Assembly: GCA_016180945.1 (NCBI GenBank)
Contig: JACPAG010000002.1
Location: forward strand, 128,210 to 192,209
Source: Candidatus Aenigmatarchaeota archaeon
Lineage (GTDB): Archaea > Aenigmatarchaeota > Aenigmatarchaeia > GW2011-AR5
DNA length: 64,000 nt
Reading direction: 5' to 3'
In this document: piece after piece, positions 1 through 64,000 of the stretch
Numbering within the stretch: the first letter of the stretch is position 1
How the letters are laid out: the number at the start of each line of letters is the position of its first letter
Translations under genes and position numbers: made by a program
The notes under the pieces: generated by a model
Seen by the model: only the letters and a program-made list of their open reading frames with translations
Told to the model about the DNA's origin: nothing
Databases searched by the model: none

Positions 1-1
1 C

Positions 2-178
2 GACGTTTCCAAAGTCTTGGGCGCCGGCAAGATATCCGCGGTTCTTATCATAGTCGCCGTCGCTCTGTTTCTTGCAGCCGCCGGAGCCGTAGGCCGCGGC
101 ATAAGCGGCGACCTGCTATCGACTGTCATCATCCTGATAGTCCTGGGCATAGCCGTTATATTTGTAACAGGAAAATAA
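2..178 (+). CDS. 3' end of a membrane protein (partial, truncated by window start)
   Basis: Open frame DVSKVLGAGKISAVLIIVAVALFLAAAG...VIILIVLGIAVIFVTGK* with two hydrophobic segments; TAA at 176-178. Confidence 0.6.
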   Translation, partial: DVSKVLGAGKISAVLIIVAVALFLAAAGAVGRGISGDLLSTVIILIVLGIAVIFVTGK

Positions 179-238
179 GTATCAACAAGGTAGAAAAAGT
201 TTTTTAGATAGCCAATTACCTATTCTTCGTCCTACTCC

Positions 239-826
239 TCAAACCTGAACCTGCCGCTGCTTCATCTCGTGTATCATGCCGGCAAGAGATTCGATGTTTC
301 TTGTCAGCGCCGGCAAGAACTGCTTGAACGCCTTTTCCAGTCCGCCGATGCGCGCTTCCAGATCTTCCAGCCGCTCGCTGTATTCATCTATCCTTTCGTC
401 CCTTACCGGCGCAATGACAGTCCTTTGCTCTGCTTGTTTTAACCTTGCGTAAATCTTGCTGATTTCGCTTTCCATATTTTCTATTCTGGATTCAACCTTC
501 TGCCATTTCTCTTCGACAACGCCCTCGACAAGCTCCTCGACGATAATTTCCGGCGAAACCGTCTCCTCAACATCTGCCAGATTCATTTCAGGCATTTCCT
601 GCTCTTCCTGAAAGGCTTCTGCCGTCGGCTGTTCCTGCGTTGCTGTGTCCTCAGGTTGGTCTACGCCTGCCTTGACGGCCTGCAGCATGCTCTTTTCTAT
701 GGTGTCGTAAGAATATCCTTCTGACTTGAGTTTCTTTATTATTTCCTTGTCGCTGGCGCCCTTTGAAGAGAGCTCCTGTATTTCATTTGTAGGCAATTCC
801 TTCGGCTCTTTTTTCCTGAAAAGCAT
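239..826 (-). CDS. Hypothetical acidic coiled-coil protein
   Basis: 195 aa ORF; heptad-rich C-terminal half (EEKWQKVESRIENMESEISK...DLEARIGGLEKAFK). Confidence 0.75.
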   Translation of the reverse strand: MLFRKKEPKELPTNEIQELSSKGASDKEIIKKLKSEGYSYDTIEKSMLQAVKAGVDQPEDTATQEQPTAEAFQEEQEMPEMNLADVEETVSPEIIVEELVEGVVEEKWQKVESRIENMESEISKIYARLKQAEQRTVIAPVRDERIDEYSERLEDLEARIGGLEKAFKQFLPALTRNIESLAGMIHEMKQRQVQV

Positions 827-877
827 TTTTGCACCTTCTTAATTTATTGTTTTAATACTATATATATTTTCTTTGCT

Positions 878-927
878 CAGAAAGCATTCGCTTTCTGGCA
901 ACTCAAGAAGCTTTTGCTTCTTCGAGT
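878..927. repeat. Paired-hairpin cassette
   Basis: CAGAAAGC-attc-GCTTTCTG followed by ACTC-AAGAAGC-tttt-GCTTCTT-C-GAGT (bulged stem). Confidence 0.75.
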
Positions 928-966
928 TTCCGCAAGCGATTTTCTTTTTTTAAAAGAAAAGGGCTT

Positions 967-1338
967 TTATCTTGCAACCTCGCCAAGCTCCTCCTTCGTG
1001 ACATACTCCTGCTTTACGGGGCTGAGCAGGTCGAACATCTTTTCGACCTCTTTTATGTCCCGCTTTAATGCAAACTTGTCTATCTGCCTGCCTATTTTTT
1101 CGACCGTGTTCTTCAGCCTTACAATCTCGTCTGACATGTTCCTTATTGAAACGTCCAGTTCGGCGAACTTGTCGTTCGCCTTTCTCGTCCTTTCAAGCGA
1201 CAGCTCTTCTATCGAACTCGTCCTTTCTTCCAGCGATTGTATCCTGTCTTCAAGATTCCTGACCCTCAGCAGTTCGTCGTTTGTCCTTCTCACGAGCTCC
1301 TGGAGAATCATCTGTATTTTATTCATGTCAAGTGCCAT
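967..1338 (-). CDS. Hypothetical coiled-coil protein
   Basis: ORF with heptads (LLRVRNLEDRIQSLEERTSSIEE); start placed at MALDMNK. Confidence 0.7.
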   Translation of the reverse strand: MALDMNKIQMILQELVRRTNDELLRVRNLEDRIQSLEERTSSIEELSLERTRKANDKFAELDVSIRNMSDEIVRLKNTVEKIGRQIDKFALKRDIKEVEKMFDLLSPVKQEYVTKEELGEVAR

Positions 1339-1686
1339 ACAATATACTTGTGAGACGGGTAAATAAAAAGGAATATTATGCTGTTTCACAGTATGCCAAA
1401 CAAGAAAAGAGATGTATTAAGTTCTTGTTTGGGCATAACGTTGTATTTTTCTGTTTATTAAGTTTATTTTTGTTGGCGAAGAAAATATTTTGGTATAAAT
1501 CCTTCTACTCTTTGAACAGCTTCACCGTCATGCTGCTGGAAAATCTCTTGAGATGGGTAACAGCCAATTTCTTCATGGCAAGAAAATATCGCAAGTTTTA
1601 CCTATTTCGTCCAGTAAATCTGCTATTTGCATACAGCTACTAATCACAGAAAGTTATATATCAACTAAAACGAATACATAATAAAT

Positions 1687-3912
1687 ATGCCAATCGATTA
1701 TCAGTACGACCAGGAGACGCAGAAGCTCCGCGTCAACTGTTTGGGTTCTATATACGGGCCGAGTATAGAGGACTACGACGTGTGGATGGCCGCCGTCATA
1801 GACAAGCTCATGGAAATCAAAAGGGTCGTGCGCGTTGTTCTGGCCGAGCGCCGCGAATACGAGTATGATTTTTCTGAAGTGAAGCTGCTGCTTGAGATTG
1901 CGAACGCCATAGAAAGAATTTCCAGGGAAAGGATCGTTTCTATAAAGAACGTCGTTCTTGAAAAATGCGACAGCGAGGCACCGCTGCGGTACAGGCAATT
2001 GCAGGGCATAGTAACAAATATAAAATACGACCCCATCGAGGCGTACAAGCAGCTGGCAAGGGAAATACGGCATGCCCGGATTAAGAGCGAGCGTGAACAA
2101 GGACTGGAAAAAGAATGCTGTTTGCATTACCTGAACAATGCCCTTATGCCGGTGCAAAAGATCCTTGACAATTGCCGTCTGATAGAAATAGCAAAAGAAA
2201 ATCTGGCCGAGCACAAAAACCGCTCGCTGTACAGGAAGATATTCCACCCGAGCGTGAAGCCGAACTTCATGTACACCCGGTTCATCGTCACCCCGCCGGC
2301 AAACGCAGAACTCATCGAAAGGTATGTCATGGGCGATACAACGGCAGAGGTGTACAGCCTTCCCGGGAAAGTGAGAAAGCTGTACCATCTGATACCTCCG
2401 GAATTCAAGCTCAATGAAAGCGAATACACGCTGCTGGACAAGGCCAGGCAGTACATCGGCCGGCACGAGCCGCGGGAGGCAGAACTGGAAGAGCCTGAAC
2501 GCATGAGGGAGAATATTTTCCGGATAAGCCTGGACCTGCTGCGGGACGTTGTAAGGAATGAAAACATTACGGTCCCGGAAAATAAAATGGAAAAGCTTGC
2601 TGATATTTTGACGCGCTACACCGCCGGCATGGGAATCCTCGAGCTGCTTCTGCAGGATGAAAATATACAGGACATAGCGGTGAATTCGCCTGTCGGAAAT
2701 TCTCCAATATATTTATTTCACGGCATCTATCAGGAATGCGAAACGAACATCGTGCCGACAATGGAAGACGCGGAATCCTGGGCAACGCGATTCCGTCTGC
2801 AGTCCGGCCGCCCACTGGATGAGGCGAATCCTGTTCTCGATACAGAAATTGCCGTAGCCGGCGGCCGTGCAAGGATCGCAGCCATAACCAGAACATTATC
2901 TCCCGAGGGGCTCGGCTTCGCGTTCCGCCGGCACAGGGAAAAGCCGTGGACGCTCCCGCTCTTCATAAACAACGGCATGATAGACGCGTTCTCATCAGGG
3001 CTGATATGGTTCCTCATAGACGGCTCAAGAACTATGTTGATAGCCGGCACGCGAAGCTCCGGAAAGACGAGCTTTCTGGGTAGCTGCATGGTGCAGATAA
3101 TGCCAAAAATCAGGATGATTTCAGTTGAGGATACACTCGAGCTTCCCATAGAACAACTCCGCGAACTGGGCTACAACGTAGAGCGGCTGAAATCACGTTC
3201 AGTCATAACACATATCGAAACAGAGCTTGCGGCCGAAGAGGCGTTGCGCACAGCATTAAGATTAGGTGATTCATCTCTTATTGTCGGTGAAGTCAGAAGT
3301 CGCGAAGCCTTGGCCCTTTATGAGGCGATGCGTATCGGTGCCTTGTCGAATGTCGTTGCAGGCACGATACACGGCGATTCAGCTTACGGCGTTTTCGACC
3401 GTGTCGTCAATGACTTGGGTGTCCCTGCGACCAGTTTTAAAGCCACCGATATAATCATAATCGCAAACATGTTACGCACGCCAGACGGATTAAGGTCGTT
3501 CCGCCGCATCGTTGAGGTTACCGAGGTCAGAAAACACTGGCAGCGCGACCCCTCTGAAGAGGGCGGTTTCGTAAACCTTCTTGAATATTCGGCCAAGGAC
3601 GACATGCTAAAGCCTACAAAGACCCTGCTCACAGGCGAGAGCAGCGTATTGAACGACATAGCGAGCCGCGTCCGCGAATGGAAAGGCTCGTGGGAAAACG
3701 TCTGGAACAATATAAACCTGCGCGCAAAAATCCTCCAGACGCTGGTCGATTACGCCAACGCAAACAGAAAGCCGCTGCTGCTGGAAGCGCCGACCATAAT
3801 AGAATCCAATTCCATGTTTCACCTTATCAGCAGCGCCGTAAAAGAAGAGCTGGGCGAGCTTGATTCGAAAACAATATACGAAAAATGGTACGAGTGGCTG
3901 AAAAGTAAATGA
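1687..3912 (+). CDS. Type II/IV secretion (VirB11/TadA/FlaI-family) pilus assembly ATPase with long N-terminal extension
   Basis: Walker A GTRSSGKT, Asp box SVEDTLEL, Walker B LIVGEVR, His box GTIHG; followed by a platform protein. Confidence 0.92.
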   Translation: MPIDYQYDQETQKLRVNCLGSIYGPSIEDYDVWMAAVIDKLMEIKRVVRVVLAERREYEYDFSEVKLLLEIANAIERISRERIVSIKNVVLEKCDSEAPLRYRQLQGIVTNIKYDPIEAYKQLAREIRHARIKSEREQGLEKECCLHYLNNALMPVQKILDNCRLIEIAKENLAEHKNRSLYRKIFHPSVKPNFMYTRFIVTPPANAELIERYVMGDTTAEVYSLPGKVRKLYHLIPPEFKLNESEYTLLDKARQYIGRHEPREAELEEPERMRENIFRISLDLLRDVVRNENITVPENKMEKLADILTRYTAGMGILELLLQDENIQDIAVNSPVGNSPIYLFHGIYQECETNIVPTMEDAESWATRFRLQSGRPLDEANPVLDTEIAVAGGRARIAAITRTLSPEGLGFAFRRHREKPWTLPLFINNGMIDAFSSGLIWFLIDGSRTMLIAGTRSSGKTSFLGSCMVQIMPKIRMISVEDTLELPIEQLRELGYNVERLKSRSVITHIETELAAEEALRTALRLGDSSLIVGEVRSREALALYEAMRIGALSNVVAGTIHGDSAYGVFDRVVNDLGVPATSFKATDIIIIANMLRTPDGLRSFRRIVEVTEVRKHWQRDPSEEGGFVNLLEYSAKDDMLKPTKTLLTGESSVLNDIASRVREWKGSWENVWNNINLRAKILQTLVDYANANRKPLLLEAPTIIESNSMFHLISSAVKEELGELDSKTIYEKWYEWLKSK

Positions 3913-4026
3913 AATACACCATCCTGATATTTGTTATCTATGTTGTTTTTGATATCCTTGGCTTATTCTTCTACACAGGAATTCCCTCTGTGATTTCTTT
4001 TATATCCCGCCGCACAATAAATTATC

Positions 4027-5988
4027 ATGCCGCTCAAGCGCGACAAGGTGAACATCACATTCCCTGAAGAATATCAGTCGCGGGAATACAAGATTTTCAA
4101 GGAGGAAGAATTGATTTCTTCCCTGCCAAGGACTATTTACGAAAAGTCCTGCCGCGCTGCGGCCAGGCTGAATATCCGTCCGGACAGTAAGTCGGAAAAA
4201 AAATTGGCCGAAGCGATAGAATTCTCGCATCTGAAAGCCGCGCCGGCGGGCGTGGCCTCGCTCACGATACTGGCAGCCCTGCTCGTCACCGTACCGACCA
4301 TCGTGCTCATAGCCATGAACCTGTTTTTTGCCGTCCCGTTCCTGACGTTCGGAAACGGGATGATTGTGCTTGTCTTGGCGCTGCCTTTTCTCTATTATAT
4401 TTACACCTATCCGATGCACCTGAAAAAGCGCTATGAGATGTCCGTTGGCTCGGAAATAGTCACGATGGTTCTCTACACGGCAATGTTCATGAGGAATACG
4501 CCAAATCTTGAGCGCTCTATTTCATTTACCGCGGAAAATATAACAGGGCCGCTGGCTTATGAGCTCAGGAAACTTATGTGGGACGTTGAGGTTGGCAACT
4601 ATTTTTCTATTGAGGATGCTTTAGTCGACTATACAAAAAAATGGTCGCAGAACAGGAATTTTGTCCAGGCAATAGAAATGATAATTTCGTCGCTGAAGCA
4701 GCCCGACGAGAGAAGGGAGCAGATGCTCAGCGAAGTAGTTAACGTAATTCTTGAAGGCAATCGCGAACAGGCAAAGCATTTTACGCAAAGCCTCAAGACG
4801 CCTGTGATGGTTGTCCATGCCATGGGCATAATTTTGCCTGTCCTGGGGCTTGTCATGTTTCCCCTTATAGCCGTGTTCCTTGGAATAGGCGCATTCGCCC
4901 TGTTTTTTGTTTACGACATCCTCCTGCCAATCGTTCTTGTGTTTTTGATCGTCAACATCCTCGAGTCGCGTCCGTCAACGTTCAGCCGCATAGACATAAC
5001 AGACGCGCCGGGCGCCCCGCCAAAAGGAAAATTCAAGGCGGGAAAAACCTTTTTGCCCGCCTGGCCTTTCGGGCTTCTTACGGCTTTGATTTCGCTGCTG
5101 CTGGGATATTTTGCATTCACGATGGAGGGGCCGCAGGGCGTGCTGTCTCCGCTGGTAATGATGGGCGGCATAGCGCTGGGTTTTGCTGTCAACTATCTTC
5201 TGCTCACGTTCCAGTTAACCGGCCTGCGCGACAAAACCCGCGAAATCGAGTCCGAGTTTGCAGAGGCGCTTTTCCAGATAGGAAGCCAGATCCGTACAGG
5301 CACGCCTCTGGAACTTTCTTTGGAATACAGCATACGCCGCACAAAAAATCTCAAGATAAAGGACCTTTTTTTGCGGGCCCTGTCAAACATAAAGTCCATG
5401 GGCATGACGTTCCGCCAGGCGTTTTTCGATAAAGCCTACGGCGCTGTTTTATTCTACCCGTCGAAACTTGTAAAATCTGTCATGAAGACGGTTATAGAGT
5501 CGGCAGACCGCGGCGCCAAGACGGCCTCATTGACGATGATTTCCGTGTCGCAATACCTGAAGGGCATACATGCAACGCAGGAGCAGATAAACGACGAATT
5601 GTCAGACCCGGTCAGTTCGATGAAATTCCAGCTGTTTTTCCTGTCGCCGATGATATCGGGCGTTGTCATAACGCTTACAGTGATTATAATCGGCATACTG
5701 AACCAGCTCACTTCAAAAACATCCGCTCTTCCGCTGGGCTCCTTTATTCCGCTGCTGGGCGAGATAAAAATAACGCCGTTCGAATTCATAATCGTCGTCG
5801 GGATTTATCTTGTAGAAAACATTTTCATCCTGTCTTTCTTCGTCAACGGCATAGAGAACGGTCCCGATACGGTCGGCCGACAGAATACGACGGCGTATGC
5901 GCTTATCATAGGATACGCAGTATTCGTAATTACGCTGTTTCTGACGCTGAGCATTTTCAGCCCGCTCACGCTCCTGGCGGTTACCTAA
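4027..5988 (+). CDS. Type II secretion F-domain (TadB/TadC/FlaJ-like) membrane platform protein
   Basis: 653 aa with multiple TM segments and two T2SF-like soluble repeats; directly downstream of the ATPase. Confidence 0.85.
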   Translation: MPLKRDKVNITFPEEYQSREYKIFKEEELISSLPRTIYEKSCRAAARLNIRPDSKSEKKLAEAIEFSHLKAAPAGVASLTILAALLVTVPTIVLIAMNLFFAVPFLTFGNGMIVLVLALPFLYYIYTYPMHLKKRYEMSVGSEIVTMVLYTAMFMRNTPNLERSISFTAENITGPLAYELRKLMWDVEVGNYFSIEDALVDYTKKWSQNRNFVQAIEMIISSLKQPDERREQMLSEVVNVILEGNREQAKHFTQSLKTPVMVVHAMGIILPVLGLVMFPLIAVFLGIGAFALFFVYDILLPIVLVFLIVNILESRPSTFSRIDITDAPGAPPKGKFKAGKTFLPAWPFGLLTALISLLLGYFAFTMEGPQGVLSPLVMMGGIALGFAVNYLLLTFQLTGLRDKTREIESEFAEALFQIGSQIRTGTPLELSLEYSIRRTKNLKIKDLFLRALSNIKSMGMTFRQAFFDKAYGAVLFYPSKLVKSVMKTVIESADRGAKTASLTMISVSQYLKGIHATQEQINDELSDPVSSMKFQLFFLSPMISGVVITLTVIIIGILNQLTSKTSALPLGSFIPLLGEIKITPFEFIIVVGIYLVENIFILSFFVNGIENGPDTVGRQNTTAYALIIGYAVFVITLFLTLSIFSPLTLLAVT

Positions 5989-6022
5989 TTAAATCTTTTC
6001 ATCCATAGAATTTACAAAATAT

Positions 6023-6060
6023 TATAAAATGGCTATCGACTTTTGCCGGAGCAAAAGGGG
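6023..6060 (+). repeat. Family G leader element
   Basis: ATAAAATGGCTATCGAC + hairpin CTTTTGC-cgga-GCAAAAG + GGG, 3 nt before the ATG at 6064. Confidence 0.65.
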
Positions 6061-6063
6061 ATT

Positions 6064-7143
6064 ATGAAAATAGCATTTTTCACAGACACGTATGAACCGC
6101 AGATAAATGGCGTCGTTACTTCGATAAACGCGTTCGCAAAGTGCATGGAAAGGCATGGCAACACGGTTTCCATATTTTGTCCTTCGCCCGGCGGCAACCA
6201 TAAAAAAAATATATTCACTTTTCCGTCCATAGACTTTTCAAGATATCCCGGATATCGCATCGGCATCCCGGTTAAAAAAATAAAAAACTTTGACGTGTTC
6301 CATGTCCACACGCCTTTCTCTGTGGGGCTTGCCGGCGTAGCCGCTGCAAGATTTCATAAAAAACCCGTCGTCGGTACGTTCCACACCCTGATCCCGGAAT
6401 TCACCGATTACTTCATCAAAACGCGCAGATTCAAGGCGTTGCTGAAAAAAGCGGCGTGGCGATACTCCGCATGGTTCTATAACATGTGCGATGTCGTTAT
6501 AGCCCCGTCGCCTGAAATCAGAACCCTTCTGAAAAGACACGGCATCAGAAAAAGAATAGTTGTCGTGCCGACAGGCATCGAAAAGCCGGAAAAAATACGA
6601 AAAGAACGTTTAAGGAAAAAATACAAATTCCCGGAAAACAGTAAAATCATACTCCACGTAGGAAGGATATCAAAAGAGAAGAATATAGATTTTATTCTCA
6701 CGTCACTAAAAAACAAGCCGGACAATTGGACATTAATTATCGCATCTGACGGACCAGAAAAAAAGAATCTAAAAGAGTTGGCATCATACCTGGGAATTAA
6801 AAATGTCATCTTCACAGGCTTCATTTCAAAGGAAAAATTAAACGGGCTTTATTTTCTTGCAGACGTCCTGGTAGTGGCGTCGAAAAGCGAAACGCAGGGC
6901 ATAGTGGTTGCCGAAGCTGCGGCCCGCGGCCTGTCCGTCGTCTCATTGGATGCGCCGGTGATAGCAAATTTTATCAGGAAAAACAAGGCCGGCATCGTGG
7001 CCAGAGAAAAAAACTTTCTTTCGTCAATAAAAAAGGCGCTTGAAAAAAACAAGCCGGCGGCAATGAAGGGCTGTACGATAGAAGAAACAACAAAAAGCCT
7101 TCTGAATATCTACAAAAGCCTCAGTCCCAGTGGCTTTGTGTAA
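6064..7143 (+). CDS. Glycosyltransferase family 4 (GT-B)
   Basis: MKIAFFTDTYEPQINGVVTS, HVHTPF, HVGRISKEKN, SETQGIVVAEA motifs. Confidence 0.92.
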   Translation: MKIAFFTDTYEPQINGVVTSINAFAKCMERHGNTVSIFCPSPGGNHKKNIFTFPSIDFSRYPGYRIGIPVKKIKNFDVFHVHTPFSVGLAGVAAARFHKKPVVGTFHTLIPEFTDYFIKTRRFKALLKKAAWRYSAWFYNMCDVVIAPSPEIRTLLKRHGIRKRIVVVPTGIEKPEKIRKERLRKKYKFPENSKIILHVGRISKEKNIDFILTSLKNKPDNWTLIIASDGPEKKNLKELASYLGIKNVIFTGFISKEKLNGLYFLADVLVVASKSETQGIVVAEAAARGLSVVSLDAPVIANFIRKNKAGIVAREKNFLSSIKKALEKNKPAAMKGCTIEETTKSLLNIYKSLSPSGFV

Positions 7144-7149
7144 AAAGTA

Positions 7150-7210
7150 GTGTGCATCTATTTGATGCACACATATGCGTGACCCGTTGGATTCAGAAGT
7201 CCAATGGGTC
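7150..7210. repeat. Paired hairpins between convergent genes (possibly also terminator-like)
   Basis: GTGTGCATC-tattt-GATGCACAC and GACCC-G-TTGGA...TCCAA-T-GGGTC followed by a T-run. Confidence 0.55.
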
Positions 7211-7225
7211 TCTTTTTACACAAAG

Positions 7226-7924
7226 CTAGTCCCAGTAGTCCTTGAGTGATTTGTGCTTCAGGAAATAAACAAGGGTGGATTTCGCATATGTCATAACCAT
7301 CCTGAAAATCCCGCGCTTGGCGACCCTTCTGCTGGACGTGTAGACCGTTATGTCAGAAAAATACCTGACATGCTTTTCCTTTGCTACGCGCCTGGCAATA
7401 TCGTGGTCTTCGTTTGTAAGAAGTTCATGATTAAAGCCGCCGACAGCATTAAAAACCCCCTTCTCGAATACAAAGCAGCTCCCAAGCGTCATGACTATGC
7501 CAAGCCTATTCGATAAATTTACAAGAACGTTGGCAAATTTATAAGCCGCCTTCACTGAACTGCTTTTTGCATCGTATGTTTCAAGCCTGAAAATTGCGCC
7601 GCCCAGCTTGATTGGTCTGTTAAAAAACCTGATTTCAATCTCGTCTATGAAATCCCTGCTGAAACGCACATCCGCATCGGCGAAGACAAGAACGTCACCC
7701 GTGGCCTTTTCCGCCCCTGTGTTTCTTGCGACAGCCGGCCCTTTTCTTTTTTCAAAAACAACCTTTGCGCCGTATCTCGATGCTATCTTTGCAGTATTGT
7801 CATTGCTGTAGCTGTCCACAACGATTATTTCATAGTTTTTATTTTTCTGCGCCTTTATCGATTCCAAGCATTCTCCTATATACCCTTCCTCGTTTTTTGC
7901 AGGGATTATGAAAGAGAACTTCAT
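7226..7924 (-). CDS. Glycosyltransferase family 2
   Basis: SFIIPAKNEE, IIVVDSYSND, ARNTGA, FADAD (DxD), NEDHD motifs. Confidence 0.92.
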   Translation of the reverse strand: MKFSFIIPAKNEEGYIGECLESIKAQKNKNYEIIVVDSYSNDNTAKIASRYGAKVVFEKRKGPAVARNTGAEKATGDVLVFADADVRFSRDFIDEIEIRFFNRPIKLGGAIFRLETYDAKSSSVKAAYKFANVLVNLSNRLGIVMTLGSCFVFEKGVFNAVGGFNHELLTNEDHDIARRVAKEKHVRYFSDITVYTSSRRVAKRGIFRMVMTYAKSTLVYFLKHKSLKDYWD

Positions 7925-8652
7925 TTTACAGCCTTCAGTATAACGTTTGTTGACAAGGATGGGAACCGTGAAAACATCCTGTCCACTATCGAAATGATTC
8001 TCGACGCAATTCTCTGGGGCGTTTTGTTTTCCACACCTTTAACATTGATATACGCGCCTGTTACTGCCTCGATGCGAAAACCGTGTATGCGGAACAGCTG
8101 CGCGAGTGCAGATTTCGTAAATGCCCTTACATGGCCGCAGCTTATGGCAAAAGGCGAGCCGACGGGGTTTTTTATGCTCGCCTCAACCCAGAATGGAAGA
8201 TAGCCGAGAAGCATCAATCCACGGTTGTACCATGCGGCTATGTTCGGAACTGTTATGACAGCATAGCCTCTTGGCTTTAGAACCCTTTTTATTTCGTCTA
8301 TAAGATTATCGACATCAAAAACGTGCTCCAGGACTTCGCCGCAATAAACCGCATCGAAATAAGAGCTCCTGAACGGTATTTTTTTGTTTACGTCAAAAAT
8401 CTTTGCATCGATGCCGCGTTTTCTTGAAATCCTTACAGCTTCATCCGCGACGTCCACGCCATACATTTTGGCGCCGGTTTTCTTGCCTATCAGCCCCGAT
8501 ATCAATCCGTCGCCGCAGCCGACATCGAGAATTTTGCCATCATGCCTGTCAAAAAGCCCTATTACCTTTTCTATCCTGTTTCCTATGCCATTATAGTATT
8601 CGTTTTTCACAAACCTCTCGTTGTACATGTTTTTGTTTATATCCCCCAACAT
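7921..8652 (-). CDS. Class I SAM-dependent methyltransferase
   Basis: ILDVGCGDG motif I, FDAVYCGEVLEHV, RVLKPRG, VPN; start placed at MLGDIN. Confidence 0.88.
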   Translation of the reverse strand: MLGDINKNMYNERFVKNEYYNGIGNRIEKVIGLFDRHDGKILDVGCGDGLISGLIGKKTGAKMYGVDVADEAVRISRKRGIDAKIFDVNKKIPFRSSYFDAVYCGEVLEHVFDVDNLIDEIKRVLKPRGYAVITVPNIAAWYNRGLMLLGYLPFWVEASIKNPVGSPFAISCGHVRAFTKSALAQLFRIHGFRIEAVTGAYINVKGVENKTPQRIASRIISIVDRMFSRFPSLSTNVILKAVK

Positions 8653-8678
8653 AGTATAGCCCTTTCCATAATATGATA

Positions 8679-9506
8679 TTACATATTGAGTAATACCAGT
8701 ATAATTAAAATTGTTATAAATATCGCTACGCACTTATTGGCTGCCCGCATAGCATCGTCGAAATATCTGCCTTTCTTGGTATTATCAAAAAACAAGAATT
8801 TTGCAAAAGGAACAAAAGAAAGCAGGATAATAAAATATCTCTGAAAATATGCGTATGCAACGTATACAGAAAAGAACATCTCCAGAACGAACAGAAATTT
8901 TATAGCCTCTATGCTTTTCGATACGCCAATCCTCATGACGGATGTGGAAAAGCCGGACAGCTTATCCGCATTGTGATCACGTATTTCCTGCAGTATCTCT
9001 CCTATAGCCCCGGGTATTAAGTTAAGTGATGAAACCAGTAACGAGAATGTGTCTATACCCCGGAATGCAGCGTATCCGGCCAGGAAGGTTATAAGCATGA
9101 AAAGTGAATGAAAGACGATATCAAAGGGATATTTTTCTTTTAGCCTGAACGGTTCAGCCGAATAAAGAAAAAATAATGCAAATAAAAGCATAAAGAAGAA
9201 CGCAGACATGAAAGAAAGGAGAAAGGAAGAAAAAATGCCGACGACAGCAAGCGCTATAGAAACCTTAAATGCATCGGACTTTTTTATATGGCCTCTGGAA
9301 ATGGGGTTTCTGGTATTGTCCTTCTTTTTGTCAAATTCGGCGTCGAAAACGTCGTTTACAGCAAAGCCAAAGGCCCAGATGCAGGAAGTGGAAAGAATTA
9401 TTAACAGAAACAAATATACGTTCGTATTCCCGGAAAACACGGAAGCCAGTGTAGCGATTACAACGTTCATCCACCATTCATTAATACGGATAAGCTTCCA
9501 ATACAC
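8679..9506 (-). CDS. UbiA-family prenyltransferase
   Basis: Polytopic; NDVFDAEFD...RNPISRG, YSAEPFRLK and EIRDHNAD aspartate-rich motifs. Confidence 0.88.
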   Translation of the reverse strand: MYWKLIRINEWWMNVVIATLASVFSGNTNVYLFLLIILSTSCIWAFGFAVNDVFDAEFDKKKDNTRNPISRGHIKKSDAFKVSIALAVVGIFSSFLLSFMSAFFFMLLFALFFLYSAEPFRLKEKYPFDIVFHSLFMLITFLAGYAAFRGIDTFSLLVSSLNLIPGAIGEILQEIRDHNADKLSGFSTSVMRIGVSKSIEAIKFLFVLEMFFSVYVAYAYFQRYFIILLSFVPFAKFLFFDNTKKGRYFDDAMRAANKCVAIFITILIILVLLNM

Positions 9507-9510
9507 TATA

Positions 9511-10572
9511 TCACCGTGGTGTTTTGTACCAACCTATACGCCTGCCAAGGGCTTTTTTTATCAGAATGCTAATGAAAACTCCGATGAAAATAATCATTGC
9601 AAGCGTCAATGCCGGAAGAACCGCAATAATTTCGGTTTTCCTCAGGTGTCTGGCGGAAAGAAGGAGTACCGTGGATAAACCTGCAATGCCGGGTATAAGA
9701 AAGACCGGGTTTACGATAGCCAAAAGAAGAAACGCCGGAGTAAATACGTAGAAAAGGGCTATGAAAAACAGCGTTGCCGATAGGACGGGATTTGTTCTCA
9801 AAGACTTGTTTATCTCATGAAAGCTTCCTGCTCCCCATCTCTCCTGCTGCTTGAAGAAATGATTTAGTCTTTTCGGCGACTCCTCTACGCATAGAGCCCA
9901 TGGATTGAAGACCACCTTCTTTTTTGCTTTGTAAAGCTTGTAAGAAAGATTTATGTCCTCTGAAAGAACATTATCAAATTTACCGACCTCAATCAATACG
10001 TTCCTCTTTATAATATAGTTTCTTCCGACGACAAACGCCGTTCCCAGCACTGTCGAAACCCAGTAATTTGTGGCGTTCAGAAACAGCGTTTCAAGACGTC
10101 CTAGGATGGACATTGCTGTCCTGCCTTCTGCGATAACAATGCCTACAGATGCGTCACTATCGCCGATGGAAGAAAGCAGGTTCTTTATCGTCGATTTGGA
10201 TACCCTGCAGTCTGCGTCAATGAAATAAAGAAACTTTCCCTTTGCTTTATTCACAGCCATATTTAGTGCAGAGGCCTTTCCCTTTCCTGCCCTATCCATG
10301 ATTATACTGGCTCCGTACTTCCTGCAGATTTGTTTTGTAGCGCCGTCTTTGCTGCTGTCAACGATAATGATTTCCAGATTGCTATAGGACTTTTGCAGGT
10401 TTTTTAATGTCCGCTCTATTACTGTTTCTTCGTCCTTTGCGGGTATTATTACCGATACCCTGGGGGTTCCCGTATCTTTCAGTCGGGGCCTATACACGAT
10501 GGATGAAACCAGCATAATAAGATAGTTTGCTGCGATATAAACTGCAAACGCATACAATAGTCCATCAATCAC
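9511..10572 (-). CDS. Membrane-bound glycosyltransferase family 2 (processive-type motifs)
   Basis: IIPAKDEE, GKASALN, FIDAD, SED, QQERW (QxxRW), flanking TM helices. Confidence 0.9.
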   Translation of the reverse strand: MIDGLLYAFAVYIAANYLIMLVSSIVYRPRLKDTGTPRVSVIIPAKDEETVIERTLKNLQKSYSNLEIIIVDSSKDGATKQICRKYGASIIMDRAGKGKASALNMAVNKAKGKFLYFIDADCRVSKSTIKNLLSSIGDSDASVGIVIAEGRTAMSILGRLETLFLNATNYWVSTVLGTAFVVGRNYIIKRNVLIEVGKFDNVLSEDINLSYKLYKAKKKVVFNPWALCVEESPKRLNHFFKQQERWGAGSFHEINKSLRTNPVLSATLFFIALFYVFTPAFLLLAIVNPVFLIPGIAGLSTVLLLSARHLRKTEIIAVLPALTLAMIIFIGVFISILIKKALGRRIGWYKTPR

Positions 10573-10586
10573 AATTTCACCCTTAA

Positions 10587-10825
10587 TGCCCCCATCGGGA
10601 TTCGAACCCGAGCCTTAAGGTTTTAGCCGTTTTTCCGTCACAAGCAGAATGAGTGCATTCTGCTGTGCAGCAGAAGCTTTGCTTCTGCTTGCAACGCTTT
10701 TGCCGAGCAAAAGGGTTGGTCCGCAACCTCACGTCCTATCTGGAGCCTTCTTGCCCTTTTCTTTCTCCCAAGGGTCTTTCTTTTTGCGAAAAGAAAGAGG
10801 CTTATCCAAGCTAGACTATGGGGGC
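10587..10825 (-). tRNA. tRNA-Arg(GCG) with two introns (D-loop ~10739-10802; anticodon loop ~10622-10720)
   Basis: Acceptor GCCCCCA/TGGGGGC, T arm TCGGG-TTCGAAT-CCCGA, anticodon arm TGAGG-TT-GCG-GA-CCTTA; D-loop intron has BHB CT-TGGA-TAA-GCC/GGC-TCCA-GAT-AG. Confidence 0.88.
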
Positions 10826-10952
10826 ATCGATTCGATGCCTATAGCAATTGATTTATTCTACAATGCTTAAGTATGGTAAAAATTTTCGTCCTACTCATAC
10901 TTATTCTGAAGGACATAAGTTATCGAACATATTATAAATGTCCTTCAGGATA

Positions 10953-11000
10953 CCAGCAGAAAACGATGTTTTCTGTGGCGCCAGAGAGCTCTGCTCTCTG
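10953..11000. repeat. Paired-hairpin cassette
   Basis: GCAGAAAAC-gat-GTTTTCTGT and CAGAGAGC-tct-GCTCTCTG. Confidence 0.65.
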
Positions 11001-11083
11001 ATCATACCAAAGACATTTTTTGTTCAAAAATTAATGTCTTTGAGTATAAAAAGATTTTGAAAGAAGAAGGTAAGGATAAACAT

Positions 11084-11248
11084 ATGCCAATCAGATGTAC
11101 TTCATGCAAGGAAAATCTGCTGTCAGAGGACAATTTTACAAAGTTCCCCTGTCCTGATTGCCTTAAGTCGGAAATTACAAGATGCATGAAATGCCGGAGG
11201 AAAAACAATATCTACACCTGTCCGAGCTGCGGCTTCGAGGGACCGTGA
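11084..11248 (+). CDS. Small zinc-ribbon protein (DUF1610/HVO_2753-like)
   Basis: Four CxxC pairs (CTSC, CPDC, CMKC, CPSCGFEGP); conserved position upstream of aEF-1beta with TGATG coupling. Confidence 0.88.
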   Translation: MPIRCTSCKENLLSEDNFTKFPCPDCLKSEITRCMKCRRKNNIYTCPSCGFEGP

Positions 11249-11517
11249 TGGGCCAGGTTGCAGCTACATTGACCGTCATGCCGGACAGCCCTGTTGCTGA
11301 TATCAAAAAAATCAAGGAAGAAATTAAAAAAATCGCAGCCCGGCACAAAAACATCCAGCTAAAGTCAATGGAAGAAAAGCCGGTAGCTTTCGGGATAAAA
11401 TCCATAGAGGTTCTTCTTGTTCTTCCTGATTCTGGCGGCACCGATGCCATAGAGCAGGATATACTGAAAATCCCGGGCATATCCAGCATCGAAGCCGGGG
11501 ATGTCACATTGATATAA
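11248..11517 (+). CDS. ef1b: Translation elongation factor aEF-1beta
   Basis: MGQVAATLTVMPDSP...PVAFGIKSIEV motif. Confidence 0.92.
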   Translation: MGQVAATLTVMPDSPVADIKKIKEEIKKIAARHKNIQLKSMEEKPVAFGIKSIEVLLVLPDSGGTDAIEQDILKIPGISSIEAGDVTLI

Positions 11518-11556
11518 ATACTAATCTTGAATTATAGTTATGTATAAGGTGAAGGT

Positions 11557-12681
11557 ATGCGAAAGTCTCTTCCTGTTTTGGTAATTGCAATTCTTGTATT
11601 CTCGGCACTAGCGTTAGCAGCAGGCAGTGGCAAGGTCCGGGTTATTGCCCATACGGATAAAGATGTCTCGGATGCAGTTGCAAATGGCTGTAAAGTGGTT
11701 AGGGAAGCAAAAACACTGAAGGCGTTAATCTGCAATGCGGATGTTGCTGCTGCACTGGAATTGCAGGAAGATGTCCAGGTATTTGCCATGGATTCAGGAG
11801 CTAACACCCAGATAAGGGCGGATTTAGTTCAATCGTCCGGGAACAGCGGTGCTGGACGAAAGGTTGTTGTGGTTGACACAGGATATAATTATAACCATCC
11901 GGAGTTAAGCTCCAGTTATCTGGGCGGAAGGGATTTTGTAAATAATGACAATGACCCGCTGGACGATAATGGTCACGGCAGTCATGTGGCAGGGATTATA
12001 ACCGCTGACGGCATTGACGCGAAGGCAAAAGGCGTTGCGCCTGCAGCAGGCGTAATTGCTGGCAAGGTCTTGAGTGCTTCTGGTTCTGGTTACTTCAGCG
12101 ATGTTGTTGCAGCAATCTACTGGGCAGTTGACGGTCCGGACGGCGTTTACGGCACAGTTGACGATTTCGGCGCAGATGCAATAAGCATGAGCCTTGGGAC
12201 ATCACAGCCTTATACGTACAAAGGTTTCTGCGACGGCGTTTTGCCGGATTTGACAAATGCGATTAAATATGCAGTTGACAGGAGCGTAATCGTAGTTGTG
12301 GCAGCTGGCAACAGCGGAGGCGCGGGCGTTTCAATCCCTGGGTGCATAAGTTACTCAACAACGGTTGGTGCTGTAGATAGCGGGGATAAAATTGCCAGAT
12401 GGTCTGGAAAAGGAAGTGCAGTTGATATTTCAGCCCCAGGTGTAAATATTTATTCATCTTGGCTTGGAAGCGAGTACAAAACAGCAAGCGGCACAAGCAT
12501 GGCAACGCCGATGGTAAGCGGAACAGTGGCTTTAGTCAAATTTGCTCATCCAGAATATACAGTAGCCCAAATAGAAAGTGCATTGTTCAATACAGCAAAA
12601 GATTTAGGAAAGGCAGGCAAAGATACAAGCTATGGCTGGGGTCGTGTTGACGTATATAGTGCAGTGAATTACGCAGCTTAA
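11557..12681 (+). CDS. Secreted subtilisin-like serine protease (S8)
   Basis: Signal peptide; catalytic triad motifs VVDTG, HGSHVAG, GTSMATP; oxyanion VVAAGN. Confidence 0.93.
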   Translation: MRKSLPVLVIAILVFSALALAAGSGKVRVIAHTDKDVSDAVANGCKVVREAKTLKALICNADVAAALELQEDVQVFAMDSGANTQIRADLVQSSGNSGAGRKVVVVDTGYNYNHPELSSSYLGGRDFVNNDNDPLDDNGHGSHVAGIITADGIDAKAKGVAPAAGVIAGKVLSASGSGYFSDVVAAIYWAVDGPDGVYGTVDDFGADAISMSLGTSQPYTYKGFCDGVLPDLTNAIKYAVDRSVIVVVAAGNSGGAGVSIPGCISYSTTVGAVDSGDKIARWSGKGSAVDISAPGVNIYSSWLGSEYKTASGTSMATPMVSGTVALVKFAHPEYTVAQIESALFNTAKDLGKAGKDTSYGWGRVDVYSAVNYAA

Positions 12682-12801
12682 ATTGTGGTTCTAACGGGAT
12701 AGAGGTTTTATTTTCACCATTCCTTCTTGTCGAATTATTGGCACCGTACACAACAAAACAAAAAAGAAAAGCCCTTAAATCTTTCTCCATAATGGTTACC
12801 T

Positions 12802-13248
12802 ATGGCAGAAGTTGAAGACCGCATTTATTCGGCGTTTGCTTCTATAGCTTCATCGCTTGGCTACAGCGACATACACGGCAGGATAATATCCGCCCTGCTG
12901 GTCGCGAACAAGCCGATGTCGCTGCAGGAACTCAGCAGGAAAACGAAGTATTCTGACTCGGCAATATCGCTTTCGCTGGACCTCCTTGAGCTGGTAGGCA
13001 TAATCAAGAAAAGGAAAAACATGGGCGACAGGAAGCTGTACATAACACTGGAAGGCGACCTCCTTGAAGGATTGAGAAGGGCCCTGACCCTGAAGATACA
13101 GAAGGAAATAATAACAACCCTGGCGGAGTTCGAGACTTACAAGAATGACAAGAAGAACGACCACATTATTTCTGTTTTTGAAAAGGAGATAAAACGCCTG
13201 CAGGAATACGTCGACCGCCTGGCAGGCGTGGAGATACCAAAGAAATAA
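12802..13248 (+). CDS. GbsR/MarR-type winged-helix transcriptional regulator
   Basis: GRIISALLVANKPMSLQELSRKTKYSDSAISLSL...DRKLY. Confidence 0.8.
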   Translation: MAEVEDRIYSAFASIASSLGYSDIHGRIISALLVANKPMSLQELSRKTKYSDSAISLSLDLLELVGIIKKRKNMGDRKLYITLEGDLLEGLRRALTLKIQKEIITTLAEFETYKNDKKNDHIISVFEKEIKRLQEYVDRLAGVEIPKK

Positions 13249-13296
13249 GGTAAGACCGACAGGATTGAATTCCCTCTTCGTATGATAAGTGAATCT

Positions 13297-13379
13297 CCGC
13301 ACCCTAAAGGGTGCGGCGTCCCTTTCGCTTCGCACTATATCATCCATACTGTGAAAAGTATGGCGTTGCGAAGCGAAAG
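13297..13379. mobile_element. IS200/IS605-end-like hairpin remnant
   Basis: CCGCACCC-TAAA-GGGTGCGG plus long stem CTTTCGCTTCGCA...TGCGAAGCGAAAG; no transposase nearby. Confidence 0.45.
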
Positions 13380-13489
13380 TAAGCCAGAACTAGAACATGC
13401 CTTTTTCCTTGCTTATTTCTTATCGGATAAAAATCTTTTTCATCCTTCCCACTTACTTATTAAACAGTTCTTTCTCAAATTATGATAAT

Positions 13490-14503
13490 ATGGGAGTAAA
13501 GCTGACGGCCTTGGTAGAAGGACGCGCTATAACGCTGGACGAGCTCTTCGACAAGCAGATAGCAATAGATGCATTCAACTGGATATACCAGTTTTTGTCC
13601 ATAATACGGCAGAAAGACGGCCAGCCCTTGCAGGATAGTCAGGGTCGCGTAACCTCTCACCTGACAGGCTTGTTCTACCGGACGTTAAGGGTGATGGAAG
13701 CCGGCATAAAGCCGGTATACGTTTTCGACGGCGAGCCGCCGGAATTTAAGAAAGAAGTCGCTGCAAAACGCCGCGATATAAGGGCCGAGGCTGTGAAAGA
13801 GTGGAAAGAAGCCCTGGCCAAGGGCGAGTACGCGGAAGCCAGAAAATATGCGATGAGGTCGTCAACTATAACCGACGAAATAATCGAGGACTGCAAAAAA
13901 CTGCTGGACGCGATGGGCGTGCCTTGCGTGCAGGCGCCAAGCGAAGGCGAGGCCTTGTGTTCGGTGATGGCCAGGAAAAACGACGCCTATGCCGTAGCCA
14001 CGCAGGACTATGATTCGCTTTTGTTCGGCGCGCCGCGCCTCATCAGAAACCTTTCGATAACAGGCAAGCGCAGGCGCGGAAAAGACTATATAGATGTCAA
14101 GCCGGAGATAATAATACTTTCCGAGGTTCTTGAAAAGCTGGATATAAATCACGACCAGCTTATAATATTGGGCATTCTGGCAGGCACGGATTACGACCCG
14201 GAAGGCGTTGCCGGTTACGGACCGAAAAAAGCGCTGGACCTTGTCCGCCAAAAGAAGACGTTAAAATCCGTTTTGAAAGAAGTTGTATGGGACTTTTCTG
14301 TCAGCGCAGAAGAAATCTTCGATTTCTTCTCAAACCCCACAGAAAGCACGTATACGATAGAGTTTCGCGAACTTGATCCAGAAGCTGTCAAGAAAATCCT
14401 CTGCGACGAGCACGACTTTTCTGTTGACCGCATAGACAGCGCCCTGAAAAAGCTCGACGAAGAGAAAAAGGCCGGCCAGAAAAGCCTGCAGAAATGGTTC
14501 TGA
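13490..14503 (+). CDS. fen1: Flap endonuclease 1
   Basis: MGVKL, AIDAFNWIYQFLSIIRQKDG, FDGEPP, APSEGEA, GTDY, C-terminal PIP box QKSLQKWF. Confidence 0.96.
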   Translation: MGVKLTALVEGRAITLDELFDKQIAIDAFNWIYQFLSIIRQKDGQPLQDSQGRVTSHLTGLFYRTLRVMEAGIKPVYVFDGEPPEFKKEVAAKRRDIRAEAVKEWKEALAKGEYAEARKYAMRSSTITDEIIEDCKKLLDAMGVPCVQAPSEGEALCSVMARKNDAYAVATQDYDSLLFGAPRLIRNLSITGKRRRGKDYIDVKPEIIILSEVLEKLDINHDQLIILGILAGTDYDPEGVAGYGPKKALDLVRQKKTLKSVLKEVVWDFSVSAEEIFDFFSNPTESTYTIEFRELDPEAVKKILCDEHDFSVDRIDSALKKLDEEKKAGQKSLQKWF

Positions 14504-14543
14504 AACTAATTTACATTTTTAATTTGCTTACTGCAACCGGGAC

Positions 14544-14915
14544 CTACGTCGCAGTAGTTGTCGTTGATGAGGCTGCTGTAGTCTGGCACCCGCATCTTGC
14601 GTAACACTGGTTGTCACTACCTGTAGTTTTCAGAGCTAGTTTTTCACAAATGAAATTTAGGCTATGCGCCTGCGGAGAACTCTCCCCTATCTCCTGATAT
14701 TTTACCTCTACATCGCCGCCTTTGCCAGTGGCGCAGTTATAAACGCTTCGCAGAGTCTGGCACGCCGAATCCAGCGCCGTGTTCCGCACAATAGAAATCT
14801 GGCTTCCTCCCGTGCCGGAAGCAAAGAACGCCGCGACAACAACAAGAACTAATACCGCTACCGCAACGATGACTATCGTCTCTATAGGCAAAGATATACC
14901 CTTCATTTTTACCAT
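14544..14915 (-). CDS. Type IV pilin-like protein (class III signal peptide)
   Basis: MVKMKG|ISLPIE followed by hydrophobic helix; Cys-containing head, Thr-rich tail. Confidence 0.82.
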   Translation of the reverse strand: MVKMKGISLPIETIVIVAVAVLVLVVVAAFFASGTGGSQISIVRNTALDSACQTLRSVYNCATGKGGDVEVKYQEIGESSPQAHSLNFICEKLALKTTGSDNQCYARCGCQTTAASSTTTTAT

Positions 14916-14965
14916 TTATTATTGTTATATTTCCCTATTTATATAGATTGATGCCGAATAAGAGA

Positions 14966-15075
14966 AACTCAAGCACTCTGCACCCCTAGGGTGCAGTATC
15001 TATTATGCTGAGGTGCTGTGTTATGAGGCAACTCACCTGTTTGATAAAGCAAAGAACATTCTTGCCTTACTTCAG
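14966..15075. repeat. Palindromic intergenic element (family F)
   Basis: CTGCACCC-CTA-GGGTGCAG hairpin; segment AAGCAAAGAACATTCTTGCCTTAC is nearly repeated at ~62226-62246. Confidence 0.45.
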
Positions 15076-15135
15076 TAAAAGCAAGTTATTTATTGTGCCA
15101 ACTAATCAGCTTCGTTAACAAAAAGAAAAAAGGGC

Positions 15136-15420
15136 TTACTTCCCCAGAACAAGGTCTATCGTCGAGACGTTCAACTTCTCTTTGTTCTCCCCTTCCAGCT
15201 CTTCTGTCCCGATTTTTATGTCCTTGTAGACCAGTTCTTTCACGAACCTGTTCTTCACAATCTCAGCCACATCAACGGCTGTGCTTATCGCTTTCCCGCG
15301 CGCCCTTATCTTTATCTCAGTTTGCCCCTTGTCGTTCAGCTGCGTCAGCACTGCCATGACGTAAGACATTGTTGGCTTCCTGCCAATGAAGACAACATTG
15401 TCAGCTGCCCTTTCTGCCAT
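15136..15420 (-). CDS. albA: DNA/RNA-binding protein Alba
   Basis: [32 protein letters not shown]; GAGGTGA RBS before ATG GCA. Confidence 0.95.
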
Positions 15421-15541
15421 ACTGTTCACCTCGTTTTTGAATGCTGAATATGATTCTGTGCTTTGCGCTGGACAATACTGAATTAAAGTTAAGCTGAAGG
15501 TTCCTGCGTTCTTATCTTACTTATCTCTTGGGGGAAAGTTT

Positions 15542-15640
15542 TTATAGTCATGCAAGAAAAGAATTGGTATAATACTTTCTTGCTGACTGTATGTAAAACC
15601 AGAAGTATTATATGTTTATTCTTTTCTGGTTTTACTATAA
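15542..15640 (-). mobile_element. Family B two-lobed palindromic element, minimal 99-bp form
   Basis: Terminal TTATAGT...ACTATAA; homologous to 19735-19933 and 32973-33120 but without the central insert. Confidence 0.75.
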
Positions 15641-15643
15641 ATG

Positions 15644-16063
15644 CTAAGATGGTGCTATGCAGCAATATGGCTTTGCTGTGTCATCATTGCAGCGGCCTAA
15701 TTCAACTGTGAGACCAGTTGTTGATTGGCTGCATAGACCTGCGCAATTTCCATTGTTAGCCTCGCATTCTGCCTTTGTTGTTATCTGCGGGCAGAACGTA
15801 GCACAGCACGCGCGTACAACGGGTGTTCCCAAGCTTTTGCATACCTTATTCAGTTCAGCCACATCTCCAGAAGGCGACCCTCTGCACTCCTTGTTGTTAG
15901 CCACATATTTGGTGCACAAATCTGCCCTTTGCCCTTCCATCTTTATCCTGTCTATTCCCGGATTCACGCTTGTCGAGAAGAAGAACAGCAGTGCCACAAG
16001 AACTATGACTGCTAAGACTATTATTACCGTTGTTTCTACCGGCAGCGAGATGCCCTTTTTCAT
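15644..16063 (-). CDS. Type IV pilin-like protein (class III signal peptide)
   Basis: MKKG|ISLPVE plus hydrophobic helix; Cys-rich head. Confidence 0.82.
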   Translation of the reverse strand: MKKGISLPVETTVIIVLAVIVLVALLFFFSTSVNPGIDRIKMEGQRADLCTKYVANNKECRGSPSGDVAELNKVCKSLGTPVVRACCATFCPQITTKAECEANNGNCAGLCSQSTTGLTVELGRCNDDTAKPYCCIAPS

Positions 16064-16154
16064 GAATATAATTAGCCGAGTGAATTAATAAAAGTATGAA
16101 GTTGGATGATAAGGTTGCTTGAGATGATAAGATAAATTTAATTAAATCAGATTT

Positions 16155-17540
16155 TCATACAGCTTTGCAGCCCTTGGGGACACTGCACACGGTACTTCCG
16201 AGTGTACATTCGCTGCAGCCGTCTCGAACGTCCCGTGTACATCTGTACTTTGTTATTTTCTCCTTGCAATCGCATCCCTCAATGGGCTTGTCAGCTTCTG
16301 CGGGGCATTTATCGCCAGTGCACTGATATTTGGTTTCAATAGGCACGCATGTCCACCCATCTATTGGAACAGCCGATTCCTTCTCCTCCGGGCATGTCCA
16401 TTTCTTTTCTATCCAGTTACCGCCAAAGGCGGTGCAGTAGCATTGCGACTCGTCTACGGCTTTGGAATCTTTAAACTTTGATTCGCCGCATCCAAAATCG
16501 CCGGCCCTGCCGCCGCATGTCAGTTTATTAGAGCCTATACCAGTTATATCTGTATCGCAGCTGTATATCCTGCCGCCGTCGCAGGCCATGTCGTTTGCCG
16601 ATGAGAACGTGAAAAGTTTTCCATTATTTTCCGTGCAGCTTAATGCCACCAGATAATCCTCTGCCTTAACAGTCACAGAAAACGGCTTTTTCTCGAATTT
16701 GTTTTCGTCCAGATAATGATAAAGCGCTTCCCTTTCTGAAAATTGCCCTTTTATTATGTAATGGAAAAGAAGGCCGGATAATGGCGGCAGGATACCGGCT
16801 TCTGTAGATGTAGCCACCAGCAATCCTGACGTTTCTACTGTAAACTTCTTTTCAAGGTCAGTTGAAATACCTTCAAATGTATTCTTAATTGAATTTTCTG
16901 CCTGTGATTTGTAAGTGTTGCTGTTAGAACTATAAGCTGGTATCTTCACATTCTCCGCCGTCTGGGTAAATAGTTTTCCTGCATCCAAAAGTTTTTTTAA
17001 CTGTATCAAAAAACTATATGTGTTATCAACCCTCTTTGGCGATTCTGTCGTCGGCTTTCTTTCATCGCCGGCAAAGGCTTTTAGGGTTCCCAGAACCTGC
17101 ACGATTATTTTAGAATCCTGAAGCGTAAATACGAGTGTTACACTGCTCCTCAATTTTATGCCGTCTACTTCGTCGACACTGTCGAAACCTTTATAGGATT
17201 TCGAAAGACTCGCCAGATATGCCTTTATTTCATCGTTACTAGGAATTTTACCAATCTGTGATCTATCCGCAGGGTTGATTTTGTACCAGAATTCGCTTCC
17301 AAAACCGCTTTGACCACCATCAAAGATTTGGCGCAAAGAAGAAAGATTCCATGTGACATTCAAAGACTTTTCCGCCAACAGAAGGGTATTCTTTGTCCTA
17401 AGCACTTCTACTTCTCCAAAGACGATATGCTGGTGCTTTAGCTTGTAAACTACAGCATCCTGGTAGAATAACCTTACAAGCATAAATAAAACAAAGACTA
17501 CCACTATGCCCAATACAACCCAGCCAGCACTACCCTTCAC
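16155..17540 (-). CDS. Large pilin-like surface protein with Cys-rich C-terminal domain
   Basis: MKG|SAGWVVLGIVVVFVLFMLV N-terminus; many Cys in the last ~160 aa. Confidence 0.72.
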   Translation of the reverse strand: MKGSAGWVVLGIVVVFVLFMLVRLFYQDAVVYKLKHQHIVFGEVEVLRTKNTLLLAEKSLNVTWNLSSLRQIFDGGQSGFGSEFWYKINPADRSQIGKIPSNDEIKAYLASLSKSYKGFDSVDEVDGIKLRSSVTLVFTLQDSKIIVQVLGTLKAFAGDERKPTTESPKRVDNTYSFLIQLKKLLDAGKLFTQTAENVKIPAYSSNSNTYKSQAENSIKNTFEGISTDLEKKFTVETSGLLVATSTEAGILPPLSGLLFHYIIKGQFSEREALYHYLDENKFEKKPFSVTVKAEDYLVALSCTENNGKLFTFSSANDMACDGGRIYSCDTDITGIGSNKLTCGGRAGDFGCGESKFKDSKAVDESQCYCTAFGGNWIEKKWTCPEEKESAVPIDGWTCVPIETKYQCTGDKCPAEADKPIEGCDCKEKITKYRCTRDVRDGCSECTLGSTVCSVPKGCKAV

Positions 17541-18417
17541 CTATCGTCACCACCAGTTTTTTCATCCTGTCTTTAAACAGCAACGGTATAGAAGCCTCTG
17601 CAGCAAAAGATTCCTCGTCAATTGCGCCCTTCCTTGCGAGGACATTCGTGCCCTCCTCTAAGACCGTGCTTAGCTTATCACAAATCTTGGGGTCTTCTGC
17701 ATCATCAAGAGCGCCTTTTGTGATGCCGAAATGCAGATGACAGCCAGCCTGTTTTTCCGCGCCGCAAGTGCTCACGTAACCTATCACCTCGCCCCTCTTT
17801 ACGTTTCGGGCCTTTCTATCAAGGATTTCAATGCAGCCGTAGAAGGACCGGTAGCCTCGCAATTCTTTCAAATCGCATATATCCTTATGCTCTATCTCAA
17901 GCCCTTCTTTGCCGCCGAATGCTGTGCCGCCAAAAACCTTGTCACCAGTTAGCCCCGGTCCTAATGTCGATAATCTCCCGCCGCAAATAGCTTTTACAGG
18001 TGTCCCGCAATTAGAAGAAATATCAGCGGCTTTATGGTCATTGCGAAAAGGCGTTGTACACGAAAGAGCAGATATACTGGCGCCTTCAAGCCGGACAATA
18101 TAAGGAAAATCGTAATTGTCTAGCAGTTCCTTAATGGCCTCTGAGGCTTTGGACAGCGTAGCTGCATCAACCTTTGTCATTGATGCAACAATGACAGGCT
18201 CCAAAAGAGGCTTGCCATCTATTTCTGAATTAACCAGAGTATTTGCTACAACGTAAGGTTTATTGAACGTTCCTATGACTTCTATGCCGCCTGCCCCAAA
18301 AAACTGCAGCGATATAACTGATACCACAAATATGACCAAAGATGCCACTATGGCTATAACGCTTACAACGGCTACAACCACGCCGACAAAGATTGGAAGT
18401 ACGGAGAATCCCTTCAT
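17530..18417 (-). CDS. Pilin-like protein with inserted M23 metallopeptidase domain
   Basis: MKG|FSVLP plus hydrophobic helix; HKAAD (HxxxD), GTPVKA, VKRGEVIGYV, HLHFGI (HxH). Confidence 0.8.
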   Translation of the reverse strand: MKGFSVLPIFVGVVVAVVSVIAIVASLVIFVVSVISLQFFGAGGIEVIGTFNKPYVVANTLVNSEIDGKPLLEPVIVASMTKVDAATLSKASEAIKELLDNYDFPYIVRLEGASISALSCTTPFRNDHKAADISSNCGTPVKAICGGRLSTLGPGLTGDKVFGGTAFGGKEGLEIEHKDICDLKELRGYRSFYGCIEILDRKARNVKRGEVIGYVSTCGAEKQAGCHLHFGITKGALDDAEDPKICDKLSTVLEEGTNVLARKGAIDEESFAAEASIPLLFKDRMKKLVVTIGEG

Positions 18418-18857
18418 TTTCCACAGCGCTCCACTTTCGTATCGTAAACACTCACTTTCAGGTTTGCAGGAAAGATGCCGTTTGAATGTATGTACACAGG
18501 AAGGGCAACAGAGAATACGTCATCCTTGCCGTTAAATCCGAATGACCATGAATTTTTATTATCCAGTTTCTGGGGAGATGTTACAGTAACATGATAAGCA
18601 TAGCAGTGCCTCACGGGCTCGGTTGACGCACCATCAAGCTCATTTAGTTTGCCGAGCAGCAACCCGCCGTTCCTTGAAATGTCGCTGTTCAGAAGATTTT
18701 CAGCTATCTCATATGTCGCTCTTCTGACAGCGTTATGCTCTATGCTTACTGATATGCGCGAGTTCATGAACGCAAGAAACAGCGGCGTGAGTATTACTAT
18801 CACAGCTATGAATACGAAGATTATTATCTCCGGTATGGACATTCTTGTCTCTGCCAT
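18414..18857 (-). CDS. Minor pilin-like protein (N-terminal anchor)
   Basis: MAETRMSIPEIIIFVFIAVIVIL; overlapping, operonic with neighbours. Confidence 0.65.
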   Translation of the reverse strand: MAETRMSIPEIIIFVFIAVIVILTPLFLAFMNSRISVSIEHNAVRRATYEIAENLLNSDISRNGGLLLGKLNELDGASTEPVRHCYAYHVTVTSPQKLDNKNSWSFGFNGKDDVFSVALPVYIHSNGIFPANLKVSVYDTKVERCGK

Positions 18858-18859
18858 TG

Positions 18860-19294
18860 TTATTCACACGGTTTTGTTTTTTGCGAAGCCTTTATCGTAT
18901 CAAGGCATCGCATGATATAAGCGGCGCCGTCCTTGCACTCCAGTTTTGCGGGTTCAATGCTCAGGGCTGTTTTTATTATGCCGCTTTTTGAAGATTGTCT
19001 TAGTGTAGTAAGTTTTAGCGTAGGAATCCATGGTTGTGATTGCACAGAAATCACAACATTATCAGGGCTTATCTCTACGGTGCAGTCCTTGTTCAGTTCA
19101 ACAACATGAAACGTCCCGCTCGGCGATGCCTGCAGAAGGTTTATTATGCCAGCTATCTCGTTCGCCCTCATAGATAGCTGCTGTTCCAGCGATTCGTTGG
19201 TTGTATCGAATAGGAGGCGGACCAAAAAGCCGACAAATATGACAAGCACGAGTATCAGCACTATTAACGTTACCAGCGTCATTCCTTTGGCCAT
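18860..19294 (-). CDS. Type IV pilin-like protein (class III signal peptide)
   Basis: MAKG|MTLVTLIVLILVLVIFVGFLV. Confidence 0.75.
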   Translation of the reverse strand: MAKGMTLVTLIVLILVLVIFVGFLVRLLFDTTNESLEQQLSMRANEIAGIINLLQASPSGTFHVVELNKDCTVEISPDNVVISVQSQPWIPTLKLTTLRQSSKSGIIKTALSIEPAKLECKDGAAYIMRCLDTIKASQKTKPCE

Positions 19295-19390
19295 GATTAT
19301 AATTGTAACGACTGGTTATTATCTTTTCACACCCCTCCGAAGCCCCTAGAAAGAATAAAAACAACCTAGACCATAAAGAATAATTAAAAA

Positions 19391-19519
19391 ATGATATCCA
19401 TGTTCCCTATTCCAATTGATCTTGCAAAAAAGTCTTTGATGTCCCTGATAATTTTATTTATCCTCGCATTGGTCGTATTGCACCTTATATCGGGCGCAGG
19501 AGGCGTATTCAAGTCATGA
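19391..19519 (+). CDS. Micro membrane protein, pilin-like (42 aa; not in ORF track)
   Basis: MISMFPIPIDLAKKS|LMSLIILFILALVVLHLISGAGGVFKS*; ATGA overlap with next ORF. Confidence 0.5.
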   Translation: MISMFPIPIDLAKKSLMSLIILFILALVVLHLISGAGGVFKS

Positions 19520-19677
19520 CATATAAGAAAGGTATCAGCATTCCGCCTAACCTGGCATTCTGGGTTATCGCGGGCCTGATAATGGCTTTTGTGGCACTTC
19601 TTGTATTACAAGGCCCTGTACTATCGAGCTTGCTCAAAGGCACCCCTCCGTCTATCTTCTCAATTATCCAGTCCTAA
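19516..19677 (+). CDS. Micro type IV pilin (53 aa; not in ORF track)
   Basis: MTYKKG|ISIPPNLAFWVIAGLIMAFVALLVL...; same KG|IS[LI]P motif as the pilins at 14544 and 15644. Confidence 0.75.
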   Translation: MTYKKGISIPPNLAFWVIAGLIMAFVALLVLQGPVLSSLLKGTPPSIFSIIQS

Positions 19678-19734
19678 AACCTAAGGAGAATGAAATTTCT
19701 AGGCTTACTTTATAATGATACTTATTTTAGTTAT

Positions 19735-19933
19735 TTATAGTGAAACCAGAAAAGAATCGGTATATTAATTTCTGGTTTTACATACACGCAAAAAGCAGAG
19801 CTTTTCTCTCAGAAACAGAAGTTTCTGGAGACTCAGGAAAGCTTTGCTTTCCTCGAGTTGGTGCACCAGAAAACTTTGTTTTCTGCGTGTAGTCAGCAAG
19901 GAAGTAATCCTTTATTTCCTTGCATGACTATAA
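19735..19933 (+). mobile_element. Family B element, 199-bp form with nested paired-hairpin inserts
   Basis: Same ends as 15542-15640; ~100 bp extra between CATAC and AGTCA. Confidence 0.75.
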
Positions 19934-19983
19934 CCATAGTTAATAGGAGAGGTCCTCCTTATATTGCTAGATGGCTGACAAAA

Positions 19984-20958
19984 ATGGATATGGGCATAGA
20001 AAAAGTTGTTGTGTATGTGGTCATCCTCCTTGTCTGCACTTACATAGCTGTTATTTTCATAACTTCTGTGCTGATACCAAAAAAAGTAGAAGCTGGAAAT
20101 ACAACAAAGATTGTAGACCGCGTTACCGGTTCATTGTGGTTTTCTAATGAACCGGAGATAGTTGTGAGAAGTAAAAAAATAAACGGCGAATTCGAATACA
20201 GCGTCGATGCATCAATCGGCATGCGGTTTGACGGCAAAACCGCCGAAGAAATTACCGCATTTCCCGTGGTTTCGTTTAAAGGCGCTAAAAACAGGGACGA
20301 CAAAGCTACTGATATCACAATAAAGAAAGGCGAAACAAAATATACAGCACTCAATTTCAAGCTGCGGAGCATGGAAAGGCCGATGATTATCAATGACAAG
20401 AGCACAGAATTCAGATGCGGATCTGATTTGTCGAAATGTCTTGTTTACGACAAGCAGAAGCTGTTGCTGAAAGACTTCTTCTTTTCATTTTCGGCTTTCC
20501 AGATAGTGCCTAAAATAGGGCCTTGCGTCCTGGTTTCGGAAATCCAGTGCCCCGGAGAAAAGAGGGTTGTTAATCTTAAGTTGGATGACGAAAAAGAGCC
20601 ATGCAATAGTCAGGAAGAGAAAAAAAACTGCGCCAAAACAGAAAAGATGTGCGGGACGCTTGCAAATATCCAGCTTGTTAAAATAGAGACGGATGAAAGC
20701 CTTCTGGAAAGAATATTGCCGGGATCGCCAAGCTGCGGCGACAAGGCATTTGCAGTCGATATTAGTGTAGGCAGTGTTGACAAAAACATTTTCGCCGGCA
20801 AGTTCGGATGGAAAATAGGGGAAGACATAACATTTGGTTTCTGGGAAAAGACTGATAAAAAAGACCCGGAAAACTGCTGGAGAGATGGTGGCGAAGGCTG
20901 CGCAGACCTGTACCTTGGCGAAAAGGTTGTCACCATCCCTGTAGAAAGTTATAAGTGA
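19984..20958 (+). CDS. Membrane-anchored surface protein, Cys-containing (pilin cluster)
   Basis: MDMGIEKVVVYVVILLVCTYIAVIFITSVL anchor; the upstream ORF-track extension runs through a repeat element. Confidence 0.7.
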   Translation: MDMGIEKVVVYVVILLVCTYIAVIFITSVLIPKKVEAGNTTKIVDRVTGSLWFSNEPEIVVRSKKINGEFEYSVDASIGMRFDGKTAEEITAFPVVSFKGAKNRDDKATDITIKKGETKYTALNFKLRSMERPMIINDKSTEFRCGSDLSKCLVYDKQKLLLKDFFFSFSAFQIVPKIGPCVLVSEIQCPGEKRVVNLKLDDEKEPCNSQEEKKNCAKTEKMCGTLANIQLVKIETDESLLERILPGSPSCGDKAFAVDISVGSVDKNIFAGKFGWKIGEDITFGFWEKTDKKDPENCWRDGGEGCADLYLGEKVVTIPVESYK

Positions 20959-20962
20959 TTTT

Positions 20963-21592
20963 ATGGGCGAAAAAACAGGCAACTTTGTCTTGCTTAAGGG
21001 CATGGCTATAAACATGTCAGTCCTGCTGATGGTCGTTCTTGTCGCGCTTGTTGTAATGTTTCTGCTGGCTGGTGTGTTCAAGGATTTTGTGTTCCAGCGA
21101 CAGGGTCTTTTCGGCCTGGTTCCGGGAACAGAAACAGTAACCGTGACAGACAGGGACACAAGCGAAATAGTCACGATTGACTGCAAGATTTTAACTGCCA
21201 GAAATCCTCCGGATGAATACGAATATAAGATAACATTTAACAAGGTAGGATTTGATTATACTTCCAAAGCCAAAGTATTCCCTGTTATTGGATTCAGAGG
21301 ATTAACAGCTGCGTCCCAGCCGGAAGAGGTCGAGATTCCAGAAAGAATAAGCTTCAGTTCGCTTCCTATAAGGTATAAATTAACAGGCGTTGATAATACA
21401 AAATTGACAGAATTCTACAATAACCAAACCAAGGAAACAAAAGAAACCGTATTGGTGGGATTTTTCAAACATGATGAAAAGTGCCTGGCTCTGGCCAAAG
21501 CTTCAGTCAGCTTAGACAGATTTGTTGACGAGTGCGCGAGGAAACTGGAAACTGCAACGAGTGTCGTAGCCACGCGCAAGGCTTGTGGTTGA
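20963..21592 (+). CDS. Pilin-like protein (class III signal peptide)
   Basis: ...LLKG|MAINMSVLLMVVLVALVVMFLLAGVF. Confidence 0.7.
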   Translation: MGEKTGNFVLLKGMAINMSVLLMVVLVALVVMFLLAGVFKDFVFQRQGLFGLVPGTETVTVTDRDTSEIVTIDCKILTARNPPDEYEYKITFNKVGFDYTSKAKVFPVIGFRGLTAASQPEEVEIPERISFSSLPIRYKLTGVDNTKLTEFYNNQTKETKETVLVGFFKHDEKCLALAKASVSLDRFVDECARKLETATSVVATRKACG

Positions 21593-21593
21593 T

Positions 21594-21740
21594 ATGTCTG
21601 AAGCGATGGAATTGCCTTTTGGCTTGTCATGGGAGGTTGTTGTCATGCTTATAGCTTTGGGGATAATGGCTATTATTATTTTCGGAAATCCGCAGTTCAT
21701 GGAACGCATAATGTCTTTCATCGGCGGAAGCCTAAGATAA
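21594..21740 (+). CDS. Micro membrane protein (48 aa; not in ORF track)
   Basis: MSEAMELPFGLSWEVVVMLIALGIMAIIIFGNPQFMERIMSFIGGSLR*; fills the gap in the operon. Confidence 0.55.
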   Translation: MSEAMELPFGLSWEVVVMLIALGIMAIIIFGNPQFMERIMSFIGGSLR

Positions 21741-21779
21741 AGGTTATTTAGTTCTGAAACAAATAAATATTCTGATTGC

Positions 21780-21920
21780 ATGCGCATGGAATACATACTG
21801 GTAGGATTGATTATAGCCCTGGTGGTTTTGCTAGCCCTGCTTGTATTAAGCGGCGGAATTGTTCCTGGATTCAAAGAAGGGTTGAAAAGCCTGGCGAATT
21901 TTGTCGGCATAAAGGTATAG
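21780..21920 (+). CDS. Micro membrane protein, pilin-like (46 aa; not in ORF track)
   Basis: MRMEYILVGLIIALVVLLALLVLSGGIVPGFKEGLKSLANFVGIKV*; stop 2 nt before next ATG. Confidence 0.6.
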   Translation: MRMEYILVGLIIALVVLLALLVLSGGIVPGFKEGLKSLANFVGIKV

Positions 21921-21922
21921 TC

Positions 21923-24520
21923 ATGAAAGGGTTCATTGAAGACACCATATTCATAGTTGTAGAAGTCGTCCTGATAGCTATTTTTGCTGTTCTGCTTTCC
22001 CGTGCTGTAGGAGCTGTCTTTAACCCGGACAAAGAGGTTGTTACTCTAAACACCGAACTTCTAAGATCAAAAATAAACGAGGCCTGCCAGTTTAAAGAAA
22101 ATGAGATAAAACTGGATAAATTCAATTTCCCGCAGCCCAAGCCGTCCAGAATTTTTGGCATAACAGATTTCCTGCCAACTTACTCCATATCCGGCTCAGG
22201 GGCTGCCGACCCGCACTACGTTCTATACTATGAATCCTTTCCGCCAGGCGAAGCCATAGGATGGGAGGCGTATCTCGATTTCGGTACACGCTTCATCGCG
22301 CCTTTTGATTATGCGAAATATACGAATTCGGACAAGCTTAAGGGCAAAAACAGTAAGATTACTGGTCCTGAAGTAGACAAGTTTTTCAAAAACGCAACGG
22401 CGTATGAGACAGAAGTAATATCAAAAGCCGAGAGCTTTACCGAATCAGAATTCGGCGAAGCAGGCACCGGTGCAATAATATCTTATATCGCCGACACGGA
22501 GCCTGATAAAGCAAGTCTCCCATGGGAAAAAATAGAATTGAACACCGGACCTGCGAAAAACACCCTAAAAGCGGATAAAGGCGAACTGGAGTTCAGAACG
22601 CCAATAGACGGTTCCGTTGTATTTCGAAGGCAGGAAAACGAATCATCGACAACTGCTTGGATGAAAGTAAAACTAAAGGTAGAAGAGGCCCGCAGGCTCG
22701 GAGGTTGGCCGTGGGAAGATAAAGGGGTTGAAAAGATTTTCATTTCTGTGAGCAATGCGCCTTATAGGGCTGACCTGATATTTAGGGAAGACAAAATAAT
22801 TCTTAGCGGAGAAGCAAGAAGCGAGGTTGAAATCAAGGCAAAAGATTACCATATCTACAAGCTTAAAATGAAGGACGGAGAGGTAACGGTTTCGGTTGAT
22901 GGCAAGCCCGAGATACAAGGAAAGAAAGCGAAGGCAGGGACGGGTAATGTATTTCTATTTGGCTCTGCGGACCCCGATAATCCGGCAAAAGGAAAGCGTG
23001 GCTCAACCGAATCGTATTGGGATTACATCAAATACTCCGGCACTGACGTAGAGCCTTCTGACATTGCAGAACAAAAATCAGAACTGGCGAAAAAGCCGGT
23101 GCTCATAAACAACATTATTCTTAGCGACAATCTTAATGTTATACCAACTGAAGAGCCTAAGCCGCCCGGTTCTGATATAACAAAATCCATAAAGCAACTG
23201 GGCAATGCCGGCGAATGGATTGGCAACCGCTTTGAATTCACAGACTACTTCGGCCTGACAAAAGAAGAGCGCGCCTACATAAAATATCTGCCTTGCGACG
23301 ATAATGCGCTGTGCCTGAAAACTCGTGACGCTGTCCAAAGGTTTAAACTGGATAATGCCTGCGCCGGTGCAAAATATATCCAGATGGTTTATGATGCAAC
23401 TGGATTAAAACCAGAAGATTTGATGCCTGCCGCCTATATAGCCGGTGATGTTGCCGGTCTTAAAGCCCTTTCAAAGGCGCAAGAAAGACTTGGCAACAAG
23501 GCAGCAGACGAGGCGTTTACTAAAAAATTTCTTGATACTACGCTTAGATTAGAAGGCAAAGACCCAAGTTTATTGAAGAAAGAAAATATTTTCAAATCCT
23601 TCTTCAAGGCGTTTGGCAGAAAATCTTTGGCAAAAACTGCCGGAAAATTTGCAGGACCGCTAAAATTTGTTCTAATCGCTGATATAATTGTTCATCAAGC
23701 CCCGGATCTTGCAAGAAGTGTAATGGAAGCAACACTCCGCTACAAGAATTCTGAGTTCTACATAGCAAGCCCTTGTCAGCTGAAAAGCGGTACAATTACG
23801 ATAAAATACGAAGCTAAGTGTCAGGACAAAGAAGAGCTATGTAGCGAGGGTATAACTTACCCGCTCTACAAATATGAGGTCGCACCAGATGGCACTAAAA
23901 CTATCGAAAATGTCGGCGACCATTTCATGTGCCTTGAAAGCGTCGGAAAAGACAAGGGCGAGTCAGAAGAATATAAAGAGAAATATAAGGAGGAAATTAA
24001 AGCAGATCCGCCAAATAAAGAAAATGTTCCTTGCATAAAAATAAAGATGGACGATGTCAAACGGGGCGATTTCTGCTGGACAAACAATCCTGTATTTCCA
24101 AAGAAGGGATTAATTGATAGACTTCAGAGTTTTGTCCCTGGAAAAACAGAAGCTTTGGATGCAATAATAGGTTGCGGCATCGGTACTCTAATCACAGCAC
24201 CGACAGTTGTTGGTATCTTTGCAGGTTGTGCTGCAGGTGCCGGTACTAGTCTTGCCGTAGATGAAGCAAGCAACATTTGGGGCGCTGTGACAGGTGAGAA
24301 GAGCCTAAAAGAGCATTTGTTTGTCCGTCTTGGCGGTCTTCCTGTCACAGAAGGCACGTCTTATCTGACAGTTTCGGATGAGGAGAAAAAAGCCGATCCA
24401 AATAAGTATCTTGAGGCAGTAGAAATGGGCCCTACTGACGTGATTGGCGGTTCTGCTGCAAAGCGGTTCGGCGAGGTTGCAAAAGACTTCTTCGAAATCC
24501 ACTGGGCATGGCCACGATAA
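21923..24520 (+). CDS. Giant pilin-like adhesin (865 aa) with ConA/LamG-like insert and glycine-zipper-like hairpin
   Basis: MKG|FIEDTIFIVVEVVLIAIFAVLL; beta-rich YHIYKLKMKDGEVTVSVDGK...YWDYIKY; AIIGCGIGTLITAPTVVGIFAGCAAGAG. Confidence 0.75.
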   Translation: MKGFIEDTIFIVVEVVLIAIFAVLLSRAVGAVFNPDKEVVTLNTELLRSKINEACQFKENEIKLDKFNFPQPKPSRIFGITDFLPTYSISGSGAADPHYVLYYESFPPGEAIGWEAYLDFGTRFIAPFDYAKYTNSDKLKGKNSKITGPEVDKFFKNATAYETEVISKAESFTESEFGEAGTGAIISYIADTEPDKASLPWEKIELNTGPAKNTLKADKGELEFRTPIDGSVVFRRQENESSTTAWMKVKLKVEEARRLGGWPWEDKGVEKIFISVSNAPYRADLIFREDKIILSGEARSEVEIKAKDYHIYKLKMKDGEVTVSVDGKPEIQGKKAKAGTGNVFLFGSADPDNPAKGKRGSTESYWDYIKYSGTDVEPSDIAEQKSELAKKPVLINNIILSDNLNVIPTEEPKPPGSDITKSIKQLGNAGEWIGNRFEFTDYFGLTKEERAYIKYLPCDDNALCLKTRDAVQRFKLDNACAGAKYIQMVYDATGLKPEDLMPAAYIAGDVAGLKALSKAQERLGNKAADEAFTKKFLDTTLRLEGKDPSLLKKENIFKSFFKAFGRKSLAKTAGKFAGPLKFVLIADIIVHQAPDLARSVMEATLRYKNSEFYIASPCQLKSGTITIKYEAKCQDKEELCSEGITYPLYKYEVAPDGTKTIENVGDHFMCLESVGKDKGESEEYKEKYKEEIKADPPNKENVPCIKIKMDDVKRGDFCWTNNPVFPKKGLIDRLQSFVPGKTEALDAIIGCGIGTLITAPTVVGIFAGCAAGAGTSLAVDEASNIWGAVTGEKSLKEHLFVRLGGLPVTEGTSYLTVSDEEKKADPNKYLEAVEMGPTDVIGGSAAKRFGEVAKDFFEIHWAWPR

Positions 24521-24742
24521 ACCCTTATCCTCTCAGTCGTAAGGTATGGCAAAAGAAATGGTAGCGAACATCGTCGGCCTCTCGTGGACATGGCCATCTT
24601 AAAATGTTTAAATATCCTAGCACAAATGATTATTGTGATGCTTATGACAAAAGATGAAAAAAAACTGGAAGAGCTGTATAAGAAATTGGATAAACGAAGG
24701 GTATTCGACAAATTAAAGAGGGCCCATCAAAAACTTCACAAG

Positions 24743-25188
24743 CTACAATAATTCTTTTGGATGTTTTATCTTTATATCGAATCCATGTTCTATAACTTTA
24801 TTATTGATTAATTTCGTATCGAGTGTAACAAGATTTATAGCTTTGTCTTCTACCGCAGTAGCTGATATCTCTCTATCTGTTGGAGTTATTCTGGGATCCA
24901 GTTCTAGAATTTTGTTTAGTATAGAGCCTATATTTCGAGGAACGTATAAACTAATTTTTCTTACCTTTATCAGATGAACAAAAGTATCCAGAAAATCGTG
25001 CATATCTTTGTAGTCATCAATCGAAACAATAGACGCTAAAATCTCTCCATAAACGGCCAATGAGATTCGTCCTTCGTAATTGTATCTACTTTTTGTAGGT
25101 ATCTTCTGCAACAACGCCCATTTTCAGTATGGTGTGGTTCAAGTATAATAGAAGTATCAATATGGTGCAAAGGCAAATTTCCTTTCAT
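24743..25188 (-). pseudogene. PIN/VapC-domain nuclease gene with a 1-nt frameshift
   Basis: N-terminus MKGNLPLHHIDTSII...YLQKV is in a different frame from YNYEGRISLAVYGE...TDREISATA...LVTLDTKL; shift at ~25085. Confidence 0.7.
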
Positions 25189-25190
25189 AA

Positions 25191-25814
25191 CTATCTCATC
25201 TCCACGCTTATTTTCGTCTTCAGGACTTCTTTCCCGTCTATTAGTTCTGTTTTCGTTCCCTTGTTCTCCAGAATTATAACATGCCCCTCGCCGACCGTAT
25301 TTGAGTTGCCAGTCAAATCTATCCTGTACGACTGCACGCCTTCCGTGTTCAGCTGGATGAATTTCAGGCTGTAGGTTGTTATGTAATTCTCCCCGACTTT
25401 TTCACTTCTTGCGCATAGCGTCTGCGGTTCATCTTGATTTGAAATCCCTTCGTCCGCCGTGCACGCATTCCTGCCGAGCAGTATAAACCCGCCCGGCGAA
25501 TAGATTGTGCCCGATGTGCCCGACACTTCCAGCAAAAGCCTCTTGGAGGCGGCATCAAACATCATTAGCGTTTTTATTTGCGGCGACGGGGAAGGCGGCA
25601 CGTCTACCGTCATCCTCCCCGGATGGTTGACGAGATTCTTTATCCCTCCCGCCAAATCGCTGATGAATATTTCAGAGTTATGCAAAACTGATACGCCTTC
25701 GTTTTTTCTGATAAGCGGCTCGCCCCAGATAAAAACAGCGGTTACCACGCCCAGCATCAGGCCGGTTAGCAATACAACATTAAGAATTTCAAGCGCTCCT
25801 TTTTGCGTTTTCAT
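25191..25814 (-). CDS. Pilin-like protein (class III signal peptide), paralog of 26007-26663
   Basis: MKTQKG|ALEILNVVLL; shared SGTSGTIYSPGGFI.LGRNACT and YxLKFIQLNTEG blocks. Confidence 0.8.
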   Translation of the reverse strand: MKTQKGALEILNVVLLTGLMLGVVTAVFIWGEPLIRKNEGVSVLHNSEIFISDLAGGIKNLVNHPGRMTVDVPPSPSPQIKTLMMFDAASKRLLLEVSGTSGTIYSPGGFILLGRNACTADEGISNQDEPQTLCARSEKVGENYITTYSLKFIQLNTEGVQSYRIDLTGNSNTVGEGHVIILENKGTKTELIDGKEVLKTKISVEMR

Positions 25815-25956
25815 AATAATTACTTGGAATGGCGTATAAAATAAACATGCTGAAATCTCAACATTCCACCTATCTTTAGATGGTGGTAGAATATGTGGAA
25901 TGTTTGGATGTAAAAAACACTGCCATAGTATCAGTGGCATAAGAAATATGAGAGAT

Positions 25957-26005
25957 GCAAGAAGAACTCAAAGAGTTCTTCTGCGCAGAAGGAACATAGT
26001 TCCTT
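25957..26005. repeat. Paired-hairpin cassette
   Basis: GCA-AGAAGAACTC-aaa-GAGTTCTTCT-GC then AAGGAAC-ata-GTTCCTT; the same hairpin recurs at ~48356. Confidence 0.7.
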
Positions 26006-26006
26006 A

Positions 26007-26663
26007 TCATTTCACTAAATCAAGAGCAACCCTGAACTTCTTTACCTCTTTTCCGTTTATAGAATCGGTTTTTGTGCCTTTGTTTTCAAGAAGAATGGAA
26101 CCGGAACTTGCTGATTTTGAGTCGCCTGTCAGGTCTATTTTGGACGACTGGGTGCCTTCCGTATTCAGCTGGATAAATTTCAGCGTATAGGTGGTCACGT
26201 AATTATCGCCTGTCTTGTCGCTGCTTACGCATACCGTCTGCGGCTCGTCCTGGTATGCAATCCCCTCGTTGGGCGTGCACGCGTTCCTGCCCAGTGCTAT
26301 GAAACCGCCCGGCGAATAGATTGTGCCCGATGTGCCTGATATTTCCAGTAGCAATATCTTGGATACGCTGTCAAATGACATTGTCATCTTTATTGCAGGC
26401 GAAGGCGATTGTGGCAGCTCTACAGAAGCCCTGGTACGTGACTGGTCATTGACGACCTCCTTTATTTTATCAGCCAAGCCGTTCATGAATTTCTCAGAAC
26501 TCTCTAGAACCGATACAGCTTCGCTTTTCCTCAGAAATGGCTCGCCCCATACAAAAACAGTTATTGCAACGCCAATCATAAGCATAGTGAGAGCGCCTGC
26601 GGTAAGCGGCTCTATGATACCCCGTTTATATTTCCTAGACCGCATGGAGAAAGGCATAGCCAT
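26007..26663 (-). CDS. Pilin-like protein (class III signal peptide), paralog of 25191-25814
   Basis: ...KYKRG|IIEPLTAGALTMLMIGVAITVFVWGEP. Confidence 0.8.
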   Translation of the reverse strand: MAMPFSMRSRKYKRGIIEPLTAGALTMLMIGVAITVFVWGEPFLRKSEAVSVLESSEKFMNGLADKIKEVVNDQSRTRASVELPQSPSPAIKMTMSFDSVSKILLLEISGTSGTIYSPGGFIALGRNACTPNEGIAYQDEPQTVCVSSDKTGDNYVTTYTLKFIQLNTEGTQSSKIDLTGDSKSASSGSILLENKGTKTDSINGKEVKKFRVALDLVK

Positions 26664-26743
26664 CTTTAGAAATTATGGTGAAGCTGATTAATAAATATGT
26701 TTCAATGTGTTCAAACATCATATGATAAGAGGTAGGGTGGAAA

Positions 26744-26862
26744 ATGATATGCTCTGATATAACCCCTGACTAAAGTCAGGGGTTTCCTTGAGCATGGCAT
26801 CCCAACATTGTTTGTGTATTATCTACCGACTAAAGTCAATAGTTTTAAACGATGTTGAGGAT
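26744..26862 (+). mobile_element. Family D two-lobed palindromic element, short form
   Basis: ATGATATGCTCTGATATA-ACCCCTGAC-TAAA-GTCAGGGGT-TTCCTTGAGCATGGCA shared with 48246-48522. Confidence 0.75.
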
Positions 26863-27101
26863 CACATCTTCCTTATATACCACCGACTAATTCACGGAGA
26901 GCAGAACTCTCCTGAATTCCGCAGAAACCTCTGGTTTCTGACGGAAAGTCGGTGGTTTGCAAGACATCGAAGAACAAAATGTTCTTCGTTGTCTGCACGG
27001 AAGGAACTCCGTTCCTTCCTGTGTGAGAAGATGGGATCCAGATGAACATTGTATTTCATCCATGGTCTAAAGACCATGGTTTTCAATGTCCATCTTAGAT
27101 A
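26861..27101 (+). mobile_element. Family C element, 241-bp form with two paired-hairpin inserts
   Basis: Backbone nearly identical to 31230-31350; 56-bp insert at 26889-26944 and 64-bp insert at 26960-27023. Confidence 0.8.
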
Positions 27102-27231
27102 AACCTCTGCCTCGGTCTTGCCTACCTGGGTTTTTAGGCAAGTCGGAAATAAAGAGAGGTTTCATTATTTAATAAATATGTAGACTGAATGCAACCATCT
27201 ACTTCCCTAAGCCTGCTAATTAAAGAAAGTA

Positions 27232-27639
27232 TCACGCCATAGGAGCCTGCGCCAGAGGCCTGCGAAGTTTGGTTCTGGCCATGCTTGTCAACAAAACCGA
27301 ATTCACCCTTTTCTCCAGCTTCGAGAGCCTTTCGTCAACCTTTTTTTCCAGTTCCTGACTAGGTTCACCTTCTCCGCCCGAAAACTCTATCCGTTCCATG
27401 AAATTGTTTATCTTGGCGGTCAGCTCGCTGACATTGTTAAGAAGGTCCGTGACCTTTTTCATCATTTCCGAATTTATTTTTACCATCTCGTCTATGACGC
27501 TCTGGTTCGCGCGGACTATTTCGATAAGCTCGCGCGTTGTTTCCAGCGACGAACCTGTCCGCTCCACTTTCTCCAGCCGCCTTTCCAGCCGCCTTACCGG
27601 ACCTAGCGGAACAATCTCGTACTCCTCTTCCTCGCTCAT
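27232..27639 (-). CDS. Hypothetical coiled-coil protein
   Basis: MSEEEEYEIVPLGPVRRLERRLEKVE...; heptad pattern. Confidence 0.7.
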   Translation of the reverse strand: MSEEEEYEIVPLGPVRRLERRLEKVERTGSSLETTRELIEIVRANQSVIDEMVKINSEMMKKVTDLLNNVSELTAKINNFMERIEFSGGEGEPSQELEKKVDERLSKLEKRVNSVLLTSMARTKLRRPLAQAPMA

Positions 27640-27981
27640 ATTAACTATATTTCCTTGTTTGGTATATAAAGTTTTTCGGCCAAAAACCTGAGGTGATTTG
27701 ATGGAGTGTCCTGTTTGCAAGCAAAGGATGATAAAGGTGGGATAGAAGCCCTAGTCGAATCCGCAAAAAGTCGCGGCGAATCAGAAGGATTTGCCAAGAG
27801 CTTGTGGTCACATTACCATTAGTTTAGATAGGATAAACTAATTTTTCGGCGTGGAAAACCGCTAGTACTCCGGCTTGATCATGCATAAGGTATACCTAAA
27901 GTAAGAAATCCTACACTTCTTCTATGTACGCTTGTCACAGTTTCGTTTTTTAAACTAGCCATTCTTCACAACTCAAATTAT

Positions 27982-29643
27982 TTACTCTTCCATTCCATTC
28001 ATGCCGCCCATTCCGCCGGCTCCCGGTGGCATACCGCCCGGCATTCCGCCGCCTCCGGACTTGGCCGTGATGATGTCGTCTATTCTTAGAATCATTTCGG
28101 CAGCTTCTGTTGCTGATTTTATTGCCTGCGTCTTGATTTTCAGCGGCTCGATGACATTAAGCGTTTCCATGTCAGCCGCAGTCCCGTTTATGACGTCAAC
28201 GCCGTAGGCTTTTTTGCCTTTTTCATGCAGCGTTCTCAGCTCGACCAGAATATCTATCGGGTCCTTGCCGGTGGATTCTGCAAGCGTGCGCGGTATTATT
28301 TCAACGGCCTCGGCAAATGCGTTTATAGCCAACTGTTCGCGCCCGCCTACTGTTTCTGCGTATTCCCTCAGTCTGCGCGCAAGTTCTATTTCAATTGCCC
28401 CGCCGCCCGGCACGACCTTGCCGACCTCCAGTGCGCTCATAACGCCCAGGACGGCGTCGTCCATCGCGCGCTTCACCTCGTCGACCACATGTTCTGTCCC
28501 GCCGCGGACTAATATCGAAACTGCTTTCGGGTTCTTGCAGTCCCGCACAAAAATCATTTCTTCGCCGGCTAATTTCAGCTCCTCGACAAGGCCGGCTTCT
28601 CCCAGGTCTTTGGGCGTAAGCTCGTCAACGCTTGAGACGATGCTGCCGCCTGTTGCCTTGGCCATCTTTTCCATGTCGCTTTTCTTGACCCTTCTGACAG
28701 CGGCTATTTTTTCCTTGGCCAGGTAGTGCTGCGCCAGATCGTCTATGCCCTTCTGGCAGAAGAGAACATTGCAGCCGGAAGCTACGACCTTCCTGGTCAT
28801 ATCTTTCAGCATCTTGCTTTCCTGGTCCAGGAACGCCTGCAATTGGTCAGGGCTTGTTATTCTGATTTCGGCGTTTGTTTCTGTTTCCTTGACCTCCAAT
28901 GCCGCATCCAGCAGTGCAATCTTGGCGTCTTTGATCTTCTTCGGCATGTTGGAATGGACTATTTCCTTGTCGATGACCAGCCCTTTCACCAGTTCCGTGT
29001 CGTCAATGGAGCCGCCCTGCTTCTTTTCGATTTTAACGTCATCCTTGTTTATTTTTATCTTGCCGTTCTCCGTCTCTGAAACCATTCTGACTGCATCCAC
29101 GGCCAGCTCAGCCAGCGATTCCTTGGCAGCCTCGCTTCCCTTGCCTGTCATCGCCGTCATTGCAATCTTGGCCAGCGTCTTTGCATCGTTTATGGTAACA
29201 TGCTGGCCAAGGCCATCAAGAATTTCCAGCGCCTTGCTCTTCGCAAGCCTGTAACCGCGCAGAATAACAGTCGGATGTATCTCCTGTTCTAATAGGTCTT
29301 CAGATCTCTTCAGCAGCTCGCCGGCAAGCACAACCGCCGTTGTCGTGCCGTCGCCTACCTCTTCTTCCTGTGTCTTCGCGACCTCGACAAGCATTTTTGC
29401 GGCAGGGTGCTCTATCTCCATCTCGCTTAGAATAGTAGCGCCGTCATTCGTTATAGTGACGTCGCCGATAGTGTCAACCAGCATTTTGTCCATGCCCTTC
29501 GGCCCTAACGTAGTTCTGACAGATTCAGAAACAGCCTTAGCCGCAGCAATGTTCCTTGATTGCGCGTCACGGCCTGTAGTCCTTAGCGTCCCTTCGGGTA
29601 AAATAAAGATTGGTTGTCCCCCTAATTGTCCGATATTTGCCAT
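27982..29643 (-). CDS. ths: Thermosome (group II chaperonin) subunit
   Basis: [31 protein letters not shown]-terminal GGM tail. Confidence 0.98.
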
Positions 29644-29724
29644 ATTCCATCCACCTCGATTTTATAGTTTTTAATCTCCGGTTTTCCCGGAAGAAATGCA
29701 ATTTTCTTTTGCCAGCTTTTCAAA

Positions 29725-29755
29725 ACAACTAGACGCACATCAGTGCGTCAGGTTG
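29725..29755 (-). repeat. Family E hairpin repeat
   Basis: CTGACGCAC-N4-GTGCGTCTAGTTGT on the reverse strand; copies at 42995 and 47761. Confidence 0.65.
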
Positions 29756-29807
29756 CCAAAAGCTGGTATACTTCCATACACAGCTATTGTGCAAAAGTTT
29801 AAAAAGG

Positions 29808-30695
29808 TTAGCCTCTCTTAAGAAGTTTTCGCAGCTCCCTGGCGCTGCTCAGTTCACGGAGCTCTTTTTCTTTTATAGACGGCACGTCCAGAGAAGTTTC
29901 CTCTTTTGTTACGGCAAGAACCGGCATTTTTGCGGTTTTTGAAAACCTGAGAAGCCCTGATTCGTTTTTTTCCAGATATTCGTTGTCGCCGGCCTCTGAC
30001 AGCACGATAAACCTTTCCCTCGCTATGATATTAAATGGCGTCTGGTACACCAGTTCCGTTTCAAACCCCAGCTTGTTCATGTCCCGCGAAACGTGCATTT
30101 CAAAGGCATTTTTCGCGTCGTTTGGTTTCACATTCAGCTGAAAGTCGCTCAAAGAAAAATGTTCCATGATGCTGGCTCCAAGGGCCTTTTCCATTTTCTG
30201 CGCTGTCGTATATTCAGTATTTGCAGTACTGCGCTCATGCTCGTATACGCTTTTTTTTGTTATTTGTGCCTTGTCGGCTAACGCCCTCTGCGTCAGCTTT
30301 TCTTTTGCCCTGCCCTCCCTAAGCTTCTCTGCGTTCACTTTTACAAAAAAACCGCCGCGAAACCTGTAAAGGAAAGGGAGTTCCCTGAAAACCAGTATGT
30401 TTTCCAGCGTTTTCGGGGTTACTGTAGGAATTTCAAATCTGTCGTAGATGACACCGTTTTCCAGCGTTTCCCGCCTGGTTCTCTGCCCTATTACGAGCGC
30501 CGTGGCAGAAAGAGTCGTTGAAAGTATTTTGAGATTGTTTGCTTGGCTGAACTGCAGAGAATCGACGTTGCCCAATAATTTTAAAAGAACCATGTCCCTT
30601 TTTTTCCTGCCAACTACGTCAAAGCAGCCCGAATATTCCGAATAGTCATACTGTGCCTCTTCCAGTATGCTTATTACCTCTTCCCTGATTTCCAT
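29808..30695 (-). CDS. Archaeal Cro/C1-HTH transcriptional regulator (COG1395-like)
   Basis: CFDVVGRK..LLKLLGNVD, FYRFRGG-type segment, LTQRALA...SVYEHE HTH. Confidence 0.82.
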   Translation of the reverse strand: MEIREEVISILEEAQYDYSEYSGCFDVVGRKKRDMVLLKLLGNVDSLQFSQANNLKILSTTLSATALVIGQRTRRETLENGVIYDRFEIPTVTPKTLENILVFRELPFLYRFRGGFFVKVNAEKLREGRAKEKLTQRALADKAQITKKSVYEHERSTANTEYTTAQKMEKALGASIMEHFSLSDFQLNVKPNDAKNAFEMHVSRDMNKLGFETELVYQTPFNIIARERFIVLSEAGDNEYLEKNESGLLRFSKTAKMPVLAVTKEETSLDVPSIKEKELRELSSARELRKLLKRG

Positions 30696-30749
30696 AATCA
30701 GAGTTAGTCTGCAAAGATTTAAAATGTTATAAATGCATTTCTTAAGGTC

Positions 30750-31014
30750 GGGCCGGTAGCTCAGTATCCATCCCTTTCTTTCAAAAGAAAGGTCTGGATC
30801 AACCCCAAAGAAATATGGAAAATATTATCTTCCATAGGAACATGGGGTTGATAAGGGCGAGAACCCTAGGTTCTTGCACTTATTGGGAATTGGTAGACTT
30901 CGGCGAGATGTTTGTTGCCGAAGTTCTCGTAAGAGCACTAGTCTTATACGACAGCTGAGCTGAAAAATAATCTAAGATAACTAGCGGTCGAGAGTTCGAT
31001 CCTCTCCCGGCCCA
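30750..31014 (+). tRNA. tRNA-Ile(UAU) with canonical 37/38 intron (30949-30978) and large hairpin-rich D-loop insert(s)
   Basis: Acceptor GGGCCGG/CCGGCCC, A73; anticodon arm CTAGT-CT-TAT-A^A-ACTAG; BHB central helix CTTA/TAAG; T arm GAGAG-TTCGATC-CTCTC. Confidence 0.85.
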
Positions 31015-31090
31015 TTTAGGCTTTTCTTTTTAGAAAAAAGAAAAGACCTATGGAAAAGAAAAAATAATATTGGATATGACGCAACATAAC

Positions 31091-31122
31091 ATAATATGGC
31101 AATCGACTTGCGAAGCAAGGGG
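31091..31122 (+). repeat. Family G element, minimal form
   Basis: ATAATATGGCAATCGA-CTTGC-gaa-GCAAG-GGG. Confidence 0.65.
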
Positions 31123-31229
31123 ATATATACAAAGCAAAACCGATATCTATTTATACCGTATAAAATCAACTTTGATTTAGAAATATTTCAAAGGTGATAA
31201 AAATGGCAAAGAAAAAAAAGAGATAAGTA

Positions 31230-31350
31230 ATCACATCTTCCTTATATACCACCGACCAAAGTCGGTGGTTTGTGAGAAGATGGGATCCAGATGAACATTG
31301 TATTTCATCCATGGTCTAAAGACCATGGTTTTCAATGTTCATCTTAGATA
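31230..31350 (+). mobile_element. Family C element, minimal 121-bp form
   Basis: ATCACATCTTCCTTATATA-CCACCGAC-caaa-GTCGGTGG...CCATGGTC-TAAA-GACCATGG-TTTTCAATG...CTTAGATA. Confidence 0.8.
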
Positions 31351-31354
31351 ATCA

Positions 31355-31759
31355 TCAAAAAAATCTGGTCCTGCCAATTTTTCTTTTGTTTTCTCTTCTC
31401 CATGTAACCGAAATCTTCTGTTCGTGTCTTCTCCAGTTTCTTTTCCGTGACAAAACAAATCTCCTTTCGACTGCAGTCGCAACCCTGTGAGCCTCCCTGT
31501 CTACGTCAAAACCGTATTTTTTTGACACGTATTTTTCGACGCATTCGTGGACTAGCACCGGAAGCAAATCCTGTTTTTCGACATACCTGCTCACATAAAT
31601 TATATTCTTGTGCCTGTTCCAGTCTGCAACGTTTTTTTCATGAATTAATTTAAAGCGGTATGCTATTTTCTTCCTGAGAAAAAACATGGAAACTGTTTTG
31701 CCGTTGATTTTGACGCTGCTCACGCTCTCGGAAGAAAGTCTTTTTATCAGCGGTGCCAT
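31355..31759 (-). CDS. Hypothetical basic protein with HExxE...H motif
   Basis: LVHECVEKYV...EAHRVA. Confidence 0.6.
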   Translation of the reverse strand: MAPLIKRLSSESVSSVKINGKTVSMFFLRKKIAYRFKLIHEKNVADWNRHKNIIYVSRYVEKQDLLPVLVHECVEKYVSKKYGFDVDREAHRVATAVERRFVLSRKRNWRRHEQKISVTWRRENKRKIGRTRFF

Positions 31760-31802
31760 ATTAATTATTTGTCTGGTTTATAAATATTTTCTCTGTCAGA
31801 AG

Positions 31803-32327
31803 CTATGCTCTTTTCTTTGAGAAAATAGAAATAAATCTTCCTTCATAAAGGAGTTTAACAACTTCCTCGGGAGAAAATATGCGCCCGTTCATGCAGACAT
31901 AAATTCCCGGTTTTAGTTCCTGAACTTTTGCAACCGAGTAGCCAAGATTAAACGGTGCATCAGAAGGTGCAAATCCTATTAAGGGAATCAGAGAACCCGT
32001 AAAGACTATTGTCTGGTCATTTCTCTTCAGTCCTGACTTTAGGTATTTTGCAGTATCCGGCATCGCATAGGTCCCGTGTGTGATGATGATCTTTTTATGG
32101 GGGCTATTTTGGATGACCTTTAAAATATTTTCCATGTCGTGTTGATTCATGGCTCTGCTGTCCTTCATGCAAACTTCTGTAAATTCTGTTTTTTCGTGGA
32201 GCTTTAGGCTCTTTATGAAAGAAGGAATGCCTGAACGCTCAGCGGGGACTGCGGTGTCTCTGGTCCCGTCATAAACAGAATCTATGGTCCCTCCTGTAAT
32301 TACAAAATGTATTATCTCGTTTCCTAT
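31803..32327 (-). CDS. Stand-alone asparaginase N-terminal-domain protein (no in-frame ATG before the first motif; possible ATA start)
   Basis: In-frame upstream extension IHFVITGGTIDS, then MKDS, ITHGTYAM, GSLIP, DAPFNLG. Confidence 0.78.
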   Translation of the reverse strand: MGNEIIHFVITGGTIDSVYDGTRDTAVPAERSGIPSFIKSLKLHEKTEFTEVCMKDSRAMNQHDMENILKVIQNSPHKKIIITHGTYAMPDTAKYLKSGLKRNDQTIVFTGSLIPLIGFAPSDAPFNLGYSVAKVQELKPGIYVCMNGRIFSPEEVVKLLYEGRFISIFSKKRA

Positions 32328-32361
32328 AAATCTATCATTCTGATAGAGTTTTTAAATAGAA

Positions 32362-32841
32362 TCAGCCCTGGTAATACGCCTTCCTTGTCTTGAATTCAAG
32401 GGTTTCCCAGTTCGTGGAAAGCTTCTTGCAGACCTTGCCAAGTTCAGTCCCTAATTCACTGTTCCAGAAGTCCCACGTCTTTCTTATCCAGTCCAGCGTT
32501 TGCTTTTCGTTCGGCCTTACGATAAGCAGGTTGTTCTCCCATTTGAGGACCTGTAGTTTTTTGTAAATAGCGAATAAAGTTTGACGCTCTTCCTTTGTTA
32601 CCATGTTCTGCTCTACCATGGACGCAAAACAATCAGAGCCCGCTACTATAGGCTCCAGAATCCGCTCTGTGAATGAAAAAAGCCTCTCGGAAATCTCCGT
32701 CCTGATGTGGTCGAATATTTCATTCTCGTCTTCGATGTCGAACTTGAACGTTTCCCTTAATTGTGTGAGATGCGGCAGGTTGAATTTCTCCTGCGCCTTC
32801 CTGTATCGCTCAATAATTTCGGGGTTCATCGTAATAACCAT
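32362..32841 (-). CDS. Hypothetical helical protein
   Basis: Clean ORF MVITMNPEIIERYRKAQEKFNLP... Confidence 0.65.
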   Translation of the reverse strand: MVITMNPEIIERYRKAQEKFNLPHLTQLRETFKFDIEDENEIFDHIRTEISERLFSFTERILEPIVAGSDCFASMVEQNMVTKEERQTLFAIYKKLQVLKWENNLLIVRPNEKQTLDWIRKTWDFWNSELGTELGKVCKKLSTNWETLEFKTRKAYYQG

Positions 32842-32972
32842 GATATGGAAACTATAAAAGTGTTTGTATCGTTCTTTTGTGGGATTAAGTAAACTGAAAT
32901 GCTGATAAGGCAAAAATTTTGGGTTTTGTCCAGAACAAAATATTTCATCTTCGCTGCATACCTATTTTGACT

Positions 32973-33120
32973 TTATAGTGAAACAAGAAAGTAATACCAT
33001 ACTACAGCTTGTTTCACAGACACCCAAAAAGCAAAGCTTTTTGGTGCACCAGAAAACTTTGTTTTCTGCGTGTAGTCACCAAAGGTATAGTATCCTGATT
33101 ACCTCTTTGGATGACTATAA
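32973..33120 (+). mobile_element. Family B element, 148-bp form with one paired-hairpin insert
   Basis: TTATAGTGAAAC...ATGACTATAA ends; 52-bp insert ACCCAAAAAGC...CTGCGTGT. Confidence 0.75.
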
Positions 33121-33141
33121 AAGGTTTTTCTCCAAATTTAA

Positions 33142-33798
33142 ATGATTGAAATGCGTCTTGTCATAAAGATAGGAGGCTCTTTGTCTATCGGCAAGGACGG
33201 CCCTAAAAAGGAATATTTCCGCCGCCTTTTGCCGGTTTTGAAAGAACTTGACAAAAATAACCAGCTTATCATATCAATCGGGGGCGGCCGGTTCATAAGA
33301 AAATATTACAAGGCAGTCGAGAAACTCGATCTGACACCTGAACAGATGGAATGGATTGCAATAGAGCTTCTCCGCGTTAACGTCCGGTTTCTCTCTTTTC
33401 TGCTGAACAAAAACTCTATATTCACCCTTCAGGAAATGGGAAAAAATACCTCTGGCGTGATAGGCGGCATCCGCCCTGGCCGCTCGACTGATGCGAACGC
33501 CGCTTATGCAGCCGGCGTCATCGAAGCGGACTATTTTGTCAAGTTAACCAACGTGAACGGCATCTACGACAAAGACCCCAAACGATACAAGAACGCGAAG
33601 AAGCTCAACCATATTTCATTTGACCAGCTTAAAAAATACGCATCCGACGGGAAGCCGGGAAAATACGGCGTCCTCGACAAGCTGGCCATCGAGACGGTAG
33701 CAAAAAACAGGATAAAGACCGTCGTCATGAACGGGAAAAATCCGTCAGACCTTCTCCGTCTGCTGGACGGCGAAAAGGTCGGCACACTTATATCATAA
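33142..33798 (+). CDS. pyrH: Uridylate kinase
   Basis: VIKIGGS, GGGRFIRKY, PGRSTDANAA, TNVNGIYDKDP. Confidence 0.93.
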   Translation: MIEMRLVIKIGGSLSIGKDGPKKEYFRRLLPVLKELDKNNQLIISIGGGRFIRKYYKAVEKLDLTPEQMEWIAIELLRVNVRFLSFLLNKNSIFTLQEMGKNTSGVIGGIRPGRSTDANAAYAAGVIEADYFVKLTNVNGIYDKDPKRYKNAKKLNHISFDQLKKYASDGKPGKYGVLDKLAIETVAKNRIKTVVMNGKNPSDLLRLLDGEKVGTLIS

Positions 33799-33898
33799 TT
33801 GACTCGGCGGCTATCATCCAGAGAAACAGCCCGATGTAAAGCACGACAGCCCCGAAAGCGATATACTTCTCTTCCTTGGTCAGTCTTTTGGCAGGCAT
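33788..33898 (-). CDS. Putative micro membrane protein (36 aa)
   Basis: MPAKRLTKEEKYIAFGAVVLYIGLFLWMIAAESIMI*; single TM; overlaps the pyrH end by 11 nt. Confidence 0.4.
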   Translation of the reverse strand: MPAKRLTKEEKYIAFGAVVLYIGLFLWMIAAESIMI

Positions 33899-33936
33899 AA
33901 TTAATTCTTTATTTTCTTTGTTTATTAAGTTTTTGA

Positions 33937-34008
33937 TGGGCCCGGCAGGAATTGAACCTGCGGCCTCTACCGTGTGAAGGTAGCGTCATACCACTAGACC
34001 ACGAGCCC
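33937..34008 (-). tRNA. tRNA-Val(CAC), intronless
   Basis: GGGCTCG...CTACC-TT-CAC-AC-GGTAG...GCAGG-TTCAATT-CCTGC-CGGGCCC-A. Confidence 0.95.
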
Positions 34009-34050
34009 AGATTTAAAAGTATTGTCACAAATCTATAAAAGTGATTTACC

Positions 34051-34404
34051 GTGGAAAATAAAAGAATTCTTGACAAGGTTTTGTTGGATTTTTTAATAGG
34101 CGGTGCCCTTGTTTCTCTGGCGATATTTATCGGTATTTTGACTTCACCTTTGATAGGGGGCATTATTGCAGCGCTGCCTATACGCGTAGGTATAACAATT
34201 TTACTGGGGGGCTTTCATGAAGGGGAAGAATTCGCAAAAAAAATGATAGAGGGCTCCCTTCTCACTTATGTGCCGACTTTGTTTTTCTTTCTGACGCTTT
34301 ACTTTACAGCAGACAAAATCGGCCTTTTAAAATCATTTGTCTTGGCGTCTTTTGTGACATTAATTTCACTGATAATTGTATTCAAATTAGCAGGAAAATT
34401 CTGA
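34051..34404 (+). CDS. Small 4-TM membrane protein (DUF3147-like)
   Basis: FLIGGALVS...GGIIAALP. Confidence 0.65.
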   Translation: MENKRILDKVLLDFLIGGALVSLAIFIGILTSPLIGGIIAALPIRVGITILLGGFHEGEEFAKKMIEGSLLTYVPTLFFFLTLYFTADKIGLLKSFVLASFVTLISLIIVFKLAGKF

Positions 34405-34413
34405 TGTGATTCT

Positions 34414-35257
34414 ATGAAATCCACAGCAACGGCAAACGCAAACATCGCCCTTGTCAAGTACTGGGGAAAGCGGGATGATAAGCTAATTCTTCCACAAAAC
34501 GGTTCCATAAGCATGACGTGCGAAAGCCAAAGTCGTATCGCAATCAAACTTTCCCGTGGCTGCCGGCTTGGCATCTTCGGCTTCTGGATTTGCTGCCCTT
34601 ACCTTGGCAGCTGTTTCTGCCGCTGGCATGAAGCTTAACCAGAAAGAATTGACAATTTTATCCCGCCAAGGCTCCGGTTCGTCATGCAGAAGCATAGCCG
34701 AGGGCTTTGTCGAATGGTACCGCGGAAAGAAGAGTGACGGCTTGGACAGCTACGCAGAAACCATAGCCAAGAAGGATTATTGGCCGGAGTTCAGGATGAT
34801 AGCCACGATAGTCTCGGAAGGCAGGAAAAAAGTATCCAGCAGGGCCGGCATGGCCCAGACGGTTGAGACGTGCCCTTATTATATCGGCTGGCTGGAGACT
34901 GCAGAAGAAGACTTGGAGATTATAAGAGAAGGAATAAAGAATAGAAATTTCTCTGCTGTCGGACAAACAGCAGAATACAATTGCCTGAAAATGCACGCGC
35001 TGATGATGACCACAAAGCCGCCTATTCTATACTGGATTCCGGCTACTGTTGAGGTTATGCACGCAGTACGGCATCTCCGTGAAGAAGGCCTGGAATGCTA
35101 TTTCACAATAGACGGCGGACCGCAGGTCAAGGTTATGTGCCTGGAAAAGGACGGAAAAGAGATAAATAAACGGTTGTTGGAGCTCAACGGCGTAAAGAAA
35201 ACAATCACGTGCAAGCCCGGAGACGGGGCAAGAATAATCGACAGGCATTTATTCTGA
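34414..35257 (+). pseudogene. mvaD: Diphosphomevalonate decarboxylase with internal deletion and frameshift
   Basis: [15 protein letters not shown]...SISMT in one frame, [19 protein letters not shown]...TIDGGPQV in another; junction at ~34521-34525. Confidence 0.88.
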
Positions 35258-35297
35258 TAGGCATGATACAGCATTCAACGACAAGATTTGTGATGCT

Positions 35298-36140
35298 ATG
35301 AACAAGGGGCATGAATACGTTCTTCTTGCGGTTATGCTCTGGTCTTTCGTCGCGATTATAGTCCGTTTATTGAACCCCTTCATAAGCATAGAATCAATGC
35401 TCTTTTACCGGTCTTTTATTGCCGCGGCGGTGCTGATTCTTTTTGTTTTTATAACCAAAACAGTGAAATTTAGCGGGATGAACAGGCAAAAACTTGGAAT
35501 CTACGCAATGCTGGGATTTCTCTATACGTCAATGCTTTACACCATGATGATGGCATTTGTCAATACCAAAATAGCAACAGCGCAGTTTCTCCAGCAATTG
35601 TCGCCTGTCTATACTTTTATCTTTGCTCATTTCCTGCTGAAAGAGCGCGCCAGTTCAAAAAATTATTACGCGCTGGTTTTGGCGCTTTCAGGAACTCTTT
35701 TGGTATTCTATTTTGAAAGCGGCAGCCTTTCCAGTTCGTTTATGGGCAACGTATTCGCGTTGATTTCCGGCATATTCTTGGCGGCTTATCATACATTGGC
35801 AAGGCATCTCAGGAAATATTCAGGACTCGAAATTTCTGCATGGGCGTTTATCTTCGGGACTATAATGATATCTTTCTCGGCTTTTGACAAGGTTTCTCTG
35901 TCGGCGGATAACTGGCTCTTGCTTATAGGGTTGGGCGTTTTTTCCACCGCACTGCCGTTTCTTTTCTGGGTCAAATCCATGAAATACATCAAAGCGCAGG
36001 AAGCTTCTGTCTTGTTGTTGCTGACGCTGATTACTATACCGCTTCTTGCATTTTTCTTTTTCAACGAGATTCCGTCACTAGGCGCGATAGCCGGTGGCGC
36101 ATTGATTTTAGCGGCTTCGCTGATAATGTTAAAAAGTTAG
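35298..36140 (+). CDS. DMT/EamA-family transporter
   Basis: About 10 TM segments in two EamA-like repeats; LSPVYTFIFAHFLLKE. Confidence 0.85.
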   Translation: MNKGHEYVLLAVMLWSFVAIIVRLLNPFISIESMLFYRSFIAAAVLILFVFITKTVKFSGMNRQKLGIYAMLGFLYTSMLYTMMMAFVNTKIATAQFLQQLSPVYTFIFAHFLLKERASSKNYYALVLALSGTLLVFYFESGSLSSSFMGNVFALISGIFLAAYHTLARHLRKYSGLEISAWAFIFGTIMISFSAFDKVSLSADNWLLLIGLGVFSTALPFLFWVKSMKYIKAQEASVLLLLTLITIPLLAFFFFNEIPSLGAIAGGALILAASLIMLKS

Positions 36141-36156
36141 CCAGAACTGTGATTCT

Positions 36157-37182
36157 ATGATAAAAGTCTCAGCTCCTGGTAAGGTCCATCTGATTGGAGA
36201 ACATGCCGCCGTCTACGGCGAGCCTGCTATAATTGCTGCCATAGGCAAGCGTTGTCATGTACAAGCTGACAAAGCTGACGATGTACGGATAGAGAGCCGC
36301 GAGCTCAATACAGAGCGCATATACCCATTGTCAGAAACCATAGCTTTCACAAAAAATGTGCAAAAATTATGGGACACAGGATTTGAAGCAAAAAACTTCT
36401 CGCAGTTGTTTGGATTCATGAAAAGAGACGGCATGTATCCTGCCAAGGCAGCCATCGGAAAGGCATTGATTTCTTTGGGCATTGATAACGGGGTGACACT
36501 TAAAATTTCTTCTGATGTGCCTATTGGTTCTGGCTTGGGCTCGTCATCTTCCATGTCAGTAGCAATTGTCAAAGCTATAGCCGAATTGTACAAAAAAAAT
36601 CTTACGCTAGAACAGATAAACGAAATCGCTTTTAGCATCGAACAGTTCAATCACGGCACTCCTTCTGGCGGAGATAATTCTGCATGCTGCTATGGCGGTC
36701 TTATTTGGTTCCAGAAGAGTAACCCGAAAAATATTATCCAATCATTGAAAGCAGAGATACCTTACAAATTAGAGAATTTCGTTCTTGTTAATGTCGGAAA
36801 ACCGGAAAAAACTACAGGCGAATTGGTCCAGCACGTCAGAAACCTGCCAGAAGATTTTCGCAATCCTCGTATAAAAGCAATAGGCGCTGCAACAATGGCT
36901 ATGCGCGACGCACTGGAACAAAAGGATTTCGGAAAGATGAAAGCACTGATAAATTTTGCGCAGCGTTACCTGGCTGAATTAGGCGTCTCAACAAAAGAGA
37001 TAGACGACGTTTCAAAGGCCGTTTTGTCCATCGGCGGGGCGGCAAAACTTTGCGGCGCCGGAGGCGGCGGAACAGTCCTTTGTTATCATGAGAATAAGAA
37101 TAAGGTTATACAAGCTATACAGGAATTAGGCTACACACCTATGGAAGTCGAACTTGGAACTGAAGGTGTCAGGAAGGATTAA
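36157..37182 (+). CDS. mvk: Mevalonate kinase
   Basis: APGKVHLIGEHAAVYG, PIGSGLGSSS, HGTPSGGD, KLCGAGGGG (GHMP motifs). Confidence 0.92.
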   Translation: MIKVSAPGKVHLIGEHAAVYGEPAIIAAIGKRCHVQADKADDVRIESRELNTERIYPLSETIAFTKNVQKLWDTGFEAKNFSQLFGFMKRDGMYPAKAAIGKALISLGIDNGVTLKISSDVPIGSGLGSSSSMSVAIVKAIAELYKKNLTLEQINEIAFSIEQFNHGTPSGGDNSACCYGGLIWFQKSNPKNIIQSLKAEIPYKLENFVLVNVGKPEKTTGELVQHVRNLPEDFRNPRIKAIGAATMAMRDALEQKDFGKMKALINFAQRYLAELGVSTKEIDDVSKAVLSIGGAAKLCGAGGGGTVLCYHENKNKVIQAIQELGYTPMEVELGTEGVRKD

Positions 37183-37204
37183 AATATAAGGAAAGAAAAA
37201 ACAT

Positions 37205-37507
37205 TTAAGCGACGAAGCTGTCGAAATACGAAGGAGGACGTGTTCTATCGCGTTCTTTTCCTTCTAATCTAAAGCCGACCTTTTCTAGACTTCTGATATG
37301 TGCATCACTTATAGGGCCGTCCACGCTTACATCTATTCCTTGAAACGTATCGTAACCATCATAGGTAACCTTCACTCTTTCTAATTTATAGCCAAAACCA
37401 GATATCTGACCTGCTAGAATTTCTGCTTCAGGGTCAGGATCAGCCCAGCCTCTCTCAGGCATAAATCTATACTCAGCCAAATACACCACCTCATTTTTAT
37501 TATCCAT
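37205..37507 (-). CDS. Hypothetical protein
   Basis: 100 aa ORF on the opposite strand inside the MVA cluster; no recognisable motif. Confidence 0.5.
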   Translation of the reverse strand: MDNKNEVVYLAEYRFMPERGWADPDPEAEILAGQISGFGYKLERVKVTYDGYDTFQGIDVSVDGPISDAHIRSLEKVGFRLEGKERDRTRPPSYFDSFVA

Positions 37508-37632
37508 GAAATTTTCTTAAACCAGACATCCCACGCCGTAGTAAAATAAGGGATAAATAGTATAAAATACAAAAATATAGGGCAAGGTAGCGTATTCTAA
37601 CGTTTTAAGAATTTTGTACATGAAGTTTCTTT

Positions 37633-38745
37633 ATGGTCCACATTTCTGCCCCTGGCAAGCTGATGATAGCCGGCGAATGGGCTGTTCTTGACGGCAGCAA
37701 ATGCATAGTTGCCGCCGTCAACAAACGCGTCCACAGCATCGTAGAGCCGCTGGCAGGAAATTATATTTCTGTCAGCATAGACGACTTCAGGCTGCAGGAC
37801 ATAAGATTTACTTGGGACGGCAAGCTCAGCCTGTTCAAGATTTATCAGGTCGATGCGGAAAAATTAAAATTCACGAAAGAATCGATAGAAGTTGCATTAA
37901 GATTTTTAATAGAAAACGGCTTTAAGTTCAAGCCGTTCAAAATCCGGACATACGGCGAAGATACTAACATAGAGGTAGGAGGAGAAAATAAAAAAGTCGG
38001 CTTCGGCTCCTCTGCTGCGGCTGTTGTCGCTATCATTGCATCAATACTTAATTTTCATAGCTATAGAGCAAGTAACGAGGACCTCTACAAGCTGGCAGCA
38101 ATCGCCCATTATTATGCGCAGGGCAAGGTCGGAAGTGCATTTGATGTGGCTGCATCAACTTATGGCGGTGTAATTGTCTACAAACGTTTTGACGCAACAT
38201 GGCTGACAAAAAAGACTGAAACCGGAGAGAAGCTTTCATCAATCGTAAAAGATAAATGGCCCGGCTTCTTTGTCGAGCCGTTGGTGATACCAGAAAACCT
38301 GTGTCTGGCTGTTGCATGGACAAAGGAAAGCGCCTCTACAGGCGGAATGATAAAGCAGATGGATTCTTTCAGGCAATCAAACGCGGGGAAATATATGGCG
38401 ATTTACGATAGCATCAGCCATGTCGTTGAATCGCTCATAGATTCATGGAAATCCAGCGACGAAGAAAAGATGCTGGATTCTATCCGCAGGAACAGAGAAT
38501 TGCTGCGCCAGCTTACCAAAGAGTCCGGCGTTAGCATAGAAACGCCTGAACTCAGGCAGTTGGCAGAAATTGCAGAAAAGTACAAAGCCGCCGGCAAGTT
38601 ATCCGGAGCCGGAGGCGGCGACTGCGGCTTTGCCATATCTTTTGATAAAGATTCTATAGAAAAGGTAAAACAGGCATGGAAACAGGCAGGCCTTTATCCT
38701 ATTGATACAGATATAGATAAGAACGGGGTAAGGCTGGAGAAATAA
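37633..38745 (+). CDS. mvaK2: Phosphomevalonate kinase (GHMP/ERG8-mvaK2 type)
   Basis: APGKLMIAGEWAVL, KKVGFGSSAA, GSAFDVAAS.YGG, KLSGAGGGDCG. Confidence 0.88.
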   Translation: MVHISAPGKLMIAGEWAVLDGSKCIVAAVNKRVHSIVEPLAGNYISVSIDDFRLQDIRFTWDGKLSLFKIYQVDAEKLKFTKESIEVALRFLIENGFKFKPFKIRTYGEDTNIEVGGENKKVGFGSSAAAVVAIIASILNFHSYRASNEDLYKLAAIAHYYAQGKVGSAFDVAASTYGGVIVYKRFDATWLTKKTETGEKLSSIVKDKWPGFFVEPLVIPENLCLAVAWTKESASTGGMIKQMDSFRQSNAGKYMAIYDSISHVVESLIDSWKSSDEEKMLDSIRRNRELLRQLTKESGVSIETPELRQLAEIAEKYKAAGKLSGAGGGDCGFAISFDKDSIEKVKQAWKQAGLYPIDTDIDKNGVRLEK

Positions 38746-38773
38746 TAATTATGTTTACAGGAAAGGTGGATAA

Positions 38774-39298
38774 ATGGAACAAATAATCCTGGTCGACAGC
38801 GAGGACAATGAAATCGGGTATGAAGAAAAGGGGAGATGCCACCATCCAAAACCTGTTCTTCACAGGGCGCTTTCTGTTTTTATCTTCAATGATGAGAACG
38901 AGATGCTCATAACAAGACGAAGTTCAGGAAAAAAAACGTGGCCCCTGTACTGGAGCAACGCCTGCTGCAGCCATCCGAGGAAAGGAGAAGAATGCGGTGC
39001 CGCCGCAAAAAGAAGGGTAAAGGAAGAATTGGGGATAGATTGCAGCCCTGCGTTTCTGTTCAAATTCGAATACAGCGCCCAGTACAATGACAGCTGGGGC
39101 GAGCACGAGCTTGATTGGGTTTTTGCCGGAAAGCACAATGGCATAATAAAGCCGGATAAAGACGAAATAAAAGAGTGGAAATTCATTGGCATAGAAGAGT
39201 TGAAAGCTGATGTGAAAAAAAATCCAGAGAAATACACGCCATGGTTCAGGATGTCTCTGGAAAGAGTTTTAGGACATGTCAAAAGAAACAAATTTTAA
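38774..39298 (+). CDS. idi: Isopentenyl-diphosphate delta-isomerase type 1 (Nudix fold)
   Basis: LHRALSVFIFN, WSNACCSHP, RRVKEELG, EHELD, YTPWF. Confidence 0.93.
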   Translation: MEQIILVDSEDNEIGYEEKGRCHHPKPVLHRALSVFIFNDENEMLITRRSSGKKTWPLYWSNACCSHPRKGEECGAAAKRRVKEELGIDCSPAFLFKFEYSAQYNDSWGEHELDWVFAGKHNGIIKPDKDEIKEWKFIGIEELKADVKKNPEKYTPWFRMSLERVLGHVKRNKF

Positions 39299-39486
39299 CG
39301 TTTGCCGCGCTTGGCTATTGTTGCTATATAACCGGCTACCCTGTTTCTTACTTTTTTGTCAACTATAATTTTCAGCTCGTCCAAAGCTTTCTTGTTCTCC
39401 TCGAAACCCGCCTTGAATCTATCCGGATATCTGGCCAATAGCTCGAAAGACGCCTTTTTTATGTCGGCTGTCCTGATGTTTCCTAT
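39295..39486 (-). CDS. rps17e: 30S ribosomal protein S17e (start uncertain: ATA at 39486 or GTG at 39495)
   Basis: GNIRTADIK...FEENKK...KKVRNRVAGYI. Confidence 0.9.
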   Translation of the reverse strand: MGNIRTADIKKASFELLARYPDRFKAGFEENKKALDELKIIVDKKVRNRVAGYIATIAKRGKR

Positions 39487-39537
39487 GATAATCACCTTTC
39501 CTTTGGTTTGTTGCAAACGTTAAAAAGCTTTTCCTGA

Positions 39538-40500
39538 GTGATGATAGTCATGAAAGCGTTTGCTGCAAAGCACCCTGTAGGGCTGTTCGTCTTTTCTGAC
39601 AACAAAGAACTTCTCCACTACAGGCTTTCAAGCAAAAATCCGTCCAAGGCAGTGGAAGAATTTCTGATGCAGCCGCAACTGACTGGTTACGAATTAATTG
39701 AGAATAATTTTGCCAGACAATTGTTAAGAAAAAACATACGGGATTACGCGATATCTCTGGGTTTTTGCCAAAGCGACAGTGATTTCAACGGCTTTCTTTC
39801 CGCCTTCGCATCAATCTTGGCAAGGCGCAGAATGAAAGGTTCCGTGGGGCGGGACAAACTGCTGATACAGGCATCTAATGCATTGGAAAATCTGAATGAT
39901 TCGGTAAGCTTATACTTGGAAAGGCTGAAAGAGTGGTATTCTCTGCATTATCCGGAACTGGATATCGGCCAGAAAGAAGTGGAAGAAATTATTGCCTATG
40001 GAAAAAGAGAAAACTTCCCCGGTTTCCGCGAAAGCACCGGCGTGGAGTTGACGGAGAAAGACGAGTCCGTGTTAAAAGACTATGCAGCGATGCTCAGAAC
40101 TATGGCAGAAGCAAAATCTAAGATGGAAAGATACGTTAAAGAAACGGTAAAGGAAATAGCGCCTAATTTCTCCTCGCTGCTTGACCCTGTGCTGGCGGCA
40201 CGATTCGTTTCGTTAGCCGGCGGCTTGGAAAAGCTGGCCAGACTGCCCGCGTCAAGCATACAACTATTGGGCGCTGAAAAGGCATTATTCAGGCACCTGA
40301 AAAAACAGGGCAAGTCACCAAAATACGGCATCCTGTTCATGGATTCAAGAATACAAGCGGCTGTGCCTGAAAAGAAGGGAAAAGTCGCAAGGACCGTCTC
40401 TTCAAAGCTTATGCTTGCAGCAAGAATTGATTTTTATTCCGGCCGTTTCGAAGAAAAGCTGAAAAAAGAGCTGGAAGAAGAATTGAAGGCGATACAATGA
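39538..40500 (+). CDS. nop5: C/D box sRNP core protein Nop5 (Nop56/58)
   Basis: LKEWYSLHYPEL, PASSIQLLGAEKALFRHL, PKYGILF, AARIDFY. Confidence 0.93.
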   Translation: MMIVMKAFAAKHPVGLFVFSDNKELLHYRLSSKNPSKAVEEFLMQPQLTGYELIENNFARQLLRKNIRDYAISLGFCQSDSDFNGFLSAFASILARRRMKGSVGRDKLLIQASNALENLNDSVSLYLERLKEWYSLHYPELDIGQKEVEEIIAYGKRENFPGFRESTGVELTEKDESVLKDYAAMLRTMAEAKSKMERYVKETVKEIAPNFSSLLDPVLAARFVSLAGGLEKLARLPASSIQLLGAEKALFRHLKKQGKSPKYGILFMDSRIQAAVPEKKGKVARTVSSKLMLAARIDFYSGRFEEKLKKELEEELKAIQ

Positions 40501-40502
40501 AA

Positions 40503-40568
40503 AATAATATGGCGATCGACTCGCCAAGCATAATATGGCACTCGACCTTTTGCATCAGCAAAAGGGGG
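40503..40568 (+). repeat. Tandem family G elements
   Basis: TAATATGGCGATCGACT then TAATATGGCACTCGA-CCTTTTGC-atca-GCAAAAGG-GGG, upstream of the ATG at 40580. Confidence 0.65.
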
Positions 40569-40579
40569 AGGAGGGGATA

Positions 40580-41257
40580 ATGAGGGCCGCGATTTTTGAC
40601 ATAGACGGCGTGCTTACCAAAGGCTTTGCCATCCGCCACTTCTGGAATCATCTGGCCGAAAAGGGCATAATTGACGCCTCCCCTTTGTTGACATCTAAGA
40701 AAATCTTTGACAAATTCCATAAAGGCGAGATTAGTTACAGAGAAATGGGAAATAACGTGATGGAACTCGTTGCTTTGGCATTCAGGGGAGCAAGCCAGAA
40801 AGAAGTGGATAGCGAGTCAAAAAACTTTTTCCGCTCCAATAAAATAGACCTGTTCGATTACACAATACCACTCATAAGCTTGCTGAAAAAACAAAAGCTG
40901 AAAATAATAGCAGTTTCCGGATCTACAATAGAATTCCTTGAGAATTACAAGGAGCTTCTTGGATTTGATGTCGTATTCGGAACAGAGCTTGAGATTGTAG
41001 ACGGCAAATACACAGGTTCCCTAAAAACCCGTCTTGGTACAGGAGAATCCAAGAAAAAAGTTTTGCAAAGCTTATCGGGAATGGATAGATTTATTGGTTT
41101 TGGAGACACGGAACAGGACATCCCTATTTTGGAGAGCGTGAAGGTTCCTGTAGCCCTTAATCCCAATAAAGAGTTGGAAAGCGCGGCGACAGAAAAGGGC
41201 TGGAAAATTCTTAGAGAAACAGACGATGTGGTTGAAGAGGTCAGGAGACTACTATGA
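40580..41257 (+). CDS. HAD-superfamily hydrolase (subfamily IB, PSP-like)
   Basis: FDIDGVL (DxD), VSGS, K, GFGDTEQD. Confidence 0.88.
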   Translation: MRAAIFDIDGVLTKGFAIRHFWNHLAEKGIIDASPLLTSKKIFDKFHKGEISYREMGNNVMELVALAFRGASQKEVDSESKNFFRSNKIDLFDYTIPLISLLKKQKLKIIAVSGSTIEFLENYKELLGFDVVFGTELEIVDGKYTGSLKTRLGTGESKKKVLQSLSGMDRFIGFGDTEQDIPILESVKVPVALNPNKELESAATEKGWKILRETDDVVEEVRRLL

Positions 41258-41895
41258 AAGAAGTTTTCCCGGGCATTTTCAGAGAAGGCAACAAAATCTA
41301 TACGGAAAACCTAGTTTCTGGAATAAGGGTCTACGGAGAAAAGCTCGTTAACGACAAAAGAGAGTGGATAGTTGAGCGAAGCAAGCTGGCCGCGGCCATA
41401 CTAAATGGATTGAAAGAGATGCCAATTAAGGAAGGAAGTAAAATTCTCTATTTAGGCGCCTCAACCGGCACAACCGTTTCCCACGTTTCGGATATAATTA
41501 AATTGGAAGGCATCGTCTACGCCATAGAGTTTGCAGAGAGGGTATTCAGAAACCTCATAGACCTGACAAAACAAAGGAAGAATATTGTTGCTATTATGGC
41601 AGACGCAAGGAAGCCGGAAGAATACGCGTGGGTCGAGGAGTGCGACGCTGTGTACGTAGATATCGCCGACCCGCAAGAATCGGAGATAGCAATAAGAAAC
41701 GCAAAAGAATTTTTGAAAGAAGGCGGTCATCTGCTCGTTGCAATCAAGTCGCAGAGCATAGACGTCACAAAGCCGCCTGCGCAGGTTTATAAAGAAGAAT
41801 CAGAGAAATTAAAGAAAGCCGGATTTTTCGTTATTCAGTTAATAGATTTAGAGCCATATGAACAAAAACATGCTATGATAATCGCAAGAAACTAG
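41254..41895 (+). CDS. flpA: Fibrillarin (rRNA/tRNA 2'-O-methyltransferase)
   Basis: RSKLAAAI, LYLGASTGTTVSHVSD, ADARKP, IKSQSID. Confidence 0.96.
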   Translation: MKEVFPGIFREGNKIYTENLVSGIRVYGEKLVNDKREWIVERSKLAAAILNGLKEMPIKEGSKILYLGASTGTTVSHVSDIIKLEGIVYAIEFAERVFRNLIDLTKQRKNIVAIMADARKPEEYAWVEECDAVYVDIADPQESEIAIRNAKEFLKEGGHLLVAIKSQSIDVTKPPAQVYKEESEKLKKAGFFVIQLIDLEPYEQKHAMIIARN

Positions 41896-42947
41896 CCTGT
41901 TATTTCTTCCAGCCGTTCCTTGAACTTTTCCCAGTCTTTCGCGTCCAGTGTCGCCCCGCCCGCCGCGTCATGGCCGCCGCCCGAAGCCTTCAGCCCTCTT
42001 GCTGCCGTCTGGAAAATCCTTCCTACGTCGAATTTCTTTGCCTGGTTTCTTCCTGAAAGTTTTATCTTGTTGCCCGTTTTTTCGTACACCAAAACCAGCT
42101 TATCCAGATGCTTTTCGCTAAGCTTGGTCGACACCGGCGAAGCAAGATTATACCGGGATTTTATATTGTAAAAAAGAATTTTGCCCTTCTTCTCTGCGCT
42201 TTGTTCTGCGTCGGCCATTATCGACATCATCTCATTTTCTATCGTCTTGAAAGATTCGATAAGCTTGTTGCCGTCTTTGACCGAAAAATCTTCCGGTCCT
42301 TTCATTTCCCCGAATATCTGCACCATCTCCTCGCACGTTAGAGCTTTCGTAGCCTTTGCTGCTGAAATCATGTCCGCCAGACGGCCGAAATGTGTTTCGT
42401 ACAAAATACTGGTTTTAAGGGAATATTTTTTTACAGCCTCTTTTACAAGGTCCTGCGAAAAATCCAGATTGTAATCAGAAACCGCTCCGACAGCGGCTAT
42501 CCATAAGAATTCGCTAATGTCCTGCAAAGCCGAACATATCTTATAAGTGCAATAGCTTGCGGATTTGTAAATATCGGATTTTTCAAACCTCGGGTTATAA
42601 TGCACGATGTTGTCAGAATTCATGTCCCTGAATATCTGATGATGGTCAATAATAAGTATGTCAGCCATGCCGGACAGATTTTTGAGAACGCTCTGCTGCT
42701 GGTCTATGGCTATGTCAAGGATTATGATCTTGCCCGGCACGGTTGTCTGGACTTTCCGTATCAGATTTTTTTCCGTAGGCATGGGCTGTGAGATTATGTA
42801 CGGCTTATTGTCCTTCAGATACTTGTTTATAAGAATACAAGAACAGATGCCGTCGCCGTCGTTATTGAAAATTACCACCACGTTGTCCGTGGTTTTTATG
42901 CCCTTTAGGAAGTCAACGGCCCTCTTGAAGACCTCGTCGTGGTTCAT
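41892..42947 (-). CDS. DHH/DHHA1 phosphoesterase (RecJ-like)
   Basis: NNDGDG, LDI, IIDHH, GAVSD, GGGHDAAGG. Confidence 0.85.
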   Translation of the reverse strand: MNHDEVFKRAVDFLKGIKTTDNVVVIFNNDGDGICSCILINKYLKDNKPYIISQPMPTEKNLIRKVQTTVPGKIIILDIAIDQQQSVLKNLSGMADILIIDHHQIFRDMNSDNIVHYNPRFEKSDIYKSASYCTYKICSALQDISEFLWIAAVGAVSDYNLDFSQDLVKEAVKKYSLKTSILYETHFGRLADMISAAKATKALTCEEMVQIFGEMKGPEDFSVKDGNKLIESFKTIENEMMSIMADAEQSAEKKGKILFYNIKSRYNLASPVSTKLSEKHLDKLVLVYEKTGNKIKLSGRNQAKKFDVGRIFQTAARGLKASGGGHDAAGGATLDAKDWEKFKERLEEITG

Positions 42948-42994
42948 GGTTTTTTTCTTTTGGCGCAAGCTTAAATAAGCTCACTTTTTCTACG

Positions 42995-43026
42995 TAGACT
43001 GACGCACTGCGGTGCGTCTAGTTGTT
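42995..43026 (+). repeat. Family E hairpin repeat
   Basis: GACTGACGCAC-tgcg-GTGCGTCTAGTTGT. Confidence 0.65.
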
Positions 43027-43056
43027 CGAAAAAGTAGCTTGTCTTCGAAAAGCAAA

Positions 43057-43144
43057 GCATTCGGAGAATCAAAGATTCTCCGATGCATCAATGAGCTTTG
43101 CTCATTGCTTGTTTTTCGGGACATCAGAAACCGTAAGGTTTCTG
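43057..43144. repeat. Cluster of hairpin cassettes
   Basis: TCGGAGAATC-aaa-GATTCTCCGA; CAATGAGC-ttt-GCTCATTG; CAGAAACC-gtaa-GGTTTCTG. Confidence 0.7.
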
Positions 43145-43195
43145 CTTGCAGTCAAAAAGAAAGGATGTAAAAAATAATATGTGGTTTTGGGGAGA

Positions 43196-46030
43196 TTATA
43201 GCTTCTTTATTTCAATTCCTATTTTCCTGCCTTCGAAGTCTATTGTTGCGCCCTTGGCTTTTTCGAATGCAATGGATGCGGCGCCGACATCTTTCTGCAT
43301 CTGTTTCCTGTACTTCTCCAGTTCGTTGCACCCTTCAAGTTTTAGGGAAATCTCGTCCTGTACAACCAAACCGGCCTTTTTGCGCATGTCCTGCACTTTT
43401 CTCAGCACTTCGCGCAGCAATGCCTCTTCCTTCAATCCCTCAGTTAACCTGGTGTCAAGATAAACTTTTCCATCATTGACCTCTTTTGACAAAAATTTAT
43501 TCCCGATACCATTTTCCTTATCCGAACAGCTTACTTTTTTCACATTGCACATCAATCCTATTACAGAAGACAATTTCTCAACTGCCTCCTTGTTCTCCGG
43601 GCCGCTTACTCTTACTTCAGCCAGCGGCCATCTCGATTTTATCTTTGCCTCGGCCCTCATGGAGCTTGCGGTCTCTACTATTGTCTTTGCCAGAGACATA
43701 TTTGCCTCGAGTTCTTTGTCAACCAGTTTTTTATCAGCCTGCGGCCAGTCACAGAGATGGACGGACTCTTTTTTTTCTCCCAGTGGCTTCAAGACATCCT
43801 GATAGACATGTTCTGCCAGAAAAGGGCATAGAGGAGCCAGCAGTTTTGCCACGGTGCCGCTTACGTGGAAAAGCGTATGCATGGCCGCAGCTTTGTCTTT
43901 GCCTTCGTAACCAGGCCAGACCCTGTCGCGGACGAGCTTTATGTACCATCTCGAAAAGTCGTTGAGAATAAAATCGTACAGTTCTGCAGCCGCCTTGTGG
44001 CCGTTGTATGCCTGAAAGTTTTTGGTGAAGCTTTCAACCAGAGAATTCAAGCGGGACAGCATCCACTTGTCTTCTATATTCAACCTTTTTGTCTTTCCTG
44101 TTTTAGTGGCGTATGATTTCACAAAGTTAAACGTATTCTCGATGACGTTGAAAGACTTTGATATCTCTTCTATCTCTTTTGGGTTGAAATAAAAATCATT
44201 CCATGGAGCTGAAGACAGCAGATAGTACCGTAAAACGTCACGCCCGTATTTTTTGACGGCATCAAAAGGGTCTACTATGTTGCCCTTGCTTTTTGACATC
44301 TTTATTCCGTGAGAGTCAAGCACAAAGCCGTGGAAAAGTATGTTTGTGAACGGCGCTCTGTCGAATGTTATCACGCTCGTTATGAGTTCCGAGTTCCACC
44401 AGCCGCGTATCTGGTCCGGCCCCTCCGTCTGAAAATCACACGGCCACAGATCGTTGAAAAGTTTTTTATTTTTCGGATAGCCGAGAGACGCCCAGCCGGC
44501 AAGGCCGGAGTCAAACCATACATCCAGAACGTCCTTTATTCTTTCCATCTTCCCGCTGCATTTGCATTCGAGCAAAACTTCATCTATATATGGTCTGTGC
44601 AAATCCCCTAATTTCGCAGGCAGCTCTTCTGATGAACCTATCACCTTAACTGATTCGCATTTCTCGCATGTCCATATCGGCAACGGTATCCCCCAGTATC
44701 GCTGCCGGGATATAGGCCAGTCGCCCAGGCTTTCCAGCCAGTTGTGGAATCGTTTCTGCGCCCAGTCCGGGTACCATTTTACCTTTTCGTTTTCTCTTAT
44801 CAATTTATCCCTTATTGCCGTGACGCGGAAAAACCACTGGGGCACAGCCATCTGCAGCAACGGGGACGAGCATCTCCAGCACAGGGGATAATCGTGCGTG
44901 ACCTTTTCTTGAAACAGCAGCGCGTTCCTGTCCTTCAGGTCCTGAATAATTATCTTATTGGCATCTTTGGCGTACATCCCCGCGTATTTCCCGGAATTCT
45001 CATCAAACCTTCCGTCAAGCTTTAATGGATTTACGGCAGGCAGGTTGTTCTTCATGCCTACGTCGTAGTCTTCCTTGCCGTGCCCCGGAGCTGTATGAAC
45101 CAATCCTGTTCCCTCTTCCAAACTGACATACTGATCTGAAAGAACCACCCTGTGGATATTTTTCAGATTTTTATGGAACGGAAGAAGGTCAGAAAGTGGA
45201 TGCAGGTACCGGAGACCTTCCATCTGCTTGCCTTTGAACGACTCTATAACTTTGTAATTCGTGATGTTAAATTTACTCATCAATGTTTCAAGCAAATCCT
45301 TTGCTACTATCAAAATTTCATCATTTATCTTTACTTTGACATATTCCGCATCCGGTTTAACCATCACGCCCATGTTTGACGGTATCGTCCATGGAGTAGT
45401 TGTCCAGACTAACAGGTATTCGTTTTCTTTTCCGGCTGCTTGGAATTTTACGTAGATACTCGGATCAGTTACTTTCTCGTACTCGATTTCATTATAAGCC
45501 ACGGCCGTCTGGCAGTGGCTGCAGACATGGACGGAATAATTGCCCTTGAACAAAAACCCCTTTTGATAGGCGATTTTAAAAGTCGCCCATGCGCCTTCTA
45601 TGTAATCGTTCGTCAGGGTGAGGTACGGGTTCGCCCAGTCCATCCACACGCCCAAATCCTCGAACTGCTGGTTCATCACGTTTATGAACCGCGTCGCATA
45701 ATTTCTGCACGCCAGAATGAATTTTTCCACGCCAAAGGTTTCTATTTCCTGTTTCGATTTTATCTTCAGCTCCTCCTGAACCTTGTTCTCTATCGGCAGC
45801 CCGTGCGTATCGTATCCCGGCTGGTCCCACACCGCAAAGCCGTTCATGCGGAAAAAGCGCAGGTACATGTCCTTCAGTATCTTGTTCCACGCCGTGCCCA
45901 TGTGTATCGCCCCGGTCGCGTAGGGCGGCCCGTCCAGGAAGTAGAATTTTTTGCCTTTCCTCTTCGACTTCTGGTAAATGCTGTTTTGCCGCCAAAAGGC
46001 TGCTACCTCTTCTTCCTGTTCTTTTTTCAT
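43196..46030 (-). CDS. ileS: Isoleucyl-tRNA synthetase (archaeal/eukaryotic type)
   Basis: DGPPYATGAIHMGT, GYDTHGLPIE, WTTTPWT, GTGLVHTAPGHG, DWPISRQRYWG, KMSKS. Confidence 0.95.
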   Translation of the reverse strand: MKKEQEEEVAAFWRQNSIYQKSKRKGKKFYFLDGPPYATGAIHMGTAWNKILKDMYLRFFRMNGFAVWDQPGYDTHGLPIENKVQEELKIKSKQEIETFGVEKFILACRNYATRFINVMNQQFEDLGVWMDWANPYLTLTNDYIEGAWATFKIAYQKGFLFKGNYSVHVCSHCQTAVAYNEIEYEKVTDPSIYVKFQAAGKENEYLLVWTTTPWTIPSNMGVMVKPDAEYVKVKINDEILIVAKDLLETLMSKFNITNYKVIESFKGKQMEGLRYLHPLSDLLPFHKNLKNIHRVVLSDQYVSLEEGTGLVHTAPGHGKEDYDVGMKNNLPAVNPLKLDGRFDENSGKYAGMYAKDANKIIIQDLKDRNALLFQEKVTHDYPLCWRCSSPLLQMAVPQWFFRVTAIRDKLIRENEKVKWYPDWAQKRFHNWLESLGDWPISRQRYWGIPLPIWTCEKCESVKVIGSSEELPAKLGDLHRPYIDEVLLECKCSGKMERIKDVLDVWFDSGLAGWASLGYPKNKKLFNDLWPCDFQTEGPDQIRGWWNSELITSVITFDRAPFTNILFHGFVLDSHGIKMSKSKGNIVDPFDAVKKYGRDVLRYYLLSSAPWNDFYFNPKEIEEISKSFNVIENTFNFVKSYATKTGKTKRLNIEDKWMLSRLNSLVESFTKNFQAYNGHKAAAELYDFILNDFSRWYIKLVRDRVWPGYEGKDKAAAMHTLFHVSGTVAKLLAPLCPFLAEHVYQDVLKPLGEKKESVHLCDWPQADKKLVDKELEANMSLAKTIVETASSMRAEAKIKSRWPLAEVRVSGPENKEAVEKLSSVIGLMCNVKKVSCSDKENGIGNKFLSKEVNDGKVYLDTRLTEGLKEEALLREVLRKVQDMRKKAGLVVQDEISLKLEGCNELEKYRKQMQKDVGAASIAFEKAKGATIDFEGRKIGIEIKKL

Positions 46031-46051
46031 GAAATCACTTGTTGTTTGAGC

Positions 46052-46172
46052 ATCACATCTTCCTTATATACCACCGGTTAAAACCGGTGGTTTGCAAGAA
46101 GATGGGATCCAGAAGACATTGCATATTTTATCTGCTGCCTAAAGGCAGCAATTTTCAATGTCTTCTTAGATA
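46052..46172 (+). mobile_element. Family C element, diverged 121-bp form
   Basis: Same backbone as 31230-31350 with compensatory changes in all three stems. Confidence 0.8.
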
Positions 46173-46252
46173 ATAAATAGGAAATCTTTATTTAAAGTGC
46201 CCGAAGTTTTATAAATATTCGATTATAAAATGGCATAGGGCTCGTTAAAAAT

Positions 46253-46382
46253 TATAATCTGGCAATCGACTTCGACTGTAAGGAGCTAAAATTACACGCG
46301 AAGACCAGAGGTCTTCGGTGCATCGAAGAACCAAGAGGTTCTTCGAATGTAATATGGGATACGACTTGCCGGAGGCAAGGGG
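46253..46382 (+). repeat. Family G elements flanking a paired-hairpin cassette (46295-46349)
   Basis: ATAATCTGGCAATCGACT ... CGAAGACC-aga-GGTCTTCG, CGAAGAAC...GTTCTTCG ... TAATATGGGATACGA-CTTGCC-gga-GGCAAG-GGG before the MBF1 ATG. Confidence 0.65.
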
Positions 46383-46385
46383 TAT

Positions 46386-46823
46386 ATGGAGTGCGAGTTA
46401 TGCGGCAGGAATGCCGTTAGAAAAGCCGTAGTCGAGGAAGCTCTTCTGAACGTCTGCAGCGACTGTGTTCGTTATGGCACCGAGGTCAGGGAAGTCGAGA
46501 AACCGGTAAAAGAAAAACCCGTGTCGCTGGAAGACGTGTCTCTGGACCCTAGCTTTGCAACGATAATAAAAAGCAGACGCGAGTCCCTCGGCTTTGACAG
46601 GGAAGAGTTAGCCAAAAAGATAGGCGAGAAAGTTTCAGTTATAAGCCGCGTAGAGAAAGGCATGCATCCGACTGTTCATCTGACAAAAAAACTGGAAAAG
46701 GCGCTGAAAATAAAGCTTCTCGGCTACGAGTTCAGGGAGCAGCGGCTAGTTGCTTCAAAAACAGGCGAACTGACGCTGGGCGATGTGGCTGAAGTGCGTG
46801 TAAGGAAAAAACGGACAGCCTAG
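46386..46823 (+). CDS. mbf1: Archaeal multiprotein bridging factor aMBF1
   Basis: N-terminal Zn ribbon CELC/CSDC, C-terminal Cro-HTH, TLGDV. Confidence 0.9.
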   Translation: MECELCGRNAVRKAVVEEALLNVCSDCVRYGTEVREVEKPVKEKPVSLEDVSLDPSFATIIKSRRESLGFDREELAKKIGEKVSVISRVEKGMHPTVHLTKKLEKALKIKLLGYEFREQRLVASKTGELTLGDVAEVRVRKKRTA

Positions 46824-46824
46824 T

Positions 46825-47610
46825 TCATCGTCTTTTTAATCTAGTCTCAGTTGAATCTTTCATAACAATGTTGAATGATTCCCAGAATGACTTATCTTCA
46901 TCTACTTCCCATGCAGGTACCCAAAAATCCCCGTCCCTTGAGAAGCCCTCTCCCCTTAGGTATCTGTCAATTCCTGGAAGGTGCCCGGCTCCATAAGTCA
47001 CACCTACAGGCACGTCAAAAGCTTCAGTCTCCATGGTATGAAACAACCTGCGATTTCTCTCAGTTACGACAAGTTTGTGATTCATAGGGCCAAGGATTGC
47101 ATACGACAGGGCGTTACTTATAAAAGGAAATCTATACACGAATAACGCCATGCCTTTCATGAATCGCGATAATTCCTCGGGATGTTTCTTATGCGCTTCT
47201 TCGAAGTCCCTTATCCTTTCAAGGCGCTGTAGCCTTCTTAACAACCTTTGCGGGGCCATGTTAATGAATTCTGTTGCAGTCATGTCGGCATTTTTCCAGC
47301 CATTATAAGTCAAGGAGTCTTTCTGATCAGTCATTCTAAGATATCTTGCAAAAGTTCTGTAGATATCAGGCAACTTGTCCAAAGAACGAATATAAGGCCT
47401 CTTTTCAGGCAATACAGCGGCTTCATCAAGAGGAGGTCTTATGCCCTCAAAAAATCCTGCGGGCAACTTATCTATCTCGGCTTGAATCCTTGAATAGTAG
47501 CTTGGCAAACCTACGTGGACCATACCGGCAACTACTATTTCTGCGTCCCCTCTTCTATAACCTACAACAGGAGTGTAAAGTCTGTTATCTTTAACTTTGA
47601 GGAAATGCAT
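46825..47610 (-). CDS. Hypothetical protein with TraB/GumN(Tiki)-like motifs
   Basis: GMVHVG..YY, FFEG, ERN, YGAGHLPG. Confidence 0.55.
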   Translation of the reverse strand: MHFLKVKDNRLYTPVVGYRRGDAEIVVAGMVHVGLPSYYSRIQAEIDKLPAGFFEGIRPPLDEAAVLPEKRPYIRSLDKLPDIYRTFARYLRMTDQKDSLTYNGWKNADMTATEFINMAPQRLLRRLQRLERIRDFEEAHKKHPEELSRFMKGMALFVYRFPFISNALSYAILGPMNHKLVVTERNRRLFHTMETEAFDVPVGVTYGAGHLPGIDRYLRGEGFSRDGDFWVPAWEVDEDKSFWESFNIVMKDSTETRLKRR

Positions 47611-47760
47611 GCGAAATAGAAGTTCATAGACTTCTTAAAAGTTAATAATGCCCACAACACTAATTTAAATCTCATTCTTAACAAATAGAACTTGGCCATT
47701 AAGAACAAACTGCGAAGCAGTTTGTAATGATTTGGTGCTAAAGTTTTTGCCGGCTAAACA

Positions 47761-47783
47761 GACTGACGCACAGATGTGCGTCT
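47761..47783 (+). repeat. Family E hairpin repeat
   Basis: GACTGACGCAC-agat-GTGCGTCT just upstream of tRNA-His. Confidence 0.6.
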
Positions 47784-47800
47784 TTTTGTTTAAAGCCGAT

Positions 47801-47914
47801 GGCCGCGGTGATGTAATGGCAGCATGAAGGCCTGTGGAGGTCTTTCTTAGGAAGAAAGCCCTAGAAAGAACCGCAGCATAGTCTTCCGTCGGGGTTCAAA
47901 TCCCCGCCGTGGCC
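47801..47914 (+). tRNA. tRNA-His(GUG) with encoded G-1 and a ~42-nt 37/38 intron (~47838-47879)
   Basis: G-1:C73; anticodon arm AAGGC-CT-GTG-G^A-GTCTT; BHB-like helix CTGT/GCAG. Confidence 0.9.
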
Positions 47915-47925
47915 CTTTATTTTTA

Positions 47926-48177
47926 TCATAAAGATGGACTTCTCCATCTATGCGGATTAGCCAATAATTCTATTGCCGGATCAGCATGGGCAGAATCATC
48001 GCTATTTATCTCAAAGTTATGAGCAGCATAGCCTTCTGCCAGTCGCCTTAATCCGCTGTAATCTCCGGTTTCTCTTGCTTTTGTCAATGCTCCGAATATA
48101 TCCCCTGCTGTCACATAAGGACGACCTGCCCAGTCACTTCCTCTTGTTCTAACATCGCCGATTTTATGTTCAGACAT
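47926..48177 (-). CDS. Hypothetical protein
   Basis: 83 aa ORF immediately downstream of tRNA-His; no motif. Confidence 0.45.
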   Translation of the reverse strand: MSEHKIGDVRTRGSDWAGRPYVTAGDIFGALTKARETGDYSGLRRLAEGYAAHNFEINSDDSAHADPAIELLANPHRWRSPSL

Positions 48178-48245
48178 AATCCCTTCTATACTTCACCAAA
48201 ATAGAAATAAAACGTTATTCCCACTTTCTTCCCATACATTTAGAG

Positions 48246-48522
48246 ATGATATGCTCTGATATAGCAGACTTCTGAAGAAGTCTGCAGATTGCATAAATTG
48301 AAATTTATGCAATATAACTCTGACTAAAGTCAGGGGTTTCCTTGAGCATGGCACAAGAAGGAACATAGTTCCTTCTGTGCAGAAGGACTAACAAGTCCTT
48401 CTTGCATCCCAAAGACATTGTATTTCACAAGAAAGACCTGAAAGGTCTTTCTGTGCAGGAAAATCTTTGCTTTTCCTTGCATCACACGACTAAAGTCGTG
48501 TGTTTTCAATGTCTTTGAGGAT
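48246..48522 (+). mobile_element. Family D element, 277-bp form with three paired-hairpin inserts
   Basis: Backbone of 26744-26862 interrupted at ~48264, ~48352 and ~48429 by hairpin pairs. Confidence 0.78.
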
Positions 48523-48551
48523 AAATATGGCGGTTCACACAATATCTTACT

Positions 48552-49223
48552 GTGACCTTTACTGCAAAAGAAAAACAGGTGATCAGAAGATGCGATACGC
48601 CTGATAAAATCCAGAGATTCCTGCTTTCCATGCCCTACTTTTATGGAACCAAAAATGAAAGATTTCGCTCTTTCAGGACCGTTATAAAAGAAGGAACGGC
48701 AGATTGCGTCGAAGGCGCCATCACCGCTGCGGCGATAATGTCCGCACACGGTCATCCGCCGCTGGTTGTTGATTTGAGGGCAAAAAATGACTGGGACCAC
48801 GTGATTTTCATTTACAGGGAAAACGGAAAATACGGCTCAATCGCCCTTTCTCGCGACCCCAACCTTTACGGCAGAAAACCCAGATTTTCTACGGTCGGGG
48901 ATCTTGTGATGAGCTACTATTACCCGTATCTTTCCGACGGGGGCTGGATCGATTCGTTTGCGGTTGCCAACCTGGACAAGTCAAAAATCGATTGGCGTTT
49001 TTCCAGGAAGGATATATTCGAACTCGAAGATTTTCTCGACAACGCTCGGCATAGACGAGTAAAAAAGGACATTGAGCCTGCCGTCGTGAGAAAAATATTG
49101 CAGGCATACTATATCGTGAAGCGGTGGATAAAAAGGAGGCTTCTAAGAAAAATTTACCATTCGTCAAGTTTCAAATCAGGGATATTTGAAAAATGCTTTT
49201 TATTTCCTGTAACCAGAATTTGA
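48552..49223 (+). CDS. Hypothetical protein, transglutaminase/papain-like motifs
   Basis: ADCVEGAITAAA, DWDHVIFIY. Confidence 0.6.
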   Translation: MTFTAKEKQVIRRCDTPDKIQRFLLSMPYFYGTKNERFRSFRTVIKEGTADCVEGAITAAAIMSAHGHPPLVVDLRAKNDWDHVIFIYRENGKYGSIALSRDPNLYGRKPRFSTVGDLVMSYYYPYLSDGGWIDSFAVANLDKSKIDWRFSRKDIFELEDFLDNARHRRVKKDIEPAVVRKILQAYYIVKRWIKRRLLRKIYHSSSFKSGIFEKCFLFPVTRI

Positions 49224-49540
49224 TTATTAGAAATGCACATGCATGCGATAAGCAGGTCTAATTCTTGGGTCGGTCTTCCACGACCTCTTAATAAAGCAAA
49301 ATTCCTCCCGTATAAATCACAAGACTTATTATCAAAATTCAAGATGTTGATTTTTTTGAGAAATTCGTCAATTATTGCCTTTTCGTTTTCTGGCATTTTG
49401 GATAAATAAGCCCCTTTATATAACTCACATACGTTAAGACAGGTTGTTGTCAAGGCAGAAGAAATTTTCTTTATTTTTTCTGCTGTGGCATGTTTTCCCC
49501 TTAGAAAATCCACAATAACATCGGTATCCAGACAATACAT
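49154..49540 (-). CDS. vapC: VapC/PIN toxin
   Basis: MYCLDTDVIVD, E, DLLIAC, LVTGNKKHF. Confidence 0.9.
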   Translation of the reverse strand: MYCLDTDVIVDFLRGKHATAEKIKKISSALTTTCLNVCELYKGAYLSKMPENEKAIIDEFLKKINILNFDNKSCDLYGRNFALLRGRGRPTQELDLLIACMCISNNQILVTGNKKHFSNIPDLKLDEW

Positions 49541-49767
49541 CAAAATTTCACTTCTCTTGTCCTGAATTTTTTCCTTCCCTTTATAATTTTTTTCATTATC
49601 TTTTCCATTTCCGGCTTGTCTTTCCATACGCCAGCAAATGCCATTATTCCCCTGTTCTTCTCCTTTTCAGTCAGTTTAACGACTACTTTAGAAAACGATT
49701 CGCCTTCCCCTTTCATTTTCTTCAGCGCATCGTACGCCTCATCCGAGAGTGAAATAACCCTTGTCAT
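49540..49767 (-). CDS. vapB: VapB-type antitoxin (DUF217-like)
   Basis: MTRVISLSDEAYDALKKMK.EGESFSKVV; TGATG coupling to vapC. Confidence 0.85.
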   Translation of the reverse strand: MTRVISLSDEAYDALKKMKGEGESFSKVVVKLTEKEKNRGIMAFAGVWKDKPEMEKIMKKIIKGRKKFRTREVKF

Positions 49768-49862
49768 AGACATGTATACATGCATGCATATATATTTAAG
49801 TTTACCCCGCTGGTGGCAGGTTTATATACTTTAACCATCTAAATGGTTATACGGTGAAATAG

Positions 49863-50153
49863 ATGGTAAAGACTACGCTCGAAATTAAGGACGAAACTTA
49901 TAGGAGGCTCGTTGAAGCCTCTTTGAGGCGGTACGGGAATGCAAGAAGCATTTCAAAAATGGCAAACGAAGTTATCGAAGCGCATCTAAAAGAGCCTGAA
50001 ATTGAAAAAGCCGCTGCAGACGACGCCATCAAAAAAAGGATGGAAATCGTCAGAAAAAGCGCGGGAAGCTGGAAAATTGGGGAAACGGGCGCTGAATACG
50101 TGAGAAATATAAGGAAAGAGAGTGAAAAGAGATTAAAAAGAATGGGCTTATGA
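49863..50153 (+). CDS. Putative RHH-type antitoxin
   Basis: MVKTTLEIKDETYRRL...SISKMANE; directly upstream of a PIN gene. Confidence 0.7.
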   Translation: MVKTTLEIKDETYRRLVEASLRRYGNARSISKMANEVIEAHLKEPEIEKAAADDAIKKRMEIVRKSAGSWKIGETGAEYVRNIRKESEKRLKRMGL

Positions 50154-50154
50154 A

Positions 50155-50535
50155 ATGAAAATCGTTTTTGATACCAGCATTTTAGTTGACGAATCACGAA
50201 ATTACGCGCCAGCGGTGAAATTAGTTGAAAAGGTGGCGAAAAAGGAAATTGAAGGCTGCATATCTGGAATAACCGAAGCTGAAATGTTATCTGGCGGAAA
50301 TTGCAAAAAGGAAGATGTGATTAGAAAAACCATGGACCTTCTTTCTTTGTTTACGGAAATAGAAATCGACAAGCTGATTCTGCGCAAAGCCGCAGAATTC
50401 AGAAGGACTTATGGCACAGACCTGTTAGACGCCATAATAGCGGCAACGGCTTTTCATCAAAATTGCAGACTTTGGACAAAAAATAAAAAAGATTTTGAAA
50501 AGATAAAAGATATCAAAACGGAAATGCCTTATTAA
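50155..50535 (+). CDS. vapC: VapC/PIN toxin
   Basis: MKIVFDTSILVD, TEAE, DAIIAATA, TKNKKDF. Confidence 0.9.
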   Translation: MKIVFDTSILVDESRNYAPAVKLVEKVAKKEIEGCISGITEAEMLSGGNCKKEDVIRKTMDLLSLFTEIEIDKLILRKAAEFRRTYGTDLLDAIIAATAFHQNCRLWTKNKKDFEKIKDIKTEMPY

Positions 50536-50693
50536 ATTTTTTTCTTTGGGTTTTGAACACAACCCCCCGCCCCACAAAAAGCTTATATAGAAGTTTAGCG
50601 TAAGGAAAGGAAGGTGTCAACAATGAAAGGTGAATGCCCCCATAGTGGGCTTGGTTCACTTCCTATGATGGAAGGAATAGAAAGATAGTAGAT

Positions 50694-50942
50694 TTGTCTA
50701 GTTCTTGCTCTAAAAAAATATTTGCAAAGATTGACGAGAGAGGAAGAATCTATCTTCCGGCAAAGATAAGGCGTTTCTACAAATCTGTTTCATTTTCCGC
50801 TGATTTAACAAAGCGAAAGATATTTGTATTCTCCGAAGGCCGCTACGGAATAGATTCCAAAGGCCGTGTTTCTATCCCTGCTGACATACGAAGGTCGCTC
50901 GGTTTGAGTAGCGGCAATGTTGTTGCTCTAGCTATCCAGTAA
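50694..50942 (+). CDS. Tandem AbrB/MraZ-like DNA-binding protein (start uncertain)
   Basis: Two repeats: KIDERGRIYLPAKIRR and GIDSKGRVSIPADIRRSLGL. Confidence 0.65.
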   Translation: MSSSCSKKIFAKIDERGRIYLPAKIRRFYKSVSFSADLTKRKIFVFSEGRYGIDSKGRVSIPADIRRSLGLSSGNVVALAIQ

Positions 50943-51020
50943 CAAGAAAAGTAAGGAATTGGAGATGCGCAGAAGAACGTTATAAAACCAGATAAATATA
51001 AGTAAAAATAAGTGATATCT

Positions 51021-52280
51021 ATGAAATTCCAGCCGCCTCGGGGCACAAGGGATACGATGCCGGAAGACATGATTAGGCTCCAGTACGTCCTGGATACTGC
51101 CAGAAAGTTCTTTGAGCTGTACGGCTTTGAGCCGCTGGACACGCCTGCTTTTGAGGACTGGAAGCTCTTAGCCGCTAAATTAGGCGGCGGCGAGGAGATT
51201 AAAAAGGAAATCTATTACTTTAAAGACAAGAGCAGCCGTGAACTTGGGCTTCGCTTTGATTTGACAGTTCCTTTGTCCCGTGTTGTCGCATCAACCCAGC
51301 TGCCGAAGCCGTTCAGGCGCTATGCCATCGGAAAAGTCTGGAGGTACGACAATCCCGGCGCATCCCGTTGGAGAGAGTTCTGGCAGGCTGACGCAGATAT
51401 CGTCGGCTCCTCGAGCAGCGAAGCCGATGCCGAAGTCATTTCCGTTGCTTGCGCCATATTAAAAGCCCTCGGCTTTGATGATTTTATTGTCCGCATCAAC
51501 AACAGGAAAATTACCGAGTCCTTTGTAAGGTCTCTTGGAATTAAAAACTGTGTCGATGTTTTCCGTTCTATAGACAAGCTCGGAAAAATAGGCGAAGCCG
51601 GCGTAAAAAAGGAGCTCAAGTCCAAAAAAATTCCTTCTGAACAGATGGAAAAAATTCTGGATTTTGTAAAGATTGCGGACATAAACAAGATTGAAAACCT
51701 GGACGGCGCCGGCGAACTAAAAGACATTATCAGCTCGCTCGGCGGCTATGCTGAAAATATCAAGGTGGACATGAGCCTTGTCCGTGGATTGGAATATTAC
51801 ACAGGAACCGTGTTCGAAATATCCGTGCCGTCAGGCAGATTATCTTTAAGCGTGGCCGGCGGCGGCCGATACGACAATCTTGTCCAAGCATTGGGCGGAA
51901 GCCCTGCACCGGCAACGGGCATTTCCCTCGGCGTTGAGCGGATTGTCGAAGTGCTCAAAGAATCTGGCACGCTTCAGCTGCCAAGAACGCCTTCCAAGGT
52001 TTACATTGCGTCTATTGGCGACGTGAAAAAAGACGTTGCTGAAACAGCCAAAAAGATGCGCGAAGCCGGCGTAGCCTGCGAGTTCGATGTCATGTCACGT
52101 GATTTGAGAAAACAGTTGGAGTACGCCAATGCCAAAAGCATCCCGTACGTTATAGTCATCGGTGAAAAGGAAATCAAAAGCAGAAAAGTCAGACTGCGAA
52201 ATATGAAGAGCGGCGTAGAGAAGGAGATAGAGCTGGATGGTTTGGAAGGGCTGATGCAATTATCCAACTATAAGGAGTAG
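51021..52280 (+). CDS. hisS: Histidyl-tRNA synthetase
   Basis: PRGTRD, LRFDLTVP, RYDNP...RWREFWQ, RGLEYYTG, GGGRYD, GVERI. Confidence 0.97.
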   Translation: MKFQPPRGTRDTMPEDMIRLQYVLDTARKFFELYGFEPLDTPAFEDWKLLAAKLGGGEEIKKEIYYFKDKSSRELGLRFDLTVPLSRVVASTQLPKPFRRYAIGKVWRYDNPGASRWREFWQADADIVGSSSSEADAEVISVACAILKALGFDDFIVRINNRKITESFVRSLGIKNCVDVFRSIDKLGKIGEAGVKKELKSKKIPSEQMEKILDFVKIADINKIENLDGAGELKDIISSLGGYAENIKVDMSLVRGLEYYTGTVFEISVPSGRLSLSVAGGGRYDNLVQALGGSPAPATGISLGVERIVEVLKESGTLQLPRTPSKVYIASIGDVKKDVAETAKKMREAGVACEFDVMSRDLRKQLEYANAKSIPYVIVIGEKEIKSRKVRLRNMKSGVEKEIELDGLEGLMQLSNYKE

Positions 52281-52547
52281 ATTTAGATAGCGTTCTAAGG
52301 CTACCATATCGGCTTTTGCTCCTCCGCTGTCCGTAGTCCAGCCATTATACGTTATTTCAGATGACATAGCATCAGACCTTAGCCGTGCTCTGCCACCGAA
52401 TGCGTAGGCAAAATTTCCGTCCGTGCCATATGCCTGCACAGTAAATTCAATTGGTTCTGGACTCAAAGATGATTTCAAACTTCCGGCTACAGATCTTAAG
52501 TCTGAAAAGGCGCCTTCCCTGCCTTGCACGAATAATTTATAAGCCAT
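52260..52547 (-). CDS. Hypothetical protein
   Basis: 95 aa ORF, no motif. Confidence 0.5.
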   Translation of the reverse strand: MAYKLFVQGREGAFSDLRSVAGSLKSSLSPEPIEFTVQAYGTDGNFAYAFGGRARLRSDAMSSEITYNGWTTDSGGAKADMVALERYLNLLLIVG

Positions 52548-52702
52548 TTTTATCTCATCTCCGCAAGTCTTAAGAAGTCTCCTGAAATAGTTCTCTCAAT
52601 TCTGTTGCATAGAAAACTTTAAATACTATTAATCATTGATAAGTAGTGACATACTTGAGATGTCAGCGTTTAGAATAAAATGTTGATTTGAAAGGTGAAT
52701 AC

Positions 52703-54061
52703 ATGATAGACAGACCGTTGACAGTCGCAGTGAGCGGCGCAGGCGGCAGGATGGGAAGGATTTATGTGCCCGAACTGCTAAGGCAGGGCCATATTGTCAG
52801 GGTTTATGACCCCCAGAAAGATGTATTGTATCAGTATGAAAGACAGGGGGCCACAATCTATAAAAATAACAGAGCCCTCGTTCAAGGCGCTGATGTTGTT
52901 CTGCTCCTTGTTCCTGTCCGCAAGACCGAGGACGTTCTAAAAGATATGAGCCCGCAGCGACCTCAAGATGGTCATATACTAAGGTATCTCAAACCTGATG
53001 TAATTCTGGGCAGCGCCGCTTCATCAAAAGAATGGGTCGCGGAACAAGAGATTAGATATCTCCCACCAACAGCGCGTATAGTCGAATTCCATCCCATGCA
53101 CGGCGAGAATATACAGCCGAAAGGGCAAAATTTGTTAACAGTCCCTGTGCGAGACGACGGCAGCGGAGAAGCGCTCATGCAAGAATTGTTCTCTCCTACA
53201 GGAGTGAAAATAAGACATGTTGATTCTGTAAGCGAGCACGACCAAATAATGGGCGAGGTGCAGGGCGGCAACCATTCTGTTGCGTTTTCCAGAGATACTG
53301 CCTGGTATCTTGGCGGAACCGACCCTGATGACAATACAGTATACGCAGACCCTTTCGGCGATGCAAAATCCCTTCACTCAAGAAGGCCGTTAGATCTTAA
53401 TCTGCAGGTTTATGTCGTGACAATGATGCTTAACAGGTTTGTGCCGCCATATGTTCAGCAGTACGAAGATGTTTTAGCGGAAATTTATAGAAAGGTTATA
53501 GAAGGCAGAAGAGAAGAACTGTATAGGATGTTCGAAGAGGATAGAGAACATCTGGGCAAAGATGCGATAAAAGACGCCAGAGAAAGGTTTGCCGCTGTTT
53601 ACGGTCTGGCACTTGATGACACCGGTAATTCTCATATCAGTGATCTTATATGGGCCGAACTTGATAAAAGGCGCAATACAAGACCCACTGATTTTGTGGA
53701 ATTCGAAAGCCCTCACTACTCCCTCGGTCGCATGATAAAATACGCAATTTTAGGCGGTGATATCAGAAGATTCGTAGATAACGCCATCGACAATCCGCAG
53801 ACACAATGGCAAGACTTTAATTACGCCCGCGCTGTCGCTGTTATAAATCAGATTATTCAAAGCGGCGACGATGTCGCACTCCTAAGGCATTTCGAGCGAA
53901 TGAAAAGATTTTTCAATCAGAAACAAATGAAAAGAAATCTGGGAACGGTAGGCCAGCATAGCACAGTCCTGAGCAGAAGCCTGCGCCAAGGCACGGATGA
54001 ATATGCAAGGGCGTATGCCGAATGGAGAGCCGAGAGCGCAGCTTCACAAGAAGGGAACTAA
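52703..54061 (+). CDS. tyrA: Prephenate dehydrogenase (long, fungal Tyr1-like architecture)
   Basis: Rossmann GAGGRMG, HPMHG, HDQIMGEVQ; ~180 aa C-terminal extension. Confidence 0.78.
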   Translation: MIDRPLTVAVSGAGGRMGRIYVPELLRQGHIVRVYDPQKDVLYQYERQGATIYKNNRALVQGADVVLLLVPVRKTEDVLKDMSPQRPQDGHILRYLKPDVILGSAASSKEWVAEQEIRYLPPTARIVEFHPMHGENIQPKGQNLLTVPVRDDGSGEALMQELFSPTGVKIRHVDSVSEHDQIMGEVQGGNHSVAFSRDTAWYLGGTDPDDNTVYADPFGDAKSLHSRRPLDLNLQVYVVTMMLNRFVPPYVQQYEDVLAEIYRKVIEGRREELYRMFEEDREHLGKDAIKDARERFAAVYGLALDDTGNSHISDLIWAELDKRRNTRPTDFVEFESPHYSLGRMIKYAILGGDIRRFVDNAIDNPQTQWQDFNYARAVAVINQIIQSGDDVALLRHFERMKRFFNQKQMKRNLGTVGQHSTVLSRSLRQGTDEYARAYAEWRAESAASQEGN

Positions 54062-54078
54062 GTAACGAGCTGAGAACT

Positions 54079-55320
54079 ATGCAATACAGATTTTCCCGGA
54101 GGGCGCAGCGCACAGACGCGTCCCTGATAAGGCGGATGTTCAATTATGCCGCAGATGTGCCTGATCACGTGTCCCTGGGCGTAGGCATACCGCCTTTCGA
54201 GATGCCGTGGTATGTTACAGCCGGCTTAACTGAAGCGCTTCAGACAGAGGCCTCGCATATTAACAAATACACTTTAGGTAAAGGGCTTCCTCCTTTGAAC
54301 GAGGCAGTTGCAGAGAGGCTTAAGAGAAAAGGCATCGTCGCAGATCCGAAAAAGGAAATTCTAACTACGGCAGGTGCGGCCGGCGGCATTTTTTGCACGT
54401 TTATGGCGTTGATAGACGAAGGTGACGAGGTTGTGATACCTTCACCTGCTTATGCGAATCATATAGATGTAACCGTATTTGCTGGAGGCGTTCCTGTTAC
54501 CGTTCCTCTAATGGAAAGCCAAAACTATGAACTAGATCACACTGCAATCGAGAATGCCATAACAGAAAAAACAAAGGCTATAGTTCTTTGCAACCCTAAT
54601 AATCCTACAGGCACGGTATACACAGAAGAGGCGTTAAGAACCGTGGGGCAAATAGCCAAAGCCAGAAACCTTATTCTTTTTGAGGACAATGCATACGAGT
54701 TCCTTACATATGGTGGAAAACGACATTTCAGTCTGGCATCTGTACCAGAATACAGGGATAATGTTGTAGCATTCTTCACTTCATCCAAAGAGCATGCAAT
54801 GACAGGTCTAAGAGTTGGCTGGGTGGTAGCCAATGAGGAGGTGGTAGAGAAGGCATTTGGTGTGCAGGACCTGAATTACATTTGCCCGCCCAGCATCTCA
54901 CAGTACGCTGCTCTTGCAGCATTGACAGGCCCGCAAGACCACGTAGAAGAATTCAGGCAGGAGTTTGAGCGCAGAAGGGATGTAATGTGCAGGCGGCTGG
55001 ATGAAATGCCAGAATTCTTCAGGTACGTCAAGCCTGATGGAGCTTACTATGTATTTCCGCGGCTGTCCGAAGACGTTCTAGAGAGACGCAGTCCCAAGGG
55101 CAAAGCACAGCAACGATTCGGAGAAATTCAAGGCAAGTTTCAGACAGCAGACACAGCAGTTGCCCTAGACCTTTTATATGGCGCAGGCGTTGTTGCTATT
55201 CCGGGCATTGCGTTCGGTCCGGAGGGGAAAGGTCATCTAAGATTTTCTTTTGCCGCAGAAGAAGATGACATACACATGGCTTTTGACAGAATGGGATCTT
55301 ACTGGAGGAGAGCAGCATAG
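54079..55320 (+). CDS. Class I/II PLP-dependent aminotransferase
   Basis: YTLGKG, LCNPNNPTG, DNAY, SSKEHAMTGLRVGW (PLP lysine), PDGAYY. Confidence 0.92.
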   Translation: MQYRFSRRAQRTDASLIRRMFNYAADVPDHVSLGVGIPPFEMPWYVTAGLTEALQTEASHINKYTLGKGLPPLNEAVAERLKRKGIVADPKKEILTTAGAAGGIFCTFMALIDEGDEVVIPSPAYANHIDVTVFAGGVPVTVPLMESQNYELDHTAIENAITEKTKAIVLCNPNNPTGTVYTEEALRTVGQIAKARNLILFEDNAYEFLTYGGKRHFSLASVPEYRDNVVAFFTSSKEHAMTGLRVGWVVANEEVVEKAFGVQDLNYICPPSISQYAALAALTGPQDHVEEFRQEFERRRDVMCRRLDEMPEFFRYVKPDGAYYVFPRLSEDVLERRSPKGKAQQRFGEIQGKFQTADTAVALDLLYGAGVVAIPGIAFGPEGKGHLRFSFAAEEDDIHMAFDRMGSYWRRAA

Positions 55321-55355
55321 TTTTATAAGTATTTCGTTTAGATTAGTAATAGACT

Positions 55356-55440
55356 CTTACTTCTGGTTAAGGCAAGCAAATTTAATTTCAACTCCACAAA
55401 GAGGAGATTTGATTTATCTGCCTTAGCCGTTAGAATAGAG
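55356..55440. repeat. Palindromic intergenic element (family F-like)
   Basis: GGTTAAGGCA...TGCCTTAGCC stem enclosing a CTCC/GGAG hairpin. Confidence 0.4.
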
Positions 55441-55480
55441 GAAAATACAGAAAATATATACAAAAATAAGGTGAAAAATT

Positions 55481-64000: not shown

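Follow-up and report, generated by a model that had tools for sequence, protein, structure and literature searches.

A tRNA-Arg(GCG) intron in a Candidatus Aenigmatarchaeota genome: a probable composite of two small dispersed DNA repeats, one of them a putatively mobile double-hairpin cassette

The gene for tRNA-Arg(GCG) lies on the minus strand of the window, the whole 64,000-nt stretch of Candidatus Aenigmatarchaeota DNA analysed here, and is interrupted by two introns. The source assembly consists of 9 contigs (0.99 Mb, 45% GC, 84% complete). Groundwater metagenomes contain the stretch, and the nearest named relatives are groundwater Candidatus Aenigmatarchaeota MAGs. The gene and the parts of its second intron are as follows.

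10587..10825, minus strand: tRNA-Arg(GCG) gene with two introns (hand parse, and ARAGORN on the joined exons)
10804-10825, 10721-10737 and 10587-10621, minus strand: the exons of the gene (hand parse)
10738..10803, minus strand: intron 1, 66 nt, in the D-loop (parse and fold)
10622..10720, minus strand: intron 2, 99 nt, at the canonical position 37/38 (parse and fold)
10692..10718, minus strand: core hairpin of intron 2, with a 4-bp base, a C.C mismatch and a 7-bp stem (fold)
10639..10693, minus strand: type-I double-hairpin cassette of intron 2 (covariance model R1, 61.2 bits, E 1.4e-12)
10641-10691, minus strand: the 51-nt element proper, with TG on either side (10692-10693 and 10639-10640)
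10622..10638, minus strand: tail of intron 2 (comparison with core-only introns)

The joined exons amount to 74 nt, which ARAGORN folds into a standard tRNA-Arg(GCG) cloverleaf, and they are collinear with the intronless orthologue in genome G013. On the raw gene ARAGORN called a tRNA-Gln(ttg) with a 148-nt intron. We rejected this call, which would leave a 93-nt ‘tRNA’ and is an artefact due to the presence of the second intron. The assembly at the gene is right, as judged from the contigs of several groundwater runs: those of three runs cross 10300-11035 with zero differences, and in a fourth run the gene is found in two overlapping contigs. The contigs of these four runs contained no intron variant or within-population polymorphism at the locus. 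Intron 1 has inside it a 10-bp hairpin that is matched by three non-tRNA places in the genome (96% over 24 nt). Intron 1 is bounded by a direct repeat of 4 nt and intron 2 by one of 3 nt, so that the splice positions are ambiguous by 4 and 3 nt, respectively. The core introns of relatives are likewise bounded by a direct repeat, of 2 nt.

The genome encodes the splicing endonuclease EndA in a 211-aa open frame (G000:C3:37601-37879, where G000 is the genome that contains the window; PF01974, 98.7 bits). In the minimum-energy fold of the intron 2 junctions a 7-bp helix is followed by a 2x2 loop, and a canonical bulge-helix-bulge is absent from this fold. Pairing of the intron 2 tail with the anticodon loop by hand gives three of the four pairs of a bulge-helix-bulge centre. 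The splice motif of intron 2 would be a relaxed bulge-helix-bulge at best.

Intron 2 is made of three parts, namely the core hairpin typical of the lineage, the 51-nt cassette of two hairpins and a tail that is specific to the tRNA. The first part of the tail is the conserved end of the core, and its last bases are tRNA-specific and able to pair with the anticodon loop. The cassette consists of two adjoining 9-bp hairpins, each with a 3-bp base helix and one bulged base (an A on the 5′ side of the first hairpin and a T on the 3′ side of the second). The loops are 3-5 nt long and a 4-nt junction is common to both hairpins, the same layout as in the intergenic units. A preliminary description of this DNA had presented the intron as three stacked hairpins, and both sequence and fold agree with it. 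The description had also equated the three with cassettes found between genes. This holds for hairpins 2 and 3, which form one unit (10639-10693), but not for hairpin 1, which is the conserved intron core.

The genome is rich in such hairpins. We counted 652 perfect hairpins (stem of 8 or more, loop of 3-8) genome-wide versus about 85 expected, and contig C2 alone has 140 versus 17-22 in Markov simulations. The crude non-coding 17% of the genome contains 410 of the 652, and a 3-bp base with a 1-nt bulge is present in 152 of these 410, compared with ∼3% by chance. Tandem pairs are ordered without exception, with the 5′-bulged hairpin first, the 3′-bulged hairpin second and a junction of 4-7 nt. 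Strict two-hairpin units number 61 in our list, with sub-types that differ in base and junction. The size of the family is ∼60-70 copies per genome, and the copies are mainly in spacers and within other repeats. The ends of the cassettes are a YR dinucleotide plus C-A, the stems are variable, and the layout is identical when read from either strand. Intergenic elements in the window that are referred to below are these.

26958..27023, plus strand: intergenic cassette with an extra hairpin nested in the loop of its first hairpin
43028..43161, plus strand: one copy of a multi-hairpin module (134-155 nt), intergenic; the D-loop intron of the tRNA at G000:C7:49808-50129 is 97% identical
48352..48481, minus strand: two intergenic type-I cassettes (48352-48406 and 48426-48481), both training copies of the covariance model
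62304..62584, plus strand: intergenic array of three cassettes (62304-62358; 62464-62519, a training copy; 62531-62584)

The nested-loop form of the first of these is also found at G000:C2:21501-21566 and C4:139164-139229; elements stack within one another.

The covariance model R1 was built from an alignment (A2) of 19 cassettes, all of them intergenic and of a single sub-type and none taken from a tRNA. A2 had been rebuilt from a single sub-type because the MAFFT alignment of mixed sub-types (A1) was too ragged for a model. On the structure that we specified for A2, 99.7% of the cells were paired, 75 were changed on both sides and one was a G-U. When R1 was run over the window with filters off, the intron cassette was the best match outside the training copies, at 61.2 bits with an E-value of 1.4e-12. 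Perfect double hairpins of other sub-types scored 10-23 bits with the same model. The preliminary description had named, as the outcome that would speak against it, a model of intergenic cassettes that scores the intron no better than shuffled hairpins; the scores of 61.2 bits for the intron and 10-23 bits for unrelated double hairpins are far from that outcome. Three spacer cassettes of G000 match hairpin 2 of the intron at 90-94% identity. The stems of the 43 copies outside the training set contain 918 Watson-Crick pairs and 10 G-T pairs (∼99% Watson-Crick). An asymmetry between G-U and A-C mismatches can indicate the RNA strand, but the mismatches here are too few for such use.

We also compared the introns of the other tRNA genes. 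Three further genes in the window had been said to carry the same hairpins.

30750..31014, plus strand: tRNA-Ile(UAU), with long D-loop inserts; hairpins and modules common with non-tRNA DNA, no type-I cassette
47802..47914, plus strand: tRNA-His(GUG), whose intron is one plain hairpin related only to a tRNA-Glu intron; no cassette
57972..58135, plus strand: tRNA-Arg(CCU), whose intron lacks a cassette and is without homologues in the rest of the genome

For the introns of tRNA-His and tRNA-Arg(CCU) the assignment fails. R1 gave no significant match in either, and by blastn the former is related only to another tRNA intron and the latter to nothing. For tRNA-Ile(UAU) one part stands: R1 found no significant type-I cassette, while blastn found other modules that the gene has in common with non-tRNA DNA.

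A motif-based list contains ∼40 tRNA genes in G000, most of them with inserts. Using blastn against the genome itself, we obtained non-tRNA matches for 18 of the 34 insert-bearing tRNA genes. The D-loop intron of the tRNA at G000:C7:49808-50129 is 97% identical over 134 nt to positions 43028-43161 of the window, and it has two further spacer copies (92% over 155 nt). A tRNA-Lys and a tRNA-Gly gene match C3:18040-18133 (96% over 94 nt) and C2:99093-99165 (97% over 73 nt), respectively.

The ∼35-nt core hairpin is the usual intron body in G000. It occurs in at least 10 tRNA introns, where it starts 0-3 nt past the 5′ splice site, and one copy is in a T-loop. The element is also present outside tRNAs, in spacers, gene leaders and a 23S rRNA variable region and after the stop codon of a protein gene. 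This census was made with a tighter regular expression than its first version, which gave mostly false matches in coding DNA. In the 23S rRNA variable region (G000:C8:203212-203330) a core element is accompanied by a double-hairpin cassette. A 6-bp helix closes this insert and a 6-nt direct repeat flanks it; it may represent either an rRNA intron or an expansion segment. At the 5′ ends of the genes for L30e and L4 (G000:C7:37789-37817 and C7:145982-146010) the core is antisense, and reading it in frame gives one identical 12-residue peptide in both genes. A gene for tRNA-Glu(CUC) at G000:C4:126840-127010, which was missed both by ARAGORN and by a T-arm search, has a core-type intron within its T-loop, and its 37/38 intron is the one related to tRNA-His (47802-47914).

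Using intron 2 as a DNA query against 70 genomes of the order, we found that core, cassette and the start of the tail recur as a whole module at 77-85% identity. The module occupies the 37/38 intron of tRNA-Ala(CGC) in G020 and G047 and of tRNA-Glu(CUC) in G042. Outside tRNAs it was found in G003 (in two places, one of them between two long same-strand frames), G047 and G042, and these spacer copies have no T-arm-like motif within 400 nt and no Rfam tRNA match. The stem sequences of the module copies differ through paired changes. Hairpin 2 alone matched many places in G026, G034 and G060. The tRNA-Ala(CGC) gene of G000 has no 37/38 intron. At position 37/38 of tRNA-Arg(GCG) the genomes of the family differ as follows.

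G013, G021, G022: no intron
G008, G010: core hairpin and tail, without the cassette
G001: variant core (plus a core in the T-loop)
G009, G023, G056, G057: unrelated intron of 45-60 nt
G000 only: core and cassette

A comparison of orthologous tRNA introns for presence or absence of the cassette, which the preliminary description had proposed as a check, thus shows variation from no intron through core only and unrelated sequence to core plus cassette, among relatives that are distant and none of which is of the same genus. Analysis with R1 detected cassettes in 39 of the 70 genomes of the order, in some of them by the dozen, with 31 of 43 in family f1, 6 of 6 in f3, 1 of 2 in f5 and 0 of 18 in five other families. 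Neither G010, whose intron is core-only, nor G013, which lacks the intron, has a cassette anywhere in its genome by the same model. The core of the G000 intron is 90% identical to that of the composite in G042 and 83% to that in G003, versus 78 and 59% to the core-only Arg introns. Since the core is nearest to composite copies of other genera, and since the composite also occurs in tRNA-Ala, tRNA-Glu and spacers, it probably reached tRNA-Arg as one unit, although core identities computed from such short sequences give only a hint. In G026 a cassette-bearing repeat (C29:7701-10753, locus L030; cassette at 1501-1553) lies within a frame that runs for more than 1000 codons without a stop; it may have inserted in frame into a giant gene.

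Most spacer cassettes occupy a fixed place within larger repeats, and for at least 10 different host contexts cassette-free copies are also present in the genome. An empty site consists of the left flank, a single YR dinucleotide (TG/CA, CG or TA) and the right flank. In a filled site the element is between two copies of the YR dinucleotide, and the ends of the element are a 4-nt inverted repeat. In 26 of 29 distinct cassettes the left and right flanks are identical and are the reverse complement of the middle of the inner junction. Shuffling gave 3.3 such cassettes on average and 11 at most, a comparison in which related copies are not independent. In the sub-types with junctions of 5 and 6 nt, the empty sites keep 1 and 0 nt. 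Given this complementarity between flank and junction, the ‘3-bp base helices’ are the flank plus the terminal base, paired with the junction. The intron fits the rule: the core-only intron of G008 has one TG at the place where G000 and G047 have TG, the element and TG. The cassette is nested in the core at a TG step. Larger host repeats carry many cassettes along, and consequently there are fewer independent insertions than copies. The choice of insertion over deletion at this locus rests on paralogues and distant orthologues because there are no same-genus relatives and no local polymorphism.

We also searched the genome, which is 84% complete, for enzymes that could move such elements. For a Y1/TnpA (HUH) transposase we obtained one 21-bit partial match, which is noise: a 56-aa frame without HUH context. 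No TnpB, serine recombinase or IS110 recombinase was found. A 420-aa reverse transcriptase with an IGNLTSQ motif is encoded at G000:C8:66-2392 (locus L066). A diverged copy of the peptide that ends the upstream ORF at its C-terminus is found at the N-terminus of the reverse transcriptase ORF, and the locus looks like a diversity-generating retroelement with template and variable repeats. We set this enzyme aside as support for a route through RNA; it resembles that of a diversity-generating retroelement.

We believe, with a probability of roughly 70%, that intron 2 is a composite of two small non-coding DNA repeats, in which the cassette is a mobile DNA element that is nested in the core and tolerated through splicing. 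The cassette would be non-autonomous and would move as DNA, probably by way of a single-stranded folded form in which the inner junction pairs with the flanks. With its outer ends joined, the sequences predict a closed dumbbell-like rod composed of a hairpin, a short central helix with two single-base bulges and a second hairpin. Such an element would land wherever an insert is harmless, for instance in a tRNA intron; this site would be harmless because the endonuclease excises the insert in full and the hairpins, folded on themselves, leave the tRNA undisturbed. The composite may later have spread as a unit among tRNA genes and spacers. We favor an element at the level of DNA, kept foldable as only foldable copies propagate, because its stems are nearly all Watson-Crick paired, its layout reads the same on both strands and the core is antisense to mRNAs.

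The idea, put forward in the preliminary description, that introns are landing sites for the intergenic cassettes gains support from the R1 match, the core-only orthologues and paralogues, the filled and empty sites and the cassette-free genomes G010 and G013. To call these landing sites neutral is too simple and is doubtful. Introns have 7.7 hairpins per kb, compared with 2.4 for crude non-coding DNA and 0.29 for coding DNA, and the core is itself a dispersed element. A density ∼3-fold that of spacers points to selection, or to introns that are built from such elements, rather than to neutrality.

Selection is central to an explanation in which the hairpins are functional RNA modules, serving for example in protein binding or as folding aids in splicing and in mRNA leaders, and are retained in introns and spacers alike without being mobile DNA. 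Strong covariation of the stems and arrays directly upstream of start codons are in accord with it. RNA modules would, however, be expected neither to lack G-U pairs almost completely nor to have a layout that reads alike on both strands. Copy numbers vary patchily between close genomes, and individual sites can be with or without a copy; in addition, copies are nested in one another and one is inside a long open frame in G026. We therefore consider RNA modules unlikely.

The preliminary description had offered the reverse direction as its alternative, with introns as the source of the cassettes. Archaeal introns are released as circles. Circular RNA in Archaea has been surveyed (PMC3326292). 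Under this alternative, excised circular intron RNAs, or parts of them, would be reverse-transcribed and re-integrated, seeding the spacers. The density of hairpins peaks in introns, the core follows the 5′ splice site by 0-3 nt in every tRNA and the genome encodes a reverse transcriptase, all as would be expected from such a process. However, the only reverse transcriptase resembles the enzyme of a diversity-generating retroelement, with a template and target repeat of its own, and the core is antisense to mRNA at two ribosomal-protein genes. The cassettes are also within non-intron repeats at ≥10 sites, where they follow a flank rule of the DNA type, and G-U pairs are almost missing from their stems. 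An origin in introns is possible for the core and is disfavored and unlikely for the cassette, and we regard the route by reverse transcription of circles as quite improbable. The remaining explanation, that any stable intron folds into stacked hairpins and resembles spacer DNA by accident, is in accord with the His and Arg(CCU) introns, which are plain hairpins without relatives outside tRNAs, but is already refuted for intron 2 by its 61 bits with an intergenic-only model (10-23 bits for unrelated perfect double hairpins) and by its sequence homology with copies in spacers, both of the same genome and of others.

How archaeal tRNA genes acquire their introns is an open question, and we have here intron sequence with copies outside tRNAs that are up to 97% identical. 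With those copies, a precise insertion signature and a series of none, core and core plus cassette, intron gain becomes testable by sequence data and simple biochemistry. A broader extension of the preferred reading, in which the cassette is a mobile DNA element, is tentative: tRNA introns in this DPANN lineage might arise by insertion of tiny hairpin DNA elements without a transposase (the ∼35-nt core and the 51-nt cassette), with the target dinucleotide set by pairing with the inner junction and the endonuclease merely filtering the survivors. If true, archaeal endonuclease-spliced introns would for the first time have an identified donor pool, and the process would probably be a new mode of DNA movement.

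Transposed tRNA introns are known from Thermoproteales (Fujishima et al. 2010, summarised in PMC4090602). As presented in that summary, the case implies that introns are gained through DNA-level copying and are filtered by the splicing motif. Copying among tRNAs is inferred there without a donor or a mechanism, and no donor pool outside tRNAs is known to have been described for that group. A 2026 preprint on Asgard archaea found no route of intron arrival (10.64898/2026.10.13.758758). The present case is similar to that of Thermoproteales in that related introns are in different isoacceptors, the composite being found in Arg(GCG), Ala(CGC) and Glu(CUC) in four genomes. It differs in that the lineage belongs to DPANN, copies are also present in spacers, gene leaders and 23S rRNA, and the cassettes are nested with an insertion rule. 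A literature search on hairpin repeats or intron families in DPANN or Aenigmatarchaeota returned nothing on point.

Outside the Archaea, the cassette can be compared with palindromic elements of mitochondria. Paquin et al. reportedly described double-hairpin elements in the mitochondria of Allomyces in 2000. The GC clusters of yeast mitochondria (GC42) are palindromic, have flanking repeats of 2-3 nt, are found in introns as well as spacers, can merge and are not associated with any known enzyme (PMC4478555). The cassettes share with both kinds of element short hairpin repeats, short flanking repeats, a location in spacers, introns and variable rRNA regions, and nesting. The likeness is one of behavior only, and common descent is unlikely. 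Unlike the mitochondrial elements, the cassettes are on an archaeal chromosome, have stems that are purine-rich on the 5′ arm rather than GC-rich and keep a fixed layout of two hairpins with single-base bulges. Their flank is also complementary to the inner junction, and a flank of 2, 1 or 0 nt tracks a junction of 4, 5 or 6 nt. The cassette would be a compact, rule-bound mobile unit with no known enzyme that behaves much like the long-unexplained palindromic elements of mitochondria.

Similarities to the REP/REPIN-RAYT system and to hairpin MITEs derived from IS200/IS605 (PATEs) include imperfect palindromes, an extrahelical base, spacer arrays and near-scarless insertion. In IS608, guide and cleavage site pair at the foot of a hairpin, and the flank pairing of the cassette recalls this arrangement. 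In contrast to REP/RAYT and IS200/IS605, no Y1 transposase or TnpB gene was found in the 84%-complete genome, and the two hairpins are tandem mirror images that make the unit alike on both strands. The cassette also lacks the GTAG or CGTC head of REP/REPIN (cf. PMC3733652). It differs from a classical MITE, a DDE derivative, in having termini of 4 nt only and a flank repeat that is not of fixed length, being 2, 1 or 0 nt according to the junction.

Close to the tRNA-Arg(GCG) gene, positions 11004-11048 of the window are a repeat of ∼45 nt that was present at 20-30 times the local contig depth in the four groundwater runs. Other contigs join position 10953 to 11006 without the 52-nt cassette (10954-11005) and represent the empty form of the host repeat.

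Follow-up and report, generated by a model that had tools for sequence, protein, structure and literature searches.

Within a 64,000-nucleotide stretch of a Candidatus Aenigmatarchaeota archaeon genome (GCA_016180945.1 JACPAG010000002.1:128210-192209; hereafter, the window), positions 14544-26663 hold a gene cluster that probably, at roughly 60%, codes for the pilins and accessory proteins of a type IV filament (T4F) machine peculiar to its lineage; the machine would present murein-cutting and adhesive heads to bacterial partners. The span specifies 15 ORF products, each with a single N-terminal hydrophobic helix, and the coordinates and blocks proposed in the initial annotation (about 15 pilin-like ORFs of 42 to 865 aa in three operons) were reproduced (Table 1). 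The cluster comprises three transcription blocks, divergent in this genome; spacing is tight, and neighbouring genes in C-D-E-F, G-H, I-J-K and L-M either overlap or stand 1-4 nt apart.

Ten of the 15 proteins (A, B, C, D, F, H, J, M, O and P) carry [KR]G immediately ahead of the N-terminal helix, while G has KS and not [KR]G at this position, in agreement with the roughly ten class III signal motifs first noted. A genome-wide scan with a single fixed rule (987,615 bp) returned 60 matches, nine of them within the 12.1 kb cluster against 0.74 expected (Poisson P ~9e-8). No pilin, archaellin or T4F-accessory HMM scored above threshold on any cluster protein; the N-terminus of B gave a sub-threshold match to the archaellin/pilin model TIGR02537 (E 0.043) and that of F a weak GspG-like match (E 0.14). 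Archaellin/pilin-type genes of typical form (KG/ISPL...) were located at a separate locus (C6).

Table 1. Features of the cluster and its putative motor. Positions are counted in the window, except for the peptidase, which is given in genome coordinates; a slash stands between [KR]G and the hydrophobic segment.
Feature	Position	Strand	N-terminus or remark
Third of three paralogous multi-TM proteins, C-terminal part	1..178	+	no Pfam family
Secretion/assembly ATPase, 741 aa	1687..3912	+	FlaI/GspE/TadA superfamily, divergent; long N- and C-terminal extensions
Platform protein, 653 aa	4027..5988	+	two T2SSF repeats in a single polypeptide; Pfam T2SSF above cut-off
A, small pilin, 123 aa	14544..14915	-	MVKMKG/ISLPIETIV...; Thr/Ser-rich tail
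Alba	15136-15429		non-pilin-like gene within cluster span
B, small pilin paralog, 139 aa	15644..16063	-	MKKG/ISLPVETTV...
C, class III-type protein, 461 aa	16155..17540	-	~300-aa conserved scaffold and variable C-terminal head
D, class III-type protein, 295 aa	17530..18417	-	MKG/FSV...; M23 metallopeptidase insert ~120-240
E, single-anchor conserved protein, 147 aa	18414..18857	-	
F, conserved minor-pilin-like protein, 144 aa	18860..19294	-	MAKG/MTLV...
G, single-TM protein, 42 aa	19391..19519	+	
H, headless pilin, 53 aa	19516..19677	+	MTYKKG/ISIPP...
I, single-anchor conserved protein, 324 aa	19984..20958	+	no conserved [KR]G
J, 209 aa	20963..21592	+	...LLKG/MAINM...
K, single-TM protein, 48 aa	21594..21740	+	slot conserved
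L, 46 aa	21780..21920	+	MRMEY start, then TM helix; no leader
M, large conserved subunit, 865 aa	21923..24520	+	MKG/FIED...
PIN-like ORF	24743-25188		non-pilin-like gene within cluster span
O, pilin-like, P paralog	25191..25814	-	MKTQKG/ALEIL...
P, pilin-like	26007..26663	-	...KYKRG/IIEPL...
Peptidase_A24, candidate class III aspartyl signal peptidase	C4:93602-93943		other contig, unlinked to cluster

The signal is nearly invariant in the small pilins A and B, whose family alignment retains K and G at >=90%, placed exactly ahead of the helix. The Cys-rich heads previously reported were recovered (6 Cys in A, 12 in B and 18 in C); four of the six in A are invariant in the family alignment, and A is a candidate major subunit. 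Its AlphaFold model (pLDDT 80.6) contains a helix of 49 residues (11-59) capped by a head made of a β-hairpin and short helices. The long α1 helix anticipated for a pilin was thus obtained, but the head lacks the canonical pilin β-sheet and found no match in the PDB (Foldseek). Orthologs of H keep [KR]KG/I.LTT, a form that is Flp/EpdE-like, and in some relatives G is fused in frame with an H-type pilin.

A putative motor for these subunits lies 8.5 kb from the cluster, close to the ~9 kb originally given. The ATPase matches Pfam T2SSE (E 1.7e-15) and, in the PDB, afGspE (2oap, E 3e-32) as well as FlaI and CpaF, and falls far under the cut-offs of all NCBIfam equivalogs: its top match there is FlaI, at 141 bits against a cut-off of 550, and the BasE model gave 52 bits against 1000. 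Orthologs of the T2SSF platform protein occur in Aenigmatarchaeota at 46-59% identity. Three multi-TM paralogs of ~147-169 aa (genome C2:126623-128387) precede the ATPase here and in relatives. The genome has a single A24 aspartyl peptidase, so that a candidate for the class III peptidase sought was found, albeit on a different contig; it scores 30.1-31.8 bits with Pfam PF01478 (cut-off 26.5) and has the FWDLL and GGAD motifs. Of the components by which the T4F superfamily is recognised, an ATPase, a platform, an A24 peptidase gene and class III-signal subunits are present.

Comparison with relatives joins motor and cluster into one unit. In nine of ten fetched genomes, the genes run contiguously on a single strand in the order ATPase-platform-G-H-I-J-K-L-M-F-E-D-C-B-A-FEN1, and the same ATPase-to-FEN1 order recurs across the longer loci among 67 named Candidatus Aenigmatarchaeota. 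This contiguous, co-directional arrangement substantiates the proposal that the motor matches the cluster, and since it is found in the sampled relatives, it is the source genome, with its motor set apart and its cluster broken into divergent blocks, that has been rearranged. The conserved set amounts to ~18 genes, and their order, motor genes included, persists throughout an order-level clade.

Within this conserved locus, the heads of C and D are variable. In D, the M23 insert is flanked by an N-domain and a C-terminal strand that are both conserved; it matches Pfam PF01551 (E 2.2e-8, 34.6 bits, cut-off 28.7) and the solved murein endopeptidase 5kqb (E 9e-5), and its HxxxD (HKAAD) and HxH (HLH) motifs, together with the His of EIEH, are intact and retained in three close homologs, confirming the M23 head described earlier. 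AlphaFold gave for D an N-terminal helix and a four-strand sheet closing round the insert site (pLDDT 66-83 for the scaffold and 55.8 for the whole, the M23 insert not being modelled); the scaffold model found no Foldseek match. Orthologs of D carry Cys-rich modules at the same site. On the scaffold of C, the head is Cys-rich in the source genome and M23, SLT, SLT plus M23, or Amidase_2 in orthologs, with catalytic motifs intact in these M23, SLT and Amidase_2 heads; most orthologs of C, D and F have [KR]G. Orthologous scaffolds hence bear differing heads in different genomes, the C/D slot being interchangeable, and the modular cargo postulated from one sequence is seen directly as head swaps on fixed scaffolds. 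No PG_binding or LysM domain was detected. Peptidoglycan hydrolases (M23, SLT or Amidase_2) occupy the slot in at least 17 of 46 related genomes; counting the source genome, 17 of 46 have an M23 and/or SLT ORF that shares a contig with an M homolog and lies 1-7 kb from it, and a recognisable PG hydrolase is present in only about one-third to one-half of loci. In the more distant loci surveyed, the heads found were all of adhesin type (C-type lectin, FG-GAP, PKD, βγ-crystallin). Giant SLT/M23 ORFs of 1000-3600 aa are found outside the locus as well in Aenigmatarchaeota genomes. We found no described pilin with a murein hydrolase in the literature searched, and swappable heads on the C/D slot, with predicted murein hydrolases among them, are newly noted here.

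Among the remaining proteins, M has homologs in 45 of 60 relatives as well as in the source genome, and a coverage profile places its conserved core at residues 1-130, 425-500 and 600-725. Its regions at ~180-400 and 745-800, annotated as lectin-like and as a glycine-zipper stretch, are real inserts specific to its own lineage; the lectin identity stays unconfirmed because M has no match in Pfam or the PDB, nor in NCBIfam. Orthologs of E span 140-390 aa and show [KR]GQ in distant members only, the J slot is occupied in relatives by poorly related proteins of ~280 aa, and L (MRIEY...) is conserved in 17 related loci plus the source genome. The idea that every member is pilin-like was only partly upheld: all have single anchors, but orthologs of I, L, K, G and E do not conserve [KR]G, and these five may serve in assembly or anchoring instead of as pilins, a possible role of this kind applying to I in particular. 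Likewise, the count of about 15 has to be reduced for the canonical operon, as the O/P family, present in 50 of 60 relatives plus the source genome, sits at other genomic places in relatives, which puts O and P outside it.

Taken together, these data are consistent with a mechanism in which [KR]G/hydrophobic precursors enter the membrane and would be trimmed by the A24 peptidase, after which the ATPase and platform would pull them out and assemble them into a filament or short stalk, as synteny and the α1-helix model suggest. The fibre would consist mainly of the disulfide-rich small pilins A/B, perhaps with the headless 47-residue pilin H, and F, E, D, C and M would be scaffolds resembling minor pilins, most likely positioned at the fibre's tip or along its length, and bearing interchangeable outer heads. 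Such heads would include the predicted M23 zinc endopeptidase of D in the source genome and, in the C slot of relatives, M23, an SLT lytic transglycosylase, both, or Amidase_2.

The search for murein genes in the producer points to a probable target. A murein pathway was not found in the source genome (84% complete), which has no Mur-ligase match; relatives have at most one such match per genome, in 10 of 60, and no murein or pseudomurein ligase set was found in the lineage. On this basis the substrate of the heads would be foreign peptidoglycan of bacterial type, and as the recurrent heads are murein hydrolases, bacterial peptidoglycan is the likely target. The host attachment or attack first put forward is thus retained and narrowed to a bacterial target, with filament formation and function as predictions from sequence. 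This suggests that archaea of this lineage attach to or attack bacteria: with such heads the cell could hold on to a bacterial partner or prey, breach it locally or lyse it, presumably without need of an immunity protein, and loci with adhesin-type heads only would fit a contact organelle. More tentatively, and in our judgement with odds somewhat against it, the system could be a previously unclassified T4F machine whose murein hydrolases on pilin-like subunits make it an armed pilus drilling bacterial walls in cross-domain episymbiosis or predation.

The same machinery could instead be a surface-display or secretion device: a short base, like a pseudopilus or the bindosome, would hold class III-signal enzymes in place or let them go. 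The enzymes would serve murein scavenging, not attachment to living partners or attack on them, and would break down loose murein fragments or the walls of dead bacteria for amino sugars and peptides. DPANN genomes are those of auxotrophic scavengers, many of the subunits are large enzymes or binding proteins, and the interval separating motor and cluster in the source genome encodes a secreted S8 subtilase and glycosyltransferases. Class III signals on functional non-filament proteins are, moreover, established in the Sulfolobus bindosome and proposed to be widespread (PMC13705601). We nevertheless consider this reading unlikely: in the loci examined, genes for ABC transporters or sugar uptake do not accompany the cluster, the small, multi-copy and strongly conserved pilins A/B and H are as expected of a real fibre, and the adhesin-type heads of distant loci suit contact above digestion.

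Considerably less probable is that the cluster encodes ordinary N-terminally anchored (type II/signal-anchor) envelope proteins that happen to lie beside a T4F motor, [KR]G being incidental, with neither A24 processing nor a filament. The silence of the pilin HMMs, the heads without pilin fold matches and the several members whose orthologs lack [KR]G would all be explained in this way, but the conserved gene order with the motor, the near-invariant K and G of A/B, the motif enrichment and a helix far longer than a membrane anchor needs argue against it. The chances are slimmer still that the hydrolases remodel the cell's own wall for filament passage, as VirB1, FlgJ and EtgA do in bacteria, where operons for trans-envelope machines commonly embed PG hydrolases: Mur-ligase domains are missing or solitary in these genomes, and the hydrolase varies in type (M23, SLT, amidase) and is missing from many loci, which is not expected of an essential self-remodelling step. 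An archaellum can practically be dismissed, for although FlaI is the top NCBIfam match of the ATPase and FlaI/FlaJ/FlaG-like genes have been listed in Aenigmarchaeota MAGs (PMC8407114), that match is far below its cut-off, no archaellin, ArlH, ArlCDE/X or ArlF/G family was found on any cluster protein, and the typical archaellin/pilin-type genes are at the other locus.

Our preferred reading, a filament machine with heads directed at bacteria, bears on the partners of these archaea. To our knowledge, hosts have been identified for a minority of DPANN lineages, Aenigmatarchaeota not among them, and every DPANN in cultivation lives on an archaeon. That a conserved contact machine should repeatedly recruit murein-cutting enzymes, of three unrelated classes, is a pointer to bacterial partners, and the locus would give a putative function to ~15 lineage-specific 'dark matter' membrane genes.

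Among known systems, archaeal T4F 'system 1', the Epd pilus of Methanococcus maripaludis (Makarova et al. 2016; Sivabalasarma & Albers 2026, PMC13705601), is similar in having an ATPase and platform with many co-operonic pilins and accessory genes, and a headless, very short pilin like H. It differs in having two platform genes, as opposed to one fused two-repeat platform here, and an in-operon peptidase, EpdA, whereas the cluster has none; the ATPase described here is longer by ~220 residues at its N-terminus and by ~110 at its C-terminus, no description of Epd includes enzyme heads, and no existing model matches the Aenigmatarchaeota pilin families. With its single fused platform, a peptidase on another contig and no pilin family matches, the locus was not assigned to system 1, which is reported as the commonest type in DPANN, whose pilins are said to be mostly scattered (PMC13705601). 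The ordered ~18-gene locus contrasts with, and revises, this view of DPANN pilin genes as mostly scattered and unclassifiable. The Sulfolobus bindosome (Bas system; PMC13705601) likewise sets functional cargo with class III signal peptides at the surface by means of a T4F base, but its cargo is sugar-binding and linked to ABC transporters, in contrast to the murein hydrolases and adhesin-like domains, with no transporter, found here.

The secreted archaeal PG hydrolases Woldo/Danwoldo of Halogranum salarium belong to a group that kills bacteria (PMC12352652) and resemble the present enzymes in being M23-type and other hydrolases aimed at bacteria, with a patchy, domain-shuffled distribution; they are soluble, Tat/Sec-secreted and equipped with PG_binding_1, whereas ours have a class III-type N-terminus and a fixed slot in a T4F operon. 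Assignment to that modular class (PMC12352652) was rejected, as only the catalytic domain is shared, with no PG-binding domain and no Sec/Tat signal here. According to a PLoS Biology 2025 survey, 68% of archaeal PG hydrolases lack a known signal peptide, and class III-type signals could explain some of them; were the more tentative armed-pilus reading correct, archaeal antibacterial PG hydrolases would have a third means of delivery, alongside Sec/Tat secretion and contractile injection systems. Woesearchaeota and Pacearchaeota have giant extracellular proteins with SLT domains, read as interacting with bacterial walls (PMC8204110); they are another case of DPANN lineages with murein-lytic domains, but these proteins stand alone, whereas here the hydrolase is mounted on a pilin-like scaffold of ~300-900 aa within a T4F locus. 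Finally, the modular type IV pilins PilB and PilC of Streptococcus sanguinis, in which a pilin module is joined to vWA and lectin modules (PMC8179133, PMC9934059), follow the same logic as D, with its insert, and C, with its C-terminal head, namely that a grafted module gives the filament a new activity. That system is bacterial, has no sequence relationship to ours and carries adhesive, not catalytic, modules, and with the archaeal locus the modular-pilin concept would come to cover catalysis as well as adhesion.

All 15 pilin-like open reading frames (ORFs; A-M, O and P) of the initial annotation were recovered, each with one N-terminal hydrophobic helix, in a span that also holds Alba and a PIN-like ORF. 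With gene starts as inferred here, the genes are packed with overlaps or 1-4 nt gaps into three blocks (F to A on the minus strand, G to M on the plus strand, O and P on the minus strand), the first two split by a 96-bp divergent spacer. [KR]G, as in class III-type signals, lies directly N-terminal to the helix (slash) in ten of the 15: A (MVKMKG/ISLPIE), B (MKKG/ISLPVE), C (MKG/SAGW), D (MKG/FSVLP), F (MAKG/MTLV), H (MTYKKG/ISIPP), J (LLKG/MAINM), M (MKG/FIED), O (KTQKG/ALEIL) and P (YKRG/IIEPL). G carries KS in this place, and E, I, K and L of this cluster lack a [KR]G-type motif. The window spans C2:128210-192209 of a genome of 988 kb (nine contigs, 84% complete). A genome-wide ORF scan under one fixed rule gave 60 matches, nine of them inside the 12.1-kb cluster versus 0.74 expected (P ~9e-8). 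The neighbouring FEN1, Alba and thermosome genes indicate an archaeal origin, and nearly all of the nearest public loci are titled Candidatus Aenigmatarchaeota.

Judged by conservation, a class III signal is supported in part of the families only. Across 30 aligned A/B sequences, K and G are at least 90% conserved just ahead of the helix and four cysteines are invariant; [KR]G is mostly kept in C, D and F orthologs, [KR]KG/I.LTT is kept in the H slot, a headless pilin of ~50 residues, and E and M orthologs keep the motif in part only. Orthologs of I and L never carry it, L beginning straight at MRIEY, and these two may serve in assembly or anchoring instead of forming part of the filament. Several relatives have G and H joined in one reading frame, which places the cleavage motif on a cytoplasmic loop between two helices. 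Such fusion ORFs, with two transmembrane (TM) helices, lie between platform and I at related loci L030, L031, L035, L041, L052, L078, L082 and L028; their internal [KR]KG/I.LTT is a class III-type site ~60 residues in, past the first membrane helix, and would, if processed, be an unusual precursor architecture.

Curated pilin and archaellin models gave no match at threshold to the cluster proteins, the best being TIGR02537 on B (E 0.043). Structure models, built from shallow alignments, bore out the expected pilin α1 helix and spoke neither for nor against a canonical pilin head. A long continuous N-terminal helix is a hallmark of pilins; the AlphaFold2 model of A, from the A/B alignment (pLDDT 80.6), has an unbroken helix at 11-59 and, after it, a small head made up of a single β-hairpin with two short helices, a model for which Foldseek returned nothing from the PDB under E 1. 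The AlphaFold model of D (pLDDT 55.8) has an N-terminal helix, a small helical region and strands at 106-111, 259-263, 273-281 and 284-292 (scoring 66-94), is poor across the M23 peptidase insert (115-257) because the alignment has 17 rows only, and gave no Foldseek fold match in the PDB.

The nearby motor consists of a T2SSE-family ATPase and a platform protein in which the T2SSF repeat occurs twice. Among solved structures the ATPase is closest to afGspE, FlaI and CpaF, and it fell far under every cut-off of the NCBIfam equivalog models. The genome has at least three more ATPase/platform pairs, plus loci with more typical KG/ISPL pilins, so proximity alone cannot tie the motor to the cluster. 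Of ten related genomes compared around their M homologs, nine keep the genes together on one strand, in the order ATPase-platform-(I, J, L, M)-(F, E, C, B, Alba, A)-FEN1; this synteny assigns the motor to the pilin-like cluster. A scan with a platform alignment, each GTDB species being represented by one genome, gave 67 loci. From iterated profile searches on these a canonical order emerged: three paralogous multi-TM proteins, ATPase and platform, then two tiny TM proteins (slots G and H), I, the J-slot protein, another tiny protein in slot K, L (MRIEY...), M, F, E, D, C, B/A, (Alba), A and finally FEN1, with small-protein orthology based on position and short motifs. A Peptidase_A24 gene over the Pfam cut-off, with aspartate motifs FWDLL and GGAD, was found on contig C4 at 93.6 kb; it is a candidate for the class III peptidase that the initial annotation had not seen and adds to the ATPase, platform and pilin-like set, so that all four core type IV filament (T4F) parts appear to be present. 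The locus very likely encodes a T4F machine with its pilin and accessory set.

Features of the locus and related sites (window positions unless a contig or locus is named)
Feature	Position	Remarks
Three paralogous multi-TM proteins	C2:126623-128387	147-169 aa; third gene stops at window 178; directly upstream of ATPase
ATPase	1687-3912	
Platform protein	4027-5988	
Block between motor and cluster	6043-12681	GT4 gene, at least two GT2 glycosyltransferases, secreted S8 subtilase
GT2 glycosyltransferases	7226-7924; 9511-10572	two ORFs between them
Secreted S8 subtilase	11557-12681	
Pilin-like cluster	14544-26663	
Hairpin cassette, first copy	15541-15642	Alba-B spacer
Inversion breakpoint	19295-19390	between F and G
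Hairpin cassette, second copy	19733-19933	306-bp H-I spacer
PIN-like ORF	24743-25188	minus strand
O and P	25191-26663	
PIN/P-loop ATPase/KH protein	55481-57298	605 aa
Further ATPase/platform pairs and eight-gene run of typical KG/ISPL pilin/archaellin-like genes	C6:7708-14554; C3:26.3-30.9 kb; C2:194.8-200.4 kb; C4:165.7-170.0 kb	
Extended ATPase of a relative	L025 (6056-9799)	
Giant SLT and/or M23 ORFs of relatives	G056:C6:85305; G038:C13:7868; G004:C3:248283-249212; G020:C32:5334; others	1000-3600 aa; off the T4F locus

Here the block from G to M has been inverted, and the motor lies displaced behind the glycosyltransferase/S8-subtilase block. The closest relative, G008, shares the divergent M/C orientation, so the arrangement is probably real, and misassembly was rejected as its source. 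A palindromic hairpin cassette (TTTATAGTCATGCAAGAAAAGAAT ... ATTCTTTTCTGGTTTTACTATAAA) is present in two copies inverted to each other; these repeats were discarded as the cause of the inversion, as its breakpoints lie between F and G and after M, away from them.

The three multi-TM paralogs, which precede the ATPase in most relatives too, match no family and could be membrane components of the machine that have so far escaped recognition. In six relatives (L025, L023, L035, L042, L053 and L055) the ATPase ortholog is ~500-680 aa longer; the extra segment, read from the sequence, begins just past a Walker-B-like IISVED with S-VTGDTRI, ends ...LLAHN/T and holds LAGLIDADG-like motifs (LWLADGCYD, LFSGDGYI), and is evidently an intein with a homing endonuclease, of which the window's ATPase is free. 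The Thr/Ser-rich tail of the A pilin could be glycosylated. The tandem paralogs O and P (59% identity) belong to a pilin-like family that 50 of 60 relatives have in single copy, at sites distant from their T4F locus, and may serve another T4F motor of the genome. The further ATPase/platform pairs and the eight-gene run of typical pilin/archaellin-like genes are, for a genome of 1 Mb, a heavy outlay on surface filaments. The PIN-like ORF, two overlapping ORFs jointly resembling a PIN-domain (VapC-like) gene (...HHIDTSIILEP... at the start), lacks a TM helix, stands outside the pilin set and appears frameshift-split, as a pseudogene or through sequencing error. The 605-aa PIN, T2SSE-like P-loop ATPase and KH-domain protein has the apparent archaeal PilT-N/KH ATPase architecture, unrelated to the pilus locus.

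Two of the scaffolds carry exchangeable heads (outer domains), some of them enzymes. Proteins of the D family have their N-terminal domain and one C-terminal strand (VPLLYK..G.LEVT) in common; their insert site holds Cys-rich CG..G.C...C..GR modules in 12 of 13 related loci, the short L070 ortholog being insert-free. In our genome and three close metagenomic homologs the site is occupied by an M23 peptidase that has the HKAAD and HLH motifs and, in mid-domain, a conserved His, confirming the M23 head proposed initially; the homolog search with this region returned those three and no bacterial donor. In the C family, a scaffold of ~300-350 residues is conserved and the C-terminus is variable: Pfam identified M23 at L022, L027 and L056, SLT at L036 and L046, SLT plus M23 at L082, Amidase_2 at L073, and no family in our own C (18 Cys) and several other loci. 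A wide homolog search with the C-family profile gave at least five close unannotated proteins. Catalytic signatures are intact for M23 (FH.GIDI, HLHFE), SLT (E-S, GLMQ, AYN.G) and Amidase_2 (His/His/Cys set), except that the L082 M23 has Asn for the first His of HxH (NIH), and the M23 heads match LytM, zoocin A, ShyA and LytU-type structures. Among 42 large TM-anchored proteins, mostly at more distant loci, Pfam instead found FG-GAP, C-type lectin, βγ-crystallin/I36 and PKD domains. M has a conserved core (residues 1-130, 425-500 and 600-725) and inserts peculiar to its own lineage at ~180-400, jelly-roll-like by eye, and at 745-800, glycine-rich and hydrophobic; with no Pfam family at E <= 0.01 in ~160-393 and a chance-level PDB match only for 190-381, the lectin-like head of the initial annotation found no support in M.

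Whole-genome searches of our genome and 60 relatives, independent of the locus-based head assignments, found M23 in 26 of 61 genomes and SLT in 26 of 61. Cross-reading three result tables, we counted an M23 and/or SLT ORF on the contig of M, 1-7 kb away, in 17 of the 46 genomes with an M homolog (G000, G003, G006, G008, G011, G012, G016, G018, G019, G021, G022, G027, G038, G039, G040, G046 and G058), a minimum, given the fragmentation of many assemblies and the omission of amidases from the count; the usual distance, ~4 kb, is that of the C slot. Giant ORFs with SLT and/or M23 in relatives resemble the giant murein-lytic proteins of Woesearchaeota and Pacearchaeota.

SLT and Amidase_2 enzymes act specifically on glycan that contains MurNAc, and three different murein-cleaving chemistries in one slot point to bacterial peptidoglycan as the likely substrate. 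The lack of obvious partner genes fits an archaeon having no need of an immunity protein against murein hydrolases. On these computational findings, we put at about one in two the probability that the heads, displayed by the T4F machine, serve to attach to or attack bacterial walls. The chief alternative is that the same machine acts as a bindosome-like display or secretion device, scavenging wall debris. Remodelling of the cell's own wall is unlikely: murein synthesis needs four proteins with the Mur-ligase middle domain, which pseudomurein synthesis uses too, and the domain was missing from our genome (84% complete) and found in 10 of 60 relatives, in no genome more than once, single matches of a kind also seen in wall-less archaea among the control genomes; we rejected this reading. 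An archaellum identity was rejected too, since the ATPase scored far under the FlaI cut-off and the cluster proteins matched no archaellin or Arl family.

DPANN T4P loci have been noted to hold unrecognisable 'dark matter' pilins (Makarova et al., PMC6393860), DPANN T4F genes are reported seldom to share a locus and for the most part to resist assignment to any subsystem (Sivabalasarma and Albers 2026, PMC13705601), and an Aenigmarchaeota MAG paper gives pili a single sentence (PMC8407114). DPANN proteins that lyse murein (PMC8204110) and archaeal peptidoglycan hydrolases with bactericidal action (PMC12352652) were known already, the survey of the latter making no mention of pili or pilins (PMC12352652), as were modular pilins, with adhesive modules in Streptococcus sanguinis. 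Our literature search found no account of a T4F operon in which pilin-like or class III-signal scaffolds bear murein hydrolases, an absence that is not proof. Whereas the known DPANN and archaeal murein hydrolases are Sec/Tat-secreted or giant stand-alone proteins (PMC8204110, PMC12352652), what appears new here, within the literature searched, is their placement on pilin-like scaffolds in a T4F operon.

Follow-up and report, generated by a model that had tools for sequence, protein, structure and literature searches.

Family B elements of an Aenigmatarchaeota genome and the twin-hairpin cassettes nested within them

The SDR1-8 repeats of Nostoc punctiforme, ascribed to work by Elhai et al. 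in 2008, are reportedly hairpins of 21-27 nt with compensatory changes, and they are said to occur both inside minitransposons and inside their own copies, in complex nested insertions; to our knowledge no enzyme has been assigned to them. Layering is also reportedly central to the rRNA accretion model of Petrov et al. from 2014, in which helices were added at the loops and junctions of older helices, which stayed undisturbed. MITEs of the IS630/Tc1-mariner type (Stowaway-like) duplicate a TA target, carry short terminal inverted repeats, measure 100-260 bp, lack an ORF and spread in near-identical bursts. IS200/IS605 elements and PATEs insert and excise exactly, with no target duplication, and the IS200/IS605 ends are hairpins acting as single-stranded DNA. 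In bacteria, REPINs are doublets of REP sequences which form hairpins and are mobilised by RAYT transposases (Bertels and Rainey 2011, PMC3116915). In this work we have compared with these systems the family B repeats found in a window of 64,000 nt (the window being the whole stretch of DNA analysed) from a 0.99-Mb MAG, 84% complete, of an Aenigmatarchaeota archaeon; all the genomes compared are MAGs. The account that we consider probable has two layers: a family B frame that belongs, as a MITE or non-autonomous DNA transposon, to the IS630/Tc1-mariner type, and separate, mobile-like twin-hairpin cassettes which would give this frame its ~50-bp steps.

The family B frame

The window holds three family B copies, of 99, 148 and 199 bp (Table 1). 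The first-pass annotation had described them as sharing TTATAGT...ACTATAA ends, a pattern for which 0.00 chance occurrences are expected, and two compensated stems; we found all three where it had placed them, and the covariation of the stems exceeds that of shuffled controls. Across nine short copies, 94.8% of the cells in the frame stems pair and both sides have changed in 7 of the 28 pairs, that is, in five of the 15 pairs of helix 1 (H1, 97% of cells paired) and two of the 13 pairs of helix 2 (H2). The covariation score was 0.242 as against 0.114 in shuffles, none of 500 of which reached 0.242, and it was at most 0.099 with slid partners. Conservation within the frame is highest in the flanks of the junction between the hairpins, ..TGACTA and TATGTAAAACC.

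Genome-wide we counted 20 complete copies, plus fragments such as the truncated copies at C2:20337 and C8:181400. Eleven complete copies measure 96-104 bp, two 146-148 bp, five 199-211 bp and one 260 bp, and the last, of ~152 bp, carries a different, 54-nt cassette in the H1 loop. Copies lie in both orientations in convergent, divergent and tandem spacers, and they occupy entire spacers from the stop codon to the next start. The AA_kinase gene starts 21 nt past the left end of the 148-bp copy. In the independent Logan assembly SRR12113422, H1 and half of the insert of this copy are matched base for base, up to the centre of the insert, where the contig stops.

Table 1. Positions of family B copies, their hairpins and twin cassettes in the 64,000-nt window
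Feature	Position	Strand	Remarks
Family B copy, empty form, 99 bp	15542..15640	+	T-TA-[TAGTCA..H1..TGACT]G-[TATGTAAAACC..H2..GGTTTTACTA]-TA-A
H1 frame hairpin of the 99-bp copy	15542..15589	+	left end TATAGTCA pairs with internal TGACTGTA; inner stem GCAAGAAA/TTTCTTGC
H2 frame hairpin (GTAAAACCAGAA/TTCTGGTTTTAC) and right terminus ACTATAA of the 99-bp copy	15590..15640	+	
Family B copy with two-level insert, 199 bp	19735..19933	-	within divergent intergenic spacer
105-nt composite (T1 with T2 nested)	19785..19889	-	at GACTA^TATGT
Cassette T2	19806..19857	-	CTCGAGGAAAGCAAAGCTTTCCTGAG T CTCCAGAAACTTCTGTTTCTGAGAG; in 5' arm of second T1 hairpin, CACCAA^AAAAGC
Family B copy with one cassette, 148 bp	32973..33120	-	
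Cassette T1, 52 nt	33021..33072	-	CACGCAGAAAACAAAGTTTTCTGGTG + CACCAAAAAGCTTTGCTTTTTGGGTG, at TGACTA^TCTGTG
T3-type cassette	43061..43107	+	nested in CGAAAAGC hairpin loop of another twin cassette
Stand-alone twin cassette, same build	46299..46346	+	ACACGCGAAGACC..GGTGCATCGAAGAAC..GAATGT; non-family-B context

What kind of element is the frame? Family B is 96-260 bp long, has no ORF, ends in TAGT(C/G)...(C)ACTA around the two hairpins, and is TA-flanked in all copies, mostly as T-TA..TA-A, so that the TA target usually lies inside TTAA. The relative G004 has ~37 family B copies of 95-100% identity. One clean case of insertion comes from this genome, in which a repeat that we call host-X is uninterrupted at L044, L045 and L047 (..GCGCGTTAATACGAC..) and interrupted by family B at L063 (..CGT TA [TAGTGG..CACTA] TA ATACGAC..), with the TA duplicated. 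In the relative G005, positions L079:893-2022 hold an IS630-family element encoding a 347-aa DDE_3 transposase with an HTH, whose left end is TTATAGCT... (also written TTATAGCTAACC..) and whose right end is ...ATTATTTACTTGGCTAGCTATAA; the right end agrees with that of G004 family B at 20 of 25 positions in a by-eye match, including an exact 13-mer. Family B thus shares with the Stowaway-like MITEs the TA duplication, the terminal repeats, the size, the lack of an ORF and the near-identical bursts, and its ends resemble those of an IS630-type element. It departs from them in that its autonomous partner was not found in its own genome or in G004, the site of the burst, neither of which gave a DDE_3 match, and in that its interior consists of two compensated hairpins which appear to be a landing pad for cassettes. 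The element would transpose whole, along with any internal cargo.

Twin-hairpin cassettes

The cassettes have a common build. Each is 52-57 nt long and consists of two mirrored units of ~26 nt, each unit having a stem of 7-9 bp, a loop of 3-5 nt, a clamp of 2-3 bp and a single bulged nucleotide; in the first hairpin this bulge lies on the 5' side and in the second on the 3' side, and the centre is palindromic (e.g. TGCA, GTGCAC, GAGTCTC). Clamps and stems vary by subfamily (CAC/GTG, CTC/GAG, GCA/TGC, TACA/TGTA). There are ~190-220 cassettes per genome, and adjacent hairpin pairs, whose spans peak at 44-48 nt with the clamps not counted, number 220 as against 8 in shuffled sequence. Long ORFs make up 79% of the genome but contain only 34 of 189 cassettes. 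The T3-type and stand-alone cassettes of Table 1 are related and lie outside the family B finding proper.

In several respects the cassettes resemble REPINs: both are inverted pairs of short imperfect palindromes which are able to form a single long hairpin too, both lie outside genes and number hundreds of copies, the doublet is the repeated entity, and excision is exact. Unlike REPINs, the cassettes have stems that differ freely with compensation, nest in one another and in other repeats, reside in an archaeal host and have a unit of only 52 nt. With the Nostoc SDRs they share their behaviour as tiny compensated hairpins in nested insertions; they differ in belonging to another domain of life, in having a mirrored hairpin pair as their quantum and in preferring hairpin junctions and loops as sites, and they are not known to be related in sequence.

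The cassette T1 pairs two 26-nt hairpins in mirror image, both of which have a clamp of 3 bp and a 1-nt bulge; aligned with its reverse complement it shows 81% identity, and in family B its orientation is always the same. The 52-nt pair noted before in the 148-bp copy lies exactly between ...TGACTA and T(A/C)TGT..., the filled border reading ACTA[..]TATGT and the empty one ACTATATGT, with no target duplication and no footprint. The second pair noted in the 199-bp copy (T2, 52/53 nt) lies inside the second T1 hairpin, and T3 is a third-level insert in the 260-bp copy. The borders of T2 and T3 are ambiguous by 1-4 nt, and T3 is flanked by a 4-nt direct repeat, GCAA. When insert lengths were tabulated genome-wide, the H1-H2 spacing took exactly four values, 0, 52, 105 and 162 nt, and in 19 of the 20 complete copies the site is the same to the base; a continuous distribution was not seen.

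The first-pass annotation had taken the three window copies as an element growing in ~50-bp steps and as direct evidence of iterative, nested insertion. The discrete steps, the ~50-bp quantum and the modular nested build hold, and insertion is favoured, as argued below; "direct evidence" is too strong, and the steps belong to a genome-wide class of cassettes which nest in other repeats too. The copies of 99, 148 and 199 bp do not form one growth series, since their frames are mutually only 74-83% alike and the 105-nt composite is shared at 95-98% identity by five copies with different frames, the 199-bp window copy and four others. This near-identity in diverged frames indicates that the composite was gained or lost as one block, from 0 to 105 nt, rather than by two steps within each copy.

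Cassettes are found at the H1/H2 junction (CTA^TAT), in hairpin loops and at CAA^A within a stem. At the junction we found a T1-type cassette in G000, G004, G005 and G026, a TACATGG..CCATGTA type in G003 and G004 and a TCTGCGAAG..GGGGA type in G004, while H1-loop cassettes occur at G(A/G)T^ATTAC in G000, G004 and G012. Conversely, one cassette occurs in several hosts. T2 resides in family B and in a CAAAGACC hairpin, and copies 91-94% identical to it sit at the CAA^A of an unrelated cassette at C2:33736 and C7:172873; T3 is found in constant orientation in three different hairpin hosts with AAAGC loops. An empty form is known for each of the T2 and T3 hosts, distant T2/T3 copies in other hosts are 91-98% identical, and empty/filled sister pairs exist at 90-97% frame identity. 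The composite of T2 within a hairpin is conserved across genera in other contexts, which could reflect function rather than mobility.

Insertion, loss and alternative explanations

Our best guess at the mechanism is that cassettes are inserted repeatedly where the folded host element would be single-stranded, namely at the H1/H2 junction, in loops and at CAA^A in a stem, by a structure-directed enzyme acting on folded single-stranded DNA in a peel-and-paste manner, as HUH/Y1 transposases do on REPINs. Cassettes would also nest in one another, a nested composite then acting as a single block, and gain and loss of T1 would be base-exact, with neither target duplication nor footprint. The main alternative to such an enzyme is a repair process that, on breakage of a hairpin tip or junction, would fill in a copy of a cassette.

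Could family B have taken up cassettes on no more than one or a few occasions, the presence or absence of a cassette and the identical inserts in diverged frames being due to gene conversion, or to template-switching gap repair between MITE copies after transposase cuts, and not to any mobility of the cassettes themselves? Transposons of the Tc1/IS630 cut-and-paste type are repaired from homologous copies, as is generally known, and conversion would be base-exact and scar-free in both directions, as is observed; the strong conservation of the junction flanks and the constant orientation of T1 in family B also agree with it. We nevertheless think this unlikely: in the genome under study the conversion tracts would have to end within ~6-15 conserved bases on either side of the insert, and two observations would be left unexplained, namely T2 and T3 in hosts other than family B, which have few bases in common with the family B site, and the occupation of the H1/H2 junction by unrelated cassettes in other genera.

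The opposite course, in which an ancestral family B of at least 260 bp decayed to the short classes by repeated precise deletion of unstable palindromic hairpin pairs, has in its favour the evidence for loss in G004. There, filled copies, numbering at least 22, and 6 empty ones, with 95-100% identity, differ by exactly 52 nt, with no border repeat (filled GCTA[52 nt]TAAGTG, empty GCTATAAGTG). Copies in the same larger repeat, with identical outer flanks, are filled at L044, L047 and L072 and empty at L061, and at L075 show a partial deletion at the palindrome centre, a set of states most simply read as loss; the six empty copies have an invariant H1 and the filled ones are more varied, as if the empty copies were younger. 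Because near-identical copies differ only by the exact cassette, some of them within shared flanks, and because one is partly deleted internally, precise, scar-free cassette loss probably occurs as well. The GCAA repeats bordering T3 would permit deletion by slippage, and the truncated copies at C2:20337 and C8:181400 also fit with decay. As a general explanation, however, decay seems to us quite improbable, and insertion is better supported, because genera differ in the cassettes that fill the H1/H2 junction, because the same cassettes occur in unrelated hosts which also have empty forms, and because the 105-nt insert (mean identity 0.97) is far less diverged than its frames (H1 0.68, H2 0.81). 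T1, moreover, has no bordering direct repeat, so that slippage would not exactly restore CTA|TATGT.

Even less credible is the reading of family B and its cassettes as functional structured RNA, that is, as transcribed modules such as stabilising, terminating or regulatory hairpins, with additional arms that, like the expansion segments of rRNA, would be tolerated or selected for. The strongly compensated pairing, the very high stability of the folds (z = -9.8 at 199 nt and -6.6 at 148 nt), the four-hairpin composite kept across genera and the copies spanning whole stop-to-start spacers would all suit it. But among Rfam covariance models run against the 64-kb window tRNA-Val was the sole match, no family matching family B or the cassettes; the copies lie in both orientations and every gene context; a near-identical burst at unrelated loci with TA duplication is the behaviour of a transposon; and compensation can also arise from template switching at the DNA level, which creates and maintains hairpins (PMC8794818). 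The cassettes do share with rRNA expansion a layered, self-similar structure built by adding helices at loops and junctions, but that process is slow and concerns one functional RNA, whereas they form a DNA repeat of many copies that has been gained and lost recently. Finally, hairpin pairs might be born locally when replication switches template and copies an adjacent hairpin in inverted form, a documented route to hairpins (PMC8794818) that would suit a near-palindrome of two palindromes such as T1 and the 71-73% similarity of T2 to T1. We consider this extremely improbable, since the T2-T1 similarity lies within the upper background of all cassettes (median 59%, 90th percentile 74%), nested cassettes largely have closer relatives elsewhere in the genome than in their own neighbourhood, and the distant T2/T3 copies require transfer.

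Candidate enzymes and significance

If cassettes are inserted into family B as we propose, which enzyme might be responsible? The wide variation of the stems makes a sequence-specific transposase unlikely, as it would not tolerate such variation. Matches to Y1_Tnp, relics included, occur in 8 of 12 element-rich genomes as against 4 of 29 others (Fisher p=0.0016, uncorrected for phylogeny). However, in the own genome the Y1 profile PF01797 gave no more than a relic of an IS200-type TnpA, 58 aa long and below threshold (C4:20707-20793), and it had no match in the element-rich G003, G004, G005 and G012; Y1, RT, TnpB and DDE_3 all gave no match in G003, G004 and G012. Across the element-rich genomes Y1/HUH, RT and TnpB are thus not consistently present, and none is tied to the cassettes. 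A REPIN/RAYT system is matched in the inverted pairing of the palindromes but not in its other marks, there being no single-copy RAYT (Y1) gene flanked by REPs, beyond this relic, and no constant tag (GTAG or CGTC) or conserved REP sequence in the cassettes. Exact insertion and excision with no target duplication, as in T1, are shared with IS200/IS605, which is present in the clade; the end hairpins, on the other hand, do not match those expected of IS200/IS605-derived PATEs, as L032 and L033 in relatives and the own relic carry CCACCG..CGGTGG hairpins, which are unlike H1, H2 and the cassettes and resemble the own genome's family A, and, unlike for IS200/IS605, no constant target tetranucleotide could be defined. 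Perhaps, and we say this tentatively, the 52-nt cassettes are a new class, the smallest mobile DNA known from archaea, recognised by shape and not by sequence, inserted without a scar at single-strand tips and junctions of DNA that is already folded and adding to non-coding DNA by accretion; they would then depend on a structure-specific enzyme or on transposase-free break-and-copy repair.

Loss of non-coding DNA is what would be expected of reduced DPANN genomes. This lineage nonetheless carries hundreds of tiny structured repeats, ~1% of the genome, nested in transposons and possibly in tRNA introns too. The cassettes break assemblies, as at the Logan contig end at the T1 centre, and because of them ORFs and RNA genes can be miscalled in these MAGs. 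If movement by recognition of shape is true, they would offer a tractable system for studying how archaea cut and rejoin hairpin DNA and how complex nucleic-acid folds are built stepwise, and non-coding DNA would grow here by self-similar accretion, as is thought for rRNA.

Length classes and frame of family B

Family B is a small MITE-like repeat with two frame hairpins, H1 and H2, the frame being the element minus its inserts. In element orientation its copies read T-TA-TAGTCA, H1, TGACTA / TATGTAAAACC, H2, GGTTTCACTA-TA-A. Within the window the pattern TTATAGT-N60-90-ACTATAA matched once, at the 99-bp copy (chance expectation 0.00), and two longer copies are listed with it in the table. Profile searches of the source genome (a MAG of 0.99 Mb in 9 contigs, 84% complete) recovered 22 H1 and 20 H2 modules and 20 complete copies. 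H1 abuts H2 in 11 of these (96-104 bp), while the two are separated by 52 nt in two copies, by exactly 105 nt in five (199-211 bp) and by 162 nt in one (260 bp); the remaining copy (~152 bp) has an empty junction, and its H1 loop holds a hairpin pair of another kind, 54 nt long. Genome-wide the lengths therefore fall into discrete classes, not the continuous distribution which the first-pass annotation had named as the sign of deletion from a long ancestor.

Nine short copies drawn from the whole genome align to a frame fold of two helices with 28 pairs, in which 94.8% of cells are paired and both sides have changed at 7 of the 28 pairs. The covariation score was 0.242, against 0.114 ± 0.016 for shuffled alignments (0/500 reached 0.242) and at most 0.099 when partners were slid. 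From the doubly changed pairs and these controls it follows that the two compensated stems first noticed by eye are real. Such compensation can be explained by template switching, without selection at the RNA level (PMC8794818). The sole Rfam match in the whole 64-kb window was a tRNA-Val.

A family B copy often makes up a whole intergenic spacer. Four copies supply the gene before them with its stop codon, the TAG of their terminal TTATAG; outward TATA-like ends lie 17-43 nt ahead of several start codons, and an AA_kinase gene begins 21 nt past a family B end. Genes of the mevalonate pathway in the neighbourhood are consistent with an archaeal genome. Judged from these positions, the ends may serve as portable promoter or terminator signals.

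Coordinates of family B copies, cassettes and associated features (window positions unless a contig, C, of the source genome or of a relative, G, is given)
Feature	Location	Strand	Basis or remark
Family B copy, 99 bp	15542-15640	+	pattern match; whole spacer
Family B copy, 199 bp	19735-19933	-	end-motif searches and reading of the sequence
Family B copy, 148 bp	32973-33120	-	end-motif searches and reading of the sequence; whole spacer
Family B copies	C2:43188, C2:96385, C2:29658, C7:3589		whole spacer
AA_kinase gene start	33142
T3 within CGAAAAGC cassette	43061-43107
Three stacked cassette-type hairpins	10640-10715		CACAAGCAGAATG..CATTCTGCTGTGCAGCAGAAGC..GCTTCTGCTTGCA, CGCTTTTGCCGAGCAAAAGGG
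T2 in CAAAGACC hairpin	C2:33736, C7:172873		cassette clustering
Twin hairpins mid-ORF	C8:83759-83831		putative ORF, 443 aa
Twin hairpins mid-ORF	C5:33502-33550		putative ORF, 418 aa
Host with one cassette hairpin	C1:5204		CAG
Host with twin hairpin	C4:1-70		CACCAAAGAGCTTTGCTCTTTGCGTG
Family B copy lacking T1 centre (L075)	G004:C3:203500-203840
IS630-family element	G005:C27, L079:893-2022		DDE_3 search
IS200-type TnpA relic	C4:20707-20793		C-terminal
Open frame with RT domain	C8:69-1346	-	426 aa; contig start

Anatomy and distribution of the twin-hairpin cassettes

The inserts are twin bulged-hairpin cassettes, named T1, T2 and T3 by level of nesting. T1 (52 nt; CACGCAGAAAACAAAGTTTTCTGGTG + CACCAAAAAGCTTTGCTTTTTGGGTG) is a pair of 26-nt hairpins, each built from a 3-bp clamp (CAC/GTG) and, beyond a one-base bulge, an 8-bp stem with a 3-nt loop. 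The two are mirror images, the second bulging on the opposite side and having the loop TTT where the first has AAA. T1 sits exactly at ACTA^TATGT, and taking it out gives back the precise sequence of the empty junction. T2 (52/53 nt; CTCGAGGAAAGCAAAGCTTTCCTGAG-T-CTCCAGAAACTTCTGTTTCTGAGAG) is built like T1, with clamps CTC/GAG, and lies within the second T1 hairpin (CACCAA^AAAAGC), and T3 (~57 nt; AAGCAATGAGC..GGTGCATCGGAGAATC..CCGCTTGC) occupies the loop of the first T2 hairpin in the 260-bp copy. The steps of ~50 bp and the nested hairpin pair originally described are thus borne out, as T1 at the junction and T2 inside T1.

T1 is bordered by neither a target duplication nor a flanking repeat, and slippage between direct repeats is rejected on this ground. 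A TA duplication by T1 is likewise rejected, because empty sites read TATA and not a single TA. The idea that T1 has nested within itself as T2 is also rejected, since their identity of 71-73% falls in the upper background among cassettes. In one family B copy of the relative G004 (L075), 19 bases are missing from the middle of T1 (TTTTCCGGTGCACCAAAAA); this palindrome-centre deletion suggests that the cassette folds as a single long hairpin in DNA.

Cassettes form a class that extends across the genome. A simple search for adjacent perfect hairpin pairs gave 220, against 8 when the sequence was shuffled; the commonest spans are 44-48 nt (~52 nt once clamps are included) and the spacers inside the pairs are palindromic (TGCA, GTGCAC, GAGTCTC). 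Only 34 of 189 cassettes lie within ATG-ORFs of at least 120 aa, mostly at ORF edges, although those ORFs cover 79% of the genome. T2, at 91-94% identity, recurs at two loci at the equivalent CAA^A of another hairpin, whose empty versions are found at four further loci. T3 is hosted by three different AAAGC-loop hairpins (family B T2a, the CGAAAAGC cassette and the GAAGAAAGC cassette) in constant orientation, and empty versions of each host are known. Clustering thus places the same cassette in unrelated hosts.

Neither ARAGORN nor Rfam called a tRNA at the three stacked hairpins in the window, and two putative ORFs contain twin hairpins in their middle. A further hairpin host, CCACCGGTC..GACCGGTGG, has a single cassette hairpin at one locus and a twin at another, so single 23-26-nt units can differ between copies too.

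Gain and loss of cassettes

Do the length classes descend from one long ancestor? The 105-nt insert is 95-98% identical among the five copies that carry it (mean 0.97), whereas their frames are 62-78% identical in H1 (mean 0.68) and 74-90% in H2 (mean 0.81); the frames of the 148-bp and 199-bp copies agree at only 74%. By frame sequence, the nearest neighbour of every filled copy is an empty one: C4:79967[105] pairs with C4:103691[0] and C4:91621[162] with C8:193546[0] (both 97% identity), C7:3587[52] with C2:96385[0] (92%) and C7:173889[105] with C5:680[0] (90%), the brackets giving nucleotides inserted at the H1/H2 junction. At least four to five state changes therefore followed the divergence of the frames, and the 105-nt block travelled as one unit.

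We also examined family B in relatives, from a set of 41 genomes that are all outside the genus of the source genome and all MAGs, with copies extracted under BLAST guidance. The junction holds a TACATGG..CCATGTA cassette in G003 and G004, a TCTGCGAAG..GGGGA cassette in G004 and T1 variants in G004, G005 and G026; in G005 the centre of T1 additionally holds a nested hairpin pair. A cassette also occupies the H1-loop site G(A/G)T^ATTAC in G004, in G012 and in the source genome. The age asymmetry between insert and frame, the frame pairings and the unrelated cassettes at the same junction speak for insertion, and one long ancestor does not account for them.

Loss has its own record in G004, which has a young family B set (95-100% identity) with ~31 matches containing the cassette, 22 of them filled copies that were read through, and 6 copies lacking precisely the 52 nt (GCTA/TAAGTG). 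A larger repeat surrounds five of the copies and gives them the same outer flanks; the cassette is present in three, missing from L061 and deleted at its centre in L075, and for these five loss is the simpler reading. We conclude that cassettes were repeatedly inserted, with composites moving as blocks, and that they are also lost exactly. Of the proposed growth by iterative nested insertion, repeated insertion and nesting hold, but on this conclusion the three window copies do not form successive stages of growth.

For the 148-bp copy, H1 and one half of T1 were confirmed by Logan contig L083 (SRR12113422), which was assembled independently from the same population and ends exactly at the T1 centre, GGTGCA/CC. 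A search for contigs encoding four flanking genes gave this one contig, broken inside T1, and none for the other three genes. Cassettes break short-read assemblies.

Probable transposon type of family B and possible mechanisms for the cassettes

A larger repeat in G004 reads ..GCGCGTTAATACGAC.. when intact and ..CGT-TA-[TAGTGG....CACTA]-TA-ATACGAC.. at locus L063, which we read as a TA duplication flanking an element with TAGT../..ACTA ends. G005 contains a complete, TA-flanked IS630-family element that encodes a 347-aa transposase with HTH_32/33 and DDE_3 domains and has the ends TTATAGCTAACC... / ...GAATTATTTACTTGGCTAGCTATAA (also listed as TTATAGCT../..AGCTATAA). Its right end agrees with that of G004 family B (TGATTATTTACTTGGTTCACTATAT) at 20 of 25 positions by eye count, an exact 13-mer included, and it is likely an autonomous relative of family B. 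The TA duplication and the resembling ends thus identify family B, as far as sequence can tell, as a MITE of the IS630-family type. No IS630-type (DDE_3) transposase was seen in the source or G004 assemblies; it may sit in sequence that was not assembled, or have been lost. G004 family B is nested within the larger repeat GGTGAATTGCACTGG^GTCCTGATATTATTTGCAATTCACC, and five of its copies hold in the H2 loop, with a short duplication (ATAATA/TATA), a second element of ~90-125 nt with ends ..TATAG..CTATA.. (L049, L065, L066, L067), that is, MITEs nested in MITEs.

The cassettes occupy junctions, loops and one stem position, T1 leaves no scar when gained or lost, and the units are palindromes in mirror arrangement, which recalls REPINs and the single-stranded DNA chemistry of IS200/IS605 (PMC3116915). 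Full-length Y1_Tnp occurs in 8 relatives, and Y1 is enriched in element-rich genomes (8/12 vs 4/29, p=0.0016, phylogeny not taken into account). The source genome has only a C-terminal relic of an IS200-type TnpA (..GHLWNHSYYVDSVGDNTYGILEGYVRNQ*, ..HLWNHSYYVDSVGDN..), after which comes a right-end hairpin, CCACCGCCTTTAGGCGGTGG, similar to the CCACCG..CGGTGG hairpins of its 'family A' repeat. Reverse transcriptases are enriched in a similar but weaker way (p=0.03), suggesting a general 'mobile-DNA-rich genome' effect, and the Y1 association is therefore only a lead. RAYT/IS200 was rejected as the driver, as the source genome has no more than the relic, the element-rich G003, G004 and G012 have no Y1, and IS200 hairpins are unlike the cassettes. 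A reverse transcriptase was rejected because the only one in the source genome carries DGR-like motifs (IGNLTSQFFANVYL and YVDDFV) and is missing from most element-rich genomes, and TnpB because the source genome has none.

Given the Y1-free genomes, the dissimilar hairpins and the parallel with reverse transcriptase, membership of the cassettes in REPIN/RAYT or PATE systems is not supported; by analogy, they may work similarly. Perhaps no transposase is needed: a cassette could be copied in where a hairpin tip or a junction has broken, and the centre deletion in L075 shows that breaks of this kind happen, or it could spread by conversion among copies.

Follow-up and report, generated by a model that had tools for sequence, protein, structure and literature searches.

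Two-lobed repeats C and D of an Aenigmatarchaeota genome are very probably palindrome-associated transposable elements of IS200/IS605 type

The stretch of 64,000 nucleotides considered here (hereafter the window; contig JACPAG010000002.1, positions 128,210 to 192,209) carries two families of short two-lobed repeats, C and D, and the question is what they are. A previous sequence-only reading left two options, IS605-derived miniature elements or a structured ncRNA family. According to the present analysis, C and D are very probably two subfamilies of one non-autonomous IS200/IS605-type element, a palindrome-associated transposable element (PATE), i.e., a new family within an already known kind of element. 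Each copy is best read as the left end and the right end of an IS200-group insertion sequence (IS) joined by 2–5 nt, with no transposase gene. Canonical copies are 117–123 nt long, and expanded ones (up to ~290 nt) contain hairpin cassettes only, being too short for a transposase. The host, a groundwater archaeon known from an 84%-complete Aenigmatarchaeota (DPANN) metagenome-assembled genome (MAG), has ~34 copies genome-wide, and the hairpin repeats of the element are restricted to intergenic DNA. Its genome size is roughly 1 Mb.

All five copies named in the sequence-only reading were located, the minus strand being the likely active one in each: three of C type (26861–27102, 31230–31351, and 46052–46173) and two of D type (26744–26862 and about 48318–48524). 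The claimed abutment of C and D at 26861 is real as well, the dinucleotide AT at 26861–26862 being common to both. The window contains the lobe-2 motif CTAAAG-N7-TTTTCAATG 4 times, where shuffled sequence would give 0.02. The canonical C-type copy at 31230–31351 (122 nt) is identified by its match to model R1 (130.1 bits), its fold, and its sequence. It consists of a right-end lobe at 31230–31286 (hairpin 31249–31268) and a left-end lobe at 31289–31344 (hairpin 31309–31328, followed by TTTT, or AAAA on the minus strand, at 31329–31332), with the proposed target tetranucleotide ATAA (TTAT on the minus strand) at 31348–31351. The other canonical C-type copy, 46052–46173, lies in the spacer between the divergent genes ileS and aMBF1 and matches R1 with 132.1 bits.

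The remaining three copies are less regular, and for the two D copies the earlier description of the architecture was overstated. The D copy at 26744–26862 (variant D2, 80.8 bits with R1) has both lobes, but its lobe-2 hairpin is degenerate (CTACCGAC-TAAA-GTCAATAG); it carries TTTTAAACG where other copies have TTTTCAATG and terminates in GAGGAT, without the usual final AA, while sister copies of this variant at C2:207348, C2:216182, and C7:56705 terminate in GAGGATAA. The adjoining C copy (26861–27102) reaches 242 nt through two inserted two-hairpin cassettes, one of 55–56 nt at 26891–26945 in the TAAA loop of the lobe-1 hairpin and one of 64 nt at 26960–27023 between that hairpin and the 3′ arm of outer stem 1. 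The loop cassette is present in four other genomic copies, and at C2:83488 this place in the loop is taken by a different cassette of the same build. The D copy at 48318, which ends in TTTGAGGATAA, also contains two cassettes (48354–48407 and 48428–48482) and is devoid of the 5′ arm of outer stem 1, which is replaced by an unrelated palindrome (TTGCATAAATT..AATTTATGCAA in the sister copy C2:207348). Such nested cassettes, together with a hairpin-to-hairpin core deletion in locus L084, match the description of PATEs in Haloquadratum (PMC3119063). As for short lobe-2 forms, they were considered as 'empty' hairpins awaiting an insert, and hairpin deletion between short direct repeats is the simpler account.

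Regarding the stems, compensatory changes had been reported for every one of them between 31230 and 46052. This is correct for GAC/GTC to GGT/ACC, for CCATGGTC/GACCATGG to (C)TGCTGCC/GGCAGCA, and for AGATGAACATTG/CAATGTTCATCT to AGAAGACATTG/CAATGTCTTCT, but not for outer stem 1, which is identical in both copies and differs only between C and D types. A covariation check, as had been proposed, showed strong covariation in both hairpins and in the second outer stem among 46 distinct sequences. The observed score of 0.508 compares with 0.148 for shuffled alignments, is reached by none of 500 shuffles, and drops to only 0.06–0.085 with slid partners. Hairpin cells in these sequences are paired in 97–98% of cases, and two-sided changes are found in 31 of 35 pairs (52 copies, 46 of them distinct, from many genomes). 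In alignment A2 the cmalign register of outer stem 1 is shifted (49% of cells paired); individual folds and another alignment were used for this stem. The loops are less constant than the C-TAAA-G described as invariant: C-CAAA-G stands at 31256 and T-TAAA-A at 46078, and elsewhere TAAA is often swapped for its reverse complement TTTA.

Each end of the element bears a hairpin with an 8-bp stem and a TAAA loop, and the two hairpins are in direct orientation on one strand. The active (tnpA-sense) strand is likely the complement of the one read first, in which case the left end would correspond to lobe 2 and the right end to lobe 1. On that complement the flanking TTAT is followed by an outer arm starting with C(T/C), AAAA, a hairpin with a TTTA loop, ATGAA(A/T)A, and the closing outer arm; after GG(ATC) come the next outer arm, (C/G)AAA, the second hairpin (again with a TTTA loop), TATATAAG, and an outer arm finishing in T(G/C)AT. 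The boundaries are sharp: in 55 copies the information content, ~2 bits within the element, is only ~0.1 bit from the position immediately outside AT(C/G)A on one side and GATAA on the other. TTTTCAATG is not the TCAA-type terminus that it had been taken for; it comprises an internal loop and an outer-stem arm beside the left-end hairpin, and the true boundary, GATAA, lies 13–14 nt further. No terminal inverted repeats are seen, since the termini ATCACATCTTCC and CTTCTTAGATAA, as the sequence itself shows, are not inverted copies of each other.

Systematic target duplication is absent from the 55 copies (0/55 for both k = 3 and k = 5), flanking direct repeats of 2, 3, and 5 nt being at chance level and those of 4 nt, found in 3 copies, not being systematic. 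The tetranucleotide TTAT (ATAA on the strand read first) is nearly invariant next to the left end, and three copies with intact bodies have TCAT or TAAT instead (ATGA or ATTA on that strand). At two independent tandem junctions, at 26861 in the window and in G050:C86, the bodies abut without an intervening TTAT, which is expected if TTAT is target DNA outside the element. At the right end, the guide-like bases and the terminus change together: all 7 aligned ends combine either CAAA with TGAT or GAAA with TCAT. Four public groundwater DNA runs, whose stored contigs break at repeats, yielded no strain-level pair of filled and empty sites; read depth over the elements in these runs is 30- to 150-fold in excess. 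The runs that contain element sequence are DNA runs only.

As this MAG retains no more than a remnant of tnpA, the comparison with the ends of tnpA loci suggested by the sequence-only reading was made in sister genomes. It supports the option of IS605-derived miniature elements, as the same two-lobed ends are found on tnpA-carrying IS200 elements from sister genera of the same archaeal family (L081 to L083 and L092). Their left end consists of TTAG, an outer arm, GAAA or AAAA, a hairpin, AATGAAT, and an outer arm; their right end consists of an outer arm, GAAA, a hairpin with a TTTA or TTCA loop, and an outer arm finishing in GGTCAT, 10 nt from the hairpin foot. Model R1 matches the left end of L083 with 24.2 bits (E 0.005). 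Further away, cyanobacterium RI_101 has a Y1_Tnp ORF (E 4e-34) whose stop codon is followed after 29 nt by the lobe-2 motif; a tnpB in divergent orientation is present as well. L023, a sister copy of this element, shows TTAT, 18 nt, AAAA, a hairpin, and ATGAA, as in the PATE left end. For the cyanobacterial IS605-type locus (L048, L023) and the four archaeal elements alike, the resemblance to C and D ends is one of layout and short motifs rather than near-identity, and no tnpA-carrying IS with ends near-identical to those of C or D was found.

A likeness to the ends of tnpB loci did not materialize: no R1-like sequence is present near any of eight tnpB loci of the archaeal family. The relatives of the C and D elements are tnpA-only members of the IS200 group. 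With no tnpB in this genome and none of those eight loci showing an R1-like sequence, a TnpB or omega RNA link is rejected. A bridge-RNA (IS110-like) reading of the two internal loops was given up once the tnpA-carrying ends had been found. This 84%-complete MAG has no intact tnpA or cognate Y1 gene above the Pfam cut-off; its sole Y1 match is a 29-residue remnant (21.2 bits vs the cut-off of 23), belonging to an IS200 remnant with the last ~29 tnpA codons and a right-end hairpin, CCACCGCC-TTTA-GGCGGTGG. Within the family, tnpA is above the cut-off in 18 of 44 genomes and is undetected in the copy-rich relatives G005, G017, G004, and G003; these absences weigh against the PATE reading. The definition of PATEs does not demand a cognate transposase in the same cell, and the same gap exists in Haloquadratum (PMC3119063).

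The distribution of the copies is patchy and non-syntenic. The 46052 copy is absent from the syntenic ileS-aMBF1 spacer of six other genera, three of which are element-rich; model matches occur in 25 of 301 genomes of the phylum, and the copy number varies from 0 to ~39 across 41 relatives. Genome G047 has at least 7 copies with equal score, four of which were read and are identical at different sites, as well as an intact tnpA. Between genera, copies reach 92% identity, compared with 41–53% for the aMBF1 proteins, and copies occur truncated, fused, nested, and in tandem. A single pattern match in viral contigs, without an R1 match, is attributed to chance, and viral carriage was dismissed.

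Orientation is random with respect to flanking genes (9 co-directional, 5 convergent, 5 divergent, and 10 antisense) and yet clustered along contigs, with 12/12 copies on contig C2 pointing the same way and only 7 switches in 27 adjacent pairs (P 0.01); such clustering is not clear in G014 or G003. Replication-coupled insertion predicts both features. GC skew was given up as a way of defining replichores, since it is dominated by local gene orientation. A promoter or leader function, with TTATATA as an archaeal TATA box and GAGGATAA as a ribosome-binding site, is rejected in view of the random orientation and the lack of a purine-rich BRE before the TATA-like run.

By analogy with IS608, a Y1 (HUH) transposase TnpA provided in trans would bind both subterminal hairpins when the DNA is single-stranded at the replication fork. 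It would then cut at two places, on the 3′ side of the flanking TTAT and on that of the terminal T(G/C)AT. The cuts would free a single-stranded circle, to be re-inserted 3′ of another TTAT without target duplication. Covariation of the stems is to be expected from such an enzyme, because it would read the hairpin shape, the loop, and the flanking guide bases rather than the stem sequence. Two details stand as counter-points to an IS608-type mechanism: the outer stems put the proposed cleavage sites at the helix end opposite the guide bases, and the right end has 19 nt after the hairpin, not 10.

The option of a structured RNA, i.e., ncRNA genes or cis-acting RNA elements under selection for their two-lobed RNA fold, appears very unlikely. 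It could account for the strong covariation in three of the four stems and for a layout kept across genera, and the strand read first folds ~3 kcal/mol better with RNA parameters. With DNA parameters, however, neither strand folds better, and the hairpins show no wobble excess (11 G.T, or G.U, vs 11 A.C in ~685 cells), and their loops are often inverted to the exact reverse complement. No Rfam family is matched at its gathering score, the best sub-threshold match being psRNA14 (35.3 bits vs 60). Random orientation to the neighbouring genes makes a cis role unlikely, positions are non-syntenic with 0 to 39 copies per genome, the truncations, fusions, nesting, and tandems are typical of mobile DNA, and the ends match IS200 ends. 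A REP/BIME-like system maintained by a domesticated transposase of RAYT type (TnpA-REP) present in single copy, instead of IS debris or derivatives, is nearly discounted. Hairpin repeats confined to intergenic DNA, Y1 transposases in the lineage, and persistence across many genera would suit it, but the two hairpins are direct and differently flanked, like IS left and right ends and not like inverted REP pairs. Moreover, the relatives' Y1 genes are IS200-like (multi-copy, at contig ends, and flanked by direct hairpins), and this genome has none above the Pfam cut-off. Copies ~92% identical in genera whose proteins are ~45% identical likewise indicate transfer rather than vertical co-evolution.

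Host use of the elements can be envisaged in two forms. That they are mobile DNA by origin but are now kept as bidirectional terminators, RNA-stabilising hairpins, or strand-polar DNA signals is highly improbable: the spacers of convergent or co-directional genes do hold many copies, only a few bases away from a stop codon, and conservation between genera is high, but no observation requires a host function, copies are missing from orthologous spacers and from many relatives, and the contig-wise orientation clustering is already predicted by replication-coupled insertion. There is a small chance that the hosts have taken the elements over as structured RNAs or strand-polar DNA signals, and that they are more than selfish DNA. 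This would explain the existence of covarying outer stems, dispensable for the IS608 mechanism, as well as the 92% cross-genus identity despite ~45% protein identity and the 12/12 co-orientation on one 226-kb contig.

For a non-autonomous element of the PATE kind, the closest known systems are the PATEs of Haloquadratum walsbyi and Natronomonas, which lack a transposase and have IS200/IS605-like palindromes near both ends (Dyall-Smith et al. 2011, PMC3119063). Like C and D, they are short, have similar end palindromes, no terminal inverted repeats, and no target duplication, undergo core deletions between the palindromes, and often have other small repeats inserted in the palindromes; their host genomes often lack an intact cognate tnpA. 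In contrast, C and D reside in a DPANN host (Aenigmatarchaeota), are only ~120 nt long, and owe their two-lobed shape to a second, outer stem around each hairpin, which covaries too. Their relatives are of the tnpA-only IS200 group, not of the IS1341/tnpB types that are common among haloarchaea.

IS608 of Helicobacter pylori serves as the mechanistic model of IS200/IS605 (PMC3201880, PMC5934647). Shared with it are direct subterminal hairpins, a conserved flanking tetranucleotide ~18–19 nt 5′ of the left hairpin, and four guide-like bases 5′ of each hairpin foot with a like pairing pattern (TTAT/AAAA in C and D vs TTAC/AAAG in IS608 at the left end, and TCAT/GAAA vs TCAA/GAAT at the right end). 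Unlike IS608, C and D have neither tnpA nor tnpB, their 8-bp stems are perfect without an extrahelical T, outer stems are present, and the right end lies 19 nt past the hairpin, while in IS608 it is 10 nt from hairpin foot to terminus (PMC3201880); cleavage and active strand in C and D are putative. In Geobacillus stearothermophilus, a single TnpA moves PATE-like minimal elements in trans (Meers et al. 2023, PMC10055086). There, too, many ends-only copies found by covariance models share their left-end and right-end structure with a few autonomous IS, but those families carry TnpB or IscB and often encode omega RNAs, whereas C and D have no tnpB link. As for REP/BIME sequences with RAYT (PMC3333891), they are likewise intergenic hairpins in large numbers, akin to the subterminal hairpins of IS200/IS605 and accompanied by a Y1 transposase family. 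REPs, however, form inverted pairs around a single domesticated gene, in contrast to the direct hairpins and differing ends of C and D and the IS-like Y1 genes of their relatives.

Under the PATE reading, much of the repeated, highly structured intergenic DNA in this ~1-Mb DPANN genome would be the product of one transposition system, and an annotation of C and D elements as RNA genes or regulatory leaders should be avoided. Near-identical copies across groundwater genera point to an exchange of mobile DNA among these archaea. The copies also form a compact natural set of end variants, with covarying stems and co-changing guide and putative cleavage tetranucleotides, that could serve to probe how archaeal IS200 TnpA recognises its substrates. 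The left-end layout (TTAT, ~18 nt, AAAA, hairpin, ATGAA) is common to DPANN archaea and cyanobacteria, whose TnpA proteins are only ~25% identical.

The C and D repeat families, whose ~120-nt elements consist of two lobes (each an outer stem around a hairpin), form a new family within an already known class of element, resembling the palindrome-associated transposable elements (PATEs) that carry IS200/IS605 ends without the transposase gene tnpA. The five copies proposed by the sequence-only reading all proved real: three of C (26861-27102, 31230-31351, and 46052-46173) and two of D (26744-26862 and about 48318-48524). Genome-wide, blastn, folding, and R1, a covariance model built from 11 canonical copies, give ~34 copies, and the window has 4 occurrences of the lobe-2 motif versus 0.02 expected. 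The host MAG (987,615 bp, 9 contigs, 45% G+C, completeness 83.65%), in which the window spans C2:128210-192209, is archaeal and encodes a thermosome and aMBF1; relatives with the same repeat are Candidatus Aenigmatarchaeota, DPANN archaea from groundwater. A literature search found no paper on the C/D family in Aenigmatarchaeota. Two D copies have the same AT-rich palindrome TTGCATAAATTGAAATTTATGCAA in place of the left 13 nt (window 48290-48317, approximately, and contig C2 207330-207362), which points either to a further small insert or to a rearrangement common to both.

On the strand originally read, the canonical copy is ATCACATCTTC-C-TTATATA-(CCACCGAC-TAAA-GTCGGTGG)-TTTG-n-GAGAAGATGGGAT-CC-AGAAGACATTG-TATTTCAT-(8 bp-TAAA-8 bp)-TTTT-CAATGTCTTCT-TAG-ATAA, with hairpins in parentheses. 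The D type has its own outer stem 1 (ATGCTC/GAGCAT), first hairpin (CCCCTGAC/GTCAGGGG), and tail (GAGGATAA). Compensatory changes affect 23 of 41 predicted pairs in the 11-copy alignment. In a larger set from many genomes (52 copies, 46 distinct), pairing reaches 98% and 97% in the hairpins and 88% in outer stem 2. The claim of covarying stems is confirmed by this set, with 31 of 35 pairs altered on both sides and a covariation score of 0.508, compared with 0.148 for shuffles (0 of 500 as high) and 0.06-0.085 for slid partners. In the model-fitted 52-copy alignment outer stem 1 is out of register, but it folds in single copies from 12 genomes. As for the loops, described earlier as invariant, they are nearly so, with CAAA, TGAA, and T-TAAA-A variants, and many hairpins have TTTA, so that the hairpin as a whole is the exact reverse complement of the TAAA form.

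The architecture recurs at tnpA-bearing loci of relatives. Y1 transposase (Y1_Tnp) genes exceed the Pfam cut-off in 18 of 44 genomes of the same archaeal family, and in one IS200 group from sister genera (L081, L082, L083, and L092) the ends are built like C/D lobes. On the tnpA-sense strand, their left end reads TTAG-outer arm-GAAA/AAAA-hairpin-AATGAAT-outer arm, and the right end reads outer arm-GAAA-hairpin (TTTA or TTCA loop)-outer arm, with a terminal GGTCAT 10 nt from the hairpin foot. Reverse-complemented, a C or D copy aligns with both ends: TTAT-C..outer arm-AAAA-hairpin(TTTA)-ATGAAATA-outer arm ... outer arm-(C/G)AAA-hairpin(TTTA)-TATATAAG-outer arm..T(G/C)AT. Thus, on the complementary strand, the left end corresponds to lobe 2 and the right end to lobe 1. 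R1 itself matches the L083 left end (24.2 bits, E 0.005). Of the two readings first offered, that of IS605-derived miniature elements is therefore supported, the comparison with tnpA loci having revealed a common two-lobed layout, but strand and ends are reassigned, and the supposed TCAA-type terminus, TTTTCAATG, turns out to be internal. No autonomous element with near-identical ends was found. The genome has no tnpB and, at 83.65% completeness, no intact tnpA; its sole tnpA trace is a remnant at C4:20707-20793 followed by the hairpin CCACCGCC-TTTA-GGCGGTGG. Neither was tnpA detected in several copy-rich relatives. At two further loci, L073 (G021:C56) and L074 (G046:C91), the Y1_Tnp domain is C-terminal in open frames of 368 and 491 codons adjoining tnpB, and no C- or D-type hairpins lie in their vicinity.

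In IS608, TnpA binds subterminal hairpins of the top strand and cleaves on the 3' side of two tetranucleotides: a flanking TTAC that precedes the left hairpin by 19 nt, and TCAA, which follows the right hairpin by 10 nt. Each site is recognized by a guide tetranucleotide lying 5' of the foot of the hairpin (left AAAG, right GAAT) (PMC3201880, PMC5934647). By analogy, C/D elements would be recognized by an IS608-like TnpA and cleaved via guide bases. Their left end shows the same pattern, with TTAT 18 nt before the hairpin and AAAA at its foot, the last pair being changed on both sides. Right ends combine CAAA with TGAT in the C type, and GAAA with TCAT in the D type, in divergent copies, and in IS200 elements; all 7 aligned ends conform. 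At two tandem junctions (window 26861 and G050:C86, in another genome) the bodies abut directly with no TTAT between them, which supports TTAT being target DNA outside the element; in three copies whose bodies are intact, the final ATAA is replaced by ATGA or ATTA. The IS608 model leaves the outer stems and the 19-nt right tail unaccounted for. Orientation clusters along contigs C2, C4, C7, and C8 (7 switches in 27 adjacent pairs, P 0.01), with 12 of 12 copies co-oriented on C2 and 5 of 5 in the 128-167 kb part of C4, a pattern that insertion into the lagging-strand template would yield. Because clustering is not clear in two relatives, this sign is only suggestive; GC skew could not define replichores in the genome.

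Boundaries, orientation relative to genes, positions, and distribution all point to mobile DNA rather than to an RNA gene or cis-regulator. Conservation has sharp edges at both ends (~2 bits per position inside, ~0.1 outside), with no terminal inverted repeats at copy ends and no target duplication in the flanks. Copies are intergenic and randomly oriented relative to adjacent genes. At least 6 other genera retain the divergent ileS-aMBF1 pair in synteny, and only the genome under study has a copy in the spacer; three of the genera without it (G014, G004, and G003) are nonetheless element-rich. Copy number varies from 0 to 39 across 41 relatives, and matches occur in 25 of 301 sampled genomes of the phylum, 21 of which belong to the same family as the window. 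One relative, G047, has seven copies of the same score; the four that were read are identical over 118 nt at different sites. Between genera, copies reach 92% identity, versus 41-53% for aMBF1 orthologues, which fits horizontal spread. Among hairpin mismatches, G.T and A.C are equally rare (11 each), and folding with DNA parameters favors neither strand, which makes the palindromes symmetric as DNA. Rfam reports no family at threshold. The top sub-threshold match, psRNA14 (35.3 bits vs a gathering score of 60, window 31236-31314), is limited to the ACCACCGnC-UAAA-GnCGGUGG hairpin. The psRNA14 consensus includes ACCACCGgc-UAAA-gcCGGUGGUU, so an IS200-type hairpin may be the source of this "sRNA" of proteobacteria.

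As mobile DNA, C/D elements closely match the PATEs of Haloquadratum (PMC3119063). Common to both are the lack of terminal inverted repeats and target duplication, near-terminal palindromes resembling those of IS605-type transposons, a tnpA absent or broken in the same genome, core deletions between the two palindromes (the locus L084 contains a 61-nt fusion of the lobe-1 5' half with the lobe-2 3' half), and other small repeats inserted into palindromes, here two-hairpin cassettes of 55-65 nt that sit in the TAAA loop and next to hairpins. PATE-like elements are mobilized in trans in Geobacillus (PMC10055086), and IS200/IS605 is reported as the most widespread IS family of archaea (PMC13343696). 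Four copies contain a 55-56-nt two-hairpin cassette inside the lobe-1 tetraloop, and a fifth has a cassette of other sequence and the same build at the same loop position; the sites listed are window 26891-26945 and C2:21404, C4:154190, C4:167260, and C2:83488. In this the tetraloop cassette is like the Haloquadratum SMR-A repeats, for which PATE palindromes are the target. A separate family forms arrays of small GAAG-rich hairpins framed by TACACGC...GCGTGTA (19783-19899, 33019-33082, 46293-46350, and 62529-62580), and cassettes in C/D copies are made of the same kind of hairpin.

An independent link to IS200/IS605 comes from outside archaea, where a pattern scan of 185,579 species genomes found the lobe-2 motif in bacteria, Nostocales among them. 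The cyanobacterium RI_101 has it 29 nt past the stop codon of a Y1_Tnp ORF, and a tnpB gene is divergent there; this is the left end of an IS605-type element, and a sister copy of that element, L023, has the same TTAT + 18 nt + AAAA + hairpin + ATGAA layout. Since TnpA is only ~25% identical in the archaeal-cyanobacterial comparison, this left-end layout is an old trait of part of the family rather than a recent transfer. Nostocales also contain multi-copy two-hairpin elements of ~150 nt with terminal GCATTCTTATAA and the left-end layout of the archaeal element, in Brasilonema (L035, L041, L051, L064, and L069), Rhizonema (L018 and L027), and Scytonema (L026 and L040); these are probably PATEs of a cyanobacterial IS605-type element.

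A tRNA-like gene at 30750-31015, missed by ARAGORN and by the Rfam gathering search, has the 5' end GGGCCGGTAGCTCAGT and the 3' end GGTCGAGAGTTCGATCCTCTCCCGGCCCA with ~190 nt extra between them, and may be a multi-intron or otherwise disrupted tRNA.

Follow-up and report, generated by a model that had tools for sequence, protein, structure and literature searches.

Our analysis makes it very probable that a heavily interrupted gene in the genome of a Candidatus Aenigmatarchaeota archaeon encodes a functional tRNA-Ile with a UAU anticodon, that this tRNA is the sole decoder of AUA, and that its gene sits in the tiaS slot beside a gene of the COG1395 family, in a phylum from which the TiaS route is absent throughout. 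The usual archaeal route for reading AUA relies on tRNA-Ile2(CAU) and on the agmatidine that TiaS makes. In the mechanism that we propose, the archaeal splicing endonuclease would excise the three inserts from the primary transcript, the exons would be joined by ligation, the mature 73-74-nt tRNA would be charged by IleRS and would read AUA through U34-A pairing, and the UAU tRNA would have replaced tiaS in place, head-to-head with the COG1395 gene. The gene lies in a 64,000-nucleotide stretch of DNA, here called the window, which is C2:128210-192209 (contig and positions) of a 0.99-Mb assembly in 9 contigs (84% complete, GC about 45%), and the DNA of the window is present in groundwater metagenomes.

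The gene occupies positions 30750-31014 (+) of the window, starts with GGGCCGGTAGCTCAGT and ends with GAGAGTTCGATCCTCTCCCGGCCCA. This stretch supplies a 7-bp acceptor stem, T8, the 5′ strand of the D-stem, the T-arm and a discriminator A, and the layout is one of four exons and three introns, with two inserts in the D-loop and one at 37/38. Exon 1 (30750-30765, +) contains the acceptor 5′ strand GGGCCGG, T8 and A9, the D-stem strand GCTC, and A14, G15 and T16; its acceptor strand pairs with CCGGCCC at 31007-31013, and relatives have the same 5′ exon. Exon 2 (30890-30896, +) is the (T)TGGTAG segment of the D-loop with G18 and G19, and it was placed on the basis of relatives L144 and L147, in which TGGTAGAGC is contiguous, and of the cloverleaf into which the spliced product folds. 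Exon 3 (30934-30948, +) carries the D-stem 3′ strand (G)AGC, A26, the anticodon stem CTAGT and the loop C32 T33 T34 A35 T36 A37, with the anticodon TAT at 30945-30947 (+). Exon 4 (30979-31014, +) provides A38, the anticodon stem ACTAG, the variable loop CGGTC and the T-arm GAGAG-TTCGATC-CTCTC, and it ends in the acceptor strand CCGGCCC and the discriminator A; CCA is not encoded. When the three inserts are removed, ARAGORN recognises the 73-74-nt product as tRNA-Ile(tat), and its cloverleaf is perfect.

In the anticodon arm, CTAGT-CTTATA is followed by the 30-nt intron C (30949-30978, +) and this in turn by A-ACTAG. Intron C is canonical, lies at 37/38 and forms a strict hBHBh′ motif under the geometry that we used, in which the central helix has 4 bp, either strand has a 3-nt bulge and the cut follows the second bulge base. 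Our custom BHB script (indices i=199, j=229) returned a central helix of 4 bp (4/4), an outer helix of 5 bp, which is the anticodon stem, and an inner helix of 2 bp. In the central helix, TAAG of the intron (30973-30976) pairs with C32-T33-T34-A35 (30943-30946), and the 3-nt bulges are TAC and ATA. The original prediction had named a tRNA-Ile with a UAU anticodon and had paired the TAAG of the intron with C32-T33-T34-A35; ARAGORN places the anticodon at the same coordinates, and the CTTA/TAAG motif at 37/38 is the predicted pairing. Directly 3′ of the gene stands a T-rich hairpin (31019-31048, +; GGCTTTTCTTTTT..AAAAAAGAAAAGACC), which is likely a trailer or terminator element.

Both ARAGORN at default settings and Rfam at its gathering threshold missed the tRNA at 30750-31014 (+) while calling the neighbouring tRNA-Val, and a whole-genome Infernal scan gave one weak partial match to it (C2:159126-159221, E = 0.4). 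The standard finders miss the gene because three introns place 191 nt of inserted sequence in it. Allowing long introns in ARAGORN produced many erroneous calls in this genome, and brute-force excision of any BHB candidates followed by ARAGORN was given up as too permissive for heavily interrupted genes, so that such genes were parsed by comparison with the sequences of relatives. Annotators should be aware that default tRNA finders overlook this locus and that an intron-tolerant ARAGORN run mislabels a nearby tRNA-Leu(CAA) as tRNA-Met.

Four hairpins form in the approximately 170 nt that separate GCTC-AGT from GAGC, and BHB scans showed that no single-intron or canonical-BHB parse of this D-loop region exists. 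Intron A (30766-30889, +), a structured insert, follows position 16; it is about 124 nt long, forms three hairpins in its MFE fold and has a 3′ boundary that is uncertain by 1 nt (T30890). Its BHB is relaxed: CTCA of the exon is paired with TGGG (30884-30887), the bulges are GTA and AAT, and there are almost no flanking helices. Relatives L144, L147 and L146 have homologous inserts at this site, each followed by TGGTAG, and the exon-adjacent helix covaries among sister introns. Intron B (30897-30933, +) is a 37-nt hairpin insert in TGGTAG^AGC, made up of ACTTCGGC...GCCGAAGT and TCTCGTAAG, with boundaries that are uncertain by 2 nt. It is unique within the genome, and the BHB scan gave no acceptable motif for it in any register. 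L144 and L147 are without it, each having one large insert after AGT and then contiguous TGGTAGAGC; the nearest relative, L146, resembles the present gene in that its first insert, a short one, is joined by a second hairpin insert in TGGTAG^AGC. The intron B stem is ACTTCGGC/GCCGAAGT here versus a compensated ACTTTTAGTAA/TTACTAAAGT in L146, which argues that the structure is maintained. Conservation of this kind suggests that inserts A and B would be removed during maturation. The genome encodes a splicing endonuclease in one EndA gene (a 205-aa ORF on contig C3; PF01974, 98.7 bits), and alpha4-type EndAs that have an additional loop are reported to go together with heavily disrupted tRNA genes in DPANN (PMC5829648). 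We also observed that the end of insert B, CTC-GTAA-GAG, makes a small GNRA-type hairpin that would sequester the D-stem 3′ strand, and that the TGGG closing intron A sequesters the D-stem 5′ strand.

Logan contigs from four separate groundwater metagenome runs span 30650-31100 and show 0 differences; with the assemblies of all four runs in agreement, T34 is genuine, as had been predicted, and is not an error of assembly. About 50 orthologues were found in related genomes beside the same neighbouring gene, all with GTCTTATA. Among 16 distinct mature orthologue sequences, the loop C32-U33-U34-A35-U36-A37 is invariant, 99.7% of stem cells are paired, and 12 of the 21 stem pairs show changes on both sides. 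None of 500 shuffled controls reached the observed pairing plus covariation, and slid controls fell to 33-54% paired. In each of the approximately 50 orthologues seen, an intron sits at 37/38 or 38/39, and its 3′ end is paired with the anticodon; the D-loop and T-loop introns of tRNA-Ile(UAU) differ from genome to genome.

We searched for the enzyme of the usual route by its domains. TiaS_FLD (PF08489) was found in 0/1 for this genome, 0/61 when 60 family and order relatives were included and 0/301 across the phylum, in a sample of 151 genera with 98 high-quality genomes; the same search was positive in all four archaeal control genomes. TiaS_TCKD (PF22641) gave nothing over the cut-off in 41 genomes. 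Our own tRNA scan recovered approximately 38 tRNA genes, most with introns and tRNA-Ile(GAU) among them, and the CAU tRNAs seen were one elongator tRNA-Met(CAU) and one initiator-like gene with A1:U72. [quoted passage not shown] One candidate for a long-arm CAU tRNA, at C2:208598-208772, was rejected, as relatives show it to be a tRNA-Leu(CAA) with the CAT hairpin inside an intron. This tRNA-Leu(CAA) has introns at 31/32 and 37/38, the first of which is a perfect decoy anticodon hairpin (CAAG-TTCATGT-CTTG) that leads ARAGORN with introns to call tRNA-Met.

AUA is the commonest Ile codon in this genome. In 533 long ORFs it amounts to 41.4 per 1000 codons and 53% of Ile, and AUG is less frequent than AUA, at 23.4 per 1000 codons. 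The only tRNA-like GTCTTATA site in the genome is the tRNA-Ile(UAU) gene, which has A73, A37 and a GGGCC acceptor resembling that of tRNA-Ile(GAU), features with which charging by IleRS would be consistent. Since TiaS is absent, no tRNA-Ile2(CAU) was found and AUA is the commonest Ile codon, the original proposal that TiaS was lost and replaced by this tRNA is supported; what has to be changed is its scope, in that the loss is a trait of the whole Aenigmatarchaeota and not of this genome alone. The accompanying description of UAU-type tRNAs as rare exceptions does not hold as worded, as they are less rare than that and have been published for other small archaea (PMC3239211, PMC8450103).

The neighbour of the tRNA gene is a COG1395/PAB2104-family gene (29808-30695, -), whose start is 54 nt from tRNA-Ile(UAU) and which runs in the opposite direction. 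Its product has a PD-(D/E)XK-like domain, an HTH_3 domain and a second PD-(D/E)XK-like domain, which in this family is degenerate; Pfam HTH_3 was matched in it, and homologues have PF26553 PDDEXK_19 plus HTH_3. An AlphaFold model (pLDDT 91) has an Xre/MBF1-type HTH between Hjc-like nuclease folds, in agreement with the published domain prediction for the PAB2104 family, which is COG1395 (PMC1189080). Sequence and fold searches of the PDB returned Xre/MBF1-type HTH and Hjc-type nuclease folds only, and nothing tRNA-specific. The divergent intergenic region (30696-30749) is 54 bp long and contains two A/T-rich boxes, GATTTAAAAT and TTATAAAT, which are TATA-like and stand back to back; one of them would serve tRNA-Ile(UAU) and the other the COG1395 gene. 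Judged by this arrangement, an HTH protein bound at the spacer could act on both genes.

To test the proposed neighbourhood of tiaS and COG1395, we searched 80 tiaS loci from GTDB genomes with 99 COG1395 homologues. COG1395 is immediately upstream and divergent in 36 of the 80, with a start-to-start distance of 33-150 nt, and lies within 4 kb in 2 further loci. The 36 paired loci come from Methanobacteriales, Methanosarcinales, Methanocellales, Methanothrix, Methanoperedens and Methanofastidiosa, plus two singletons, one Thermoplasmatales and one Hydrothermarchaeota locus; within the 80-locus set the pairing is absent from Archaeoglobi, Hadarchaeota and Nitrososphaeria. The neighbourhood of tiaS and COG1395, which the original prediction had put forward, is thus real in these 36 loci, and tRNA-Ile(UAU) has the same position here and across the phylum. 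Immediately upstream of the present COG1395 gene we find tRNA-Ile(UAU) in place of tiaS. The tRNA gene is divergent-upstream of COG1395 in 26/29 family and order loci with enough flank and in 24/30 loci of other Aenigmatarchaeota families, and in a further four of the latter it is in tandem or no farther than about 1.4 kb away. Approximately 50 of the 59 Aenigmatarchaeota loci with enough flank therefore have tRNA-Ile(UAU) in the relative position of tiaS, and the head-to-head pair recurs in 3/3 metagenome contigs of closer relatives. Start-to-start spacing of the tRNA and COG1395 is 40-55 nt. The COG1395 proteins of the tiaS and tRNA contexts align over their full length, and D26, N43, D45, G70, Y84, R86, G114-G115, R129 and E154 are invariant in both.

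Several loci were recorded in the course of this comparison. In a distant COG1395 homologue without tiaS (L032), no tRNA was found in the upstream gap. In locus L131 (relative G117), the anticodon arm of tRNA-Ile(UAU) is about 0.96 kb from the COG1395 start, and the gap holds an ORF with a LAGLIDADG-like motif (..GIHIGDGS..) that begins after a tRNA-like 5′ end, GGGCTTGTAACTC; the tRNA gene may here contain an insert that encodes a homing endonuclease. A 415-aa database protein (P0108) is listed with both PDDEXK_19 and TiaS domains in a precomputed Pfam list, and it may have come from a faulty gene call that spans the divergent pair, or the fusion may be real. We considered whether a tRNA-Ile2(CAU) beside tiaS had mutated in place, and rejected this origin: any CAT tRNA occurs within 4 kb in only 1 of the 80 tiaS loci, and with no tRNA-Ile2(CAU) near tiaS in the euryarchaeal loci, an in-place C34-to-U mutation is unsupported.

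The presence of tRNA-Ile(UAU) in the position of tiaS beside COG1395 argues that one AUA-decoding device replaced the other in place, and the pattern looks like, and is best described as, in-place displacement beside a conserved partner. It hints that COG1395 is tied to AUA decoding. We found no publication that describes the pairing of COG1395 with tiaS or with tRNA-Ile(UAU). A fuller version, in which COG1395 would be a dedicated partner of the AUA device, most simply a regulator acting at the shared promoter, and in which the UAU tRNA would have displaced tiaS non-orthologously in place, we hold only tentatively, at somewhat less than an even chance. The reading that the tRNA is functional and that its adjacency to COG1395 is a historical accident, the slot then being uninformative on COG1395, on regulation and on a swap, comes close to an even chance in our estimate. 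The adjacency is inherited and could go back to one ancient event, in the ancestry of a single phylum, and 44 of the 80 tiaS loci, such as those of Archaeoglobi, Hadarchaeota and Nitrososphaeria, do not have COG1395 adjacent. However, the chance of a given tRNA lying beside a given gene among approximately 1000 genes is about 0.002, the pairing was predicted ahead of testing, both pairings are tight (33-150 nt for tiaS and 40-55 nt for the tRNA) and kept across deep divergence, and COG1395 from one context can be aligned over its whole length with that from the other, with invariant residues in common. A further reading denies the function of the tRNA itself: the gene would be a decaying, non-functional copy with inserts A and B unspliceable, and AUA would be read by another, undetected route. 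Such a view can point to an insert B without a canonical BHB motif, an insert A with a relaxed one, and a locus that standard tRNA finders reject. We regard it as scarcely credible, since all exons are intact and covary with the orthologues, L146, the nearest relative, shows compensation in the insert B stem, inserts of this kind occur in most tRNA genes of the genome, tiaS is absent throughout the phylum, and the gene encodes the sole UAU-loop tRNA in a genome with 4% AUA codons.

With a functional tRNA-Ile(UAU) as the preferred reading, the heavy use of AUA sharpens the question of how an Ile tRNA with U34 avoids reading AUG. A haloarchaeal Ile tRNA mutated to U34 binds both AUG and AUA (PMC3895270). 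Therefore, a plain UAU anticodon is not automatically safe. One answer would be that U34 is converted before splicing to a base that pairs with A and not with G, such as pseudouridine, and that the retained anticodon-loop intron is needed for this. Eukaryotic tRNA-Ile(UAU) carries pseudouridine at 34, and yeast Pus1 makes Psi34 and Psi36 on the intron-containing precursor only, which favours such a scheme. So does the behaviour of the introns: every one of the approximately 50 orthologues keeps the 37/38 or 38/39 intron while D-loop and T-loop introns come and go, the intron of the neighbouring tRNA-Val(CAC) is present in some relatives and not in others, and the tRNA-Ile(UAU) genes of ARMAN-2 and Korarchaeum likewise have an intron (PMC3239211, PMC6000648). 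We nevertheless think this conversion unlikely, as no candidate enzyme was identified, canonical introns are common in the genome so that retention may be neutral, and Mycoplasma mobile copes with unmodified U34 and an adapted ribosome and IleRS (PMC3575796).

Further observations concern the other tRNA genes of this genome. ARAGORN at default settings and Rfam at its gathering threshold miss three more intron-bearing tRNA genes in the window, namely tRNA-His(GTG) at 47802-47914 (+) with a 42-nt intron, tRNA-Arg(CCT) at 57972-58135 (+) with an 89-nt intron, and a probable tRNA-Arg(GCG) at 10588-10825 (-) with a D-loop insert and an anticodon-loop intron. Intron A has kin in tRNA-Asn(GTT), tRNA-Ala(TGC) and tRNA-Val(TAC), where large introns occupy the same D-loop site (C3:35894-36131, C8:200350-200576 and C8:188218-188426). 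Their modules share one order: first an exon-adjacent helix, then a CCCTTTCTT..AAGAAAGG hairpin, then CCCCAAAGAA, and finally GGGA(G)AAT, which precedes the D-loop GG; the exon-adjacent helix covaries (ATCCA/TGGAT, CACAAA/TTTGT, ACCAA/TTGGT). It looks as if introns of this family had been transposed from one tRNA gene to another. Two pieces of intron A, 30783-30813 and 30843-30883, recur with 1-2 differences in far more abundant groundwater metagenome contigs, where they adjoin parts of other tRNAs (e.g., ...GGTAGAGCATCGGCCTCTTAA), so the modules are common to several organisms or loci. A T-rich hairpin of the CCTTTTCTT..AAGAAAAGG type stands directly 3′ of several tRNA genes (window 31019-31048; C2:81671-81691, C7:45795-45815 and C7:149411-149431), and the first D-loop intron module is likewise such a hairpin; tRNA trailer and intron modules may have a common origin. 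The initiator-like tRNA at C1:3690-3836 (-) has A1:U72 and AGCGGGG, apparently with at least three introns to remove, and in a tentative parse its loop is seemingly CCCATAA, with C33 instead of U33. Finally, a box, GAAACCGTAGGTGTCTTATATG, recurs directly before start codons (e.g., C2:88184, C4:168412 and C5:18913).

In Aenigmatarchaeota, then, what was published as an exception carries approximately 4% of all codons. Two unrelated decoding solutions, an enzyme gene and a tRNA gene, hold the same position beside the same conserved gene, and we consider this gene-order finding the more useful result, as the COG1395 hypothesis can be tested in genetically tractable methanogens. If a link between COG1395 and AUA decoding is true, a widespread but uncharacterised family of archaeal proteins would gain its first functional handle, and the capacity to decode AUA would by implication be under regulation.

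A tRNA-Ile(UAU) in archaea without TiaS has already been published for Nanoarchaeum, Korarchaeum and ARMAN, and it is extended here to a whole phylum. For ARMAN-2, -4 and -5 (Micrarchaeota and Parvarchaeota), tRNA-Ile(UAU) is described and tiaS and tRNA-Ile(CAU) are stated to be lacking (Fujishima et al. 2011; PMC3239211). The present case is like ARMAN in being from DPANN, in its encoded UAU anticodon, in its 37/38 intron with a strict hBHBh′ motif and in the many disrupted tRNA genes of the genome. It differs in belonging to Aenigmatarchaeota and in having two extra D-loop inserts, one without a recognisable BHB; moreover, the ARMAN EndA is a three-unit epsilon2 enzyme whereas here it is a single 205-aa EndA, and the tiaS slot beside COG1395 is unreported for ARMAN. 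Nanoarchaeum equitans and Korarchaeum cryptofilum have tRNA-Ile3(UAU) without tiaS (PMC8450103, PMC6000648), and there too a UAU tRNA replaces tRNA-Ile2(CAU), but those were published as species-level oddities, whereas here the trait is phylum-wide (TiaS 0/301) and serves the most-used Ile codon. Mycoplasma mobile also reads AUA with a UAU anticodon after loss of the enzyme that modifies C34, although it is bacterial; its tRNA-Ile2(UAU) has an unmodified U34, to which IleRS (Arg865) and the ribosome are adapted (Taniguchi et al. 2013; PMC3575796). As for the introns, the Thermoproteales tRNA genes with transposed introns (cited in PMC8450103) likewise have several introns per gene at non-canonical sites, with homologous introns in different tRNAs; the present genome, which is from DPANN, differs in having large modular D-loop introns built of hairpins that are also found 3′ of tRNA genes. 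The closest likeness in gene order is the tiaS-COG1395 pair of Euryarchaeota (COG1395 being the PAB2104 family, PMC1189080), which agrees with the present pair in its COG1395 orthologue, in its head-to-head layout and in the shortness of its spacer, except that in Euryarchaeota the partner of COG1395 is a protein gene, and here it is a tRNA gene.
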